A stretch of 64,000 bases of DNA from Antedon mediterranea (taxonomy: Eukaryota > Animalia > Echinodermata). The notes below the pieces were generated by a model, which made no database searches, had not been told where the DNA came from, and saw only the letters and a list, made by a program, of their open reading frames with translations. Made by a program: the position numbers and the translations under genes. Location of the stretch: the NCBI RefSeq assembly GCF_964355755.1, contig NC_092676.1, positions 3,573,888-3,637,887 on the forward strand, given 5' to 3'. Below, piece by piece: positions 1 to 64,000 of this stretch. Each line of letters begins with the position of its first letter. The first letter of the stretch is position 1.

Positions 1-966
1 AGGTATCTAGAGTAGAGGAACAAATAATACATTAATTCGTTTTCTTAATTATTGATCAATAACTCACTAATATGTAAAATATATATAAGAACTCGTGGAC
101 AGCATTAACTAAATGAAAAAAGACTAAAAATTTAAAAAAACACGAATTTATAAAACATAAATTATAACCTAATGAACAGAAGAAAAAAAAACAAATACAG
201 GACTAACTAAACATAGCTTATGGACGAAAAATAAATGAAAAGACATCGTTAATAATTGAAATTAAAAAAACCGAAATATTTCTAAAGAGAAAAATCATGA
301 TATATGTAAGAAAGTTAGAATTGCTTTTTCAAATAATTTAGTTATAGTGTGCTAAGTGAAGACCAATTAATTTCAATTCAATTAGTGGTTATTATTATAT
401 TTAATATAACTACGACCGCCAGAGAAAGCAAAGAAGGGTTGGGAGCCCTCTATTTCAATTTTACAAAGCTTATTTAAAACTTTCCTAAATAAAATAATAG
501 GCTTCTCCTTATCTATTCATATAGAACCAGAAATACAAATGTGAAATCGTATAAACGAAGATGCGACAATAACAAAAATCGTTTTCAACATTATATACAT
601 TACAACACAGGGATACTTCAGTTTTAGTCAAAATCGTCACTCTAATAAGATATGTTTAGTGTGGATGCGCAGTTATTTTTGTATATATCATGACTGTGAC
701 CAGGTTTGATGTATGAATACAGTGACTAGATACAGTATAGGAATCAGATCGACTGAGTGCTTAAACTGAGTACGATTTCATAACGCGAATATCGACTAAC
801 AATAAGGTTTACATTATAAACACTATTGTTTAATCATCAGAATTTACCTACGTTTATTTGTGTACGTTTTTGTTTCATCATAAATCTCTATTTTGGAAAT
901 TGATTTAAACTGAACTAAAGTAATATTGGAAGATGAACTAGAAACTACCAAGTCGCAGTGTTTATA

Positions 967-1353
967 ATGGCTCATCATCATTGCTTGTTGTGCCTGATTG
1001 TATTGTATAGTATATTCTACGACTGTTTTGCACAAATATATCGATTCACAAAACATCCAAAACCGGTTCTTGTTGCTGAAGGAAACACAGCAAGGTTATC
1101 ATGTGCATGGATACCAGAATTGGATGAACGGCATAACTTTCGATGGGTATTCTTCCCTCAGGATGGTGGTCAGTTTCAAGTACTTGAGAGATCAAATTCA
1201 AAATACAATTTAACAAATAACGCAACTTCTTCACATCTTTCCATTTCTAATTTTGCTTCTAGTGACATAGGAAAATACAGGTGTGATATCAGACAAGACA
1301 GAGACACTGTTTCTAAAGACACTGTTTCTAAAGAGACTGTTGTAGTGCTGTGA
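967..1353 (+). pseudogene. Truncated Ig-receptor paralogue (signal peptide + Ig domain 1 only)
   Basis: MAHHHCLL signal peptide, ARLSCAW and DIGKYRC Ig motifs. A 15-bp duplication (gacactgtttctaaa x2) is present, and homology ends at a TGA where paralogues continue into domain 2. Upstream 1-960 is homologous to 31665-32650. Confidence 0.85.
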
Positions 1354-1649
1354 GGTAAATTCCCGATTGATCGTAATCAAAACGGTACTGGGTATGGTCT
1401 ACTAGATTTTCTGCTCCCAACCAGTACATCCATTCATAGAAGCCTTAATGAAGTAAGCCTACCTGGTGGTGGCCATAGAACGGTCCCGAGATAACGACTA
1501 TACTTCGGCTTTAGTCGATAGAAGATTGAATAAATTGTTAGATAGAGATAGAGTATACGATGTTATGATTATTATGTGTAGATATGTGATTTGTTCTTTT
1601 TATTCCAATGATGTTATGTATTTAATAAATTTTTTATATCAATTAATTA

Positions 1650-1690
1650 AACTAGATGGTACGCTCGCTTCGCTCGCGTACCATCTAGGT
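1650..1690 (-). mobile_element. Possible Helitron/Helentron-type terminus (hairpin + CTAG)
   Basis: Perfect 13-bp stem ctagatggtacgc (1652-1664) / gcgtaccatctag (1676-1688) around tcgcttcgctc; the minus strand ends ...CTAGTTT. Confidence 0.4.
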
Positions 1691-2195
1691 CGTGCCCACA
1701 GATGGTTCTCGAATACATAGTAATTTCAGCGTTTAAAAAACTGGCGACTTCAAATGCACATGCAGGACAATAATACATGTTGTTTACAGAAACGAATAAA
1801 TAGACACTGTGATTTATGTACTCAACTAAAATTAGCACCCCGGGAATTACTTCCGAAAAAGAAACTTGTCACAAAATAAGAAACAAACTGAATTTGTGTT
1901 TTGTATGTAACATTTGGGTTGAGGGATGGGGAAGAGGATGGATGCAAAGACGAACAATTTTTAAATATATTCTTTATCGATTTAGTAACGAAATATGAAT
2001 TGTTTTCATGTTTTACAAATAATATACCAGTAAACACAGTAAAACATTGCGATTTAATACTTTGTTGAAACTGTCACCGTCATAGTCGATTGAAATAGTA
2101 CAGTACATGTAACGATACATCACTAATACGACGTTTATATTTTTTTGAAGTTACATGATTACAAACGTTCAGAAGGAACTGTCAGTAATATATTA

Positions 2196-2984
2196 AACAC
2201 CTCTATTCGGGGCAAATCGTAAATTCGCTTTAATCGTCAATAAATAATTATCTAACTCAACTTAATTAGTAGGCCTAATGGTTAATTGTTTCATAGAGCC
2301 AATTATGCTACCCACTACCCAACTTGTATTGAAAATTAAGTTGTTTCCTAACCACCAAAGTTGTTCTGCGTTTAGGGCACGTACTGATCATTCGTACTGT
2401 AGGCCTGCCCTCTACTGGCTTTACAACGCTACTCATGCCAGTGAGGGGAGGGTGGTGGTGTTGGTGGTGGTTTAGCTGCAATAATAAATTTGATTGTACA
2501 TAATAGACGGCGACTGGAAAGGCTAGCTCATTATGCGTTAAAAAAAAGATTCCACAGATTGGAAAAAAGTGTATCGAATTTCTGTTATGGCTGTACAGTA
2601 CTTGTCTTTACGACGCCTGAGGGAATAGACACTTGTGGAACAGAGATAGAACAGAGAACCATTTATCGCAGATCAAAACATTTGTATAAACGTATATTAA
2701 ATCTATAAAAATAGTATTTTTTAAAGAAAATCGGCCTGTCTTCAACATTATGATGCTGTACTCGAGCTGTTCAACCGGTTTTCAGCTATTAAAAACAATT
2801 ATCGTAGGAGGAGATAGGAAAATGCGAAGCATCCTCGCATTATTGTCTGCGGGTATTTTTCAAGTTGGACATCCATTAGACAGTGTATACCACGACCACG
2901 AAACACCCCTATTTGGGGCAAATCGTTGAACCTAAATTCGTTTTAATTGTCAATAACTAATTATCTAACTCAATTTAATTAGTA
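2196..2984 (+). repeat. Two ~80-bp imperfect direct repeats (~2196-2271, ~2901-2984)
   Basis: aaacacc(t/c)ctatt(c/t)ggggcaaatcgt...aattatctaactcaa(c/t)ttaattagta occurs twice. Confidence 0.7.
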
Positions 2985-3423
2985 AACATGGTTACATCAG
3001 ATGGTTAAAATCAGTACCGAAAGTACGAACCAACTTTATATACCATCGAGTAAAAATTCTAGAAATAAACTGCGATTTACCGAATTTTGCCCTTACGTAA
3101 ATTTATATATAGATTATCGTAGATTGCATATTATGCGATGAATATTATTTAATAAATTTTTGATATATTATTATTATTATATTAATAAAAAAGATATTTG
3201 TTAGTATAAATTAAAAAATATAGATATAAGGAAGAAAAGCAAAGAGATTATGGAGCGGCTGTACCAGAATATACAACACTAAGTATTGTAAAGTTAATAT
3301 TATATTAGAAATTTAGGCGATCTTGCCTGCCACGTTTCGATATTCAATATTGAACTTGAACTTCTGAAGGCGCTCGACCTTTGACAAGATTATAAAGATG
3401 AATTTTTTTAAATTCATATTATT

Positions 3424-4103
3424 TTAAGACGTTAGGCCTACATACCGATATTCTGTCGGCGTTGCCAACCACCAAATTACTATCCCAACTCTCTCTCTGT
3501 ACGGAATTGCCCTGCGAAAAGTTGTATCTTGTCTCTCAACAAGAGGCCGTAGTTGTTCAGCAAGTCTATCAAATGTTGCGCGACACATTCGGAAATGTGA
3601 CCGAAATGTTTCATCGCTGTAATGTTCCACATTAGCAGCCCAAAACAGGCGACCATGGGCACGGTTTTGTACCCAGATTCTGCGATCAACAAGGTTCGCT
3701 CCAAGCGTTGCGGCTGCCAAAACTTCGACGACTAGGCCCAGTTGACGTCGGTTTAGGGCTAAACGCCTTCGCCGTCTACTCCGTGAATTTGCTCTCCTTT
3801 TCCTTTGTAGATTCATTAAAAATCTAAAATTGATATATGTATTGAAAACATAACGCTTGATAACTCAAAAGTAATGCAAGTATTACAATTTTAACCGGCT
3901 CCATTGTTAATATTATTCCTGTCGCGCAGACAGGAGTACAGTGTACTATTTTTACAAAATGTTGATTGACAGCACCGGGGTGATGCTGTAGTGTAAATGG
4001 GAACAACCCGAGTTCATCTCGCAGTTTTTTCTGTTAGTGTAAACGAAAATAGCCTCCGAGTTAAACTCGGGTTACTCTCCCAGTTGATAGTGTAAAAGGG
4101 GTA
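3424..4103 (-). mobile_element. PIF/Harbinger transposon 5' part with HARBI1-like transposase N-terminus (ORF 3424-3816)
   Basis: FRSHFRMCRATFDRLAEQLRPLVERQDTTFRRAIPYRERVGIVIWWLAT is typical of Harbinger nucleases. The terminus gatagtgtaaaaggggta (4086-4103) is followed by TTA. Confidence 0.85.
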
Positions 4104-4589
4104 TTAGCCTTAGTAGTTAGCTAGCCTCAGGCAAACGTACATTTAATCTGCGAGTGATCAGTTCATAACACCGGCGATCCCTACTTGTCCCGTTGAACAT
4201 TGCTACAATTTCCTCATTACAACGTATGGTAAGGAGGATTTTAACTTGATCTTGAGTCCAAACATTTGAAGACATAATGATGATTATTCACTGTATTTGC
4301 ATGATAGAGGTAGGCCTAGCAGTAGAGAGAATGGTGTGGATTGTATTCAGGACAGAGAGGTAGTGAGCGTGTGGTGGTGATTTCGCGCGGTTTCATTCTA
4401 AAAACACACAAACATCATGAATTTTGAACACATAAAATACTCAAAAAATATATATACAAGAACAAAATAATGTTAAATACAATATAATTATTATTTTAAG
4501 ATGCAAACATTCAAAATATAGAAACAGGTATTTTTTTCGCACAAACATATAACAAATTTAATGATAGAAGATGACCTTTTCATGTCAAT

Positions 4590-4840
4590 AACCTTTACCA
4601 ACCCGGTGTTGGATCGCAAAAACCGTTTACGCTTTCGTGTCTCCGGTGTCGACTTGACTACACCGGAGAGGCACACCGGAAAACATTCAGCTTCGTTTCA
4701 CCCCGCGGAGAGCACACCGGGGTGGTTCGATTTTCCCATTTACACCAGTCAATAAAAACCACAACACCGGCTTTTAACGGCCCGGTGTACTAACAACTGC
4801 GGGGTAACACCGCTGTTGCGGTGATAGTGTAAAAGGGGTA
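4590..4840. mobile_element. Second Harbinger-family terminus abutting an Ig-receptor 3' end
   Basis: Same terminus gatagtgtaaaaggggta (4823-4840) followed by TAA, with repeated acaccgg subterminal motifs. Confidence 0.7.
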
Positions 4841-4958
4841 TAAGATAAACGTAGAAGGCCTAACGTACGCAGATATAGAGTTTAAAGGCGGTACGTTTCC
4901 AAACCCTGAACCACAGGACTACGGACTTGATTACGCAACCGTGCAGATTACGAAGTAA
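4841..4958 (+). pseudogene. Orphan 3' end of an ITIM-type Ig-receptor tail
   Basis: Encodes NVEGLTYADIEFKGGTFPNPEPQDYGLDYATVQITK*, nearly identical to 59458-59575. Confidence 0.9.
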
Positions 4959-6002
4959 ATATTTGTCCGTAACATTTACCAGTACGTTTATTGTTACATT
5001 TATCATTACCAATCAACCTTTGACAAGTGACGTAACCGCATCGTTCAATATTGCTTGTACTGTATATGCAAAGCTATTTTAATGCAATGTGTATTATAGG
5101 CCTAACGATTAACAATCAAACGAATTTCTATCGTAATATTGTACGTCATACGCATCTCAACAACGATCTTGAAGGAATTTGTTGATATCCATAAAAAAAA
5201 AGGGTTGCTGTAATTTTATTTTATTAGAAACATTATAATTCTGAAGATTTTCTGAAATATCAGATTTTAGCCACATGGCAAGTGAAGCGTTTTGACAAAT
5301 TATGGACACGTGTCCCGCAGAAAAAAATACAACTAATTGGAAAACTCTCTCCATAATTCCTAGTATAACTTTATCTACGGAGGCCCAACTCAACACGGAT
5401 GTTCTTTGCTGCAGCCGTGCTATAGAAAGGACAGCAGTTGTGTACACAGTAGCTGTAAACAAACTTACAATAATAAAAAACAGGAAAGTCCCAAAGTTTA
5501 AATACAAGTTACACTCTAGGGGGCAGTATACCATACTACCGGTTTTACCTGGCAGTCGATAATCTGTGAGAACTTTAAACCGGATATCCAGTTTTTTCTG
5601 TATATACCATGTTACGAGCCTGACGTTCCAATACAGTGATTTAGAATACAGGAATCAGATCGAGTGAGTGTTTAAACTAGTACCATTTCTATCGAAACTG
5701 GCTATTTCTGTCATATATCGTAGAATTTTATAATACACAGTGATTGGAATCAGTTGAATCATAATCGAGAAGGTGCTTAAACTGAACACAACTTCTATCA
5801 TAACAAATGTGTGGCAACATCAACTAACAATATAATGTATACAGTTTTACATTGTATTAAGTATCTTTAAATCATCGGAATCTAGTATTTCTGAACGTTT
5901 TTATTCCGTACCAAAAATCTCTACTTTGATAAGGAAATTAATTTACATCAATCTATAGCAATATTTGAAACTCAACCATCGGAAGAAAATACACAGTTCG
6001 TA

Positions 6003-7523
6003 ATGGCTCGTCAGCAACATTGGACATATCTGTTTTACAAGTGTTTAATTATATTGAAGAGTATATTCTACTGCTGTTGTGCTCAATCCTATATTTTTAC
6101 AAAAGATCCACAATCAGTTCTCGTTGCAGAAGGACAAACAGCAACGTTATCATGTGCATGGTCACCAGCATTGAATGGAAACCATTATTTTGGATGGTCT
6201 TATTATCGACCTGGTATTAGCATTCAACGAATTGATGGTTTAAATGCAAGATACAATATAATTAATGAAGCAACCTTTTCAAATCTTTCCATTTTCAATG
6301 TTGGCCCTTTTGAAGTAGGAAGATACAGGTGTGATATCTTTGACGATGACGCTTCATACATTCTTTCTGAGCATGCTCTTGTAGTGCTAGGAGAAATATC
6401 GTGCAATCCAGAATACGACAATGGTGAAATAGGAACAACGATGACATGTTCTTACATTTCCTCTTATAATGTTAATGCTATTGATTTATTATTGTATAAG
6501 AATGGAAAAATAATTACATCAGAAGTACAAGATAATGTTTTAGAATCAAGGGCTTTGACTAGCGAACACGATGGAGCTGTATTTACTTGTAAAGCCACCA
6601 CTGGACCAAACAATCAAGTGATAGGAACTTGTGAAACTACTCCGCTAATACTGACTATAGATGCAGAGATTGAACAATCACAGCCAGGTACACTTCAAGT
6701 TGGAGATAGCTTTAACCTTACCTGCTCAGGGAAAGGTAATCCTGATTATTATGAATATGAATGGACGTGGAATGACAAACCTGTAGGATCTTTATCAAGT
6801 GAAAGACAATTTGCAATAGTTAATGTGCTTTTTGTGACAAGTGTATCAAGCGGTGCAAATGGCAAAATAGTTACTTGTACAATTAGTTGTAGTGGTCGTA
6901 ACAGCAGTACAGCGAGATATACAATAAACGTGCTAGAGAACAATTCGATTAGGCCTACAACTACACAATTGCAAACAACACCAGGTACACGTACGCAACA
7001 ACTCATTACAGACCAACTCTCAGCAACTAATATCTCTTCGGATGACGAGCCCCCAACACTAATTGTTGTTATTAGTGTACTTGCAATTCTACTCGTAGTT
7101 TCTGTAATATTAATAATATACACGTATTTGCAAAAAAGAAACGTATCTAGGGACAACATAATTCCTTTAAATCGACCTTCGAATAATATTGGACAATATT
7201 ACGATTATGTTGCGTCTTCAGACACACAGATCACCACGACAGGCAAAGACACATACACGTATGATTATGCCATATATCCGTGTACACGCATCGCAGAGAA
7301 TACAAGTGCTGAATACATTGAAGTAGAAGAGAGTTACCATGAGGGCCCACAAAAACAAGAGCAAAATATGACCGCATTCGAGAACGATGATGTGTCCTTA
7401 CAACCAACGGATATTTGTAGCAAAGAGGCCACGTACGAAAATGGTAAATTGCGTATCAAAGGCATGGCAACTTCTGACAATGTGACAATTAAGTACGAAA
7501 ACATCAAATCATCTACGCGTTAG
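6003..7523 (+). CDS. Single-exon type I membrane IgSF receptor, 3 Ig domains, tail class B
   Basis: 506-aa ORF: signal peptide ending CCCAQ, ATLSCAW/EVGRYRC, TMTCSY/DGAVFTC, FNLTCSGKGNP/WTW/IVTC, S/T stalk, TM (LIVVISVLAILLVVSVILIIY), tail YDYV, YIEV, YEN, IKYENI. Confidence 0.9.
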   Translation: MARQQHWTYLFYKCLIILKSIFYCCCAQSYIFTKDPQSVLVAEGQTATLSCAWSPALNGNHYFGWSYYRPGISIQRIDGLNARYNIINEATFSNLSIFNVGPFEVGRYRCDIFDDDASYILSEHALVVLGEISCNPEYDNGEIGTTMTCSYISSYNVNAIDLLLYKNGKIITSEVQDNVLESRALTSEHDGAVFTCKATTGPNNQVIGTCETTPLILTIDAEIEQSQPGTLQVGDSFNLTCSGKGNPDYYEYEWTWNDKPVGSLSSERQFAIVNVLFVTSVSSGANGKIVTCTISCSGRNSSTARYTINVLENNSIRPTTTQLQTTPGTRTQQLITDQLSATNISSDDEPPTLIVVISVLAILLVVSVILIIYTYLQKRNVSRDNIIPLNRPSNNIGQYYDYVASSDTQITTTGKDTYTYDYAIYPCTRIAENTSAEYIEVEESYHEGPQKQEQNMTAFENDDVSLQPTDICSKEATYENGKLRIKGMATSDNVTIKYENIKSSTR

Positions 7524-8209
7524 AGAAGACGAGACGAGATAACTACGATGACGTCACCTAGTTGTGGATGAGCTAATAATGATGCAAACGTGTACGAAAA
7601 TGTTAAATTATCACCGAGATTAAGAAGAGTTGGAATAAACATTTCATAATAATTCTAATCGCGAAGATGACGTCACCAAGGTGCATGCGAGTAAAAAAAC
7701 GACGTATACGAAAATGCATCGGTACACACAAAAGCAGTGAGGTGTGCTAAGATATAGAGGAAGCAAAACTGAACCAAACGTACAGAATATTCATACAAAA
7801 ACAAACAATGAAAACTGCACTAACGCATATTATCATATAGACTTGTTTATGAAGTGTTCAATACCTAAATTAGAGGTTTATACCAGGTATGATATATTTA
7901 GTATTAATGTTTTTATTAGTGAAAATGATAACTTTTAACATTTGCAAACTACCGTCCCCAACACGTACAGGGGTGTGACCTAAAAGTATTGTAAGACTAG
8001 TATGGGCCATGATACTTCCATGGTAAGAGAAATAGAAAAGTAGGCTAAATATATACGTTGAATTATTATAGCACAGTATTAAAATATTGTAATTTTGTTT
8101 AAGGAAGTAAATCAAAAAATATTATATTATAAATAATCAACTCTGAGATTAAAATTAACCAGGAAAGGGAAGGAAGGAAGTATTAGAAAACAATGCAATA
8201 TACATGGCT

Positions 8210-8295
8210 GCAGTCGCGTGCTCAAGTTAGTGTTTACCGACCGAGCAACTGACCGACATAGAGAGATGTAAAGTCGCGTTGCAAGCGACTAATAA
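8210..8295 (-). mobile_element. Short Helentron/HINE-like repeat (other copies ~62785-62868 and, inverted, ~36970-37080)
   Basis: agtcgcgtg subterminal motifs, an (ccga)n/(gtcg)n microsatellite core and a short stem near a T-rich end. Confidence 0.45.
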
Positions 8296-8448
8296 TTAGC
8301 AGAATTAAACTGTACAGAAACGAGTAAAGAAAAACAGAATAAAGTTCATCGATAACATACTCTTATTTGGCATGAAATAAGCAACAATAAAATATCGATA
8401 TATGCAAGTACACGTGATTGTCCAAAATGGATTTTCCATGTTTCTATA

Positions 8449-8712
8449 TGTAAGGATGTGGACGACAACACAAAAGGAAAAACACGCCTTTTCTCACTTT
8501 TACCACGGTCCGGTGGTGTATTTGGTTTTAATTTGTTTTTAGCATAACAATAGAGATCAGTATGGTCCTTTTAATCAGATCTTTAATTAAATAATAGACA
8601 AAACTATCTGCTTCCTTGACAGGTTCATGAAAAAGACTGTTACAATTATAGGGGGCAGTAACACCTATAGGGGGCAGTATTTAATTATCACATGATTAGA
8701 TTAATCCCCACA
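8449..8712. mobile_element. Solo LTR, 264 bp
   Basis: TGT...ACA termini flanked by a TATA duplication; the paralogous empty site at ~63017-63030 reads ttctatataaagct. Confidence 0.75.
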
Positions 8713-9437
8713 TATATAAAGCTGCGATTGTATACGCCATTAGATTTCTATATAAATATAATTTAAATATTAAACTTTAAGCAAGAACTTATATATAGTG
8801 ATCGATATTTACACGTTGCAAATTAGTAATTTTGTAAAAATGTATTTAATATATTTCGTATCAATAATATAAATATTTCTATTTTATAGTTTTGCTTTAA
8901 GGCTATAATTTTTTACTGTATATTTATACATTTTTGTATATTAATAGGCATGTGTTTTGTAACTTTTAAAGGTTACTTTATTATTACTTGTATTAATTTT
9001 TAATGTAACCGAGTAAATTATGTAATTTATTGTTTTATGACATACAATACAGGAAATAAATTAAATTTGAAAAACAATTTTACTACAATAATTTTAGACT
9101 AGTTCAGACTTATGTTTTTATTTTACAGAGAATAAATAAATAGTATCAGATATCACAAATGTGTGAAGAAATACATTAAAAATATTATTTTATTCTCTCA
9201 GCTTGAGTGTACTACTTACAGTACGCTCATGTAAATATATATTTAATTGAATATGTATAAGTAATTGTTTCTGTAATTGATTATTATAAGAGAGCAGACA
9301 AATTAAACTTAATTTAAAGTTATTTTTTTCCAAATGTTATTGTACTTGTTTGTTGATTAAGGAACAAATGAATGGAAATGGTACCAGTTGAGATCAACGT
9401 TAACGAGAATAAGAAAGAAAGTTGTAACCAAAAAAAA

Positions 9438-9700
9438 AATGAATATGACTGTGTAAAATCAGCAGACAATCAAAACGATAAAATGACTGAAACAGACAGT
9501 GAAAATGAGTATGATTATGTGGAAACATCAAACATAGGCGCCATAGTAAAAGAAGGCACTGCAGAATATATTGAGGGTGTTGATGACAACACTGATGCTG
9601 ATTCCTTGACTGCCCTACTATAAACAGAAACTAATAGGGCTACTGTGGCTGAGTACAATGATGCTTCAATACCACTAAACTAATTTCAATAAATACTAGA
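9438..9700 (+). pseudogene. Orphan cytoplasmic-tail fragment of a class-G receptor
   Basis: NEYDCVKSADNQN...SENEYDYVETSNIGAIVKEGTAEYIE matches the end of 50946-52631; no upstream Ig or TM coding sequence. Confidence 0.85.
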
Positions 9701-10459
9701 AAAATGATAAAGGTATCTGGACTTCGACGTATACGAAAACGCATCTGTACGCACAAAACCACTGAAGTCTGCAAGGAAATGGAAGAAGCAAAACAGAACC
9801 AAACGTAAGATCAAAAACAACAATGAAAACTGCACCAAATAATACATTACATTAAATATGTAAATAAAAAAAATTAATATATCTGCAAAATAATACATTA
9901 CATTAAATACCTATTTAAAAATATAAATATCTGCCATTTCAGTTTTCCAGGTATGATCTATTAAATTTGTTAAGTGAAATCTTTATCTTTCACTATTTCC
10001 AAAATACTGTTCCTATCCCGTAGATGAGTCTGACATATTTTCAGATACAAAAAAAAGCAATAATGACTAAATTATACGTTGAAATGTACAGTAATTAATT
10101 GGTCTGTTGTTTAAGAAAGTAAATTGAAATAAATTAGAGAGATTATTCAGTTATTTACACGTTACAAGTTTGTAATTTTGTGAATATGCATTTAATAAAT
10201 AAATATAATCAGGTATTACACACGTTGGAAAAAAGATATCTAATTCTTTGATAATTTTTTTTAAAGATAGAAAACAACTTTAACTTAATAAAGTTAATGA
10301 AGAAAAAACATTAAAAGTGAAACCAATAATTTGTTTTGTTATTGTTTTACTTTAGATTTGACTTGACTTTCGGTTTAATGCTCAGTATAATGTTGCATTC
10401 ACACGGAGAGGGCGCCGTTCAATTCTTAATAGAATGTATCTATTATTTAACAAAAACTC

Positions 10460-10645
10460 AAACTCTGTGAATCAATTTGCTTTGATTGTCCTCAGGAGTA
10501 CGATCCTCACTCCTGAGGACGATCAAAGCATATTGATCGAAACGTCGAAAAACTCAACAGTTCTTTTCAGAACTAATATACGTGGTGTACCGAAAAATTT
10601 ATATCAACATTTGATTTCGCCATGCAAACCTTCAAACAATACAAT
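10460..10645 (+). mobile_element. Penelope-like element remnant with minimal hammerhead motif
   Basis: CTGAGGA-c-GATCAA agcata TTGATC-GAAA-CGTC at 10513-10546, preceded by an inverted repeat (gattgtcctcaggagt...actcctgaggacgatc). Absent from the paralogous flank near 30920. Confidence 0.55.
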
Positions 10646-10728
10646 GCATTAAGATATAAGAAGTTTTATAACTCGTGGACAACAATATCTAAATGCAAAC
10701 TAAAAATAAATCCTAAGAACGAATTTAT

Positions 10729-12376
10729 TTATATCACTGATGTTCCAAAATATGTATATACACAAGTTACAAATCTAATATATAATTTTATTTGGAACAA
10801 TAAAAGGGAAAAGATAAAAAGAAAAACTCTAATTGGTGATGTTGAGATGGGAGGCATTAAAATGCCTGATTTTACTCTTCATGTTAACGCACTCATGTGT
10901 GGCTGGTTAAAAAGAATTATGAATGATGATGGTGCTAAATGGAAAAATATTCCAATGTATTATATTAAAAAAATATGTGATGTTAATGTTTTACTTAATA
11001 TGTCATGTTATAACATTATTGATGTTAATTCTGATAAAATTCCACTGTTTTACAAAAAATATGATAAAAGCCTACATAAATTATAACAGAATCTTTAAAA
11101 AAAACCCTGAAACTTATAACGATATAATGAATGAGCAACTGTGGGGAAACCACTACGTTAAACTAAAAAAAAATCGCTTTTCTACAGGCATTGGATTGAC
11201 AGTGGCATTATCAGTATTAAAGACATTGTTAATAAGAACACTTTTTTAACATCAAACGAAATACTGGTGAAACTACAATGTAAAACAAACTGGTTAAATG
11301 AGTATTTGTGCATTATTAAGGCAATACCAATTCAATGGAAACGTATTATTAAGGAGGTAGATATTTTCAATTGTGATGATAATGATGAATTAGTTGGCAC
11401 CAAGTATGAGATTAATACTACCAAACTAATATACTCATGGTTTGTGAAAGAATATTTCATTATTCCAATGTCACAACTAAAATGGGAAGAGTACTTCAAT
11501 GATAACAACATTGATTGGAAAACTTCTTGGTTACGGAAAGTATGTAAAATGAAAGATAAGAAACTAGCACAATTCAATTATAAGATGTTACATAGAATAC
11601 TGCCTACCAACAAACGGCTGTATCAGTGGAAAGTTAAGGAAACACAAACGTGTGACAAATGTGGAGAAATTGAAAATGAAAATCATTTGTTTTTTAGTTG
11701 TAGATTTATTCAGAAATATTGGAGGAAAATGCTTAGTATCTTTGTAAGTTTAAATCACAATAATATATCATTTAAACAATTAATACTAGGAACGGGAGAT
11801 AAGCTAATAGATTATATTTACACTTTTGCAGCATTTACTATTTATAGAATAAAAATGTTATCTGCACTAAATAAGCCAGTGGGTAAATCTTTATGGAATT
11901 CATTTAAAAGCAATATGTTATATAACATTGAATGTGAAACATATAACAATAAAGAAACAAGTATAGAAAAATGGGTAGGTTTAGGAAATAAGATTATGAT
12001 AATATAATTTCTAATTTGATACGATTAACCGAAACAGAATTACAGTGATAGGGGTTACTGGTAGTACTGAGCTATTATTGTTTTTTTTTATCATGTATAT
12101 AAATATATTGTATAATCCGGGTTGTAAAATGAAAACAAACAAATGAAAATGTGTGAGCTATTTTAAAACGGGATAGATGATAATGATGATCCTGTCAAGT
12201 GTATAACAAAATATAAGAAAATTAATGAAAAAAGGAGTAATACAGAATTCATATATGTAAAAATGTTACTTATGAACTTTAACGACATTTACAAGTTAAA
12301 TAATACGATTTTATGTAATATGAGATAATATGAATGTGACTAAAAGTGGTGTTTGCGCCACAAAAGAGAAAAAAAA
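10729..12376 (+). mobile_element. 5'-truncated L1/Tx1-type LINE (frameshifted ORF2 C-terminus with zinc finger)
   Basis: FIWNNKREKIKRKTL..GGIKMPDF and FNYKMLHRILPTNKRL..CDKCGEIENENHLFFSC; A-rich tail; 14-bp TSD aagaacgaatttat at 10715-10728 and 12377-12390. Confidence 0.9.
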
Positions 12377-13333
12377 AAGAACGAATTTATAAAATATATA
12401 TAATAACATGATTAACAACCTAATGAACGAAAAAAAAACAACAAAATAACAAAATAACTAAACCTAACCTATATGGATGAAAAATAAATGAAAAGACATC
12501 CGTAATGATTAACATAAAAATCCCCGAAATATTTTAATGGGAAAAATCATATGTATGTAAGAAAATTAAAATGTATATTTCAAATATAATATTTTAGTTA
12601 TAGTTTTCTAAGTGAAGACCAATTCATTTTAATTCAATTAGTGGTTATTATAATATGTAATATATATAAATACTACGACCTCTAGAGGAAGCAAAGGAGC
12701 CCTCTATTTTAATTTGACAATGTTTATTTAAAAACTTTCCTAAATAAAATAATCTCGGACATTTATTCAATAACTATAATAGCCTTCTCCTTATCTATTC
12801 ATACAGAACCAGGAAAACAAATGTGAAAACGTATAAACAAAGATGCGACAATAACAAAAATCGTTTTCAACAGTATGTAGAAGTAGATCTCCACAATACA
12901 TTACAACACAGGGATACTTCAGCGTTGCGTTTTAGTCAAAATCGTCACTCTAGGGGGCGGTATACAGTTGTACTACAGGAGCTTTACCTCTCAATAATGG
13001 AATAAGATATGTTTACAAAACTTTAGACCGGATGCGCAGTTTATTTTTGCATATAGCATGTGATCAGGTTTGATGTATCAATACAGTGACTAGATACAGG
13101 ACAGGAATCAGATCGAGTGAATGCTTAAACTGAGTACGATTTTATAACAACGCGAGTATCAACTATCAATAAGGTTTACATTATAAACATTATTGTTTAA
13201 TCATCAGAATTTACCTACGTCTATTTGTGTACGTTTTTGTTTCATCATAAATCTCTAGTTGGGAAATTGATTTAAACTGGACTAAAGTAATATTGGAAGC
13301 TCAACTAGAAACTACCAAGTCGCAGTGTTTATA

Positions 13334-14803
13334 ATGGCTCATCATCATTGCTTGTTGTTTTTGATTGTATTGTATAGTATATTTTACGACTGTTTTGCTC
13401 GAATTTATATTTTCACAGAAGATCCAAAATTGGTTCTTATTGCAAAAGGAAACACAGCAAGGCTATCGTGTGCATGGACACCAGAATTGAATGAACGGCA
13501 TACCTTTCAATGGTCATTATTCCCTCAGAATGGTGGTGAGCCTCAATCAATTAGAATGTCAAATTCAAAATACAATCTAACAAATGACGCAACATCTTCG
13601 AATCTTTCCATTTCCAATGTTGATTTCCATAACGTGGGAATATACAGGTGTGATATCACCGGAATAAATGAATACAGTTTTTCTAATGAGGCTTCTGTAG
13701 TGATAGGAGAAATAACGTGCAATCCAGAGAATGATAATGGTGAAATAGGAACAACAATGACATGTTCTTATCCTCCTTCTTATCCTTCAAATGATATTGA
13801 TTTACGATGGTATAAAAACGGAAATATAGTAATATCAGACACACAAGTCAAACACGTTTTAGAATCAAGAGCTTTGACTGCTGAAGACGATGGAGCTGTA
13901 TTTACTTGTAAAGCTTCAATCGGACCAAAACGTCAAGTGATCGGAACTTGTGAGACTACTCCGCTAGTATTGACTATAGATACAGAGATTGAACAATCAC
14001 CACTAGGTCAACTTCAGGTTGGTGATAGCTTTAATTTTACCTGCTCAGGGAAAGGAAATCCTGATTACTATGATTATAAATGGACGTGGAATGACAAACC
14101 AGTAGGATCGTCGCCAAATAAAAGACGATTTGCAATAGGTAATGTGCTTACTGCGATGAGTGTACCAAGCAGTGCTAATGGCAAAAACGCTACTTGTACC
14201 ATTAGTCGTAGTGGTCGCAACAGCAGTACAGCGAGATATACAATAAACGTGCTAGAGAACATTTGGAGTAGGCCTAAAACTACACGATTGCAAACAACAC
14301 CAGATAGACGTACGCAACAACTCATTACAGACCAAATCTCAGCAACTAATATCTCATCGGGTGACGAGTCCCCAACACTAATGGTTGTTATTAGTGTACT
14401 TGCAATTTCATTTGTAATTGCATTAATATTAATAATATACATGCATTTACAAAAGAGGAACTTAGCTAGGGACAACACAATTCCTTCAAAACGACCGTCG
14501 ACTAATATTGGGCACAATTACGATTACATTACGTCATCAGACACACACGTGACCACGGCAGTCAATGACATAGATAATAAATACGATTATGCCGTATATC
14601 CGTGCACACGAAATGAGAAAAACGTCACTGATGAATATATTGAGGTAATCAATTTTTCCCAAGATGACCCACCAAAACCAGAAAGTAATATCGCGGCTGA
14701 GTACGCTAACGTTGCGTTGCAACCAACAGATATTTGCAGCGAAGAGCCAAAGTACGAAAATAATAAACTACGTGTTAAACGCTACAAGCATGACAACGTC
14801 TGA
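13334..14803 (+). CDS. Single-exon IgSF receptor, tail class A
   Basis: Uninterrupted ORF with the same SP-3xIg-stalk-TM architecture; tail YDYI, YIEV, YANV, YEN. Confidence 0.9.
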   Translation: MAHHHCLLFLIVLYSIFYDCFARIYIFTEDPKLVLIAKGNTARLSCAWTPELNERHTFQWSLFPQNGGEPQSIRMSNSKYNLTNDATSSNLSISNVDFHNVGIYRCDITGINEYSFSNEASVVIGEITCNPENDNGEIGTTMTCSYPPSYPSNDIDLRWYKNGNIVISDTQVKHVLESRALTAEDDGAVFTCKASIGPKRQVIGTCETTPLVLTIDTEIEQSPLGQLQVGDSFNFTCSGKGNPDYYDYKWTWNDKPVGSSPNKRRFAIGNVLTAMSVPSSANGKNATCTISRSGRNSSTARYTINVLENIWSRPKTTRLQTTPDRRTQQLITDQISATNISSGDESPTLMVVISVLAISFVIALILIIYMHLQKRNLARDNTIPSKRPSTNIGHNYDYITSSDTHVTTAVNDIDNKYDYAVYPCTRNEKNVTDEYIEVINFSQDDPPKPESNIAAEYANVALQPTDICSEEPKYENNKLRVKRYKHDNV

Positions 14804-16017
14804 CAATGTAAAAACCAAGTACGAACAAAATTGAAATTGTTAACGTCACATCAGACTGTAAAAAAACATCAAACGACTTAATTAATTATATAAAAATATA
14901 TTATAATATTCCAGAGACGAAAATATCTTTTTAATATTGGCCTCTAACTAATGTTGAGCGTAGAAAATATATTCAAAAAGTACCGAATCAAAATTAAGGA
15001 AGAGTGAGATTCTTTTCTGATCTAAATTATATGTAAACGAGCAACACAAAACAATAAGGAAGGAAAGGAGTTTTACGAAAAGATTATCTCAAGGTTTCAA
15101 AGCAGGTACAGTACTATGATTGGTTCATGATCAAGTGCCGGTCCGGTCACGTGTTCAGTTTTACATTCACGTTCAAAGAATGTTTTACACAATCCGGGTT
15201 CCGACGAGCACACCCCAAAGAAAAAATCGAGTGAGTTCAATCAGTCATTAGAAAGGATGTTGACTTTTGTTAAACTTTACTACCGAGTTTTAGATTGTTG
15301 ATATTTGAACAGGTTTTGTGCGCAATGATATTCATAATATGTTTCATAACGTTAATCATAAGTCTATACGCAATATCACATTACATCGAATGTTTCATGA
15401 GACATAGTCGTATATCGATTTAACTTGAAGAAAACGACGAAAACCATTATAGAAATTCAGCAAGGAGATCCGAAAAAAACAAATGGCATGATAAAAAGCT
15501 AAAAAATAAAGAAAAACAAATAATAATCGTTGAATATTTATCCACACAAATTGTGAAGTTGAGTACGAAAAGAATACATTAATACAGTATAGTGACATAT
15601 TCCTTGAGGTTTGTTTTATCACATTCAAGATCAGTGCGCAGAATTATTGTAAAACAAGTTTCTCGACGCCCAAAAGAAAAGAGGACGAAAACCAAAGTAT
15701 TATGACAAAATGTAAGACTAGTAAAAACGGTATAAAAAAAACATCTTACTTTGAACGTTAACACGACAGGTAAGAGAAAGTTATGTTTCAACCAATCACA
15801 GTCACGAACAACTCAGCGTTTACAACTTAAACATTCAATGACCATAACGGTTTTAATCGATAGATGTACTTCACGCTCTCTCTCTAGGAAAAAATGGCAA
15901 TGTATTAGGAAAGTATTTTTACAGTATTACATCATTAATGTTGAATATTCAGTGGCACTATTTCCTGGTCATTTCTGCAGTAATCAAGTGTACCATTAGT
16001 AGTGAAATAGATCATTC

Positions 16018-16439
16018 CAGGGAAGAGTTCTTTCTTTCTTTCTTTCTTTCTTTCTTTATTTACCCATAAATATAAATTATAAACATTGTAATACAAATAA
16101 TAATAATTATATCAAGGGAAGGGCTAAAAAATAGTTAAAACTAATCAAGTTCAGCCCCTAAACATTGAAGTATAAATAGTTATATAAATAAATTAGGGCA
16201 ACTTGTCTAAAATAAAATTAATATACATAAACATTTTTTTTTTTTTTTTTTTAAATACACTTTCTCTCAAATATATACAATATAATTCTCTTATAAAATA
16301 AATAAATATCACTATACAAACAAATAGTATGTTTTCATTTCTTTTTTGAATTTGCTTTTTGTTAGAAACCTTAAATCATCTGGGATTTCATTCCAGAGCT
16401 TTGCACCAGAATACTTGATGGAATGTTAACTCTTCCCTG
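16018..16439 (-). mobile_element. CR1/L2-like LINE 3' fragment inside a 24-bp palindromic insertion
   Basis: Minus strand reads SIKYSGAKLWNEIPDDLRF..FKKEMK with an (AAAG)n tail. It is bracketed by cagggaagagtt / aactcttccctg and a duplicated atcattc. Confidence 0.65.
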
Positions 16440-16742
16440 ATCATTCCAACTTATATAACAACTAAATAAAGACACTTGTAGTGTCAACGTGTAATGTTTG
16501 ACTACGAATATAGGATATGACCGTATAAGAAGTTATTATTGGATATAATGTTTGATTGAAGTGTTTATAAATCTATGCGTACAGTCTACATTTTGATAAG
16601 GAAGTTAACTTAAGCAATGTTTGGAAGTCAGTCAAAGTGCCCGAGTCAGTACTATAGTATTTTATTAGGCATATAACAACGCGTGGGAACATTACAACAT
16701 TATAATTGTTTATAATTAGCTACATTTAATGCAAAGCTTACA

Positions 16743-18299
16743 ATGGCTCAACATCAATATTGTACATTGCTGTTTTACAAGTACTTGATTATATCGTATA
16801 GTGTATTTTACTGCGGCTGTGCACAATTTTATACATTTACACAACATCCACAATCGTTTCTCGTTGCTGAAGGACAAACAGCAACGTTATCGTGTGAATG
16901 GACACCAGCACTGATATATGTAAACCATAACTACATTGCATGGGCAGTATTTCCCAATCGTGGTAGGTCAGAGACAATTGAAAGTTCTAATTCAAAATAC
17001 AATTTAAGAAATGGAGCAACATTTTCATTTTTATCCATTCTCAATGTTGATTATAACGATGTCGGAAAATACAGGTGTGATATCTTTGATAGTGATTCAA
17101 CATACACTCTTTCTGAATCGGCTTCTGTAGTGCTAGGAGAAATAGTGTGCAATCCAGAGAATGACAATGGTGAGATTGGAACAACGCTGACATGTTCTTA
17201 TTTTACTTCTTATTATTCACGTGATATTGATTTACTATGGTATAAAGACAGGAAACAAATTACATCAAAAGTAAAACAAAATAATGTTATCAAATCAAAT
17301 TTGACTGTCGAAGACGATGGAGCTGTATTTACTTGTAAAGCCACTGTCAGACCATCACATAGACTGATAGGAACTTGTGAAACTACTCCGCTAGTATTGA
17401 CTATAGATGCAGAGATTGAACAATCACCACCAGGTACACTTCAGGTTGGAAATAGCTTCAATCTTACCTGCTCAGCGAAAGGTAATCCTGATTATTATAA
17501 TTACGAATGGACGTGGAATAACAAACCTGTAGGATGGTCACCAAATAAAAGACTATTTGCAATAGGTAATGTGCTTACTGCGACGAGTGTATCAATCAAT
17601 GCTAATGGCAAAATGATTACTTGTACCATTAGTCGTGATGGTCGTAACAGCAGTACAGCGAATTATACAATAAACGTTATAGAGAACATTTCGAGTAGGC
17701 ATACAACTAAACAACACTATACAACACCAGGTAGACGTACGCAAAAAGTCGTTACAGACAAACTACTACCAACTACACGCTTACACACTACACGTTTGCA
17801 GTCGACACGTCCGCAACGACTCATTACAGACAAACTATCAGAAAATATCTCTTCGGCTGACGAGCCCCCAACACTAATGGTTGTTATTAGTGTACTTGCA
17901 ATTTCACTTGCAATTGCTTTAATATTATTAATATACATGAAAATACAAAAGAGGAACTTAGCTAGAGACAACACAATTCCTTCAAAACGACCGACGACTA
18001 ACATTGGACACAATTATGATTACATTACGTCATCTGACACACACGTGACCACGGCAGTCAATGACATAGATAATAAATACGATTATGCCGTATATCCGTG
18101 CACACGCAATGAGAAAATCGTCACTGCTGAATATATTGAGGTAGTCAACTTTTCCAAAGATGACCCAACAAATCCAGAAAGTAATAGCGCGGCTGAGTAC
18201 GATAACGTTGCATTGCAACCAACAGATATTTGCAGCGAAGAGCCAAAGTACGAAAATAATAAACTACGTGTTAAACGCTACAAGCATGACAACGTCTGA
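16743..18299 (+). CDS. Single-exon IgSF receptor, tail class A
   Basis: 518-aa ORF with full architecture; stalk contains one VVTDKLLPTTRLHTTRLQST unit. Confidence 0.9.
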   Translation: MAQHQYCTLLFYKYLIISYSVFYCGCAQFYTFTQHPQSFLVAEGQTATLSCEWTPALIYVNHNYIAWAVFPNRGRSETIESSNSKYNLRNGATFSFLSILNVDYNDVGKYRCDIFDSDSTYTLSESASVVLGEIVCNPENDNGEIGTTLTCSYFTSYYSRDIDLLWYKDRKQITSKVKQNNVIKSNLTVEDDGAVFTCKATVRPSHRLIGTCETTPLVLTIDAEIEQSPPGTLQVGNSFNLTCSAKGNPDYYNYEWTWNNKPVGWSPNKRLFAIGNVLTATSVSINANGKMITCTISRDGRNSSTANYTINVIENISSRHTTKQHYTTPGRRTQKVVTDKLLPTTRLHTTRLQSTRPQRLITDKLSENISSADEPPTLMVVISVLAISLAIALILLIYMKIQKRNLARDNTIPSKRPTTNIGHNYDYITSSDTHVTTAVNDIDNKYDYAVYPCTRNEKIVTAEYIEVVNFSKDDPTNPESNSAAEYDNVALQPTDICSEEPKYENNKLRVKRYKHDNV

Positions 18300-18413
18300 C
18301 AATGTAAAAACCAAGTACGAAAATATTTACGCGCTGGCCATCAGTGAGGATAAATACAATGACGTCATATTGAGGATCACAGAAGCGCATACTGATGACG
18401 CAAACGAGTACGA

Positions 18414-19152
18414 AAATGGATTAGAATGATTAAGCCAGTAAACTCTATTATCTAAATGGACTAGTACGATTAAACCAGTAAACTCTGTTATCTCAATGGA
18501 TTAGTACGATTAAACCAGTAAACTGTGTTATCTAAATGGATTAGTACGATTAAAAACCGTAAACTCTGTTATCTAAATGGATTAGTACGATTAAATCTGT
18601 AAACTCTGTTATCTAAATGGATTAGTACGATTAACGCAGTAAACTCTATTATCTAAATGGATTAGTACGATTAAAAACAGTAAACTCTGTTATCTAAATG
18701 GATTAGTACGATTAAATCAGTAAACTATGTTATCTAAAAGGTAGTACGATTAAACCAGTAAACTCTGTTATTTAAATGGATTAGAACGATTAAAAACAGT
18801 AAACTCTGTTATCTAAATGGATTAGTACGATTAAATCAGTAAACTCTGTAATCTAAAAGGTAGTACGATTAAACCAGTAAACTCTATTATCTAAATGGAT
18901 TAGTACGATTAAAAACAGTAAACTCTGTTATCTAAATGGATTAGTACGATTAAATCAGTAAGCTCTGTTATCTAAAAGGTAGTACGATTAAACCAGTAAA
19001 CTCTGTTATTTAAATGGATTAGTACGATTAAAAACAGTAAACTCTGTTATCTAAATGGATTAGTACGATTAAATCAGTAAACTCTGTTATCTAAAAGGTA
19101 GTACGATTAAACCAGTAAAATCTGTTATTTAAATGGATTAGAACGATTAAAC
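18414..19152 (+). repeat. Minisatellite, ~40-bp unit, ~18 copies
   Basis: Unit aaatggattagtacgattaaaccagtaaactctgttatct; the distal half shows a repeating 3-unit pattern. Confidence 0.95.
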
Positions 19153-19711
19153 TAAAATGTTTATATAAAATGTATGGTTTTCTTTAATCATTTAATAATG
19201 AATGTAGAGAAAACACTGTAAATAAGTAAAATTTGTTGTTGTTCTGTTTAATTTTTATTTAAAATAATAATATTTGCTGCGTCACTGCGTCTGGTTTATA
19301 TTAACAGTATTCTCGTTAGAAGAATAAATCTTTATTATATTAATATTATTATTATATAATTATCTAATCTAAAAATCAAATCATTTTTCAAAACTAGAGA
19401 AGAAGGCTTCGTTTTATTATTTGTCTCTAAACAACGTTCCGCGGATATAATGTTGGATTGAAGTGTTTATCAATTGAGCAGCATACGTGTGAACAAGCAA
19501 ACATTATTAAATGTCTAAACATTATTACTGGTGTCTTTGAATCGTCGGAATAAGGAATATAATTTATAGGAATATTTGCGTAAATCTCAATTTGATAAAG
19601 AAGTTCCAATTTTCGGACATCAATCGAGGTGCCTTAGTCAGTACTGTACCATTCCTATTATAACAACGCATAGGAACATCGAACGTCTTATGATATCTAA
19701 TATTGACTACA

Positions 19712-21498
19712 ATGTTTATAAAGACTTACCATCAACTTTGTACATTGCTGTTTTACAAGTGCCTGGTTATATTGTATAGTATATTTCACTGTTGCTGTGC
19801 ACAATCCTATACTTTTACAAAACAACCAAAATCTGTTCTTGTTGGACAAAGAAACACAGCAATGTTGTCGTGTGAATGGAAACCAGCATTGAATGAAAAC
19901 CATGTCGTTTACTGGTCAGCATACCCTCATGTTGGTGGGTCACCAGCAATCGCAATCGATAGGTCAACTTTAAAGTACAATTTAACAAATATAGCAACAT
20001 CTGCATATCTTTCCATTTTTAATGTTGGTTACAACAATGTAGGAAGATACAGGTGTGATATCTCGGAAGATGGTGATTTATTCAGTCTTTCTGAACGTGC
20101 TTCTGTAGTTCTAGGAGAAATATTGTGCGATCCAAAAAATAGCAATGGTGAGATTGGAACAACGCTGACATGTTCCTATTTTACTTCTTATTATTCACGT
20201 GATATTGATTTACTATGGTATAAAAACAGGAAACAAATTACATCAAAAGTACAAAAAAACAATGCTATAAAATCAAGAGCTTTGACTGTTGAAGACGATG
20301 GAGCTGTATTTACTTGTAAAGCCAGAATTAGATCTCAAAATCAAGTGATAGGAACTTGTGAAACTACTCCTATTATATTAAGTATAGATGCAGAGATTGT
20401 ACAATCACCGCCAGGTCCAGGTCTCAGGTTGGAGATAGCTTTAACCTTACCTGCTTAAGGAAAGGTAATCCTGATTATTATAATTATGAATGGACGTGGA
20501 ATGGCGAACCAGTAGGATCGTCACCAAATGGAAAGCGATTTGCAATTGGCAATGTGGTTACTGTGACGAGTGTATCAAGCAGATACAATGGCAAAACAGT
20601 TACCTGTACTATTAGTCGTAGTGGGCGTAACACAAGTACAGCAACATATACAGTAAACGTTATAGAACAAATGACTACACGTTTGCAGTCGACATCTGGT
20701 ACGCATACGCGCAACTCAATTACGGTCAGACTATCAGAAACTAATGTCGCGCATGACGTTTCACCAGTAATGACTACCCGTTTACAGTCGACACTAGGTA
20801 CACGTACGTACAAGTCAATTACAGAAACTAATATCCAGGATAATGATTCTACAATAGTAATCACTGTCATCATTGGCGTAGTTGCGATAGCTCTTGTGAG
20901 TTTGATAACAGCGTTTATAATTTACTTTTTAAAGAACAGGCACAAGAAACATTACGACAAAGAAGAGACAAAACCCGAAAATGTACCATTGGAAAAACCA
21001 GTGTACGGTAACACTGAACAAAACATTAACAGTTCTGAAATAGATAAGTACCTGTGTGAAAATGTGGAGACAATATACGCAGAACCTGACCTGTCAGAAA
21101 ATGGTTGCCATGTTAAATATGACACGCCACAGAATGCATTAAACATTGATAAAACTGATGATTCTTTAGGTAAGCCAATGAAACCTAATGAAGCAAGTGA
21201 TGCTAAGCCGGGAAAAACGACAAGTGCCGAAAGTACAGATGCAATACAAGTAAAACCGATCAAGGCCCGCAGTAAAGAAATTATTGAAGATCTGTATTCT
21301 AAGCCTAACAAACGGAATGCGAAAACGCCGATCGAGGCCCAAAGCAAAGAGAATCTTGAAGATCTGTATACTAGGCCTAATAAACCGACTGCAAGCAGAC
21401 CAATCAAGGCCCACAATGTTAAAGAAAGTCTATCACATGCTGTAGAAATTAATATTATTCAACTTTCGATATGTGACGTTCGGTCAGATCGTTTGTGA
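19712..21498 (+). pseudogene. Frameshifted IgSF receptor, tail class D with terminal deletion
   Basis: +2 shift at ~20420 (ccaggtccaggtctcag vs ccaggtccacttcag). The downstream frame holds Ig3, stalk, TM and tail; the ITIM end is lost after KAHNV. Confidence 0.85.
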
Positions 21499-22559
21499 CA
21501 GTTTCAAGCAATGTGTATTTAGGCCTGAGATTAAAACAGAAGGTAATACGACATACGTCTCCAGCGACCTCCATAAAGAATATAGATTTAAAATAACAGA
21601 CTATCACATTATCTATGTTAACGCGGACTGCTGAGTTGTTTCTGTAACTTTGTATACAGTTTTTCATATAATTGATATAAAGTACCATGATATTCTATAA
21701 TAATTTTCTATGATAAATGAATACATAAATGCATTGCAGCCACATAAATATATAATTTAAGAAAGAAATAACACTTGTTGGTAATTGTAAATATTAGATA
21801 CAAAGTCAAATAATTCTTAGATATCATAGCCCTAAATCCGTTTACTTCATAATAGACGTATTGTAGTTGAATTCGGTTGCTTATCTATTTTGGTATTTAT
21901 TTTAAAATAATCAATCTTGTGTTATGTCGGCCTAATTAACCTTGCGCATAAAAATAAGTTACTTAATATATTTTTATTTTAAAGAAACCGATGTAGGCCT
22001 ACAGTATACCGTTGTATTTTAATGAATACTAGCAGAACAAGAACATCTCGAAAATGGATTTTCAGTTAATATCATTATATAATTGATATATACTGCTTAG
22101 ATAGTTTAATATTATTGATTATGAAATCAAAGTTATTGATTATATATTCGATATTGATTGTTATTGGGTTTTCAAATGAAAGCCAAATGTGTGAGTTATT
22201 TTTTGTTCTTGTATGAGGAAGCAAACTACCAAATTATTTAGGAAATGAGGAGATTGAAACAACACTGACGAGATCAAGGAAGTACAGGAAACAATTAGCA
22301 ACAGTTTTGAGTTATATAAACACTAATATGAATGTACGAGGTTAGAGATTGGTGGTTACATTAATTCCCTTTCTGTTGATGGTACTTCGGACAATTCTCC
22401 CCGAGTGTTCAACAAGTCGGACTTCCGGAAAAAAGTAATTCAACATTACAGCAATTCCTACATGGTCAAAAAAAAAGAAGAAAAATGAAATAATTGAAAA
22501 AGTTTAAAATTAGTTGGAGATTGATGGTTACTTTACTGTGGTAATTCGTTTAACTCTTA

Positions 22560-22714
22560 AGCTCTGTCTACACTATCAAACTAGTTTGACGAAAAAGGTG
22601 TGATGTGCCCAAATATGGTAGTGATATTCCAAAATATGGTAGTGGTATATCATGTCCATATATGGGAACATCACATTTTGTTGTCACATGAAGTTTGGTA
22701 GTGTAGACAAAGCT
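22560..22714. mobile_element. Harbinger-type MITE
   Basis: TIRs agctctgtctacactatcaaact / agtttggtagtgtagacaaagct with TTA TSD. Confidence 0.8.
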
Positions 22715-23550
22715 TTAGTGTTTTTAAAAAATGACCCACATATCTCATTTTACTTGAAATCCATATACAATTTAAATTTCAAAGATTTTTTTTAATCTTT
22801 GGTGGTTCACCACCACCTTTATTCATTCAATGTTTCATTACATAATCTCTAAACATTTTCTACCTTTTTTCATTATTTTCTGTTTTTCCTCATTGATATC
22901 ATAATTTTAACCTTTAGTATCATACCATTAATACAAAGTATTTACATTTTAACATTCTTTTTTTTTAAATCCTCTATTTACAATAATAATAATAACCAAT
23001 TGTAGGCCTATATTAATTAAAATACTTATTATTATACTTGTTTCTGCTTTCGGTTTTACTTAGCTTGTGGTTCATCAATATTTTGCCTTGAATATTTAAA
23101 AGATTGCACTGCGGTAATTATACCGGTAGGCCTCCTGCAATGGTAACAAGTTAAAACCAAACCAACTTCTCTTTCTCGATACTGAAGTAAAACTATAATT
23201 TATAACGCTTTCGATTTAAATTCCAAAGATAAAAACACACAAAGTAACGCAAAAGGTCAAAGTATGTTGTTTTAGATTTTCCTTCGTGGTTCATCGATAT
23301 TGTACCGGTACTGCTGCAGGTAACAGTTAAACCCAAACCAAATTCTCGCTCTCCATACTGATAGTAAACTCTAATTTAAAGACTAAAACTAACGCCTTCG
23401 AGGAAGCAACGGCAATGGAAATTAAAGGGCGACTTATTTTACTTAATTCGTTTTTTATGACATTAAATGGTCGCACAGACACTTCTGTTCATATCAAAAC
23501 AAACAAGTTACGAAAACAGTAAGCCCTAATAAGGAAACAAGAGCATATGA

Positions 23551-23700
23551 AGCACTGTCCACACTATCTAACTTTATGTAACAAGTTATTGCCCATAAAC
23601 GGACATGATGATGTCACATCACTACCATATTTGGGCATACCACTACCATGGGCACATCACACTTTTGTTGTCAAACTAGTTTGATAGTGTAGACAGAGCT
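23551..23700. mobile_element. Same MITE family, inverted copy
   Basis: agcactgtccacactatc...gatagtgtagacagagct followed by TAA. Confidence 0.8.
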
Positions 23701-23947
23701 TAATGCTGGTTGGACCAAAAATAGATCGGAAATGAAAAATCGGAACATAAAGGCTTGCTTCTAAGTGTTCTCTATGTCTTGTCGTCACTTGGAAGGTAAA
23801 CATATTATTATGTACACTTCTCTCCCAGGCTAGGTCACTGCGTATTGTATATTGTTACAGTATTTCTATCTATGTTCAGTATTATATACTTTCTTATTTA
23901 CCTGTCCTATTGGTATATAAGTACTCTAGGCGTTGTTTTCTGTTCTT

Positions 23948-23980
23948 CTGATGATGAGAATTGTTTCTCGAAACATGTCA
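23948..23980 (+). ncRNA. Minimal hammerhead ribozyme motif (Penelope-type)
   Basis: CTGATGA-t-GAGAA ttgt TTCTC-GAAA-CATGTC: catalytic core boxes, a 5-bp stem II and a palindromic CATG in stem III. Stem I is weak. Confidence 0.55.
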
Positions 23981-24628
23981 CATTTTAAGGTAGTTTGCCT
24001 ATTCGTTAAATGCCTCGCTATACTCATATTAACTCGTAAGTTCGGTGGAATCATTCAGGATTTATCTATTATATAATATGATTGTATGATTACCGTTGTT
24101 TTGATATTAGTAAATGAATTTAGAAATACCTCTTTACTAAACGAATCGGAATAAAATAAACTGAGATAATAATAGAAGCTGTGCGTGTGAAGCATACAAC
24201 AACAGTGTCAAGGTAAAACATCCAAGTATTTTCATTTCGATTGGTTTGTTAAAAATGTCTAAATTCCTAATCCGGAGGTATTGAAGTAAATAAACACTGT
24301 ATGGGGCATCATTGTATTATCACTGGATAACATACCACACAATATAATAATAACACATATGAAACGATCTTCTAAAATAACTTTATAATCGGATAAACAA
24401 TTATTTCTATATGATTGGATATTGTATTGGGCACAAATGAAATCATATCGCGTGAGACTTTAGTAATAATGTCTTTCAAAAGAATGCGTTAAAACATAAA
24501 CTATTCTTATATTGTAGTCATTACCATAACTGATTGGAATCTACAATAGTCCTAAACAATCACAATGTTGGGAAGGAAGTTACTTTAAACCGATCAAAAG
24601 CAATATTTGGGAATTGACATTCACAAGA

Positions 24629-26152
24629 ATGGCTCATTCTCAATATTGGACATTGCTGTTCTTCAAGTTTCTGATTATATTTCATATATCTCACCGTTGT
24701 CGTGCGCAGTACTACAATTTTACAGAACATCCACAATCGGTTCTCGTTGCAGACGGACAAACTACAACGCTATCGTGTGAATGGACACCATCATTGAATA
24801 ACAACCATCTCGTAACATGGACATACGATCGTGTTAATAGTCCTAAACGAATTGAAATTTCAGATACAAAATACGCATTAATGAACGAAGCAACATCTTC
24901 AAGTCTTTCCATTTCTAATGTTGGCTCTGGTGACGTAGGCAACTACATTTGTGAGATCTTCGAATGTGATTCATACAACAGTGTCTCATCTTCTACATTT
25001 GCTTCTCTAGTATTAGGAGAATTGATATGTAATCCGGAGAATATTGTTGATATAGGAACAACGCTGATATGCTCCTTCACCTCTTCTGATAATTCATATA
25101 TTATTAATTTACTATGGTATAACAACGGAAAACAAATAACTTCGGGACAACAACAAAACAATGATTTAGAATCAACGGCTCTGACTGCCGAAGACGAAGG
25201 AGGTGTATTTACTTGTAAAGCCACCATCGGATTTCAAAGTCAAGCGACAGGAACTTGTGAAACTACTCCACTAGTATTTCCAATAGATGCAGAGATTCAA
25301 CAATCACCACCAGGTCCACTTCAGGTTGGTGATAGCTTTAATCTTACCTGCGTAGGGAAAGGTAATCCTGAAAATTATAATTACGAATGGACGTGGAATA
25401 ACAACCCAGTAGAATCTATGACAGATAGTCGATTTGCAATTGGCAATATGGTTATTGTGAATACTGTATCAGGCAGTGACAATGGCAAAATGGTTTCTTG
25501 TATTATTAGTAGTGGTGCTTACAGAAGTATAGCGAGCTATACAATAAACATTTTGGATCAGACGTCGAGTACAACTACAAGTATGTCGACACCAGATAGG
25601 CCTACACGTACGCAAAAACCAATTACGGCGGTCAGACTCACAATACCTGATGACCCGGATGACATTTCAACAACAGTAATGACTACACGTTTAGAGTCGA
25701 CACTAGATACACGACGTACGCCAACATCAATTACACATCAACTATCAACACATAATGTCTCGGAAGACGTTTCCACAACAATAGACCTAGCGAATACACG
25801 TCTACACACAACACCTGTTACTGTAACGCGTTCTATTACAGAAATCCTAACGGTTGTAATTATCGTAGTTGCAATTTTACTGGTCGTTTCTTTGATAATA
25901 ATAATAAGTTTGTGTGTTTATATGCAAAAAAGAAAAAAGAAAAACACAACTCCTTCAAATCGACTGTCAAATAATCTCGAGCACGTTTACGATTACATTA
26001 TGTCATCGAGCGCACACGTGACCTCGACAGCCAGTGACACTAAGTATGATTATGTCATACACCCATTCACACGCAATACGGAGGAATCCACTCCTGAGTA
26101 CCTTGAATTGGACGATGGTTTCCAAGATGGCGCACCAAAAATTTATATCTAA
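24629..26152 (+). CDS. Single-exon IgSF receptor, class E, tail shortened by deletion
   Basis: Full SP-3xIg-mucin stalk-TM; ends GAPKIYI* because ~240 bp present in the 47092 copy are missing. Confidence 0.85.
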   Translation: MAHSQYWTLLFFKFLIIFHISHRCRAQYYNFTEHPQSVLVADGQTTTLSCEWTPSLNNNHLVTWTYDRVNSPKRIEISDTKYALMNEATSSSLSISNVGSGDVGNYICEIFECDSYNSVSSSTFASLVLGELICNPENIVDIGTTLICSFTSSDNSYIINLLWYNNGKQITSGQQQNNDLESTALTAEDEGGVFTCKATIGFQSQATGTCETTPLVFPIDAEIQQSPPGPLQVGDSFNLTCVGKGNPENYNYEWTWNNNPVESMTDSRFAIGNMVIVNTVSGSDNGKMVSCIISSGAYRSIASYTINILDQTSSTTTSMSTPDRPTRTQKPITAVRLTIPDDPDDISTTVMTTRLESTLDTRRTPTSITHQLSTHNVSEDVSTTIDLANTRLHTTPVTVTRSITEILTVVIIVVAILLVVSLIIIISLCVYMQKRKKKNTTPSNRLSNNLEHVYDYIMSSSAHVTSTASDTKYDYVIHPFTRNTEESTPEYLELDDGFQDGAPKIYI

Positions 26153-27164
26153 AGCAAACGTTAGAAGTATACAGTATGGAACTTAATCAAGTTAATCAAT
26201 CATTGTATAGAAAGCACTATCCCACAGAGGTCTTGTTTAACATATACATTTAACAAGATACATTTTCGAAGAAAAACAAGTACATTGTAATTCTCATTAT
26301 ACGAAGGACAAACTGGAAACTGCACCATGGATCTAGTTTAAGTTTTAAAAAGGATATGCTTTTAAATAAATTGTTATATAATATTACAACATTTATTGTA
26401 TATAAACCACTACCACCACCATGGTCTAATATAAATCTAAATAAATAAATAAGTGTACAGTTATATACATTTAAAATAGAATAAACTGTAGGCAGTTAGG
26501 CGTTATAGCAAAACATTAATTAAGCTTGTATAGACGCAACAAAAGCGAGTTGACCAATGACAAGCGACAGTTCGAATAATACATTGCTTATGATTGATCA
26601 AATCGCTTACGTTGCTTTACGTCCTTGTGTTGCGTCTCTAGTGGGAACCAAGCATTAGGGGAAAATGTACGCAATAGTAGTACAAAAATTATATATTATT
26701 TAAGGAAGCAATATAGATGAACAGATTATGGTTAAATAACATAGTATAAAATGACTCCATGTAACGAGGGGAAAGCCATGCTTCAACGTTGATATCTATT
26801 TGATCATCATCAGGAATCGATGATCAAATAAAGATTGAAACGTTGAATGGCTTGCCTCTCCTTATTATTTAAGGAAACAATAACACTAGATTATTAACGA
26901 GCAATATGACAAGAATAACACAGGAATTAGGGAGGCAGGAAGTTTTACGAAACTTTTTTAAAATGTATTGCTTTATCAAGTTGTCCGGTATCGTGTTTTG
27001 TTTTCACTTTCATAGATGATTCTAAGTGTACAATGAACTAACAAAATAATGCCAGTAAATTATCTAATATATCAACATATTGGAAACGAATTATAATATA
27101 ATTACTCTAAATGATATAATGTATACAAATTTACACTGTCTACAAAGTTTAATAGTTCACCCTA

Positions 27165-27300
27165 AACATTGGACTATGTTGTTTTACAAAATTATGCTTG
27201 ATGACATTAAATTATTATACACTTGTTAAAAACCACTGATATCGGTTATCGTTGCGAAAAGACAAACACCAACGTTATCGTGTGAATGGACACCAGATCT
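27165..27300 (+). pseudogene. Decayed signal peptide/Ig1 fragment
   Basis: 27242-27298 translates SVIVAKRQTPTLSCEWTPD, matching SVLVAEGQTATLSCEWTP. Confidence 0.75.
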
Positions 27301-28044
27301 ATGTATATGTTTCCATCTAATTGTAGCCTTACATAAATTTAGTCAAACTAAGTGTTCAATGCTTACAAAACAAAGGAGGGGCCAATGCGGGGTTGAGGGT
27401 TACACATTTACTGTCATTACACCTAGAGGTCTAGTTCTGCAGCTAAATCTTGTTCATTAGTTTAGAAAATCAAATCGTAAACCACGCTCTCTAAGAGAAG
27501 ACAGGCACTTAATCAGTAATTATATCTTCGCATAAAAAGAACAATATCTTTCTACATATTTTTAAATCAATAGTATGTTGAAATTACTGTATTTGACAAT
27601 GCAGTGTTAATGTTCAGAATTGTGTAACTCTTATTCTTGTCAGCATTTATATTCCTGTCGTGTGTGGCAGCAGATAGCAACTTGCATAAAAGAAACAGGA
27701 ATGATGAAACGTTTTAGTTCTAAGTTACTCGATAGGGGGCGGTGTGCATTATTACTAGTTTTACCTATATAGAATGCAATATGTTAAAATAACTTTATAC
27801 AGGTTACGTAGTTGATGCAAATATCACTTTAGCAGGAACACGCTACAATACAGTACACAGTAATCAGAACGACTGAGTGTTACAAAGTATTACTTGTACC
27901 AACGTGTGTACAGCAATTATATAGTATTAAGGAATACAGTATCGTTAAATTTGGTTTACGATTATGGACATTTATTATTCGTATAATCTTGAACTTGATA
28001 AGTAAGTAAATCGATCACGGAACTTAACCGTCGCATTGTTTATA

Positions 28045-29544
28045 ATGGCTCATCATCAACATTGTACATTGCTGTTGTACAAGTGCCTGATTATATTGTA
28101 TAGTGTATTTCACTGCTGTTGTGCACAATCCTATACTTTTACAAAACAACCCCAACCTGTTCTTGTTGGACATGGACAAACAGCAACGTTATCGTGTGAA
28201 TGGACACCTGAATTGAATGAAAACCATTATGTTGCATGGAGATACTATCCTGTTGGTAGAACGGTTCAATTAATTAAAAGTTCAACGTCAAAATACATTT
28301 TCACAAAAGGTGCAACATCTTCAAATCTTTCCATTGTGAATGTTGGTCCTAATGATATAAGAGGAGAATACAGGTGTAATATCTTCATTGGTTATGGTGT
28401 ATATATTATTTCTAAAGTTAGTTATGTAGTGATAGGAGTGTTAACATGCAATCCAGAATATGATAATGGTGAAATAGGAACAACGATGACATGCTCTTAT
28501 ACTACTAATTTTGTATATGATATCGATTTACTATGGTATAAAGACGGGAATGAAATTACTTCAGCAGTACAACAAAATGATATCAAAGAATCAAGAGCTT
28601 TGACTAGTGACGACGATGGAGCTGTATTTACTTGTCAAGCCAGACTCGCAAATCAAGTGATAGGAACTTGTGAGACTACTCCGCTAATATTGAACATAGA
28701 TGCAAAGATTGAACAATCACCACCAGGTACACTTCAGGCTGGGAATAGGTTTACCCTTACCTGTTTAGGGAACGGTAATCCTGATTACTATGAATGGACG
28801 TGGAATGGCAAACCTATAGGATCGTCGACAGATAAAAGTCGATTTGCAATAGGTAATGTGCTTACTGCGATGAGAGTATCAATCAATGCCAATGGAAAAA
28901 TAGTTACTTGTACTATTAATCGCAGTGGTCGTAACAGCAGTACAGCGAGTTATACAATAAACGTTCTACAGAGCATTTCGAGTAGGCCTACTACTACACA
29001 TTTGCAAACAACGCCAGGTAGACGTACGCGACAAGTCGTTACAGACAAACTACTACCAACTACACACTTACACACTACACGTTTACAGTCGGCACGTACG
29101 CAACAAGTCGTTACTGACAAACTACTACCAACTACACGCTTAAACACTACACGTTTACAGTCGACACGTACGCAACAAGTCGTTACAGACAAACTACTAC
29201 CAGCTACACGCTTACACACTACACGTTTACACACTACACGTACGCAACGATTCATTAAAGACCAACTCTTAGCAACTAATATATCGGTTGTCGAGCCCCC
29301 AACACTAATGGTTGTAATTAGTGTACTTGCAATTTTACTCGTAGTTTCTTTAATATTAATAATATACATGTATTTGCAAAAAAGAAACGTATCTAGAGAC
29401 AACATAATTCCTTTAAATCGACCACCGAAAAATATTGGACACATTTACGATTATATTGCGTCTTCAGACACACAGATGACACACACACGTATGCTTATGC
29501 CATATATATCCGTGTACACGCATTACAGAGAACACAAGTGCTGA
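28045..29544 (+). CDS. IgSF receptor with expanded stalk and frameshifted class-B tail
   Basis: Intact through the TM helix. A 16-bp deletion at ~29478 relative to the 6003 gene shifts the tail; the original tail continues out of frame to ~29770. Confidence 0.8.
   Translation: MAHHQHCTLLLYKCLIILYSVFHCCCAQSYTFTKQPQPVLVGHGQTATLSCEWTPELNENHYVAWRYYPVGRTVQLIKSSTSKYIFTKGATSSNLSIVNVGPNDIRGEYRCNIFIGYGVYIISKVSYVVIGVLTCNPEYDNGEIGTTMTCSYTTNFVYDIDLLWYKDGNEITSAVQQNDIKESRALTSDDDGAVFTCQARLANQVIGTCETTPLILNIDAKIEQSPPGTLQAGNRFTLTCLGNGNPDYYEWTWNGKPIGSSTDKSRFAIGNVLTAMRVSINANGKIVTCTINRSGRNSSTASYTINVLQSISSRPTTTHLQTTPGRRTRQVVTDKLLPTTHLHTTRLQSARTQQVVTDKLLPTTRLNTTRLQSTRTQQVVTDKLLPATRLHTTRLHTTRTQRFIKDQLLATNISVVEPPTLMVVISVLAILLVVSLILIIYMYLQKRNVSRDNIIPLNRPPKNIGHIYDYIASSDTQMTHTRMLMPYISVYTHYREHKC
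29024..29245 (+). repeat. In-frame 72-bp tandem repeat x3 (Thr-rich stalk)
   Basis: acaagtcgtt recurs at 29031, 29103 and 29175; unit QQVVTDKLLPTTRLNTTRLQSTRT. Confidence 0.9.
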
Positions 29545-31004
29545 ATACATTGAAGTAGAAGACAGTTCCCATGAGAGCCCACAAAAACCAGAACAAAATA
29601 TGACCGCAGTCGAGAACGATGATGTGTCCTTACAACCAACGGATATTTGCAGCAAAGAGGCCACGTACGAAAATGGTCAATTGCGTACCGGTATCAAAGG
29701 CATAGCAACTTCTGACAATGTGACAATTAAGTACGAAAATACTAAATCATCTACGCATCTACAGGAAATATAATTTACTTTTTAAGAAAAAGGCGCAAAA
29801 AGACAAAACGCATAAGCCTGCCATTAATATCAAAGAATGACATTAAAGAAAAGAAATAAAGCAGAAACTATACAAATTCTGGAAACTTCGAAAATGTCGA
29901 CGTTCATGGAAGTGGATGGCAGAAATATGAATGTGAGCGTGATCGTCAAAAATGGTCTATGATGGTTCTCTATAAAACATTATATATATTATATAATTAT
30001 AATTGTTATTGATAGTTATTTACACGTTACAAGTAATTTTGTGAATATGCATTTAATAAATAAATATCATCCGGTATTACACACGATGGAAATTAAGCTA
30101 TCTTTTTCTTTGTTAATTTTTTTAAATATAAGATAGCAAAAAACTTTAACTTAATAAAGTTAATGAAGGTAACAATTAAAAGTGAAACCATTAATTTGTT
30201 TAATACTTTTTTACTATGTTATTATTTTTTAAAAACAAAAAACTAAATTATAAGCGAGCAACACGACAAGAAAAACAAAGAAACAATTTGTTTTGTTATT
30301 GTTTTAACTCTAGATTTGTCTTGCCTTTCGGTTCAATGCTCAGTTAATTGCTAAATTCGCACGAAATACGGAGCTGTTCAATTCTTAATAGAACTGTCGC
30401 TTATTTAACAAAACGGCGCCTAGGTAGAGTTAGGCGTACATTTTGTTTTACGGTAAATGTAAATATAGTAGGCCTACCTTATTCCATAATGAATAACAAA
30501 AATAGATTTCATTGAATACATAATTTTTTTTAGATCATGTATGTGATTGTTATTATAGGAGAGGAAACAAATTTGATAAAGTATATCTAATATACCTAAT
30601 AGACTTTAGGCAAGAACTAAATTATTCAGTTATTTACACGTTAAAAGTTTGTAATTTTGTGAATATACATTTAATAAATAAATATTATCAGGTAGTACAC
30701 ACATTGGAAAGAAAGATATCTTATTATTTGCTAATTTTTGTTAAAAGATAGAAAACAACTTTAATTTGATAAAGTTAATGAAGAAAAAACATTAAAAGTA
30801 AATTCATTAATTTCTTTTATTATTGCTTTAACTCTAGATTTGACTTGCATTTCGGTTCAATGTACAATTTACATTCACACGGAAGACGGAGTCGTTCAAT
30901 TCTTTATAGAATGTATCTATTATTTAACAAAATGGCGCCTTTGACTCCGTGAAACGGAACAAGTTAGGCGTACATTTTATTTTACAGTAATGTAAATATA
31001 GTAT

Positions 31005-31323
31005 TTGTTTGTTTGTTTGTTTTATCTTTATACTGGGTGACCTCTTCAGCCAAAAACTGATCTCCAAGAGGGCCCAGTTGGTGATCAGTGGCTGTGATGT
31101 ACTAATACACCGGGGTAACCCCCTACTCATCTCGAAAGATGTACTAGGTTCTTTAAAGTGCACACGAGAAAGTTGTGTACACTGGACCTACGGTTTATAG
31201 TCCTTATCCGAGAAGACTCGTTCTACCACCAGAACCATGGAGTGAGTGAGCCTCGAACCCCTGCCGATGTTATGGCTACGTGATTACGGTTCCACTGTCT
31301 TAACCGCTCGGCCACTCACTCAC
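31005..31323 (-). mobile_element. tRNA-derived SINE
   Basis: Minus strand has A box TGGCCGAGCGGTTAAG, B box GGTTCGAG and an (AAAC)n tail; absent from the adjacent duplicate at ~30470. Confidence 0.75.
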
Positions 31324-32655
31324 TTAAAGGCCTACCTTATTTCATAATGAATAACAAAAATATATTTCATTGAATATATAATTATTTTTTTAGATTATGA
31401 TTGTCATCGTAAAAGAGCAAACAAATTTAACTTTTAATAAAAGTATGTATTATTACATAAAACTGAGATCAACGGTAACGACAATAAGGAAAGAAAGTTG
31501 TAAATACAGATAATTATGATTTTGCGAACGAATTTATAAATGTGAAAGGCTATTAGTGAAGCTGATGAAACTCAATATGGAAACAAAGAAAATGCCAAGT
31601 TCTTGATACTTTCTACATTTAGAAAATTGCTCAAAATAACTGTCCCCTAATGGACCTTGTTTAAAGGTATCTAGAGTAGAGGAACAAATAATACATTAAT
31701 TCGTTTTCTTAATTATTGATCAATAACTCACTAATATGTAAAATATATATAAGAACTCATGGACAGCATTAACTAAATGAAAAAAGACTAAAAATAAAAA
31801 AAACACGAATTTATAAAACATAATAATAACCTAATGAACAGAAGAAGAAAAACAAATACAAGACTAACTAAACATAGCTTATATGGACAAAAAATAAATG
31901 AAAAGACATCGTTAATAATTGAAATAAAAAAAAACGAAATATTTCTAAAGACAAAAATCATGATATATGTAAGAAAGTTAGAATTGCTTTTTCAAATAAT
32001 TTAGTTATAGTGTGCTAAGTGAAGACCAATTAATTTCAATTCAATTAGTGGTTATTATTATATTTAATATAACTACGACCGCCAGAGAAAGCAAAACTTT
32101 CCTAAATAAAATAATAGGCTTCTCCTTATCTATTCATATAGAACCAGAAATACAAATGTGAAATCATATAAACGAAGATGCGACAATAACAAAAATCGTT
32201 TTCAACATTAATGTAGATCTCAACAATACATTACAACACAGGGATACTTCAGTTTTAGTCAAAATCGTCACTCTAGAGGGCGGTATACAGTTGTACTACA
32301 GGAGCTTCCCCTATTTTACAATAATGGAATAAGATATGTTTACAAAACTTTAGTGCGGATGCGCAGTTATTTCTGTATATAGCATGTGACCAGGTTTGAT
32401 GTATCAATACAGTGACTAGATACAGTACAGGAATCAGATCGAGTGAGTGCTTAAACTGAGTACGATTTTATAACAACGCGAGTATCGACTAACAATAAGG
32501 CTTATTAAAAAACATTGTTTGATCATCAGAATTTACCTACGTTTATTTGTATACGTTTTAATTTTACCATGAATATCTAGTTTGGAAATTGATTTAAACT
32601 GAACTAAAGTAATATTAGAAGCTGAACTAGAAACTACAAAATCGCAGTGTTTATA

Positions 32656-34128
32656 ATGACTCATCATCATTGCTTGCTGTGCCTGATTGTATTGTGTAGT
32701 ATATTTTACGAATGTTTTGCACAAATATATGTCTTCACAGAAGGCCCGAAATCAGTTCTTGTTGTTGAAGGAAACACAGCAAGTCTATCGTGCGAATGGA
32801 GACCAGAATTGTATGAACGACATATCTGTCAATGGTTATTCTTCCCTCATGATGGTGGTCAGGCTCAATCAATTAGAATGTCAAATTCAAAGTACAATTT
32901 AATAAATAACGCAACATCTTCGAATCTTTTTATTTCCAATGTTGCTTCTGATGACGTGGGATACTACAAGTGTGAGATCAACGGAATTATTAATGAATAC
33001 AGTTTATCTGATCCGGCTGCCGTAATGATAGGAGAAATAAGGTGCAATCCAGAATATGATAATGGTGAAATAGGAACAACGATGTCATGTTCTTATCTTT
33101 CTTCTTATCCTTCAAATGATATTTATTTACGATGGTATAAAGACGGAAATATAGTACTATCAGACACACAAGACAAACACGTTATAGAATCAAGAGCTTT
33201 GACTGCTGAAGACGATGGCGCTGTATTTTCTTGTAAAGCCACACTGGTATCTCAAATTCAAGTGATAGGAACTTGTGAAATTACGCCGCTAGTATTGACT
33301 ATAGATACAGAGATTGAACAATCACCACTAGGTCAACTTCAGGTTGGTGATAGCTTTAATTTTACCTGCTCAGGGAAAGGAAATCCTGATTACTATGATT
33401 ATAAATGGACGTGGAATGACAAACCAGTAGGATCGTCGCCAAATAAAAGACGATTTGCAATAGGTAATGTGCTTACTGCGATGAGTGTACCAAGCAGTGC
33501 TAATGGCAAAAACGCTACTTGTACCATTAGTCGTAGTGGTCGCAACAGCAGTACAGCGAGATATACAATCAACGTGCTAGAGAACATTTGGAGTAGGCCT
33601 ACAACTACACGATTGCAAACAACACCAGATAGACGTACGCAACAACTCATTACAGACCAAATCTCAGTAACTAATATCTCATCGGGTGACGAGCCCCCAA
33701 CACTAATGGTTGTTATTAGTTTACTTGCAATTTCACTTGCAATTGCTTTAATATTAATAATATACATGAAAATACAAAAGAGGAACTTAGCTAGGGACAA
33801 CACAATTCCTTCAAAACGACCGACGACTAACATTGGACACAATTATGATTACATTACGTCATCAGACACACACGTGACCACGCCAGTCAATGACATAGAT
33901 AATAAATACGATTATGCCGTATATCCGTGCACACGCAATGAGAAAATCGTCACTGCTGAATATATTGAGGTAGTCAACTTTTCCAAACATGACCCAGCAA
34001 ATCCAGAAAGTAATAGCGCGGCTGAGAACGATAACGTAGCATTGCAACCAACAGATATTTCCAGCGAAGAGCCAAAGTACGAAAATAATAAACTACGTGT
34101 TAAACGCTACAAGCATGACAACGTCTGA
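32656..34128 (+). CDS. Single-exon IgSF receptor, chimera of 13334-type (5') and 16743-type (3')
   Basis: Uninterrupted ORF. Ig3 and stalk match 13334; TM end, tail and 3' flank match 16743. Confidence 0.9.
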   Translation: MTHHHCLLCLIVLCSIFYECFAQIYVFTEGPKSVLVVEGNTASLSCEWRPELYERHICQWLFFPHDGGQAQSIRMSNSKYNLINNATSSNLFISNVASDDVGYYKCEINGIINEYSLSDPAAVMIGEIRCNPEYDNGEIGTTMSCSYLSSYPSNDIYLRWYKDGNIVLSDTQDKHVIESRALTAEDDGAVFSCKATLVSQIQVIGTCEITPLVLTIDTEIEQSPLGQLQVGDSFNFTCSGKGNPDYYDYKWTWNDKPVGSSPNKRRFAIGNVLTAMSVPSSANGKNATCTISRSGRNSSTARYTINVLENIWSRPTTTRLQTTPDRRTQQLITDQISVTNISSGDEPPTLMVVISLLAISLAIALILIIYMKIQKRNLARDNTIPSKRPTTNIGHNYDYITSSDTHVTTPVNDIDNKYDYAVYPCTRNEKIVTAEYIEVVNFSKHDPANPESNSAAENDNVALQPTDISSEEPKYENNKLRVKRYKHDNV

Positions 34129-34242
34129 CAATGTAAAAACCAAGTACGAAAATATTTACGCGCTGGCCATCAGTGAGGATAAATACAATGACGTCATATT
34201 GAGGATCACAGAAGCGCATACTGACGACGCAAACGAGTATGA

Positions 34243-34670
34243 AAATGGATTAGAACGATTAAACCAGTAAACTCTGTTATCTAAATGGACTAGTACGATT
34301 AAACCAGTAAAATCTGTTAACTAAATGGATTAGTACGATTAAACCAGTAAACTGTGTTATCTAAATGGATTAGTACGATTAAAAACCGTAAACTCTGTTA
34401 TCTAAATGGATTACTACGATTAAATCTGTAAACTCTGTTATCTAAATGGATTAGTACGATTAACCCAGTAAACTCTGTTATCTAAATGGATTAGTACGAT
34501 TAAACCAGTAAACTGTGTTATCTAAATGGATTAGTACGATTAAAAACCGTAAACTCTGTTATCTAAATGGATTACTACGATTAAATCTGTAAACTCTGTT
34601 ATCTAAATGGATTAGTACGATTAACCCAGTAAACTCTATTATCTAAATTGATTAGTACGATTAAAAACAG
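34243..34670 (+). repeat. Second array of the 40-bp minisatellite (~10 copies), cut by a LINE tail
   Basis: Same unit as 18414-19152; ends at (TTA)n. Confidence 0.95.
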
Positions 34671-34791
34671 TTATTATTATTATTATTATTACTGCCTTTC
34701 CGCTGAAAAGTCTGTCGACATTTCCGCTTGGGCTGCTTCGTAAATCTCTTTTACTAGTTTCTCCCAGTCTGATCTTTCATTGGCTAGTTAA

Positions 34792-37700
34792 GAGCCATTG
34801 TCTGTAAAAATCAAAGATTTGGTGGCAGATGTAAAAAATGGATTTCGCTCAAATGTTTACCATGAATAGACATTTCAATAAAAAGCATATCTACAACATT
34901 CATTTTAATTTCTAGCCTCCGTTGCCATGACAACGGTCAATTATCCAAATTTTGATGTTTTTGCCACTTTTCAGATTTTCTATAGTGAAAAAGTACAAAC
35001 TTGTAGGCCTATACTTATTTTAACCAAAAATACTTACAGTATACAGTTTTTGTTTATAGCAGTGTAAACAACATGTATTGAGTTCCTTTTAATGTAGAAA
35101 AAAAAAAATTACAAAATGGAGTTTGGTTGATACCATTATTTTAAAAAGGGGTGTTTAAAAATTTTTTTATTTATAAAAGTATACCTCATAAACGTACCTA
35201 TAACTTCCAAAGTGGTGTTTTTATATCAATGAACTTTTGTAATTTGATAGTCAATAGGTTTGTCAACAATAATCATGAAAAAAACACTGGGGTAAATTTC
35301 GTACATATGTTTTGTGTTGCCAGGAAAATACGAAAAATACAAACAAAATATCAACAAACAAAACACATGAAAAACAATTTAAATATGGCTAATACAATAA
35401 TAAAATGTATATATGGCTTGTCATAATGCTACTAGAGTCATACGAATAGTCTAGATAAAATAGGAGAATGTGTTGCCAGGTTTATTTCAATTAATTGCCA
35501 GAAAAAACAGTATTTTGCATTGAAATATTTAGTTTATGAAAAATAATGTTAAACTTCGAAATAATTGCGTCAATGGTTTTTATAAATTTTTAAATCTATT
35601 TTGTGTAAAGAGATACAGAAAGACCTCCCAAAAAATCTGACCTTGTAAATAGGTCATTTGAGGTCAAAAGGGGTCAGAATGCAAAACAGGACAGGTTCCC
35701 ACTTTACTACAACTATTAATGTTTGATAAAAATTTACAAGGTAGTTCATAAAAATTTATCAACAATTTTCATTTTTTACCTATATTGTTACCTTAGCAAC
35801 CATTTCTATGTGTAACTAAGGAAAGTAATTTTTAAAAAAAACGTAATGGCGTTTTTATGAATACAAAGAATTTATTGCATTTGTAATTTGTCTCAATTTT
35901 ACTTCTACTGCATTCAAATAATCTTAAAGTGATGACAAACTTGACCTTGTAAATTCATTCATTTTGAGGTCAAATGAGGTCAACATTTTACCATAGTAAC
36001 TGTTTCTATGCGAAAATATTTAAAAAATAAGGGGTTTTTCATAAATACAAAACATTTTTTCTACATAGTTTTACATTTCTACTTTTTGCCAAATTTACTT
36101 TAAATACTGAATCCTAATAATCTCAGAAAGAAAGTCTTGACAAATCTGATTAAAGGTAAAAAATTGACCTTCAGTGTTATCTTAAACCTGTTTACGTAAC
36201 TAAGGAAAATTTTTTTTAAAATAAAATATGGAGTTTTCATGAAAAAAAAAATTATATTTTACATATTGAGGTCAAATGACATCAACATTTTACCTATAGT
36301 GTACTGTAGCAACTGTTTCTATACGTAACTAAGTACAATATTTTTAATATGGGGTTTCATGACTACAAACAATTTATTACAAAGCTTTACTACTTTTTCC
36401 CAAATTTAATTACCTACTGAATCCCAGAAAATGTCTGACCTTGTGAAAGGGTCATTTGTTGGGTCAAATTATGTCAAAATGTATTATTTATGTTATCTTA
36501 GAACCTGTTTCTATGCGTAACTAAGGATAATTGTTTTTCTAAATACAGTTGAACCTCCCGTAAGTGGCCATCCTCGGGACCTGGAAAAGTGGCCGCTTAC
36601 GCGCGGTGACCCCTTACGGGAGGTTCTGCCGATAAAGGGCCAAAATCACGTATTATGGCTATACACGATATTCTTAACGAAAAGAGCCTCTCAATTTTCC
36701 AGCTAATTGTATTATTATTTATAATCAGGTGGTTTAGTATTTTTTAGCATTTTCAGAAAAATTTTAAAAGCTTTTATCATATGAAAAATGGTCAAAATCT
36801 GTGTAGTTTTCTCATCTCTTCACAATAATGTTTTTAAAACCGCTTCGAAATAAAGCTAATATATAAAGAAATACAATAAACATGGACCTCTAATTCATAG
36901 ATCCATGCAATAAGTATCACATTTTCGGGTGGCCGCTTACGGGAGGTCATTTATCATACAAAAAATCTCATTTTTAGTCGCGTGGACGCGACTCTATAGT
37001 TCACTATGTCGGTCGGTCTGTCTGTCGGTCCGGTATCACTATGCGTTTTAGCACGCGACTTATGACTGTTGGCCTTGTTAGCATAAAAGGTGCCCGCAGC
37101 TGCTTACGGGAGGTGGCCGCTTACGGTAGGTACCAAATGCACTAATTAGATAGGAAGAACAAACAGGCTTTTCAAATTGCGTCCGTTAAGGGAGGTGGCC
37201 GCTTACGAGAGTCCTTACGAATATGACCTTGTGAAACTGTAATTTGAAAATGCAAATAAGGCATACCTGCTAATAATCTACAAATTTAAATTTGTATAAG
37301 ATAAGTATAAAAAATCTAAAGAATATCTCAATTACCATAGTAACTGTTGCTATGCATAACTAAGGGAAATTGAATAATTATCAGATAATTATTAATTAAT
37401 AATTAATACTGAATCCAACCATCACAGTAAAAAAAATATAGAATTTAAAACCAATATTTAATATAAAGTGTGATATTTTACATACTGACCTTAAATGAAA
37501 TGAAATTTCACATCAGGGCTTCAATATTTGTTATGTAGCATTAACATACCTGAGTATATCATTGACTTTTGATTGGTTCAATTTTGGGGAGGGGAAAGTG
37601 GTGGATCCAGAAGTTTGAAATAGTTAGGGGGTTGGAGGCGAGGGTTTAAAAACTTTGTCATATCTTTTGCATTGCAATTTTTAACTTGGGGTGGGATGGA

Positions 37701-38480
37701 GGAGTTTGAATCCGTCTACTGGTTGGGCGATGGTAGCGGCAGTGTGGGTGGTGCCTGAATGCATGCATTTGACACTCTATAGTGGATGATCGACCAAAGT
37801 AGTGTTGCAGTTTATCTTTTTGTGGTTATTGTCGGGGTAGGGAGGGCGGGTGGGGGGGGGGTGGTAGTCGAAAGTGGTGGTGGATGGGCATGTGGGATCT
37901 ACTTAGGTTAGCAAATAAAAGAAGTAAAAAAATGAAAGAGGAGCTTCAAAATAAGAGAGGAGCTGCTTGTAGATTTTTAAATTACCCCAGTATTTTATTT
38001 TAGAAATCAATTATTAAACCTTAGAACTACCTATTTCTAATAAATCAGCTAAAAAAATACACCACTTTGGGCGTTATGGTGAAGTAAAATTTAGTTGCAT
38101 TTAACAATTTTAAAAAAGTGAAAAACACCCCTTTTTAAATAAATGGTATCTCCCAAAGTGTGAAAAAAAAAATAGAAACAGGTACACAATGCATTGTTAT
38201 TATGCATACACTAATTATTTTTTATAATTAAGTGAACAAAACAAAAATATCGTTCATCAAAGTAGTACCAATATCCATTTTAAAAAACCTTAAAAAGGAC
38301 AAAAATTGTCAAAAACACAAATTTGGCCGTTGCCATGGAAATATATGTGTAAAATAAAAAATACTTCATATTTGATTTCTCTCAACACATATATAGCCAT
38401 GTGCAAAATTTGAAAGAAATCCAATTTTTTGAGTCTGCCACTATTTTTGATATTTCTTTGATTCTTACAGACAATGGCTC
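34792..38480. mobile_element. Non-autonomous DNA transposon, Sola3-like (3.7 kb)
   Basis: Termini gagccattgtctgtaa / ttacagacaatggctc, TTAA duplication (34788-34791, 38481-38484), imperfect inverted similarity over several hundred bp, no transposase ORF. Confidence 0.8.
36546..37212. mobile_element. Tc1/mariner(pogo)-like MITE nested in the Sola3-like element
   Basis: TA|cagttgaacctcccgtaagtggcc left end, repeated ggccgcttacgggagg motifs, degraded right end. Confidence 0.6.
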
Positions 38481-41400
38481 TTAAGTTGTTTCATGTCTTT
38501 CTTGGTTTTCAATTGTCCGGGATACTTAATGTCTGTATTATGCTTATAAAGGGTGAGTAGGTCGTTGCTGAGAGTTATTGGTAGGGTGGTTCTCTGTCTT
38601 CCTCGAAATTTTATATTGGTAGTGTTGCTGAAATAATAGCGTATTGCTGTGTTGGCTGGTGTACATGGGTCTGTATGTGATGTGTAAGTATGTGACCCAA
38701 TAGTCTCCATCTTGCGTCGACTATTTCTAGTGAAATCGGTTTTGTTCCTGTCCTTCTGTATAAATGTATGTTCGATATCCTGTCTGGGAACCTGATACCT
38801 ATGATTTTGCGAAGTTGCTGTCTGTGAAATGTGTCGAGTTTATGTGCTTCTTCTTTTGTGAGTCCCCATGTTTCAGAGTTGTAGAGTAATATACCTTTAA
38901 CTAGTGAGTTGTACAGCTTGATACGTATTTTTAATTTGATTTTATCTTTTCGAAGCCACATCGAATTTAGTTTGGTCATTGCTACACGCGCTAGTTGTTT
39001 TCTTCTAATTATGTCTTGTCTGTCCCCCCAAGGCGCGATCCTACTTTTTTTCGTGTTTCTCCATTGTTCTTGTATGTCCTCTTTTTTCGTCTTACGATAG
39101 TGTGTTCTGTTTTTTCTTTATTTACATTTAAGTTGAAAGTTGATAGATGGCGTTCTAATTCGTTTACATTATCGCGAAGATGACGTCACCAAGGTGCATG
39201 CGAGTACAGTTGAAGTAAACGACGTATACGAATATATCGATACGCACAAAATGAAGTGTGCTAAGAAATAAAAGAGGAAAAACAGAACCAAACATTGAAA
39301 ACTGCATCAATAAATTCTACATCATAAGAGACATAAATAGATGCACTGTTTCCTATAATAACTTTAATCGATATAGTATAGCATTTACTTTAAAAATGAG
39401 AGAGAAGTTGATTAAAGGTTTTGATCTTTTATGGATCATAGTCCACAAAAGATCGAAACGTTGATCATGACACCCTCTCTTTATTTTGAGCGAAAAATTA
39501 TTTTCATGAGAAACTGTATTTTAAAGCAAAAACTTGTTTGTCTTTTTATAAGCGAAATCAATAATTTTTTTTCTGCGGAAGTAAAAACTTTATATAAACT
39601 TCATTTTATAGTGAAATCGCTGTTGTTAATCATTTGCAGACTACCTGTTCCCATCACGGGTGGCTCATAATCAATATGAGTATCTTTATCTTAAATAATT
39701 TTAGGCTTAGCAGAAACATCTTTAATCCATGGCAGAAATAATATACAGTAATCAATTGTTTGTTGGAAATAAATTGAATTAAATTATAGAGATGAACATT
39801 AGAGAAACTTCTGAATGCATATTTTTATATTTTTTTAAATAATATGTGTACGTGTATTTCATTCTGAAGACTTTTCAAAAATAACATTGCTTTACATTTT
39901 GTTCTTTCCATGTTTTTGTTTGGCGAAATATATAATATGACAATTATAAGATAAGGTAGGATTTATTAACAATGATTAGTAAGAATTAAAATATCTGCAA
40001 CAGATCCTATTTTGGCATACAATAAACAACAAAAATAAAAATTCACAAAATGATAACATCGACTGTCAAATTAGGGTTTACATGATGGTTCTTCATATTA
40101 TACTGCAATTTAATTTATATAAATTATAATATTATCAAAATCTATGAAAAAGTAAAATGTTGATGCACATTTTGCAGAATGTTTAGTTAACATCCATTTA
40201 AACTTACATATTCAAATATAATTGATTATAAAAACAACCTTCAACATGAAGGGAAAACATTAAAAGTGAAACCATTAATTTATTTTACTTTAGATTTGAC
40301 TTGCCTTTCGGTTCAATGCTCTGTATATTGCTTCGTTCACACGGAAGACAGAGCCGTTCAACCCCCTTTAACAAAGTTTCCAATATTTAACAGAACAGCG
40401 GCGTTTTCAACTTCGTGTGAATATAACTTAAAAATTGGGATCTAAAATTACAAATATTTACTTCAATTGAATATTCCGTAATACAGCATCACATTTGAAT
40501 AAAATGTATCTCCTAGTATATCATAGACCATAACCTAACCATTAACCTATAACCTTATTCATAATACAGACACCACTGTGGTGGTACACATGAGATGCTG
40601 TTTAATTCTAAATGTTCCTATGATACACCATGTCGTATGTAGAGATACTGCACTGAGAATCAGGTAGTTAATTAGACTGCTGATTTGGGTAATCAGCCAA
40701 TCACGAGGCTTAACTATATTATGGTTGATTTTTTGGAAATTTCTAAGCTATGAATTAAAGTTAAAATTGAAGGGATGTCTTCGGCTTTTGGGAATGTACC
40801 AATTTTAGTTTTCGGTCCTAAACATAGTGCCACAACATTCTATTTAACATTAGTACTCATAGCATAGAACTCAAATAAACGTTTATTTTATAAACTCACT
40901 TTGTACTTTATCAAATGAATTGTTTCACAAACAAAATTGTTGAAACTGAAACTTACTGGTAATAATTTAATCACCGAATAGTTGTCACGAACACATCAGG
41001 TGTGTCAAAGTTTTAAATGGAGGTTTTTTATTTGTTATTAAATCATTTTTCTGAAAAAGGTCTCTAACTAATGAATATTAGAAAATACTGTATGTTTTTA
41101 AGAAACTGTAGGTTTACAACTAAATTATTTTAAAAAGACCAACAACAAAAATGGAAGAAATAAAGTTTTGCTTATTAGTACGACTCTTTAACACATTACT
41201 GTTACTGTTCGAAATGTTACGGTCCGGTCTTGTATTTATTGTACGGATATCTTTATAAACTTAGATGACCTTCTTTATACTATGTCATGAAACATTTATA
41301 TCGATTTAACATGAAGAAACCGACGAAAACCAATCGGAAAAAAGTTTTAAAAAAAGGAAAACAAATACTAATCGGTGAATATTTATCTACATATATTGTT

Positions 41401-42209
41401 GAGTATAAAAAACTCTACAATAGGAAATATCCATTGAGGCCTATTTTATCACATTCCTTATCAGTGCAGAATAACCGTAAACCCCCTCCTCCCGCCTCCC
41501 CCACCTAAAAAAGAGTACAACAACCAAAGTATCACGAAATGTAAGAATAGTAAATATCTTTATTTAACATTTGGTACGACAGGAAAGATAAAGTTATGTA
41601 GAGTGTTTTAACAAATCACAGTCACGAATTACTCAGCATTTACAATTAAATTCTCACTAACCACGCCCCCGACTGATAAACGTATATCACGCCCTCTGGA
41701 GGAAAATTGACAATGTATTAGGAAAGTATTTTAAAGTATTACATCATTAATGTTGAATATTCAGTGGCGCTATTTCCTGGTATTTTATTTCTGCAGTAAT
41801 CAAGTGTACCGTATCTGGTGCTGAAGTAGACCATTCCAACTTATAAAACAACAAAATAAAGACACAAGTGCCAACGTTTAATGTTTGACTACGAATACAG
41901 GATCTAACCGTATAGGCCTACGAAGTTATTTAATATTGGATATAATGTTGGATTGAAGTGTTTATAAATTGAGTACCATTGCAGCATACGTGTGAACAAT
42001 CAAACATTATTTAATGTATAAAATACTGGTGTCTTTGAATCGTCGGAATAAGGAATATAATTTATAGGAATATTTGCGTAAATCTCAATTTGATAAGGAA
42101 GTTCCAATATTCGGGCATCAATCGAGGTGCTTGAATCAGTACTGTACTATTCCTATTATAACAACGCGTGGGAACATCAATCGTCTTATGATATCTAATA
42201 TTGACTACA

Positions 42210-44056
42210 ATGTTTATAATGGCTCATCATCAACATTGTACATTGCTGTTTTTCAAGTGCCTGGTTATATTGTATAGTATTTTCTACTGCTGTGCACAAT
42301 CCTATACTTTTACAAAACATCCAAAACATGTTCTCGTTGGGAAGGGACAAACAGCAACGTTATCGTGTAAATGGACACCGGCATTGTATGACACTCATGT
42401 CATTTTCTGGTCATCGTTTTATGAAAGAAGGTCTAAAAGAATTGATACTTCTACTAGTACTACTTCAAAGTACAATTTAACAAATAAAGCAACATCGTCA
42501 TATCTTTCTGTTTTCAATGTTGATTACAATGATGTAGGAAACTACAGGTGTGATATCTCGAAAGGTGGTGGTTTATACAGTCTTTCTGAACTTGCATCTG
42601 TAGTTCTAGGAGAAACAGTGTGCGATCCAAAAAATGGCAATGGTGAGATTGGAACAACGCTGACATGTTCTTACTTTACTTCTTATTATTCACGTGATAT
42701 TGATTTACATTGGTATAAAGACAGGAAACATATTAGGTCCGATGTTAAAAATTATGTTATAAAATCAGGAGCCTTGACTGCCGAAGACGATGGAGCTGTA
42801 TTTACTTGTAAAGCCACCACTGGAATCCAAAATCAAGTGATAGGAACTTGTGAAATTACGCCGCTTGACTATTGATGCAGAGATCGAACAATCACCGCCA
42901 GGTCCACTTCATGTTGGTGATAGCTTTACCCTTACCTGCTCATGGAAAGGTAATCCTGAGTATTATAATTATACATGGACGTGGGATAACAAACCTGTAG
43001 GATCGTCACCAAATGAAAGACGATTTTCAAAAGATAATGTGCTTACTGTGAATAGTGTTGCAAATGGCAAAAAAGTTACTTGTACTATTAGTCGCAGTGG
43101 TCGTAACAGCAGCATAGCAACCTATACAGTGAACGTTACAGAGCAAATGACTACACGTTTGCAGTCGACATCTGGTACACCTACCCGCAACTCAATTACA
43201 CGTCATGTAACAACCAAAGTCCCTGTCGACACTAGGTACACGTACGTACAAGTCAATTACAGACCTATCAGAAACTAATATCCAGGATATTAATTCTACA
43301 ATAGTAATCATTGTCATCATTGGCGTAGTTGCGATAGCTCTTGTGAGTTTGATAACAGCATTTATAATTTACTTTTTAAAGAAAAGGCAAAAGAAACAGT
43401 ACGACAAAGAAGAGACAAAACCAGAAAATGTACCATTGAAAGAACCAGTTTACGGTAAAACTGAACAAAACATTAACAGTTCTGAAATAGATAATGACCT
43501 TCTGTGTGAAAATGTGGAGACAATGTACGCAGAACCTGACATGTCAGCAAATGGGTGCCATGTTAAATATGACACACCACAGAATGCAGTAAACATTGAT
43601 AAAACTGATGATTCTTTAGGTAAGCCAATGAAACCTAATGAAGCAAGTGATGCTAAGCCGGGAAAAACGACAAGTGCCGAAAGTACAGATGAAATACAAG
43701 TAAAACCGATCAAGTCCCGCAGTAAAGAAATTATTGAAGATCTGTATTCTAAGCCCAACAAACGGAATGCGAAAACGCCGATCGAGGCCCAAAGTAAAGA
43801 AATTCTTGAAGATCTGTATACTAGGCCTAATAAACCGACTGCAAGCAGACCGACTAAGGCCCACAACGTTGAAGATCTGTATTCTAAGCGTAACAAACCA
43901 ACGACAAGAATACCAGAAACTGTGCACGAAGATCCTACTAAGAAAAATGTAGAAGGCTTAACGTACGCAGAAATAGAGTTTACAAGCGGTATGTTCCCAG
44001 CCCCTGAACCACAGGACTACGGGCTTGATTACGCAACTGTACAGATTAAAAAGTAA
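42210..44056 (+). pseudogene. Doubly frameshifted IgSF receptor, tail class D (complete ITIM end)
   Basis: 5-bp deletion at ~42866 and a second shift at ~43200-43260; tail has EDLY(S/T)xxNK x3, LTYAEI and LDYATV. Confidence 0.85.
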
Positions 44057-45021
44057 CGTAATATTGTTACGTAACCGTTACGTGTATAGTACTTACCGCT
44101 TACGTTGCAATACTTTTTAATACGTTTATCAATAACACATGTTGTAGAAATCAATATTAATCAATTATCGGTATGTGACGTAACCGTTTGGTCAAATCGT
44201 TTGTGACAGTTTTCTGCAATGTGTTTGTAGGCCAAAGATTAAAACAGAAGGTAACGTCTCCAGCTACCTCCATGAAGGATTAGATTTAATTTAACAGACT
44301 ATCACAACCGAGAACCATATTTTAACAACGTATTCATGAGGTAGATTTTGCCATGCACTTGTGACGTCAAAGTAATTTATGGAGACGGTTGTAAGGCGAT
44401 CTCGTGCGGCGATATCGTAAATCTCGCGATTGTTCTGACATCATATGTACATCCCTAATACGATGTTCTCGGTCAAGTTGTCTTTTAACGCGGATTGCTG
44501 TGAGTTGTTTCTGTAACTTTGTATACAGTTTTTTCTGTAACTTTGTATACAGTTTTTTTTTCTGTAACTTTGTAGGTATACAGTTTTTCATATTGATATA
44601 AAGTACCATAATATTCTATGTTAATTTTCTTTGATAAATGAATACATAAATAGGATGCATTACAACAACTATATAAATACACGTTATCACTTGTTGGTAA
44701 TTGTAAATATTAAATGTAAAGTCAAATAACTCAAGGAAGTACAGGAAACAATTAGCAACAGTTATGAGTTATATAAACACTAATATGAATGTACGAGGTT
44801 AGAGATTGGTGGTTACATTAATTCCCTTTCTGTCGATGGTACTTTGGACAATTCTCCCCGAGTGTTCAATAAGTCGGACTTCCGGAAAAAAGTAATTCAA
44901 CATTACAGCAATTCCTACATGATCAAAAAAAAAAAAAGAAGAAAAATGAAATAATTGAAAAAGTTAAAAAATTAGTTGGAGATTGATGGTTACTTTACTG
45001 TGGTAATTCGTTCAACTCTTA

Positions 45022-45148
45022 AGCTCTGTCTACACTAGTTTGACAAAAAAGGTGTGATATTCCCAAATATGGTAGTGGTATATCATGTCCATATATGGGC
45101 CCTTCACATTTTTTTTGTCACATAACATTTGATATTGTAAACAAAGCT
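45022..45148. mobile_element. Harbinger-type MITE (duplicate of 22560)
   Basis: Same termini and flanks as 22560-22714. Confidence 0.75.
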
Positions 45149-46010
45149 TTACTGTTTAAAAAAAATGACCCACATTTTTCATTTATTTGAAATTCATATA
45201 CAATTTAGATTTCAAAGATTTTTTTGTTATCTTTTGTGGTTCACCACCACATTTATTCATTCAATGTTTCATTAGGGCCTACACAATTTGTTACCATTAT
45301 TTTCTGTTTTTCCTCATTAATATCATAATTTTAACCTTTAGTATCATCATTAATAAACATTCATTTGTTATTTTGTTTTCTGAATTACTAAACATTAATA
45401 TACAGAGTATTTACTTCTTAACATTCTTTTTTTTGCTAAATCTTCTATTTACAAAACCAATTGTATATTAATTAAATACTTAGATTTCAAAGATAAAAAC
45501 ACACAAAGTAACGCAAAAGGTTCAAGAATTTTTTTTAGCTTGTGGTTCGTCAATATCTATACGATTGCACTGCGGTAATGTACCGGTACTGCAATGGTAA
45601 CAAGTTAAAACCAAACCAACTTCTCTTTCTCGATACTGGAGTAAAACTACAATTTATAACGCCTTCGATTTAAATTCCAAAAGGTAAAACAATGTTGTTT
45701 TTGCTTTAGATTTTCTATCGTGGTTCATCAATTGCACGGTAATGTACCGGTATTACTGGTAATAAGTTAAAACCAAACCAATTTCTCTTTCTCCATACTG
45801 ATAGTAAACTCTAATTGAAAGACTAAAACTAACTCCTTCGAGGAAGCAACGGCAATGGAAATTAAAGGGCGACAAATTTTACTTAATTCGTTTTTTATGA
45901 CATTAAATGGTCGCACAGACACTTCTGTTCATCTATTCATAGCAAAAAACTATTCAAAACAAACAAATTACGAAAACAGTAAGCCCTAATAAGGAAACAA
46001 GAGCATATAA

Positions 46011-46160
46011 AGCCCTGTCCACACTATGTAACTTTATGTAAAAAGTTATTGCCCATAAACGGACATGATGATGTCACATCACTACCATATTTGGGCATAC
46101 CACTACCATGGGCACATCACACTTTTGTTGTCAAACTAGTTCGATAGTGTAGACAGAGCT
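46011..46160. mobile_element. Harbinger-type MITE (duplicate of 23551)
   Basis: TAA|agccctgtccacacta...tagtgtagacagagct|TAA. Confidence 0.8.
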
Positions 46161-46409
46161 TAATGCTGGTTGGACCAAAAATAGATCGGAAATGAAAAAT
46201 CGGAACATAAAGGCTTGCTTCTAAATGTTCTCTATGTCTTGTCGTCACTTGGAAGGTAAACATATTATTATGTACACTACTCTCCCAGGCTAGGTCACTG
46301 CGTATATTGTTACAGTATTTCTATCTATGTTCAGTATTATATACTTTCTTATTTACATACAACCTGTCCTATTGGTATATAAGTACTCTAGGCGTTGTTT
46401 TCTGTTCTT

Positions 46410-46442
46410 CTGATGATGAGAATTGTTTCTCGAAACATGTCA
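46410..46442 (+). ncRNA. Minimal hammerhead motif (duplicate of 23948)
   Basis: Identical ctgatgatgagaattgtttctcgaaacatgtca. Confidence 0.55.
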
Positions 46443-47091
46443 CATTTTAAGGCAGTTTGCCTATTCGTTAAATGCCTCGCTATACTCATATTAACTCGTA
46501 AGTTCGGTGGAATCATTCATGATTTATCTATTATATAATATGATTGTATGATTACCGTTATTTTGATATTAGTAAATGAATTTAGAAATACCTCTTTACT
46601 AAACGAATCGGAATAAAATAAAACTGAGATAATAACAGAAGCTGTGCGTGTGAAGTATACAACAACAGTGTCAAGGTAAAACATCCAAGTATTTTCATTT
46701 CGATTGGTTTGTTAAAAATGTCTAAATTCCTAATCCGGAGGTATTGAAGTAAATAAACACTGTATGGGGCATCATTGCATTATCACTGGATAACATACCA
46801 CACAATATAATAATAACACATATGCAACAATCTTCTAAAATAACTTTATAATCGGATAAACAATTATTTCTATATGATTGGATATTGTATTGGGCACAAA
46901 TGAAATCATATCGCGTGAGGCTTTAGTAATAATGTCTTTCAAAAGAATGCGTTAAAACATCAACTATTCTTACATTGTAGTCATTACCATAAATGATTGG
47001 AATCTACAATAGTCCTAAACAATCTCAATTTTGGTAAGGAAGTTACTTTAAACCGATCAAAAGCAATATTTGAGAATTGACATTCACAAGA

Positions 47092-48807
47092 ATGGCTCAT
47101 TCTCAATATTGGACATTGCTGTTCTTCAAGTTTCTGATTATATTTCATATATCTCACTGTTGTCATGCGCAGTACTACAATTTTACAGAACATCCACAAT
47201 CGGTTCTCGTTGCAGACGGACAAACTACAACGCTATCGTGTGAATGGACACCAGCATTGAATAACAACCATCTCGTAACATGGAAATACGATCGTGTTAA
47301 TAGTCCTAAACGAATTGAAATTTCAGATACAAAATACGCATTAATGAACGAAGCAACATCTTCAAGTCTTTCCATTTCTAATGTTGGCTCTGGTGACGTA
47401 GGCAACTACATTTGTGAGATCTTCGAATGTGATTCATACAACAGTGTCTCATCTTCTACATTTGCTTCTCTAGTATTAGGAGAATTGATATGTAATCCGG
47501 AGAATATTGTTGATATAGGAACAACGCTGATATGCTCCTTCACCTCTTCTGATAATTCATATATTATTAATTTACTATGGTATAACAACGGTAAACAAAT
47601 AACTTCGGGACAACAACAAAACAATGATTTAGAATCAACGGCTCTGACTGCCGAAGACGAAGGAGGTGTATTTACTTGTAAAGCCACCATCGGATTTCAA
47701 AGTCAAGCGACAGGAACTTGTGAAACTAATCCACTAGTATTTCCAATAGATGCAGAGATTGAACAATCACCACCAGGTCCACTTCAGGTTGGTGATAGCT
47801 TTAATCTTACCTGCGTAGGGAAAGGTAATCCTGAAAATTATAATTACGAATGGACGTGGAATAACAACCCAGTAGAATCTATGACAGATAGTCGATTTGC
47901 AATTGGCAATATGGTTATTGTGAATACTGTATCAGGCAGTGACAATGGCAAAATGGTTTCTTGTACTATTAGTAGTAGTGGTTACAGAAGTATAGCGAGC
48001 TATACAATAAACATTTTGGATCAGACGTCGAGTACAACTACAAGTATGTCGACACCAGATAGGCCTACACGTACGCAAAAACCAATTACGGCGGTCAGAC
48101 TCACAATACCTGATGACCCGGATGACATTTCAACAACAGTAATGACTACACGTTTAAAGTCGACACTAGATACACGTACGCAAAAACCAATTACGGTCAG
48201 ACTCACAACACATAATGTTCCGGATGACATTTCAACAACAGCAATGACTACACCAGGTACACGTTTGCAAAAACCAATAACACATCAACTCACAACACAT
48301 AAAGTCTCGGAAGACGTTTCCGCAACAGTAGACCTAATGAATACACGTTTAAACACAACACTTGTTACTGTAACGCGTTCTATTACAGAAATCCTAACGG
48401 TTGTAATTATCGTAGTTGCAATTTTACTCGTCGTTTCTTTGATAATAATAATAAGCCTATGTGTTTATTTGCAAAAAAGAAAAAAGAAAAACACAACTCC
48501 TTCAAATCGACTGTCAAATAATCTTGAGCACGTTTACTATTCCATTACGTCATCTAGCGCACACGTGACCTCGACAGCCAGTAACACTAAGTATGATTAT
48601 GTCATACACCCGTTCACACGCAATACGGAAGAATCCACTCCTGAGTACCTTGAATTGGACGATGGTTTCCAAGATGGCGCACCAAAATCAGCAAGTAATA
48701 CAGCCGCTGATTACGATGATGTTGCATCGGAACAAACAGATACTAATAACAAAGAGTACAAATACGAAAACGGTATGCTGCGGGATAAAGGTATCAGAGA
48801 GACATAA
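47092..48807 (+). CDS. Single-exon IgSF receptor, class E, long mucin-like stalk
   Basis: Uninterrupted ORF; repeated QKPIT..RLT...DDISTT stalk units; tail YDYV, YLEL, YDDV, YEN. Confidence 0.9.
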   Translation: MAHSQYWTLLFFKFLIIFHISHCCHAQYYNFTEHPQSVLVADGQTTTLSCEWTPALNNNHLVTWKYDRVNSPKRIEISDTKYALMNEATSSSLSISNVGSGDVGNYICEIFECDSYNSVSSSTFASLVLGELICNPENIVDIGTTLICSFTSSDNSYIINLLWYNNGKQITSGQQQNNDLESTALTAEDEGGVFTCKATIGFQSQATGTCETNPLVFPIDAEIEQSPPGPLQVGDSFNLTCVGKGNPENYNYEWTWNNNPVESMTDSRFAIGNMVIVNTVSGSDNGKMVSCTISSSGYRSIASYTINILDQTSSTTTSMSTPDRPTRTQKPITAVRLTIPDDPDDISTTVMTTRLKSTLDTRTQKPITVRLTTHNVPDDISTTAMTTPGTRLQKPITHQLTTHKVSEDVSATVDLMNTRLNTTLVTVTRSITEILTVVIIVVAILLVVSLIIIISLCVYLQKRKKKNTTPSNRLSNNLEHVYYSITSSSAHVTSTASNTKYDYVIHPFTRNTEESTPEYLELDDGFQDGAPKSASNTAADYDDVASEQTDTNNKEYKYENGMLRDKGIRET

Positions 48808-49944
48808 CAAAATAAAGTACACAACTATCAATTTTCTACGCATGTATTGGAACTACGATTACGTCACATTGGTGCGTACACGGCGTTGTTTGCTGATGAA
48901 CGAGTCAATCGTGTACGAAAACTGTCTGATTTATATCTAAAGCAAACGTTAGAAGCATACAGTATGAAACTTAATCAAATCAATCCAATCAATCATTGTA
49001 TAGAAACAACTATCCCCACATAGGTCTTGTTTAACATATAACATATCTGCCAAGATAAACAAGTAAATTGTAATTCTCATTATAATGGACTGTAACATGG
49101 ATCTAGTTTAAGTTTTAAAAAGGATATGCTTTTAAATAAATTGTTATATAATATTATAACATTTATTGTATATAAACCACTACCACCACCATGGTCTAAT
49201 ATAAATCTAAATAAATAAGTGTACAGTTATATGCATTTAAAAACGAGTAAACTGTAGGCCGTTAGGCGTTATAGCAAAACATTAATTAAGCTTGTATAGA
49301 CGCAACAAAAGCGAATTGACCAATGACAAGCGACAGTTCGAATAATACATTGCTTATGATTGGTCAAATCATTTACGTTGCGTTACGTCCTTGTGTTGCG
49401 TCTCTAGTGAGAACCAAGCATTAGGGGGAAAATGTACGCAATATTAGTACAAAATTATATATTAGGAAGGAAGGAATATAGATGTACAGATTATGTTTAA
49501 ATAACATAGTATAAAATGACTCCAAGTAACGAGAGGAAAGCCATGAATAAACGTTATACTTATTTGATCATCATCAGGAATCGATGATCAAATAAAGATT
49601 GAAACGTTCAATCATGGCTTGCCTCTCCTTATTACTTAAGAAAACAACAACACTAGATTATTAACGAGCAATACGACAAGAATAACACAGGAATTAGGAA
49701 GGCAGGAAGTTTTACGAAACTATTTTAAAATGTATTGGTTTATCAAGTTGTCCGGTATCGTGTTTTGTTTTCACTTTCATTATGTTTCTAAGTGTACAAT
49801 GAACGAATAAAATAATGCCAGTCAATTATCTATCAATATATTATTGGTTAAGGAAACGAATTATAATATAAGTACCCTCCTAAATGATATTATGTAGGAA
49901 TATACAAACTTTCATTGTCTACAAAGTTTAATAGTTCACCCTCA

Positions 49945-50110
49945 ACATTGGACAACAACATATGTTGTTTTACAAATGCTTGATTATATTTAATTATTAT
50001 ACACTTGTTAAAAACCACCGATATCGGTTATCGTTGCGAAAAGACAAACACCAACGTCATCGTGTGAATGAACACCAGAATTATATACAAACGATGCAAT
50101 ATCTGAAATA
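49945..50110 (+). pseudogene. Decayed Ig1 fragment (duplicate of 27165)
   Basis: SVIVAKRQTPTSSCE* from 50024. Confidence 0.7.
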
Positions 50111-50945
50111 GACGCAAACTCCACCTGGTATAGAGGGTGAGGGGGGCAATTTAGAAATCCAGAAACAAACTAAACATAAATATATGTATAATATGTTTCC
50201 ATCTAATTGTAGCCTTACGTTAATCTAGTCAAACTAAGTGTTCAATGCTTAAAAAACAAAGGAGGGGCCAATGCGGGGTTGGGGGGGTTACACATTTACT
50301 GTCATTACACCTAGAGGTCTACTTCTGCAGCCAAATCTTGTTCTTTAGTTTAGAAAATCAAATCGTAAACCACGCTCTCTAAGAGAAGACAGACATTTAA
50401 TCAGTAATTGTATCTTTTCATTAAAAAACAATATCTTTCTACATATATTTAAATCAATAGTATGTTTAAATTACTGTATTTGACAATGCAGTGTTAATGT
50501 TCAGAATTGTGTAATTCTTATTCTTGTCAGCATTTATCAGGTATTCCTGCCGTGTGTGGCAGCAGACGGCAACTTACATAAAAAGAAAAAAAGAAACAGG
50601 AATGATCCAACGATGTTGGTTTTGTTATACCTCCATGATCCAACGTTTTAGTTCTAAGTTACTCTATAGGGGGCGGTATGCATTATTACTAGTTTTGCCT
50701 ACAGAATGGAATACGTTAACATAACTTGATACAGGTTACGTAGTTGATGCTAATATCACTTTAGCAGGAGTACGACTGAGTGTTACCGAGTATTACTTGT
50801 ACCAACGTGTACAGCAATTATTTATACAATATTAAGGAATACAGTATCTTTCAATTTGGTATACAATTCTGGACATTTATTATTCGTATAATCTTGAATT
50901 TGATAAGTAAGTAAATCGATTCCGGAACTTAACCGTCGAAGTGTA

Positions 50946-52631
50946 ATGGCTCATCATCAATATTGTACATTGCTGTTGTACAAGTACCTGATTATATTGT
51001 ATAGTGTATTTCACTGCTGTTGTGCACAATCTTATACTTTTACAAAACATCCACAACCGGTTCTCGTTGCTGAAGGACAAACAGCAACGATAGCGTGTGA
51101 ATGGACACCTGAATTGAATGAAAACCATGATATTTCATGGAGATACCAACCTGTTCTTAGAACGGGTCAATTAATTACAAAATCAACATCAAAATACACT
51201 TTCACAAAAGGTGCAACATTTTCAAGGCTTTCCATTTTAAATGTTGATTCTTATGATGTAGGAACATGCTTGTGTCGTATCTCCGAAGGTGATGGTGTAT
51301 ACAGTTCTTCTAAAACTACTTATGTAGCGCTAGGAGTATTAACGTGTAGTCCAGAATATGATAATGGTGAAATAGGAACAACGATGACATGTTCTTATAC
51401 TTCATCTTATTCTGTATATATTGTTAATTTACTATGGTATAAAGACAGAAATGAAATTACTTCAGCAGCACAACGAAATGATATCAAAGAATCAAGGGCT
51501 TTGACTGATGAAGACGATGGAGCTGTGTTTACTTGTAAAGCCACAATTGGATCTGAAGAGATAGGAACTTGTGAAACTACTCCTCTAATATTGAACATAG
51601 ATGCAGATATTAAACAATCACCGCCAGGTCCACTTGAGGTTGGTGACAGCTTTAACCTTACCTGCTCAAGGAAAGGTAATCCTGAGTATTATGAGTATGA
51701 ATGGACGTGGAATGGCAAACCTGTAGAATCGTCACCAAATGAAAGGCTATTTTTAATAGGTAATGTGCTTACTGTGATGAGAGTATCAAGCAGAGACAAT
51801 GGAAAAATAGTTACTTGTACTATTAGTCGTGATGGTCGTGACAGCAGTGTAGCGAGTTATACAATAAACGTTTCAAACACAACACAAGGTAGGTCTACTG
51901 TTACAGACCTATTATCACCAAACAATGTCACGTACGACGTGCCCAAAACATTGATTATTGTCATTGGTGTACTTTCAACAGTTATTGTGATTTTGATAAC
52001 AGCCATTGTAATTTACTTTTTAAACAAAAGGCGTAGGAAACAGAAAGACAAAAAGACAAAACACGAAAGTGTACAACGGAAAGAACCAGAACAAGACATT
52101 ATAAATTCTAAAAAAACACACGTAGGTAATGATCCTCTGCGTGGAAAATGTATAATCCCTGTATATGATGAACCTGTAAAGTCAGATACACATGGAAACT
52201 TGGAGATTGTTTACGAAGACCCTGACGTGCCGACACACGACCAATTAACAGAAAAGGATAAATTTGATTATTTTGCATCAGAAGAAATGACAGTTGAAAA
52301 AGAAGGCAAAAACGAGTACGACTATGTGGCAACAACAGACACCCACAGTGCTGATTTGACAATTAAATCAGACATAAACCATACCTATGATAATGTGGTT
52401 TCAGCAGACATCCACAGCACAGAAAATGAATATGACGATGTAAAATCAGCAGACGAACAAAACAATGAAACATACAGTGAAAATGAGTATGATTATGTAG
52501 AAACATCAGGCATAGGCGCCACAGAAAAAGAAGGCTCTGCAGAATACATTGAACTTGTTGATGACAACGCCGATGTCGACTGTCACATCAAGAGGAAGCC
52601 ACCAACAACTAATATGCCTGCTGCATCCTAG
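50946..52631 (+). CDS. Single-exon IgSF receptor, short stalk, acidic tail class G
   Basis: 561-aa ORF; tail YDEP, YEDP, YDYV x2, YDNV, YDDV, YIEL. Confidence 0.9.
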   Translation: MAHHQYCTLLLYKYLIILYSVFHCCCAQSYTFTKHPQPVLVAEGQTATIACEWTPELNENHDISWRYQPVLRTGQLITKSTSKYTFTKGATFSRLSILNVDSYDVGTCLCRISEGDGVYSSSKTTYVALGVLTCSPEYDNGEIGTTMTCSYTSSYSVYIVNLLWYKDRNEITSAAQRNDIKESRALTDEDDGAVFTCKATIGSEEIGTCETTPLILNIDADIKQSPPGPLEVGDSFNLTCSRKGNPEYYEYEWTWNGKPVESSPNERLFLIGNVLTVMRVSSRDNGKIVTCTISRDGRDSSVASYTINVSNTTQGRSTVTDLLSPNNVTYDVPKTLIIVIGVLSTVIVILITAIVIYFLNKRRRKQKDKKTKHESVQRKEPEQDIINSKKTHVGNDPLRGKCIIPVYDEPVKSDTHGNLEIVYEDPDVPTHDQLTEKDKFDYFASEEMTVEKEGKNEYDYVATTDTHSADLTIKSDINHTYDNVVSADIHSTENEYDDVKSADEQNNETYSENEYDYVETSGIGATEKEGSAEYIELVDDNADVDCHIKRKPPTTNMPAAS

Positions 52632-53140
52632 TACAATGTTGCTTCAATGTCACAAACTTATATTTCAGTAAATATTAGAGGAAATGATAATGAGGCTGAG
52701 TTCGAAAACAGTAAATTGCATCTGGACTTCTGATAACTCAAAGACCACGTCCGAAATTATCACCGAGATCAAGAAGAGATTGAATAAACATTTCAGATAA
52801 TCGCAAAGATGACGTCACCAAAGTGCATGCGAGTAAAACGGAAGTTGAAGTACCTGATACAAACGACGTGTAAGAAATTGGCATCGATACGCACAAAAGA
52901 AGTGAAGTGGGCTAAGAAATAGAAGAAGAATAACAGAACCAAACGTACAGAATATTCATACAAAAATCAAACAAAAACTGCACTGACGCATACAGTATTA
53001 TCATATAGTCTTGTTAATGAATGTTTAATCTATTAAGGCTTTTACTGTCCCCAATACGTACAGCGATGTGACTTATTCTTAAAAGTATTGTAAGACTAGT
53101 ATGGGCCATGATACTTTCATGGTAAGAGAAATACAAAAGT

Positions 53141-53372
53141 GGAGTGGAGCTGTAGCTTGGTGGTTAACGTGCTTGCCTTCCAATCCCAAGTGCCTGGGTT
53201 CAATCCTGACCTAGTGCAGGGTTGTAACTCATGACTCTTTCAACTCCACTCCCTAAGCCTCAAATGAGACTTAGTTTATAAGCACGATCAATTATTAAAT
53301 AGTTTATCCATCCTGTAATTGGCGAGTTACTCGCTGTTGGATGAATATGAAGAAAAAAATAAATAAAAAAAA
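53141..53372 (+). mobile_element. tRNA-derived SINE
   Basis: tagcttggtggttaa A box, gggttcaatcc B box, A-rich tail; absent from paralogous flanks at ~8040 and ~62615. Confidence 0.7.
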
Positions 53373-56067
53373 TATATACGTTGATATCGTTGAATTATTA
53401 GCATAAATTTTGTTTAAGGAAGTAAATTAAAAAATATTATATTAGAAATAATCAACTCTGAGATGAACATTAACCAGAAAAGGGATGGGTAGGAAGTATT
53501 AACAAATGATTAACAAGTATTCAAATCGTACAGAAACGAGGACAGATTAAAGTTCATCAATAACATATCTTAATTTGGCATGAAATAACCAACAATAAAA
53601 TATCAATATATGCAAGTACACGTGATCGTCCATGATTTTTCCATGATGTTTCTATATAAAACTACGATTTTATACGTCATTAGATTTCTATATAAATATG
53701 ATAATTTAAATATTATGCAAGAACTTATATATTGATCGACATTTACACGTTGAAAATTAGTAGTTTTGTGAATATTTATTTAATATATTTCGTATCATTT
53801 ATATAAATATTCATATTTATATTTTTGCTTTAAGGCTATCATGTTTTTGCTACAATAAGTTTAGACTAGTTCAGACTAATGTTTTTCTTACCAGAATAAA
53901 TAAATAGTATAAGATATTACAAATGTGAGAAGGAATACGTTTAAAATGGTAACGTACCGTAATGTAAATATATAGTATCTTATTTCATAATGGATAAAAT
54001 TAAAAATTTAATTTTATTCTCTCAGCTTGAGTGTAGGCCTACTACTCACAGTACGGTCATGTAAATATAGTATCTTATTTTATACTGGATAACAAAAATA
54101 TATTTAATTGAATATGTAATTAATTGTTGTTGTAATCGATTATTATTAAATATATTATAAAGAGCAATCAAATTAAACTTCGTTTTTTCAAATGCTATTG
54201 TACTTGTTTGTCGATTAAGGAACCAATGGATGAAAAGAGCACCAGTTGAGATAAACGTTAACGAGAATAAGAAAGTTGTAACAGAAAAGTGACTAGGAAG
54301 GCTTTAAGAATGTATGCAAAGCGAGAAATATAATGTCAAAAGGTCATAGCTTGGTTCCTTCAAACACAAAATGCATTTTCTTTTACGAAATAACGCCAAA
54401 CACAGCAAGGAAACGTTTCATTAAGACATCCTTGTAAACATTGCACTGTATATAGTTCTTAATACATTTAGAACATTTCCGAAATAACTGTCCCTGAATG
54501 GAACTTGTTTAAAAGATATCTACACTAGAGTAAAAACATTATGTGGTTCATTTTAGTTGTTGTGCAGTTGGGCTCTCTTGATTATACTTTACATTTCTCA
54601 TTAGTTTTTTTTTCATATAGAAATGAATGATAATTATCTATAGTAATTACACTCCATGCACGGGAATTACGAATCTACCGAAAATTAGCAGGCATTTGAA
54701 GATCAGAAGTGTTCTGAACCTAGGCCTAGGGTCTAATATGCAGTACTATATATATATAAGAAGTTTTCTCGTGGAAAACAATATCTAAATGCAAATAGAC
54801 TGAAAAGTAAATAATAAATGATAAAAATAAAAACGAATTTATCAAATATATTATAACATGAATAATCTAATGAACAGAAGAAAAACAAATAAAATACTAA
54901 CTAAACATATGGACGAAAAATAAATGAAAAGAAATATTTCTAATGGGAAAATGCATGATGTATGTAAGAAAGTTAAAATTAATTTTTCAAATCTAATATT
55001 TTGGTTATATGTAGTGTTCAAAGTAAGTATATTAACGGAAGCCCAAACAGTTTTTAACAAGTATATAGTTATGATTTTTATAAATATAATTCTTGATATA
55101 ATAATTACTACAGTACATGTTATTCACTTTCCCGCATGGCTATTTTTTATCAGCTGTTGTTTGTTTAAAAAACAATTTTTAAACAATTTGCCATTTAATT
55201 GTAACATAACAATAAATCAAAATTGGATGGAGGTCATTCCAATACCATTGTACGGTACTGAACAAATGAATAAAACACTGTCAATTTGTTTTGAACGTCC
55301 CACAGTCATGTCCAAACGAAGGTGCGCGTAACGAACTAGGACGAATTCCGATTAATTACTATAAAATATTGAGAATGATCAAGTATTGGATAAAAATAAA
55401 TAAAATGGAACTTAATAGTAGATTAAAAAAATATGCTACCAAACACGAACATTAATCAGTGCACACTACTAACAAATAAACTATTTAAATGAAAGATGAC
55501 GTCACCTAGTTGTGCGTGAGCACCACCAAAGAGGCTATTAATGACGCAAACCTGTACGAACATAAATCAGTGCACACTACTAACAAAAAAAAAAGTAAAA
55601 TGCTTTTCTTTTAAATCGTATAATAACATAATGCAGAACGAACACCGTAATCTGAAAATAGAAATCAGTGATAAAAAGAATAAAATTGTTCGTAACTTAA
55701 TGCAAATGTATTAACGGAGAGGATGCGGAAACAGGTAAATAAGTAAGCTGTGCCTTGTTAAAACAATTAATGCGTTTCTGGTGTATATTAAAATATTTAC
55801 GTAAGAAGGAAGATCAAAATAAACACACTTTAGTCAAAAAATCCATCTATCATTGTATAAAAACCACTATCCCCACAGAACAATTTCCTGAATATCAACA
55901 AATTCAAACGATTCAATTTAATCTAGAAATCAAATCCTTTTTTCAACAAACCTTCTTTCCAAGGCTTCTTTTTAATATTGTCTAACAATGTTTAGTGTAG
56001 GAAAGGAAACAATAATAAGAGCAATACAAACACAAAATAAGGATGTTTTACGAAGTGATTGGCTAAA

Positions 56068-56248
56068 AGGCCAATTTACACAGACAAGTGGTAACGGTAC
56101 TATAAATATATATAATCTATGTTATTTCTTATAACCCTTTACACACAACGCTCAGTGGACGAGCGGTTTCCGCTCAGGATAGATACAGACTCTATGTGTC
56201 TACGCGGTTTTCCGCTTACCGTTACCGCTCGTCTGTGTAAATTGGCCT
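56068..56248. mobile_element. Harbinger-type MITE
   Basis: Perfect 18-bp TIR aggccaatttacacagac / gtctgtgtaaattggcct followed by TAA. Confidence 0.75.
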
Positions 56249-57844
56249 TAATGTTTCAAAACAGGTAAAGGACCTATTTTTCGTTGATATTTCATTTTAT
56301 TTATTCATGGTCGAACACAGTAAATACATACATGAAACTATTTTTGTTTGTTCAAAGTTAAAAATTCACATTTAATACAAAAATGATGTTAAAATATACA
56401 ATATTGAATAACAAAACGATTTTATTGTTTTCTTTATAGATTATGTAGACCTGATTTATTGTTATTAAAAGAGAGCAAACAAATTTAACTTTTAATAAAG
56501 TGGATTTTTCAAATGTATGTCGACAAATTGAAACATTTATTTATTAAAGCAACTGAGATCAACAGTAACGACAATAACAAAGGAAAAGTGGTGTAAGATG
56601 GTTCTCTCTAAAACCTCGAATATACCTCATTAGATTTGTATATAGATATAGTATAGATATTCAACTATAAGCAAGAACTTAACTATTGTTGTTACTAACG
56701 TTACAAGTTTGTAATTTGTGAATTAATGCACTTAATAAATACTATCAGGTATTAAACATTATTTAAGGAAACAATAACATTAAATTATAACCGAGCAACG
56801 CGACAAGAATAACACAGGAATAAGGAAGGCAGTAAGTTTAACGATTGAACAATGTATTGATTTATCAAGATGTCCGGTATCATGTTTTGTTTTTACTGAA
56901 CAAAATAATGCCAGTAAATTAACTAATATATCAACATATTGGTTAAGGAAACGAATTTTAATAAAAGTATGTACCCTAAAATATAATGTATACAAACTTG
57001 CATTGTCTACAAAGTTTAATGGTTCACCCTCAACACTGAACTATGTTGTTTTACAAATGCTTGATTACAATTAAATATACACTACACATATACTGAATAT
57101 CCTGGTATTATAGATGGAGTGGTAAACAATTTATAAATTCAGAAACAAAGTAAACATAAATCTATGTATATGTTTCCATCTAATTGTAGCCTTACGTTAA
57201 TCTAGTCAAACTAAGTGTTCAATGCTTACAAAACAAAGGAGGGGCCAATGCGGGGTTGGGGGTTACACATTTACTGTCATTACACCTAGAAGACAGACAT
57301 TTAATCAGAAATTGTATATTTTCATAAAAAGAACAATATCTTTCTACATATATTTAAATCAATAGTATGTTCAAATTACTGTATTTGACAATGCAGTGTT
57401 AATGTTCAGAATTGTTTAATTCTTATTCTTGTCAGCATTTATCAGGTATTCCTGCCGTGTGTGGCAGCAGATAGCAACTTGCATAAAAGAAACAGGAATG
57501 ATGAAAAGTTTTAGTTCTAAGTTACTCGATAGGGGGCGGTATGCATTACTAGTTTTACCTATAGAATGAAATATGTTAAAATAACTTTATACAGGTTACG
57601 TAGTTGATGATACTATCAATTTAGCAGGAGTCCGCTACAATACAGTACACAGTAATCAGAACGACTGAGTGTTACAGAGTATTACTTGTACCAAGGTGTG
57701 TGAACGTCAACAGCAACTATACAATATTAAGGAATACAGTATCGTTAAATTTGGTATACAATTCTGGACATTTTTTTTCCGTATTATCTTGAATTTGATA
57801 AGTAAGTAAATCGATCCCGGAACTTAACAGTCGCAGTGTTTATA

Positions 57845-59575
57845 ATGGCTCATCATCAATGTTGTAAATTGCTGTTGTACAAGTGCCTGATTACATTGTA
57901 TAGTGTATTTCACTGCTGTTGTGCTCAATCCTATACTTTTACAAAACAACCTCAACCTGTTCTTGTTCGACAACGACAAACAGCAACGCTATCGTGTGAA
58001 TGGACACCTGAATTAAATGAAAACCATGATGTTGTATGGTCATTTTATTATCCTGAAGGTGGATTGGGTAAATCAATTGAACGTTCAACGTCAAAATACA
58101 TTTTAAAAAAAAGTGCAACATCTTCAAATCTTTCCATTTTGAATGTTGATTCTAAAGATGTAGGACGATACAAGTGTGATATCTCTGAAGGTGATGGTGT
58201 ATACAGTTCTTCTAAAACTACTTATGTAGTGATAGGAGAGTTAACGTGCAGTCCAGAATATGATAATGGTCACATAGGAACAATGATGTCATGTTCTTAT
58301 ACTACTTCTTATTCTCCATATGCTATTGATTTACAATGGTATAATGTAGAGAATAAAATTACTTTAGCAGCACAACAAAATGGTATCAAAGAATCAAGAG
58401 CTTTGACTGCTGAAGACGATGGAGCTGTATTTACTTGTAAAGCCACAATTAAATCTGAAAAGATAGGAAGTTGTGAGACTACTCCGCTAATATTGAATAT
58501 AGATGCGGAGATTGAACAATCTCCGCCAGGTACACTTCAGGTTGGTGATAGCTTTACCCTTACCTGCTCAGGGAAAGGTAATCCTGAGTATTATAATTAT
58601 ACATGGACGTGGAGTGGCAAACCTGTAGGATCGTCATCAAGTGAAAGACGATTTGCAATAGAGAGTGTGCTTACTGTGAAGGAGGTAACAAGCAAAAACA
58701 ATGGCAAAATAGTTACTTGTACCATTAGTCGTGATGGTCGTGACATCAGTACAGTGAGCTATACAATAAGTGTTGCAGAAAATACGCAAAGTACAACTGC
58801 ACGTTCACGCACAACACAAGGTAGGTCTACTGTTACAGACCTACTATCAGCAACAACATTATCATCAACCAAACTATCAGCCAACAATGTCACGCACGAC
58901 GAGCCCCAAACATTGATTATTGTCATTGGCGTGGTTGCAACAGTTATTGTGATTTTGACAACAGCAATTGTAATTTATATTTTACATAAGAGGCGCAAGA
59001 AACAGGATGACAAAAAGACAAAACCTGAAAGTGTATCATTGAAAGAACCAATGTATAGTAACACTGATCAAAATATTAACAGTTCTGAAAAATCACGCAT
59101 ACAAAATGGCACTCGGAGTGAAAAGTTGATAACAGATTTTACAGTATATGATGAGCCTACGATTTCAAGTTCAAATACTCAGTTGGAGACTATGTACGCA
59201 GAACCTGATAGGTTAGTAGCTGGTCACGATGCTAGGTATGACACGCCACGGAACGCTATAAGTCTTGATAATATCGATTCAGCGAATACTGATGAAGCGA
59301 GTGATGCTAAGCCAAGAAAAACAAAAAGCAGAGAAAGTATAGATGCAATGTATGCGAAACCAAACAAGTCTCGCAGTACAGAAAGTATTGATGATCTGTA
59401 TGCTAAGCCCAACAAACCGACTGCAAGAACGCCAGAGATTACCCGTGAAGACCCTACTAAGAAAAACGTAGAAGGCCTAACGTACGCAGATATAGAGTTT
59501 AAAGGCGGTACGTTTCCAAACCCTGAACCACAGGACTACGGACTTGATTACGCAACTGTACAGATAATGAAGTAA
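57845..59575 (+). CDS. Single-exon IgSF receptor with two C-terminal ITIM-like motifs
   Basis: Uninterrupted ORF; tail YDEP, YAEP, YDTP, YAKP x2, LTYADI, LDYATV. Confidence 0.92.
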   Translation: MAHHQCCKLLLYKCLITLYSVFHCCCAQSYTFTKQPQPVLVRQRQTATLSCEWTPELNENHDVVWSFYYPEGGLGKSIERSTSKYILKKSATSSNLSILNVDSKDVGRYKCDISEGDGVYSSSKTTYVVIGELTCSPEYDNGHIGTMMSCSYTTSYSPYAIDLQWYNVENKITLAAQQNGIKESRALTAEDDGAVFTCKATIKSEKIGSCETTPLILNIDAEIEQSPPGTLQVGDSFTLTCSGKGNPEYYNYTWTWSGKPVGSSSSERRFAIESVLTVKEVTSKNNGKIVTCTISRDGRDISTVSYTISVAENTQSTTARSRTTQGRSTVTDLLSATTLSSTKLSANNVTHDEPQTLIIVIGVVATVIVILTTAIVIYILHKRRKKQDDKKTKPESVSLKEPMYSNTDQNINSSEKSRIQNGTRSEKLITDFTVYDEPTISSSNTQLETMYAEPDRLVAGHDARYDTPRNAISLDNIDSANTDEASDAKPRKTKSRESIDAMYAKPNKSRSTESIDDLYAKPNKPTARTPEITREDPTKKNVEGLTYADIEFKGGTFPNPEPQDYGLDYATVQIMK

Positions 59576-60621
59576 ATATTTTCCCGCAACATTTACCAGT
59601 ACGTTTATTGTTACATTTATCATTACGAATTAACCTTTGACATGTGACGTAACCGCATCGTTCAATATTGCTTGTACTGTATATACAAAGCTATTTTAAT
59701 GCAATGTGTATTATTATAGGCCTAACAAGTAACAGTAAAACGAATTTCTATCGTAATGTTATACGTCATACGCATCTCAACAACGATCATGAAGGAATTT
59801 GTTGAAATTACTGGGATGCTAACATTTTATTTTATTAGAAACAGTATAATTCTAAAGATTTTCTGAAATATCAGATTTTAACCAAATGGCAAGTGAAGCG
59901 TTTTGACAAATCATGGACACGTGTCCCGCAAAAAAAAAATACAACTAATATTGGAAAACTCTCTCCATAATTTCAAGTTTAACTTTATCTACGGAGGCCT
60001 AGCTCAACACGGATGTTCTTTGCTGCAGCCGTGCTATAGAAAGGACAGCAGTTGTGTACGCAGTAGCAGTAAACAGACTTACAATAACATAAAAAGAGAA
60101 GGACAGGAAAGCCCCAAAGTTTTAATACAAGTTACACTCTAGGGGGCAGTATATCCTGCTACTGGTTTTACCTGACAGTCGGTAATCTGTGACAATAACT
60201 TGAAACCGGATATCTAGTTATATTGCATAACGAGCCTGACGTTCAAAAACAGTGATTTGATACAGTACACATAAATCAGATCGAGTGAGTGTTTAAACTA
60301 GTACCATTTCTATCAAAGTTGGTTATTTCTTTTTAGACCGTAGCATATTACAATACACAGTGATTAGACACAGTTGAATCATAATCGAGAAGGTGCTTAA
60401 ACTGGATACAACTTCTATCATAACAAATGTGTGGCAACATCAACTAACAATGTAATGTATACAGTTTTACATTGTATTAAGTATCTTTAAATCATCGGAA
60501 TCTAGTATTTCTCAACGTTTTTATTCCGTACCAACAATCTCTATTTTGATAAGGAAATAATTTACACCAATCTATAGCAATATTTGGAACTCAACCATCG
60601 GAAGAAAATACACAGTTCGTA

Positions 60622-62104
60622 ATGGCTCGTCAGCAACATTGTACATTGCTAATTATATTGTATAGTATATTTCACTGCTGTTTTGGACTAACCTATTTGT
60701 TCACAGATCCACAATCGGTTCTCGTTACAGAAGGACAAACAGCAACTCTATTGTGTGTTTGGAAACCAGAATTGTTCGAACAGCATAACTTTGAATGGGT
60801 ATTATTCCCTCAGGATGACGGTGAATCTCAATCAATTAGAATGTCAAATTCAAAATACAATTTAATAAATAACGCAACATCTTCATATCTTTCCATTTCC
60901 AATGTTGATTCTGATGACGCGGGAAACTACAGGTGTGATATCATCGGAATGAATGAATTCAGTTATTCTGATCAGGCTGCCGTAGTGATAGGAGAAATAA
61001 TGTGCAATCCAGAATATGATAAAAGTGAGATAGGAACAAAGCTGAAATGTTCTTATACTTCTTCTTATCCTTTAAATGATATTTATTTACGATGGTATAA
61101 AGACGGAAATATAGTAATATCAGACACACAAGACAAACACGTTTTAGAATCAAGAGCTTTGACTGCTGAAGACGATGGAGCTGTATTTACTTGTAAAGCC
61201 ACAATTGGATCTCAAGTGATAGGAACTTGTGAAACTACTCCTCTAGTATTGACTATAGATGCAGAGATTGAACAATCACCACCAGGTCCACTTCAGGTTG
61301 GAGATAGCTTTAATCTTACCTGCTCAGGGAAAGGTAACCCCGATTATTATGAATATGAATGGACGTGGAATGGCAACCCCGTACGATCGTCACCAAATGA
61401 AAGTCGATTTTCAATAGGTAACGTGTTTATTGTGAAGGATGTATCAAGCAATGCCAATGGCAACATAATTACTTGTACCATTAGTCGTAGTGGTCGTAAC
61501 AGCAGTACAGCGAGGTATAAAATAAACGTTCTAAAAGAATATATCGAGTAGGCCTACAACACCAGGTAGACGTACGCAACAAGTCGTTACTGACAAACTC
61601 TCAGCAACTAATATCTCATCGGGTGACGAGCCCCCAACACTAATGGTTGTTATTAGTGTACTTGCAATTTTACTCGTACTTTTAGTAATAACAATAATAT
61701 ACACGTATTTGCAAAAAAGAAACGTATCTAGGGACAACATAATTCCTTTAAATAGACCATCGAATAATATTGGACACAATTACGATTATGTTGCGTCTTC
61801 AGACACACAGATCACCACGACAGGCAATGACACATACACGTATGATTATGCCATATATCCGTGTACACGTATCGCAGAGAACATTAGTGCTGAATACATT
61901 GAAGTAGAAGAGAGTTTCCATGATGGCCCACAAAAACCAGAACGAAATATGACCACATTCGAGAACGATGATGTGTCCTTACAAGCAACGGATATTTGCA
62001 GCAAAGAGGCCACGTACGAAAATGGTAAATTGCGTATCAAAGGCATAGCAACTTCTGACAAGGTGACAATTAAGTACGAAAATATTAAAACATCTACGCG
62101 TTAG
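60622..62104 (+). pseudogene. IgSF receptor, tail class B, +1 frameshift just after Ig3 (or secreted 309-aa form)
   Basis: ctaaaagaatatatcgagtagg vs ctagagaacatttcgagtagg at ~61535; TM and tail lie in the next frame (61643-62104). Confidence 0.8.
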
Positions 62105-63208
62105 AGAAGATGAGATGAGATAACTAAGATGACGTCACCTAGTTGTGGATGAGCTAATAATGATGCAAACGTGTACGAAAATGTTAAATTATCACCGAGA
62201 TTAAGAAGAGTTGGAATCAACATTTCAGATAATCGCGAAGATGACGTAACCAAGGTGCATGCGAGTAAAAAAACGACGTATACGAAAATGTATCGGTACG
62301 GACAAAAGCAGTGAAGTGTGCTAAGATATAGAGGAAGCAAAACTGAACCAAACGTACAGAATATTCATACAAAAACAAACAATGAAAACTGCACTAACGC
62401 ATATTATCATATAGACTTGTTTATGAAGTGTTCAATACCTAAATTAGAGGTTTATACCAGGTATGATATATTTAGTATTGATGTTTTTATTAGTGAAAAT
62501 GATAACTTTTAACATTTGCAAACTACTGTCCCCAACACGTACAGGGGTGTGACCTAAAAGTATTGTAAGACTAGTATGGGCCATGATACTTCCATGGTAA
62601 GAGAAATAGAAAAGTAGGCTAAATATATACGTTGAATTATTATAGCAGAGTATTAAAATATTGTAATTTTGTTTAAGGAAGTAAATCAAAAAATATTATA
62701 TTATAAATAATCAACTCTGAGATTAACATTAACCAGGAAAGGGAAGGAAGGAAGTATTAGAAAACAATGCAATATACATGGCTGCAGTCGCGTGCTCAAG
62801 TTAGTGTTTACCGACCGAGCAATTGACCGACATAGAGAGATGTAAAGTCGCATTGCAAGCGACTAATAATTAGCAGAATTAAACTGTACAGAAACGAGTA
62901 AAGAAAAACAGAATAAAGTTCATCGATAACATACTCTTATTTGGCATGAAATAAGCAACAATAAAATATCGATTATATGCAAGTACACGTGATTGTCCAA
63001 AATGGATTTTCCATGTTTCTATATAAAGCTGCGATTGTATACGCCATTAGATTTCTATATAAATATAAATATAATTTAATTATTAAACTTTAAGCAAGAA
63101 CTTATATATATTGATCGATATTTACACGTTGCAAATTAGTAATTTTGTAAAAATGTATTTAATAAATATTTTGCTTTAAGTCTATAATTTTTTACTGTAT
63201 ATTTATAA

Positions 63209-63485
63209 CTGCAAAGTTAACGGACAAAAACCTCGCATAAATCACTTGAATTGAGAGGTATAGAGAAATTGAACAGTACATTGTTAATTTTTTTTTAATA
63301 GTTAATAGACTTTTATTTCGCATCTTTCTTTCTTTGTTTAAATGAAATCTGAAAATTGGACCCCATTGGAAATAAGTTTGCTTTTTTGTCGACTTAATGG
63401 GTTATCCAGGTATTCTTTTAATACATTGTATATTTTAACTTTTTATGTATGAATATCGAATAAAATCAATCAATCAATCAATTTG
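63209..63485 (+). mobile_element. Probable retroelement 3' fragment with (CAAT)n tail
   Basis: Insertion absent from the paralogous site at ~8928; ends aataaaatcaatcaatcaatcaat. Confidence 0.5.
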
Positions 63486-63947
63486 ACATTTTTGTATATT
63501 AATAGGCATGTGTTTTGTAACTTTTAAAGGTTACTTTATTATTACTTGTATTAATTTTTAATGTAACCGAGTAAATTACGTAATTTATTGTTTTATGACA
63601 TACAATACAGGAAATAAATTCAGACTTATGTTTTTATTTTACAGAGAATAAATAAATAGTATCAGATATCACAAATGTGTGAAGAAATACATTAAAAATA
63701 TTATTTTATTCTCTCAGCTTGAGTGTACTACTTACAGTACGCTCATGTAAATATATATTTAATTGAATATGTATAAGTAATTGTTTCTGTAATTGATTAT
63801 TATAAGAGAGCAGACAAATTAAACTTAATTTAAAGTAAATTTTTCCAAATGTTATTGTACTTGTTTGTTGATTAAGGAACAAATGAATGGAAAGGGCACC
63901 AGTTGAGATCAACGTTAACGAGAATAAGAAAGAAAGTTGTAAAAAAA

Positions 63948-64000
63948 AAAATGAATATGACTGTGTAAAATCAGCAGACAATCGAAACGATAAAATGACT
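63948..64000 (+). pseudogene. Start of a second orphan class-G tail fragment
   Basis: aatgaatatgactgtgtaaaatcagcagac, as at ~9438. Confidence 0.75.

Follow-up and report, generated by a model that had tools for sequence, protein, structure and literature searches.

A tandem array of three-Ig receptor genes in Antedon mediterranea: a probable lineage-specific expansion within the KirrelL-like family of ambulacrarians

What are the many similar three-Ig genes that line one strand of a 64,000-nt stretch of the Antedon mediterranea genome (hereafter the window), to which family do they belong, and what might they recognize? A sequence-only reading had described 13 co-oriented paralogues in intact, frameshifted and fragmentary states, and our annotation agrees on both points. 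The 13 copies lie on the + strand from 967 to 62104 with start-to-start spacing of 2.8–9.6 kb; seven are full-length (g02, g03, g04, g08, g10, g11, g12), two keep ectodomain and TM in frame with a clipped tail (g06, g07), three are frameshifted upstream of the TM (g05, g09, g13) and one consists of Ig1 only (g01), leaving 6/13 damaged. To that reading we add orphan remnants beyond these copies (tail ends and a decayed leader/Ig1). Tails come in three types, namely tandem-ITIM (B), YDxV/EYIEV without an ITIM pair (A) and a hybrid (g11). The features, all on the + strand, are:

967..1353, +, g01: signal peptide and Ig1 (V) only; the stop codon sits precisely at the G-strand end, the remainder replaced by unrelated sequence
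4842..4957, +, orphan tandem-ITIM tail: last 38 codons, 95% identical to g12
6003..7523, +, g02: intact, 506 aa, A-type tail (YDY, EYIEV, YEN)
9435..9602, +, orphan remnant of a g11-type acidic tail: 73–75% aa identity; the block recurs at the window end, 63486–64000 (91% nt)
13334..14803, +, g03: intact, 489 aa, A-type tail
16743..18299, +, g04: intact, 518 aa; mosaic, with Ig2 clustering with g05/g09 and tail plus 3' flank 95–98% identical to g08
19712..21435, +, g05: +2 frameshift at ~20420 (Ig3 start); B-type tail, its ITIM end deleted at ~21425
24629..26152, +, g06: 507 aa; tail clipped by a 241-nt deletion; ectodomain 96–99% identical to g10
27152..27421, +, decayed leader/Ig1 remnant: stops present
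28045..29773, +, g07: 499-aa ORF ending at 29541, both ectodomain and TM complete; frameshift at ~29480 in a tail of A type; Ig1 of the g11/g12 clade
32656..34128, +, g08: intact, 490 aa, A-type tail; Ig3 100% and Ig1 66% identical to g03
42210..44056, +, g09: two breaks, a 5-nt deletion in the Ig2/Ig3 linker (42865) and another in the stalk (43199); tandem-ITIM tail of B type
47092..48807, +, g10: intact, 571 aa, long stalk, A-type tail
50946..52631, +, g11: 561 aa, hybrid tail; first base of the stop codon differs in all covering contigs of samples X1, X5 and X6
57845..59575, +, g12: intact, 576 aa, tandem-ITIM tail
60622..62104, +, g13: +1 frameshift at ~61533, directly after Ig3; A-type tail; mosaic, a g03/g08-clade Ig1 set in a g02-like block

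Every intact copy is one unbroken ORF of 489–576 aa running from signal peptide through three Ig domains, an S/T-rich stalk and a TM to a Tyr-rich tail. This architecture, already proposed from the sequence, is upheld by a Pfam scan of the array proteins (V-set, I-set, Ig_2 and Ig_3 domains), by the predicted structure (three beta-sandwiches, mean pLDDT 86.5), by stalk composition (S+T of 29–41% in the 6 copies measured) and by a TM that carries no charged residue in 12/12, and a fold search with Ig1 returned antibody V domains at Z ~14 with rmsd ~2 over 100 residues. The description of the genes as intronless holds for the coding region, each being a single ORF, and leaves room for untranslated exons; the 6 ORFs scanned contained no consensus splice donor, and splicing of array copies to the orphan tails is possible. 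A protocadherin-like layout, in which variable exons are spliced to shared tails, is disfavored, each ORF having its own tail and stop. False haplotype duplication was rejected because the duplicated blocks are mosaic and 30–50% of their Ig1 residues differ. Between the array genes there are transposon-like inserts, and a tRNA/Rfam scan gave no match. Contig depth in sample X1 reaches 914–1146 over g10 versus ~135–160 for unique pieces, which, depth not being equal to copy number, hints at further near-identical copies. Sample X8, treated as DNA given that it covers intergenic DNA, has no cover over parts of g12 Ig1 and g13 Ig1–Ig2, a gap to which we give no weight.

From the sequence the family had not been recognized as any named gene, and our comparisons do not support its being without recognizable kin. 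Word-indexed protein searches found nothing close (zero matches for g12, and in further searches 6 generic Ig and 4 fish CD22-like/Ig matches), atlas searches gave generic Ig clusters only, PDB sequence and fold searches gave generic multi-Ig proteins only, and viral and metagenome scans held no relative. The six best whole-ectodomain matches, at 22–28% identity, all come from echinoderms or hemichordates: Acanthaster LOC110989882 and five uncharacterized proteins (Saccoglossus LOC144350272 and LOC144350859, Ptychodera XP_070550306, Glandiceps XP_078001388, Anneissia LOC117120841). The Acanthaster protein (P0159) is the published Aplc_Kirrel2L over the part compared (~400 published letters, equal length; PMC8903837), and the Kirrel2L profile match has probability 98.7 and E 4e-16 at 24–28% identity. 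Kirrel2L belongs to the skeletogenic echinoderm Ig set around KirrelL, with Hypp1164 and IgTM as further members, and kirrelL is needed for mesenchyme cell fusion and has no introns in all echinoderms examined (Khor and Ettensohn 2022, PMC8903837). In our comparison the array has in common with this set a colinear V-C2-I ectodomain, a four-cysteine Ig2, a stalk and a single TM, and it shares with kirrelL an intronless coding region. Four Ig2 cysteines, a feature drawn from our own alignment, occur in 12/12 window copies with an Ig2 and in 6/7 relative units, whereas an arachnid KIRREL is without two of the four.

Because the best ectodomain matches are all echinoderm or hemichordate and one of them is Kirrel2L, we interpret the array as likely a lineage-specific expansion of an ambulacrarian KirrelL-like three-Ig family, judging from sequence comparison. 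In a grouping test with nephrin/Kirre, PTK7 and CD22-like outgroups, placement with the ambulacrarian proteins had 89/93 support, below starring, and neither alternative grouping was rejected (fish CD22-like, p-AU 0.06; arthropod Kirre/nephrin, p-AU 0.08). The relatives also differ from the array copies, such that the four hemichordate proteins carry an extra N-terminal Ig domain before the common core of three (22–28% identity), and the Anneissia model holds two three-Ig units in tandem. Clear orthology to a described family would have spoken against a distinct receptor system; kinship to the KirrelL family is likely, but the array does not have the single-copy, conserved pattern of a KirrelL or Kirrel2L orthologue. 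S. purpuratus has one copy each of kirrelL and hypp_1164, and the KirrelL sequence is well conserved, whereas the array is multi-copy (13 copies with three tail types), mosaic and positively selected. In the tails the resemblance to relatives appears to be at the motif level only. The Saccoglossus P0090 tail has the NVEGLxYA motif in common with array tails, and both P0159 and P0090 likewise end in ITIM pairs; the g12/P0090 tail alignment score was reached by 7/1000 shuffles (one of 28 comparisons) and the g12/P0159 score by 129/1000, and three further low shuffle counts came from alignments without common motifs.

We then asked which part of these proteins diversifies. Using our own implementation of M1a/M2a on 12 sequences, M2a was favored over M1a in Ig1 (2dL 23.8; 13% of 103 codons at omega 3.1), the same test giving p=0.063 for Ig2 and p=0.41 for Ig3. 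The Ig1 signal persisted under segment-specific trees (2dL 20.6 and 23.8), and 0/85 null simulations on mosaic trees reached the Ig1 value (maximum 11.7). The six best Ig1 sites (V positions 35, 37, 44, 47, 81 and 98) are located on C, CC', F and G, and outward GFC positions average 2.14 bits versus 1.32 on BED (p=0.005; faces assigned by strand alternation, not coordinates). Ig1 is also less alike than the upstream non-coding flank in 4/6 duplicated pairs (g02/g13: Ig1 70–75% versus flank 87–97%). Ig1 (V) therefore shows signs of positive selection, apparently concentrated on the GFC face. Three observations counted against a recognition role, namely that the signal weakens to p=0.012–0.029 once near-gap columns are removed, that pairwise dN exceeds dS in only 21/66 Ig1 pairs, and that g06/g10 show the opposite pattern with ectodomains 98–99.5% alike.

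These data bear on a largely neutral array, in which unequal crossing-over multiplied an intronless adhesion gene, relaxed constraint and conversion tracts generated the diversity, and most copies are decaying. Such an origin would fit the 6/13 damaged copies and several remnants, the inserts between genes, and a mean Ig dN/dS of 0.67–0.85; we nonetheless hold it improbable, as coding Ig1 has diverged beyond its non-coding flanks, the neutral mosaic null fails to give an omega>1 class, core Ig residues are near-invariant (0.39 bits), 33–58% of sites are under purifying selection, and related copies are present in a second organism.

If the V domains diversify, are they tied to fixed tails? Among the 8 A-type copies the tail tree and the Ig1 tree are mutually incompatible (p-AU 3.5e-6 and 3.6e-13), and the g07/g11/g12 Ig1 clade (100% bootstrap) has three tail types among its members. 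Together with the V-domain selection, this reshuffling and the mixed tail types support the proposal of a lineage-specific, diversifying birth-and-death family. The tails are Tyr-rich, as the sequence-only reading had it; a strict ITIM pair occurs in only 1/9 copies in frame through the TM (g12), and only one of the four B-type tails is in an intact gene. The g12 tail holds tandem ITIMs (LTYADI, LDYATV) and five YxxP, and two ITIMs within the last 40 aa arose in 0.12% of its shuffles. The g11 hybrid joins a B-type juxtamembrane part to five YDx[VIP] motifs (0.22 expected) with no ITIM, and the YxN and single YDx motifs of most A tails are at chance level. Because an ITAM is missing from 11/11 tails scanned and every TM is uncharged, any 'activating' arm rests on short motifs, and because Ig1 is only 67–70% identical within g07/g11/g12, the strict paired-receptor pattern is absent from the window, where none of the ITIM copies is matched by a nearly identical ectodomain.

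The ITIM-type tails and tail-class shuffling also suit signalling receptors better than proteins of gamete or reproductive recognition whose diversity stems from sexual conflict or species isolation. Gamete recognition is compatible with a selected extracellular face and with descent from a fusion family, but nothing specific to it was found, and we regard it as very improbable.

Because of the Ig1 positive selection on the GFC face, the Ig1 divergence beyond flanks and the V/tail conflict, our best reading is a set with predicted inhibitory and adaptor-recruiting members, pressed by a changing ligand. We narrowly favor a lineage-specific KirrelL-like expansion whose germline-variable members would serve recognition on cells of the immune system or of barriers, probably in an immune role. 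Under this recognition model, tandem duplication and gene conversion, the putative cause of the mosaics, would join a rapidly evolving V domain to one tyrosine tail or another, such that a changing ligand, perhaps microbial or otherwise antagonistic, would be bound on the GFC face. The predicted ITIM pair (g12, g09) may then bind SHP-type phosphatases with inhibitory output, the predicted YDxV, YxxP and YxN motifs (g11, A-type) may dock Nck/Src/Grb2-type proteins for actin signalling, and copies cut at domain ends could yield soluble decoys. This recognition reading is weakened because the characterized KirrelL relatives are skeletogenic, not immune (PMC8903837), and because GATA, Ets and Runx motifs are not enriched upstream.

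The main rival is a cell-identity or fusion code, in which an ancestral KirrelL-type contact role is retained and V faces set which cells adhere or fuse, as with Alr1/Alr2, acting in self/non-self or in the sorting of skeletogenic/mesenchymal cells by isoform-specific binding. The GFC face is the face used in V-domain adhesion, which counts for such a code. So do the nearest characterized family, which includes the intronless fusion gene KirrelL (PMC8903837), and the suitability of YDxV-Nck-actin signalling for contact and fusion, given that nephrin YDxV motifs recruit Nck (PMC11247170); Alr genes, too, diverge specifically in domain 1 and are shuffled (bioRxiv 2022.03.04.482883). Set against these, the sea urchin S. 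purpuratus has a single kirrelL and a single hypp_1164, with KirrelL well conserved, frequent nulls are not predicted by a developmental code whereas 6/13 copies are damaged, and Alx1 or Ets enrichment upstream is lacking; we consider this code possible though rather unlikely.

Likeness to known systems was assessed feature by feature. The Hydractinia Alr complex (bioRxiv 10.1101/2022.03.04.482883) is likewise a cluster of single-pass Ig receptors with pseudogenes, a diverged domain 1, shuffling and ITIMs in a minority of tails; unlike the array, Alr genes have one exon per domain, many are without core Cys/Trp, most have an Fn3-like fold and 14 have ITAMs. Alr membership is ruled out by the single ORFs, the conserved Ig cores and the absence of an Fn3-like spacer and an ITAM. 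Botryllus FcoR (PMC12582321) shares with the array a conflict between extracellular and intracellular trees, as well as ITIMs and core YxxI/L/V motifs; its Sushi domains, multi-exon genes, hemITAMs and partner FF gene set it apart. The Pfam scan of the array found no Sushi domain and the array tails, by reading, no hemITAM-like [ED][ED][ED]xYxxL, which excludes FcoR membership. The essential V-domain Arg of Siglecs is located on the F strand, and in the array an Arg follows the F-strand Cys in 1/11, which rules out Siglec membership. Paired Siglecs (Siglec-5/14, -11/16), marked by gene conversion and frequent null alleles (PMC6288428), are alike in these features and in having ITIM and non-ITIM members, whereas the array has no near-identical ectodomain pair with opposing tails and no charged TM for a DAP12-type partner. 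The resemblance to vertebrate paired receptors is analogy only. NITR, LILR and KIR are vertebrate clusters of multi-exon genes, and none is among the named matches (20 of 150 listed representatives named).

Variable Ig clusters with tyrosine-motif tails are not new as a type, being present in cnidarians, tunicates and vertebrates; we found no comparable cluster in echinoderms or hemichordates in the open-access literature. The array would link a variable receptor system to a named developmental family, making its origin traceable from single-copy fusion/adhesion genes to a reshuffling array. Its single-exon genes lend themselves to amplification and expression, and direct handles on ligand and signalling are offered by the six positions selected on the V face and by the three types of tail. 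A bolder and doubtful extension is that an echinoderm lineage has turned the conserved KirrelL/Kirrel2L skeleton-cell fusion family into a polymorphic self/non-self complex, with single-exon swaps of V domains between inhibitory and actin-recruiting tails and decoys from copies cut at domain ends. If true, echinoderm allorecognition, i.e., control of which cells fuse, would gain a candidate molecule, as would the rejection of allografts by echinoderms, for which we know of no accepted molecular determinant.

Upstream of the copies, GATA, Ets, Runx and Alx1 motifs showed no enrichment, their counts being at background. A TGATAA is found upstream of 8/13 copies versus 10% background, at sites that share ancestry and with counts over 800 nt equal to background.

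Evaluating the window by six-frame scan and tblastn, we found 13 copies of the three-Ig receptor gene (g01-g13) within 967-62104, all in the same orientation, seven of them full-length (ORFs 489-576 aa), two with a clipped tail and an intact ectodomain and TM, three with a frameshift ahead of the TM and one ending after Ig1. Every coding region is one exon, and Pfam and an AlphaFold model (pLDDT 86.5) concur on three Ig domains, with Ig1 fitting antibody V domains on superposition and Ig2 holding four cysteines. These results uphold the sequence-only reading of 13 co-oriented SP-Ig-Ig-Ig-stalk-TM-tail paralogues, intronless in their coding regions, in intact, frameshifted and fragmentary states. 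Stalk length ranges from 24 to 123 aa across copies; in-frame tandem repeats (29022-29278, 48066-48328, 21256-21413 and 43705-43863) lengthen the stalk (repeats of 72, 87 and 102 nt) and, in the tail, the LY[ST][KR]P motif (72 nt).

The array itself is real: among contigs from 4 of the 9 listed public runs, those of sample X1 include exact pieces of the window and those of X5 and X6 include related copies from a second organism, which together rule out an assembly artefact. Because orphan tail and leader remnants are present and repeats extend to both window ends, the evidence indicates an array larger than the window. At the g11 stop, every overlapping contig from X1, X5 and X6 has a base other than the window's, and the g13 extra base is missing from one X5 contig (no X1 cover), these contigs being possibly paralogous at the thresholds used, and both may be haplotype-private lesions or errors.

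Mean identity among copies rises from Ig1 (53%) through Ig2 (64%) to Ig3 (70%). With our own implementation of a codon site test, a class of omega 3.1 comprising 13% of sites was favoured in Ig1 (2dL 23.8), and no omega>1 class was favoured in Ig2 or Ig3. The Ig1 signal holds with segment-specific trees, drops to p=0.012-0.029 once gap-adjacent columns are removed, and is larger than in any of the 85 null simulations run on mosaic trees, 5 of which passed the nominal 5% cut-off. Variation in Ig1 clusters in the CC' and FG loops and where strands C, F and G point outward, and the domain is less similar than non-coding flank in 4 of 6 duplicated pairs. Set beside these patterns, neutral amplification of the copies is an unlikely account of the array.

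Exchange among copies is also indicated: the tree from Ig1 is rejected by the tails and that from the tails by Ig1, g13 carries a V domain of g03/g08 type inside a g02-type block, and the V clade g07/g11/g12 includes all three tail types; we infer gene conversion or unequal crossing-over behind these mosaics. Likeness in the duplicated pair g04/g08 is confined to the 3' part, and g06/g10 are near-identical across the ectodomain. Directly 3' of g04 and g08, within their common converted tract, lies a 40-nt tandem repeat (18414-19152, 18.5 copies; 34243-34671, 10.5 copies). Of the four copies truncated ahead of the TM, three (g01, g09, g13) break off at domain ends (rough post hoc P 0.016), a pattern that makes soluble one-, two- and three-domain receptor forms possible.

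The tails fall into three classes. A-type tails (8 copies) conserve YDY, EY[IL]E and YEN tyrosines and have no ITIM pair, B-type tails (g05, g09, g12 and an orphan remnant at 4842) carry 4-5 YxxP motifs followed by two terminal ITIMs 22 residues apart, and the hybrid tail of g11 has five YDx[VIP] motifs. The ITIM-bearing end is lost from g05, and g12 is the only intact gene with the pair. No ITAM was found in the 11 tails scanned, nor a charged residue in any of the 12 TMs. Kirrel2L and one Saccoglossus protein likewise end in an ITIM pair, which suggests that the B tail may have come first and that the A tail was added later.

Word-indexed protein searches returned no close relative, and an exhaustive profile search gave 2204 matches, 150 of them listed. 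Ranked by single stretch, the best six among 159 proteins compared (two from Saccoglossus, one each from Acanthaster, Ptychodera, Anneissia and Glandiceps) scored 54-76 bits at 22-28% identity, the next scoring 47. The Acanthaster protein (LOC110989882) equals Aplc_Kirrel2L over the 400 letters compared, both being 582 aa, in Figure 6-source data 3 (PMC8903837), which lists KirrelL, Kirrel2L, Hypp1164 and IgTM; in the tail-less sequences read from it, all four have a V-C2-I layout and a four-cysteine Ig2. The array copies share the structural features of this KirrelL-like family, and the earlier view that they belong to no recognisable named kind is not supported. In trees, the window copies form a single clade (100/100) that groups with ambulacrarian proteins (89/93) and with echinoderm ones (76/76), alternative groupings not being rejected; one-to-one orthology of the array with any KirrelL-like member so far described is not supported. 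By this placement the host would probably be an echinoderm, possibly a hemichordate. The Anneissia gene model LOC117120841 (1123 aa) contains two complete SP/Ig-Ig-Ig/TM/tail-like units and is probably two tandem genes merged by annotation. According to PMC8903837, kirrelL has no introns, is single-copy in sea urchin and is needed for skeletogenic cell fusion.

This ancestry makes a cell-identity or fusion code a serious rival, if a rather doubtful one. Gamete recognition would be quite unlikely. The array shows the pattern of receptors that swap signalling modules and whose distal face is under pressure to change, and we lean slightly towards receptors that would recognise a foreign ligand which itself changes, one member being predicted to be inhibitory and others to recruit adaptors. 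Such an array would work like Alr, FcoR and the paired Siglecs, but without the defining features of each. No description of one in echinoderms or hemichordates was found in the literature, searched mostly outside subscription journals.

Transposon-like and repeated elements lie between the genes:

22557-23703 and 45019-46163: ~1.15-kb element with TTAA flanks and terminal inverted repeats, found in each of the two duplicated blocks that lie upstream of g06 and g10
34788-38484: 3.7-kb TTAA-bounded element with 30-nt terminal inverted repeats, presumably piggyBac-like
10577-12004, plus strand: decayed LINE fragment (zf-RVT match at 11162-12004)
38614-39117, minus strand: decayed LINE fragment, RTE-like by eye, with a weak Pfam match
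3427-3864, minus strand: ORF in 1354-4840, between g01 and the ITIM remnant, which we take to be Harbinger-like; Pfam gave no significant match
56067-56249: short element whose inverted arms are 33 nt long, under high contig depth

At the 45019-46163 copy the summed depth of contigs is very high, which suggests that the ~1.15-kb element is an abundant non-autonomous transposon. Most receptor copies, which share ancestry, retain all or half of a TGATAAGGAAGT-like element (GATA adjoining an Ets core) located some 20-150 nt upstream of their start codons.

Follow-up and report, generated by a model that had tools for sequence, protein, structure and literature searches.

How have the receptor genes of one Antedon mediterranea array come to carry segments whose closest relatives lie in different genes of that array? 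The window, which is the whole 64-kb stretch of DNA that was analysed, holds 13 tandem paralogues on the same (+) strand, encoding three-Ig-domain receptors. Their plan comprises a leader, three Ig domains, a serine/threonine (S/T)-rich stalk, a transmembrane segment (TM) and a tyrosine-rich tail, and an intron is unnecessary: seven of the 13 are intact, each read from the sequence as one open reading frame from the ATG to the end of the tail, and six are broken or truncated. The class letters were set in this analysis (A, 6003; C, 967, 13334 and 32656; D, 19712 and 42219; E, 24629 and 47092; F, 28045, 50946 and 57845; X, 16743), and identities are nucleotide values unless stated as aa. Between classes the paralogues are 63–88% identical. 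Donors are visible only within these 64 kb, and the parent assignments are provisional; gene 967, which has Ig1 only, was omitted from every tree. The features are as follows.

967..1353, +, truncated C-class paralogue, leader and Ig1 only, 128 aa; upstream DNA 84% to 13334/32656
4841..4960, +, 57845-type dual-ITIM tail-end remnant; 95% aa to 57845 residues 539–576
6003..7523, +, intact A-class receptor 6003, 506 aa; represents the donor type of the 60622 flanks and tail and of the 28045 tail
9436..9710, +, 50946-type distal-tail remnant, 76% nt
13334..14803, +, intact C-class receptor 13334, 489 aa
16743..18299, +, intact chimera 16743, 518 aa
19712..21498, +, broken D-class gene 19712; frameshift at ~20420, tail end missing
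24629..26152, +, E-class gene 24629; tail curtailed at ~26140; ectodomain 99% to 47092
28045..29773, +, chimera 28045, frameshifted tail
32656..34128, +, intact C-class receptor 32656, 490 aa; followed by a 40-bp satellite at 34243–34665
42210..44056, +, broken D-class gene 42219; frameshifts at ~42870 and in the stalk; dual-ITIM tail end
47092..48807, +, intact E-class receptor 47092, 571 aa
50946..52631, +, intact F-class receptor 50946, 561 aa
57845..59575, +, intact F-class receptor 57845, 576 aa
60622..62104, +, double-junction chimera 60622

Besides the remnants at 4841 and 9436, further tail or Ig1 remnants lie at 27164 and 50025.

The encoded proteins have the features of type I receptors of the immunoglobulin superfamily (IgSF), with a leader, Ig-fold domains, one TM and a cytoplasmic tail. 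Pfam V-set, I-set, Ig_2 and Ig_3 matches were found in all six receptor proteins scanned, from which the Fn3 family was absent, and a structure model showed three beta-sandwich domains (pLDDT 73). The stalks consist of S/T-rich repeats and are 78–378 nt long. Variability is highest in the C-C′-C″ region of Ig1 (55% window identity), where mature residues 35–77 hold seven of the 10 most variable positions, and the mean dN/dS is 0.91 in Ig1 versus 0.64–0.72 elsewhere.

The mosaicism of the array genes is real. An earlier, sequence-only reading had ascribed it to recombination or conversion between paralogues and proposed separate segment trees as a check; segment trees, triplet scans, silent sites, painting, permutation and simulation agree on this. 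The segment trees were incongruent, as segments rejected one another's trees in all but one of 12 cross tests (11 with AU p ≤ 0.03); only the Ig2 tree was compatible with the Ig1 data (p 0.146). The F trio formed a clade upstream, in Ig1 and in Ig2, which was rejected in the TM-tail (6e-4), and a PHI-type test of the ectodomain gave equally low values in 17 of 2000 permutations. That shuffling is merely mimicked by one gene tree whose rates are uneven, or by convergent selection on amino acids, is most improbable. Fast Ig1 evolution, short segments and a star-like Ig3 could produce some such appearance, but simulations on a single tree with segment-specific branch lengths never came near the observed conflict (likelihood gains of 27, 55, 147, 46 and 14 versus maxima of 4.6, 8.9, 5.3, 5.2 and 5.3 in 12 simulations per segment), and silent sites and non-coding flanks switch as well, so this explanation is largely refuted.

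Gene 60622 had been described as a 6003-type promoter and tail around a 13334/32656-type Ig1, where "promoter" means upstream DNA only, of which 400 bp were compared. This description holds: the upstream DNA is 91% identical to 6003 and 62–63% to class C, while Ig1 is 83/82% identical to 13334/32656 versus 68% to 6003. The C-type tract (~60747–61220) is wider than Ig1 alone, because it covers Ig1 from the B strand together with Ig2, which is 91/92% identical to 13334/32656 versus 81% to 6003. The A-type parts are the upstream DNA with the first 20 nt, and then the TM, tail and 3′ flank (identity to 6003 is 97% in the juxtamembrane region and 93% in the distal part of the tail); Ig3 is ~87% identical to all genes. 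In the triplet scan the 2dLL values were 186 and 174 versus permutation maxima of 23 and 26 (200 permutations each). Silent sites track the swap, with an Ig2 pS of 8–14% to class C versus 27% to 6003, and the clade of 6003 with 60622 was rejected in Ig1 (p 1.4e-5) and Ig2 (0.005) but not upstream or in the TM-tail. The 5′ junction (~60747) lies inside Ig1, off any domain edge, and a zero-mismatch contig (60659–60782; runs X2 and X3, one sample) joins the 60622 leader to the C-type Ig1. In this assembly a +1 frameshift at ~61533, ahead of the TM and outside the cover of the X2/X3 contigs, ends the reading frame at 309 aa; an organism-B contig crosses the 60622 stalk without the frameshifting base.

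The D-type Ig2 and C-type tail proposed for 16743 were likewise recovered. Its Ig2 is 88/85% identical to 19712/42219, and its TM and tail are of the C type, shared with 13334 as had been noted but nearer to 32656 (97–98%, 142 of 150 informative sites, versus 91–96% to 13334). Ig1 reaches at most 74% to any class. The upstream DNA is D-like, and the stretch 15311–16500, 5′ of the gene, matches the region upstream of 42219; the C-type TM and tail are followed by the 40-bp satellite. The sequence switches at ~17310–17390 and is C-type from ~17770–17870. A clade of 16743 with D was accepted upstream and in Ig2 and rejected in the TM-tail, and that of 16743 with C showed the opposite pattern. The flanks of 16743 are D-type upstream and C-type downstream, and it lies between a C and a D gene, an anti-Lepore layout.

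Gene 28045 indeed combines an F-type 5′ half with a 16743-like stalk and a 6003-type tail. Its upstream DNA is 91% identical to 57845, its Ig1 and Ig2 are 82–85% and 85–87% identical to those of the other F genes, and its Ig3 is nearest to 16743 (87%), whose 72-bp stalk repeats it also carries. The TM is 94% identical to 6003, and 209 of 218 informative sites in the TM-tail favor 6003. The switch points lie at ~28600–28700 and ~29235–29300, and in this assembly a tail frameshift at ~29480 leads to a stop at 29544. The flanks are F-type upstream and A-type downstream, where 29987–30930 matches the region downstream of 6003; as the gene sits between E and C genes, this layout is Lepore-like.

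For 57845, the proposed join of a 50946-type ectodomain and TM to a 42210-type ITIM end is correct as a pattern, but the direction is probably the reverse, the tail switch belonging to 50946. The TM and tail of 57845 align with those of 42219 across all 220 aa (47%, E 1e-71), whereas the alignment of 50946 with 57845 stops at tail residue ~97. A clade of D and F (with 16743) is tolerated by the upstream DNA, Ig1, Ig2 and Ig3, and hence 57845 requires no recombination; the AU value of 0 for this superclade upstream was disregarded, as dL was 0 (identical topology). Since its tail is colinear with 42219 throughout, 57845 was set aside as a chimera in favor of 50946, and is probably not one. In 50946 the TM and proximal tail are 57845-like, and the sequence switches at ~52225–52285, beyond which the tail is YDxV-rich and the 3′ flank A-type. 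An organism-B contig (52159–52483) spans this switch; the X1 contig 51882–52217 stops about there and was not scored as bridging.

The picture of four modules exchanged freely thus stands only in part. Re-pairing is seen, with F-type ectodomains (Ig1-Ig2 82–87% alike) on three different tail types, but free combinatorial exchange is not. Because upstream DNA, Ig1 and Ig2 move as a unit, apart from 60622 and the Ig1 of 16743, which fits no class, about five events, mainly re-pairing a 5′ block (upstream, Ig1 and Ig2) with a 3′ block (TM and tail), account for the array. Most inferred switches fall from late Ig2 to the stalk; two junctions lie outside conserved Ig2/Ig3/TM sequence, one inside the variable Ig1 of 60622 and one inside the tail of 50946. 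A painted switch fell within alignment columns 560–681 in nine of 12 genes. Many of the painted switches near Ig2/Ig3 may be noise where all genes are ~85–90% alike, and Ig3, whose tree is star-like, rejected none of seven tested clades. Genes 13334 and 32656 share an identical 284-bp Ig3 tract (13961..14244, +, equal to 33286–33569), which by its identity appears to be a recent conversion; the longest identical run in 20000 permutations was 138. A special homogenisation of Ig3 is not borne out by the fourfold-site divergence between classes (0.199 in Ig3 versus 0.216 in Ig1 and 0.171 in Ig2), although the Nei-Gojobori mean dS is lower in Ig3 (0.23 versus 0.39 in Ig1 and 0.35 in Ig2).

Directly seen are the mosaic itself, roughly where its junctions lie, how the flanks are ordered and which motifs the tails carry. 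We consider it probable that the segments have different kin within the array through germline mispairing, most likely with unequal crossing-over and conversion, and that similar predicted ectodomains would signal through different tyrosine-motif tails. Mispairing would be seeded by late Ig2-Ig3, the most conserved part (83–88% mean identity), and by the repetitive stalk. A single crossover could have given 16743 as the duplication product between C and D parents, and another the core of 28045 as a deletion-type fusion. A double crossover or conversion would have placed a C-type Ig1-Ig2 cassette in an A-type locus to give 60622, and one could also have homogenised Ig3 of 13334 and 32656; 50946 would result from a crossover within the tail. 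As each gene is one frame, the junctions lie in coding sequence and must preserve it. The order of the flanks is as expected of an anti-Lepore crossover for 16743 and a Lepore-like one for 28045, with conversion in addition, and conversion might also produce these layouts.

An origin of the chimeras in misassembly, or in a window joining two haplotypes so that "paralogue" pairs are alleles, is very improbable, even though the array is repetitive with several frameshifts, the E genes are 99% and the A flanks up to 99% alike, and none of the reads covers a gene from end to end. Complete chimeras are likewise beyond any one long read or contig; contig cover was examined at the 60622 and 50946 junctions, and includes the exact contig over the 60622 leader/Ig1 switch and the organism-B contig over the 50946 switch. 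Moreover, every borrowed segment differs by 8–18% from all in-window donors (identity 92% at most), which would not be expected had window sequences been wrongly joined. The window by itself contains three F and four C ectodomains, a further point against this origin, and a weak hint, given that depth is not copy number, comes from the depth of the X2 E-gene contigs (810–1146 versus 136–166 for unique contigs). Sample S1 is possibly the source of the window. Run X8, taken as RNA by guess only, also covers intergenic DNA.

Two other readings accept real exchange and differ on its course or use. It is somewhat unlikely that the pairs made by block duplication, chiefly D and F, have ectodomains dating from old duplications or old allelic lineages and kept distinct by diversifying selection, whose flanks and tails were homogenised later, so that flank and tail have moved rather than the ectodomain. 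The D pair would fit, being 91–96% alike in flanks and tail versus 78–87% in Ig1-Ig3 (silent differences 21–28%) with ectodomains that stay sisters in Ig1 and Ig2, and so would 16743, whose tail is 97–98% identical to that of 32656 and whose D-like part is only 85–88% identical to D. This leaves unexplained 60622, whose Ig1-Ig2 is nested in the C clade, and the 284-bp Ig3 tract; being ectopic exchange still, it would change direction and timing and leave the process the same. Closer to even odds, though short of them, is that re-pairing merely accompanies array turnover and is neutral, with most hybrids decaying and Ig1 diversity the only target of selection. Consistent with this, 60622 (ahead of the TM) and 28045 (in the tail) are among the six genes of 13 that are broken or truncated, remnants lie at 4841, 9436, 27164 and 50025, and the A and C tails are homologous (76–80% in the juxtamembrane region), so that several swaps may alter little. 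On the other hand, 16743 and 50946 are intact, and the presence in organism B of the 50946 tail junction, and of a 60622 stalk without the frameshifting base, hints at retention. A further reading that we regard as doubtful is a dedicated intron-free paired-receptor system of an invertebrate lineage, with the conserved Ig2/Ig3 junction and repeat stalk as a standing exchange hub. It would swap whole ligand-binding cassettes in frame among loci that differ in their upstream control and in having ITIM or adaptor tails, at a pace that leaves duplicated loci with 91–99% alike flanks and ectodomains differing at 20–28% of silent sites, and hybrids would be selected across species.

Among the intact genes, only 57845 has two ITIM-consensus motifs in its tail (LTYADI and LDYATV); the broken 42219 has LTYAEI and LDYATV, and 6003 and 60622 have one match each, at the end. 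An ITAM (Yxx[IL]x6-12Yxx[IL]) was absent from all 12 tails, and charged residues from the TM cores of the array genes, which leaves an activating arm unsupported. From motifs we infer that the re-paired tails would give different signalling outputs, two of the chimeras being frameshifted in the assembly: 57845 would be inhibitory (SHP/SHIP type) and adaptors would dock at the YDxV/YEN tails. By architecture and motifs the proteins are likely receptors for non-self or pathogens. A less favored, rather unlikely alternative is that they bind each other, as molecules of adhesion or allorecognition of the nectin/CADM, DIP or Alr kind. Immune receptor clusters typically show rapid birth and death, pseudogenes and a hypervariable Ig1 face; this counts against that alternative, though such features are compatible with allorecognition too. 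The best structural and embedding neighbors are mostly adhesion proteins: the best fold matches included NCAM, Necl-4, Necl-5, DIP-theta and nectin-1, beside SIRP and CD22 (13–20% identity), and a single embedding-atlas query gave generic Ig clusters (0.92–0.94), including one echinoderm cluster and Fasciclin-3-like clusters. Hydractinia Alr proteins pair adhesion with ITAM/ITIM tails (bioRxiv 10.1101/2022.03.04.482883). PDB sequence and fold searches gave generic Ig matches only. Homologue searches with whole 57845, a nine-protein alignment and the 50946 ectodomain, with candidates limited to near-length proteins sharing short words, returned no matches; an exact-sequence collection contained none of eight proteins, and the 148 pattern matches of a metagenome scan included no relative.

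Among known systems, the array resembles Siglec/SIRP/CEACAM-type paired receptors in having similar ectodomains on ITIM and non-ITIM tails, with an ITIM-pair member (57845) and a similar ectodomain on a different tail in the F trio. Siglec, SIRP and CEACAM members undergo gene conversion. Unlike the array, where none was found, paired receptors have an ITAM or charged-TM activating partner, and the similarity to the array is that of generic Ig. The layouts of 16743, between C and D, and of 28045, apparently a deletion, match those of the anti-Lepore globin fusion, which lies between the parental copies, and of Lepore, the deletion product; conversion can yield the same chimeric pattern (PMC4041002). 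Globins are unrelated, and in the array later repeated exchange overwrote Ig1 of 16743 and Ig3 and stalk of 28045. KIR genes are vertebrate and multi-exon, with MHC class I ligands and activating members that have a charged TM residue, and a hybrid was reportedly described by Rajalingam et al. in 2004. KIR hybrids also arise by non-allelic recombination in a tandem Ig-receptor array, with a switched promoter in KIR2DL1/S1 and an altered cytoplasmic tail in KIR2DL3/2DP1 (PMC2816608). The resemblance seen is one of process, and the array paralogues are far more divergent (63–88% between classes). Similar in kind are the Hydractinia Alr genes (bioRxiv 10.1101/2022.03.04.482883), invertebrate single-pass IgSF genes that lie in clusters, encode at most three Ig-like domains and Tyr-motif tails including ITIMs, comprise many pseudogenes and are mosaic by domain (Alr12A/B are >90% alike except for domain 1 at 64%). 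They differ in an Fn3-like spacer and many ITAMs, where the array has a short S/T-rich repeat stalk and no ITAM found, and in that their Ig domains, spacer and TM are each an exon, which makes Alr shuffling exon shuffling, whereas array genes are one frame with junctions inside domains.

The mechanism is thus already known from KIR hybrids and Alr, and the surprise is limited, since textbooks already describe the process for tandem receptor arrays. The family and its within-exon junctions were not found described in the literature covered, which included PMC11999971 and a minority of subscription papers. Invertebrate clusters of ITIM-bearing Ig receptors are thinly described, and the array shows KIR-style hybrid formation without introns to absorb the crossovers. 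An intact F trio whose members bound related ligands but carried different tails would offer a compact natural test of whether sensor/signal re-pairing is selected in invertebrate immunity or self-recognition.

The AT-rich, animal DNA of the window carries 13 paralogues on one strand, named here by their start positions and grouped into classes A (6003), C (967, 13334 and 32656), D (19712 and 42219, the latter also called 42210), E (24629 and 47092), F (28045, 50946 and 57845) and X (16743), with 60622 as the last gene. In intact members (n = 7: 6003, 13334, 16743, 32656, 47092, 50946 and 57845), a single frame runs from a Kozak-type ATG and leader over three Ig domains and an S/T-rich stalk to an uncharged transmembrane (TM) segment and a tyrosine-rich tail. 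The tails of 24629 and 28045 are damaged, and the ORF ends upstream of the TM in 967, 19712, 42219 and 60622. Owing to in-frame tandem repeats, stalks range from 78 to 378 nt (78-378 nt) and D tails differ in how many DLYxKP motifs they contain. Self-comparison revealed block duplications (4841-8449 with 59458-63024, and 19443-28965 with 41938-51872). In the block pairs of classes A, D and F, flanks are mostly 87-99% identical, yet 12-28% of the silent sites in the ectodomains differ; the exception is the E pair, whose ectodomains (24629-25552 and 47092-48015) are 99% conserved, and exchange with other classes was not seen there. E-class contigs in the public sequencing run X2 had ~6-7x the depth of unique contigs, hinting at extra copies beyond the window.

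Repeats, remnants and motifs in the window
18414-19152 (18.5 copies) and 34243-34665 (10.5 copies): 40-bp minisatellite, immediately 3′ of the C-type tails of 16743 and 32656
27164-27301 and 50023-50096: decayed leader/Ig1 fragments upstream of F genes
10577-12007: broken LINE-type retroelement end (zf-RVT), inserted upstream of 13334
38465-39117, minus strand: ORF fragment
3424-3864, minus strand: ORF fragment
22560-22715, 23545-23700 and 46061-46163: short inverted-repeat element, present at very high copy number in every run compared
743, 5654, 27863, 32433, 57655 and 60275: first short motif, recurring ahead of genes of classes A, C and F
5514-5518, 12948, 27734, 32271, 50664, 57531 and 60137: second short motif, recurring ahead of genes of classes A, C and F
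29022-29278, 48066-48328, 21256-21413 and 43705-43863: in-frame tandem repeats altering stalk length and D-tail DLYxKP number

The ORF fragments, which had no match in the Pfam scan, resemble a reverse-transcriptase end (38465-39117) and a Harbinger-type transposase piece (3424-3864). The two upstream motifs are candidate shared control elements; outside them the A, C and F upstream regions are ~55-60% alike. The minisatellite is absent behind 13334, the 3′ flank of which breaks off at ~14825.

For segment analysis, 12 genes (967 was excluded) were split into upstream DNA, leader, Ig1, Ig2, Ig3, and TM with proximal tail. Identity matrices gave five 5′ classes and a differing set of 3′ classes. 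The sequence-only reading had claimed that such modules are swapped among paralogues, and the maximum-likelihood trees built here segment by segment (Ig1, Ig2, Ig3 and TM-tail) were indeed incongruent: the data of one segment rejected the tree of another in 11 of the 12 cross tests, the exception being the Ig2 tree, which the Ig1 data accepted. When one shared tree with segment-specific branch lengths was simulated, the likelihood gain reached at most 8.9 in 60 simulations, versus 14-147 observed. In a PHI-type test of the ectodomain, 17 of 2000 permutations scored as low. Clade-constrained tests placed the tree conflict in 60622, 28045 and 16743, and on Ig3 they rejected none of seven clades. 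Convergence could also bring paralogues to resemble each other piecewise, but it was ruled out as the source of the mosaic because silent sites change affinity together with the amino acids. The mosaic of paralogue segments is real.

By donor painting, 9 of 12 genes change affinity somewhere from late Ig2 to the beginning of Ig3, a stretch in which mean identity climbs to 83-88%, and part of these switches is probably noise. Between-class divergence at Ig3 fourfold sites is no lower than in Ig1 or Ig2, which counts against a simple "hub" story. Class structure nevertheless dissolves in Ig3 (within-class identity 82-86% versus a between-class mean of 83.6%), except in the E pair and in 13334/32656.

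Flank affinities were used to separate crossovers from conversions. The sharpest case is 60622, described earlier as 6003-type with a 13334/32656-type Ig1: of the informative sites, 261 of 290 beyond the tract go with 6003, and 125 of 179 within it with 32656. The C-type tract begins within Ig1 at ~60747 and takes in Ig2; the Ig3 of this gene sides with no class in particular. Since A-type flanks (87-99%) are kept for kilobases on both sides, the cassette would have entered by conversion or double crossover. The chimeric nature of 28045 was likewise confirmed, its three parts being F, 16743-like and A. An E gene precedes it, as for 50946, and it is followed by the flank that links 6003 to a C gene. 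This is the layout of a deletion fusion, into which an Ig3 and stalk of 16743-like type would have been introduced afterwards. Gene 16743 lies between C and D genes; its upstream flank is that of 42219, and both its tail and the 40-bp satellite behind it are those of 32656. This order matches the anti-Lepore product, the duplication type of globin unequal crossover, as laid out in PMC4041002, and 16743 could have arisen by such a duplication between C and D parents. The Ig2 shared with D genes and the C-type tail were correctly recognized in the sequence-only reading, but the tail is nearest to that of 32656, not 13334; no close relative of its Ig1 was found among the window paralogues.

The fourth proposed chimera, 57845 (a 50946-type ectodomain on a 42219-type end), is probably not one, as its tail stays colinear with that of 42219 from the TM through to the stop codon, and every 5′ segment is compatible with a sister relationship of D and F. 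It is 50946 that departs from the alignment with 57845, at tail residue ~97, continuing in a tail type shared with a remnant at 9436 and then in an A-type 3′ flank. A 284-bp Ig3 tract identical between 13334 and 32656, which are only 82% (Ig1) and 90% (Ig2) alike, had been missed. Swapping is real and partly as described, but amounts to about five events instead of free combinatorics.

That the chimeras are assembly artefacts is improbable. The borrowed segments are at most 92% identical to any donor within the window. For the chimeras, the check on public runs covered 60622 and 50946 and was limited to contigs, none of which covers a whole gene. In the sample behind runs X2 and X3, a contig (60659-60782) joins the non-C leader of 60622 to the C-type Ig1 with zero mismatch, and a second variant has similar depth. 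This sample contains 0.56-0.59 of the window's words, with many fixed differences, and may be another individual or may be the source of the window. In another sampled organism, one contig (52159-52483; 22 differences in 326) spans the 50946 tail switch, and another covers the 60622 stalk without the frameshifting base. The stop codon of 50946 (52629-52631) is a sense codon in every covering contig (X2, X1 and X6); the tail may thus be longer in other alleles or copies, or these contigs could derive from paralogues.

Ig1 is V-set-like, with a mean dN/dS of 0.91 and variability centred on the C-C′-C″ region. The tails of 57845 and 42219 have two ITIM-consensus motifs each, that of 50946 repeats YDxV, and A, C and E tails have YDY/YxN motifs; a motif search of the tails for ITAMs found none. 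Because tail motifs differ between genes, the F trio, with ectodomains 82-87% alike, sits on three tail types, and would be the best case for the proposed re-pairing of recognition with signalling, though the 28045 tail is truncated. The A-to-C swaps unite homologous tails and so may change little. Degenerate YEN-type repeats run on past A and C stop codons (7520-7720, 18296-18430 and 62100-62300), suggesting that these tails were once longer. As to function, which we infer throughout, immune recognition is the preferred reading, with an adhesion or allorecognition role as a possible alternative.

Sequence searches of limited sensitivity found no relatives of the receptor proteins, and the literature searched contained no paper on them; the recombination mechanism is already known, while the family is apparently undescribed. 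KIR genes are documented to have switched promoters and tails through non-allelic recombination (PMC2816608), and Hydractinia Alr genes combine domain-level mosaicism with ITIM/ITAM tails (bioRxiv 10.1101/2022.03.04.482883). The window cluster behaves like such mosaic receptor clusters and belongs to neither. Whereas each Alr domain is one exon, the variant feature of the present family is in-frame shuffling within apparently intronless genes.
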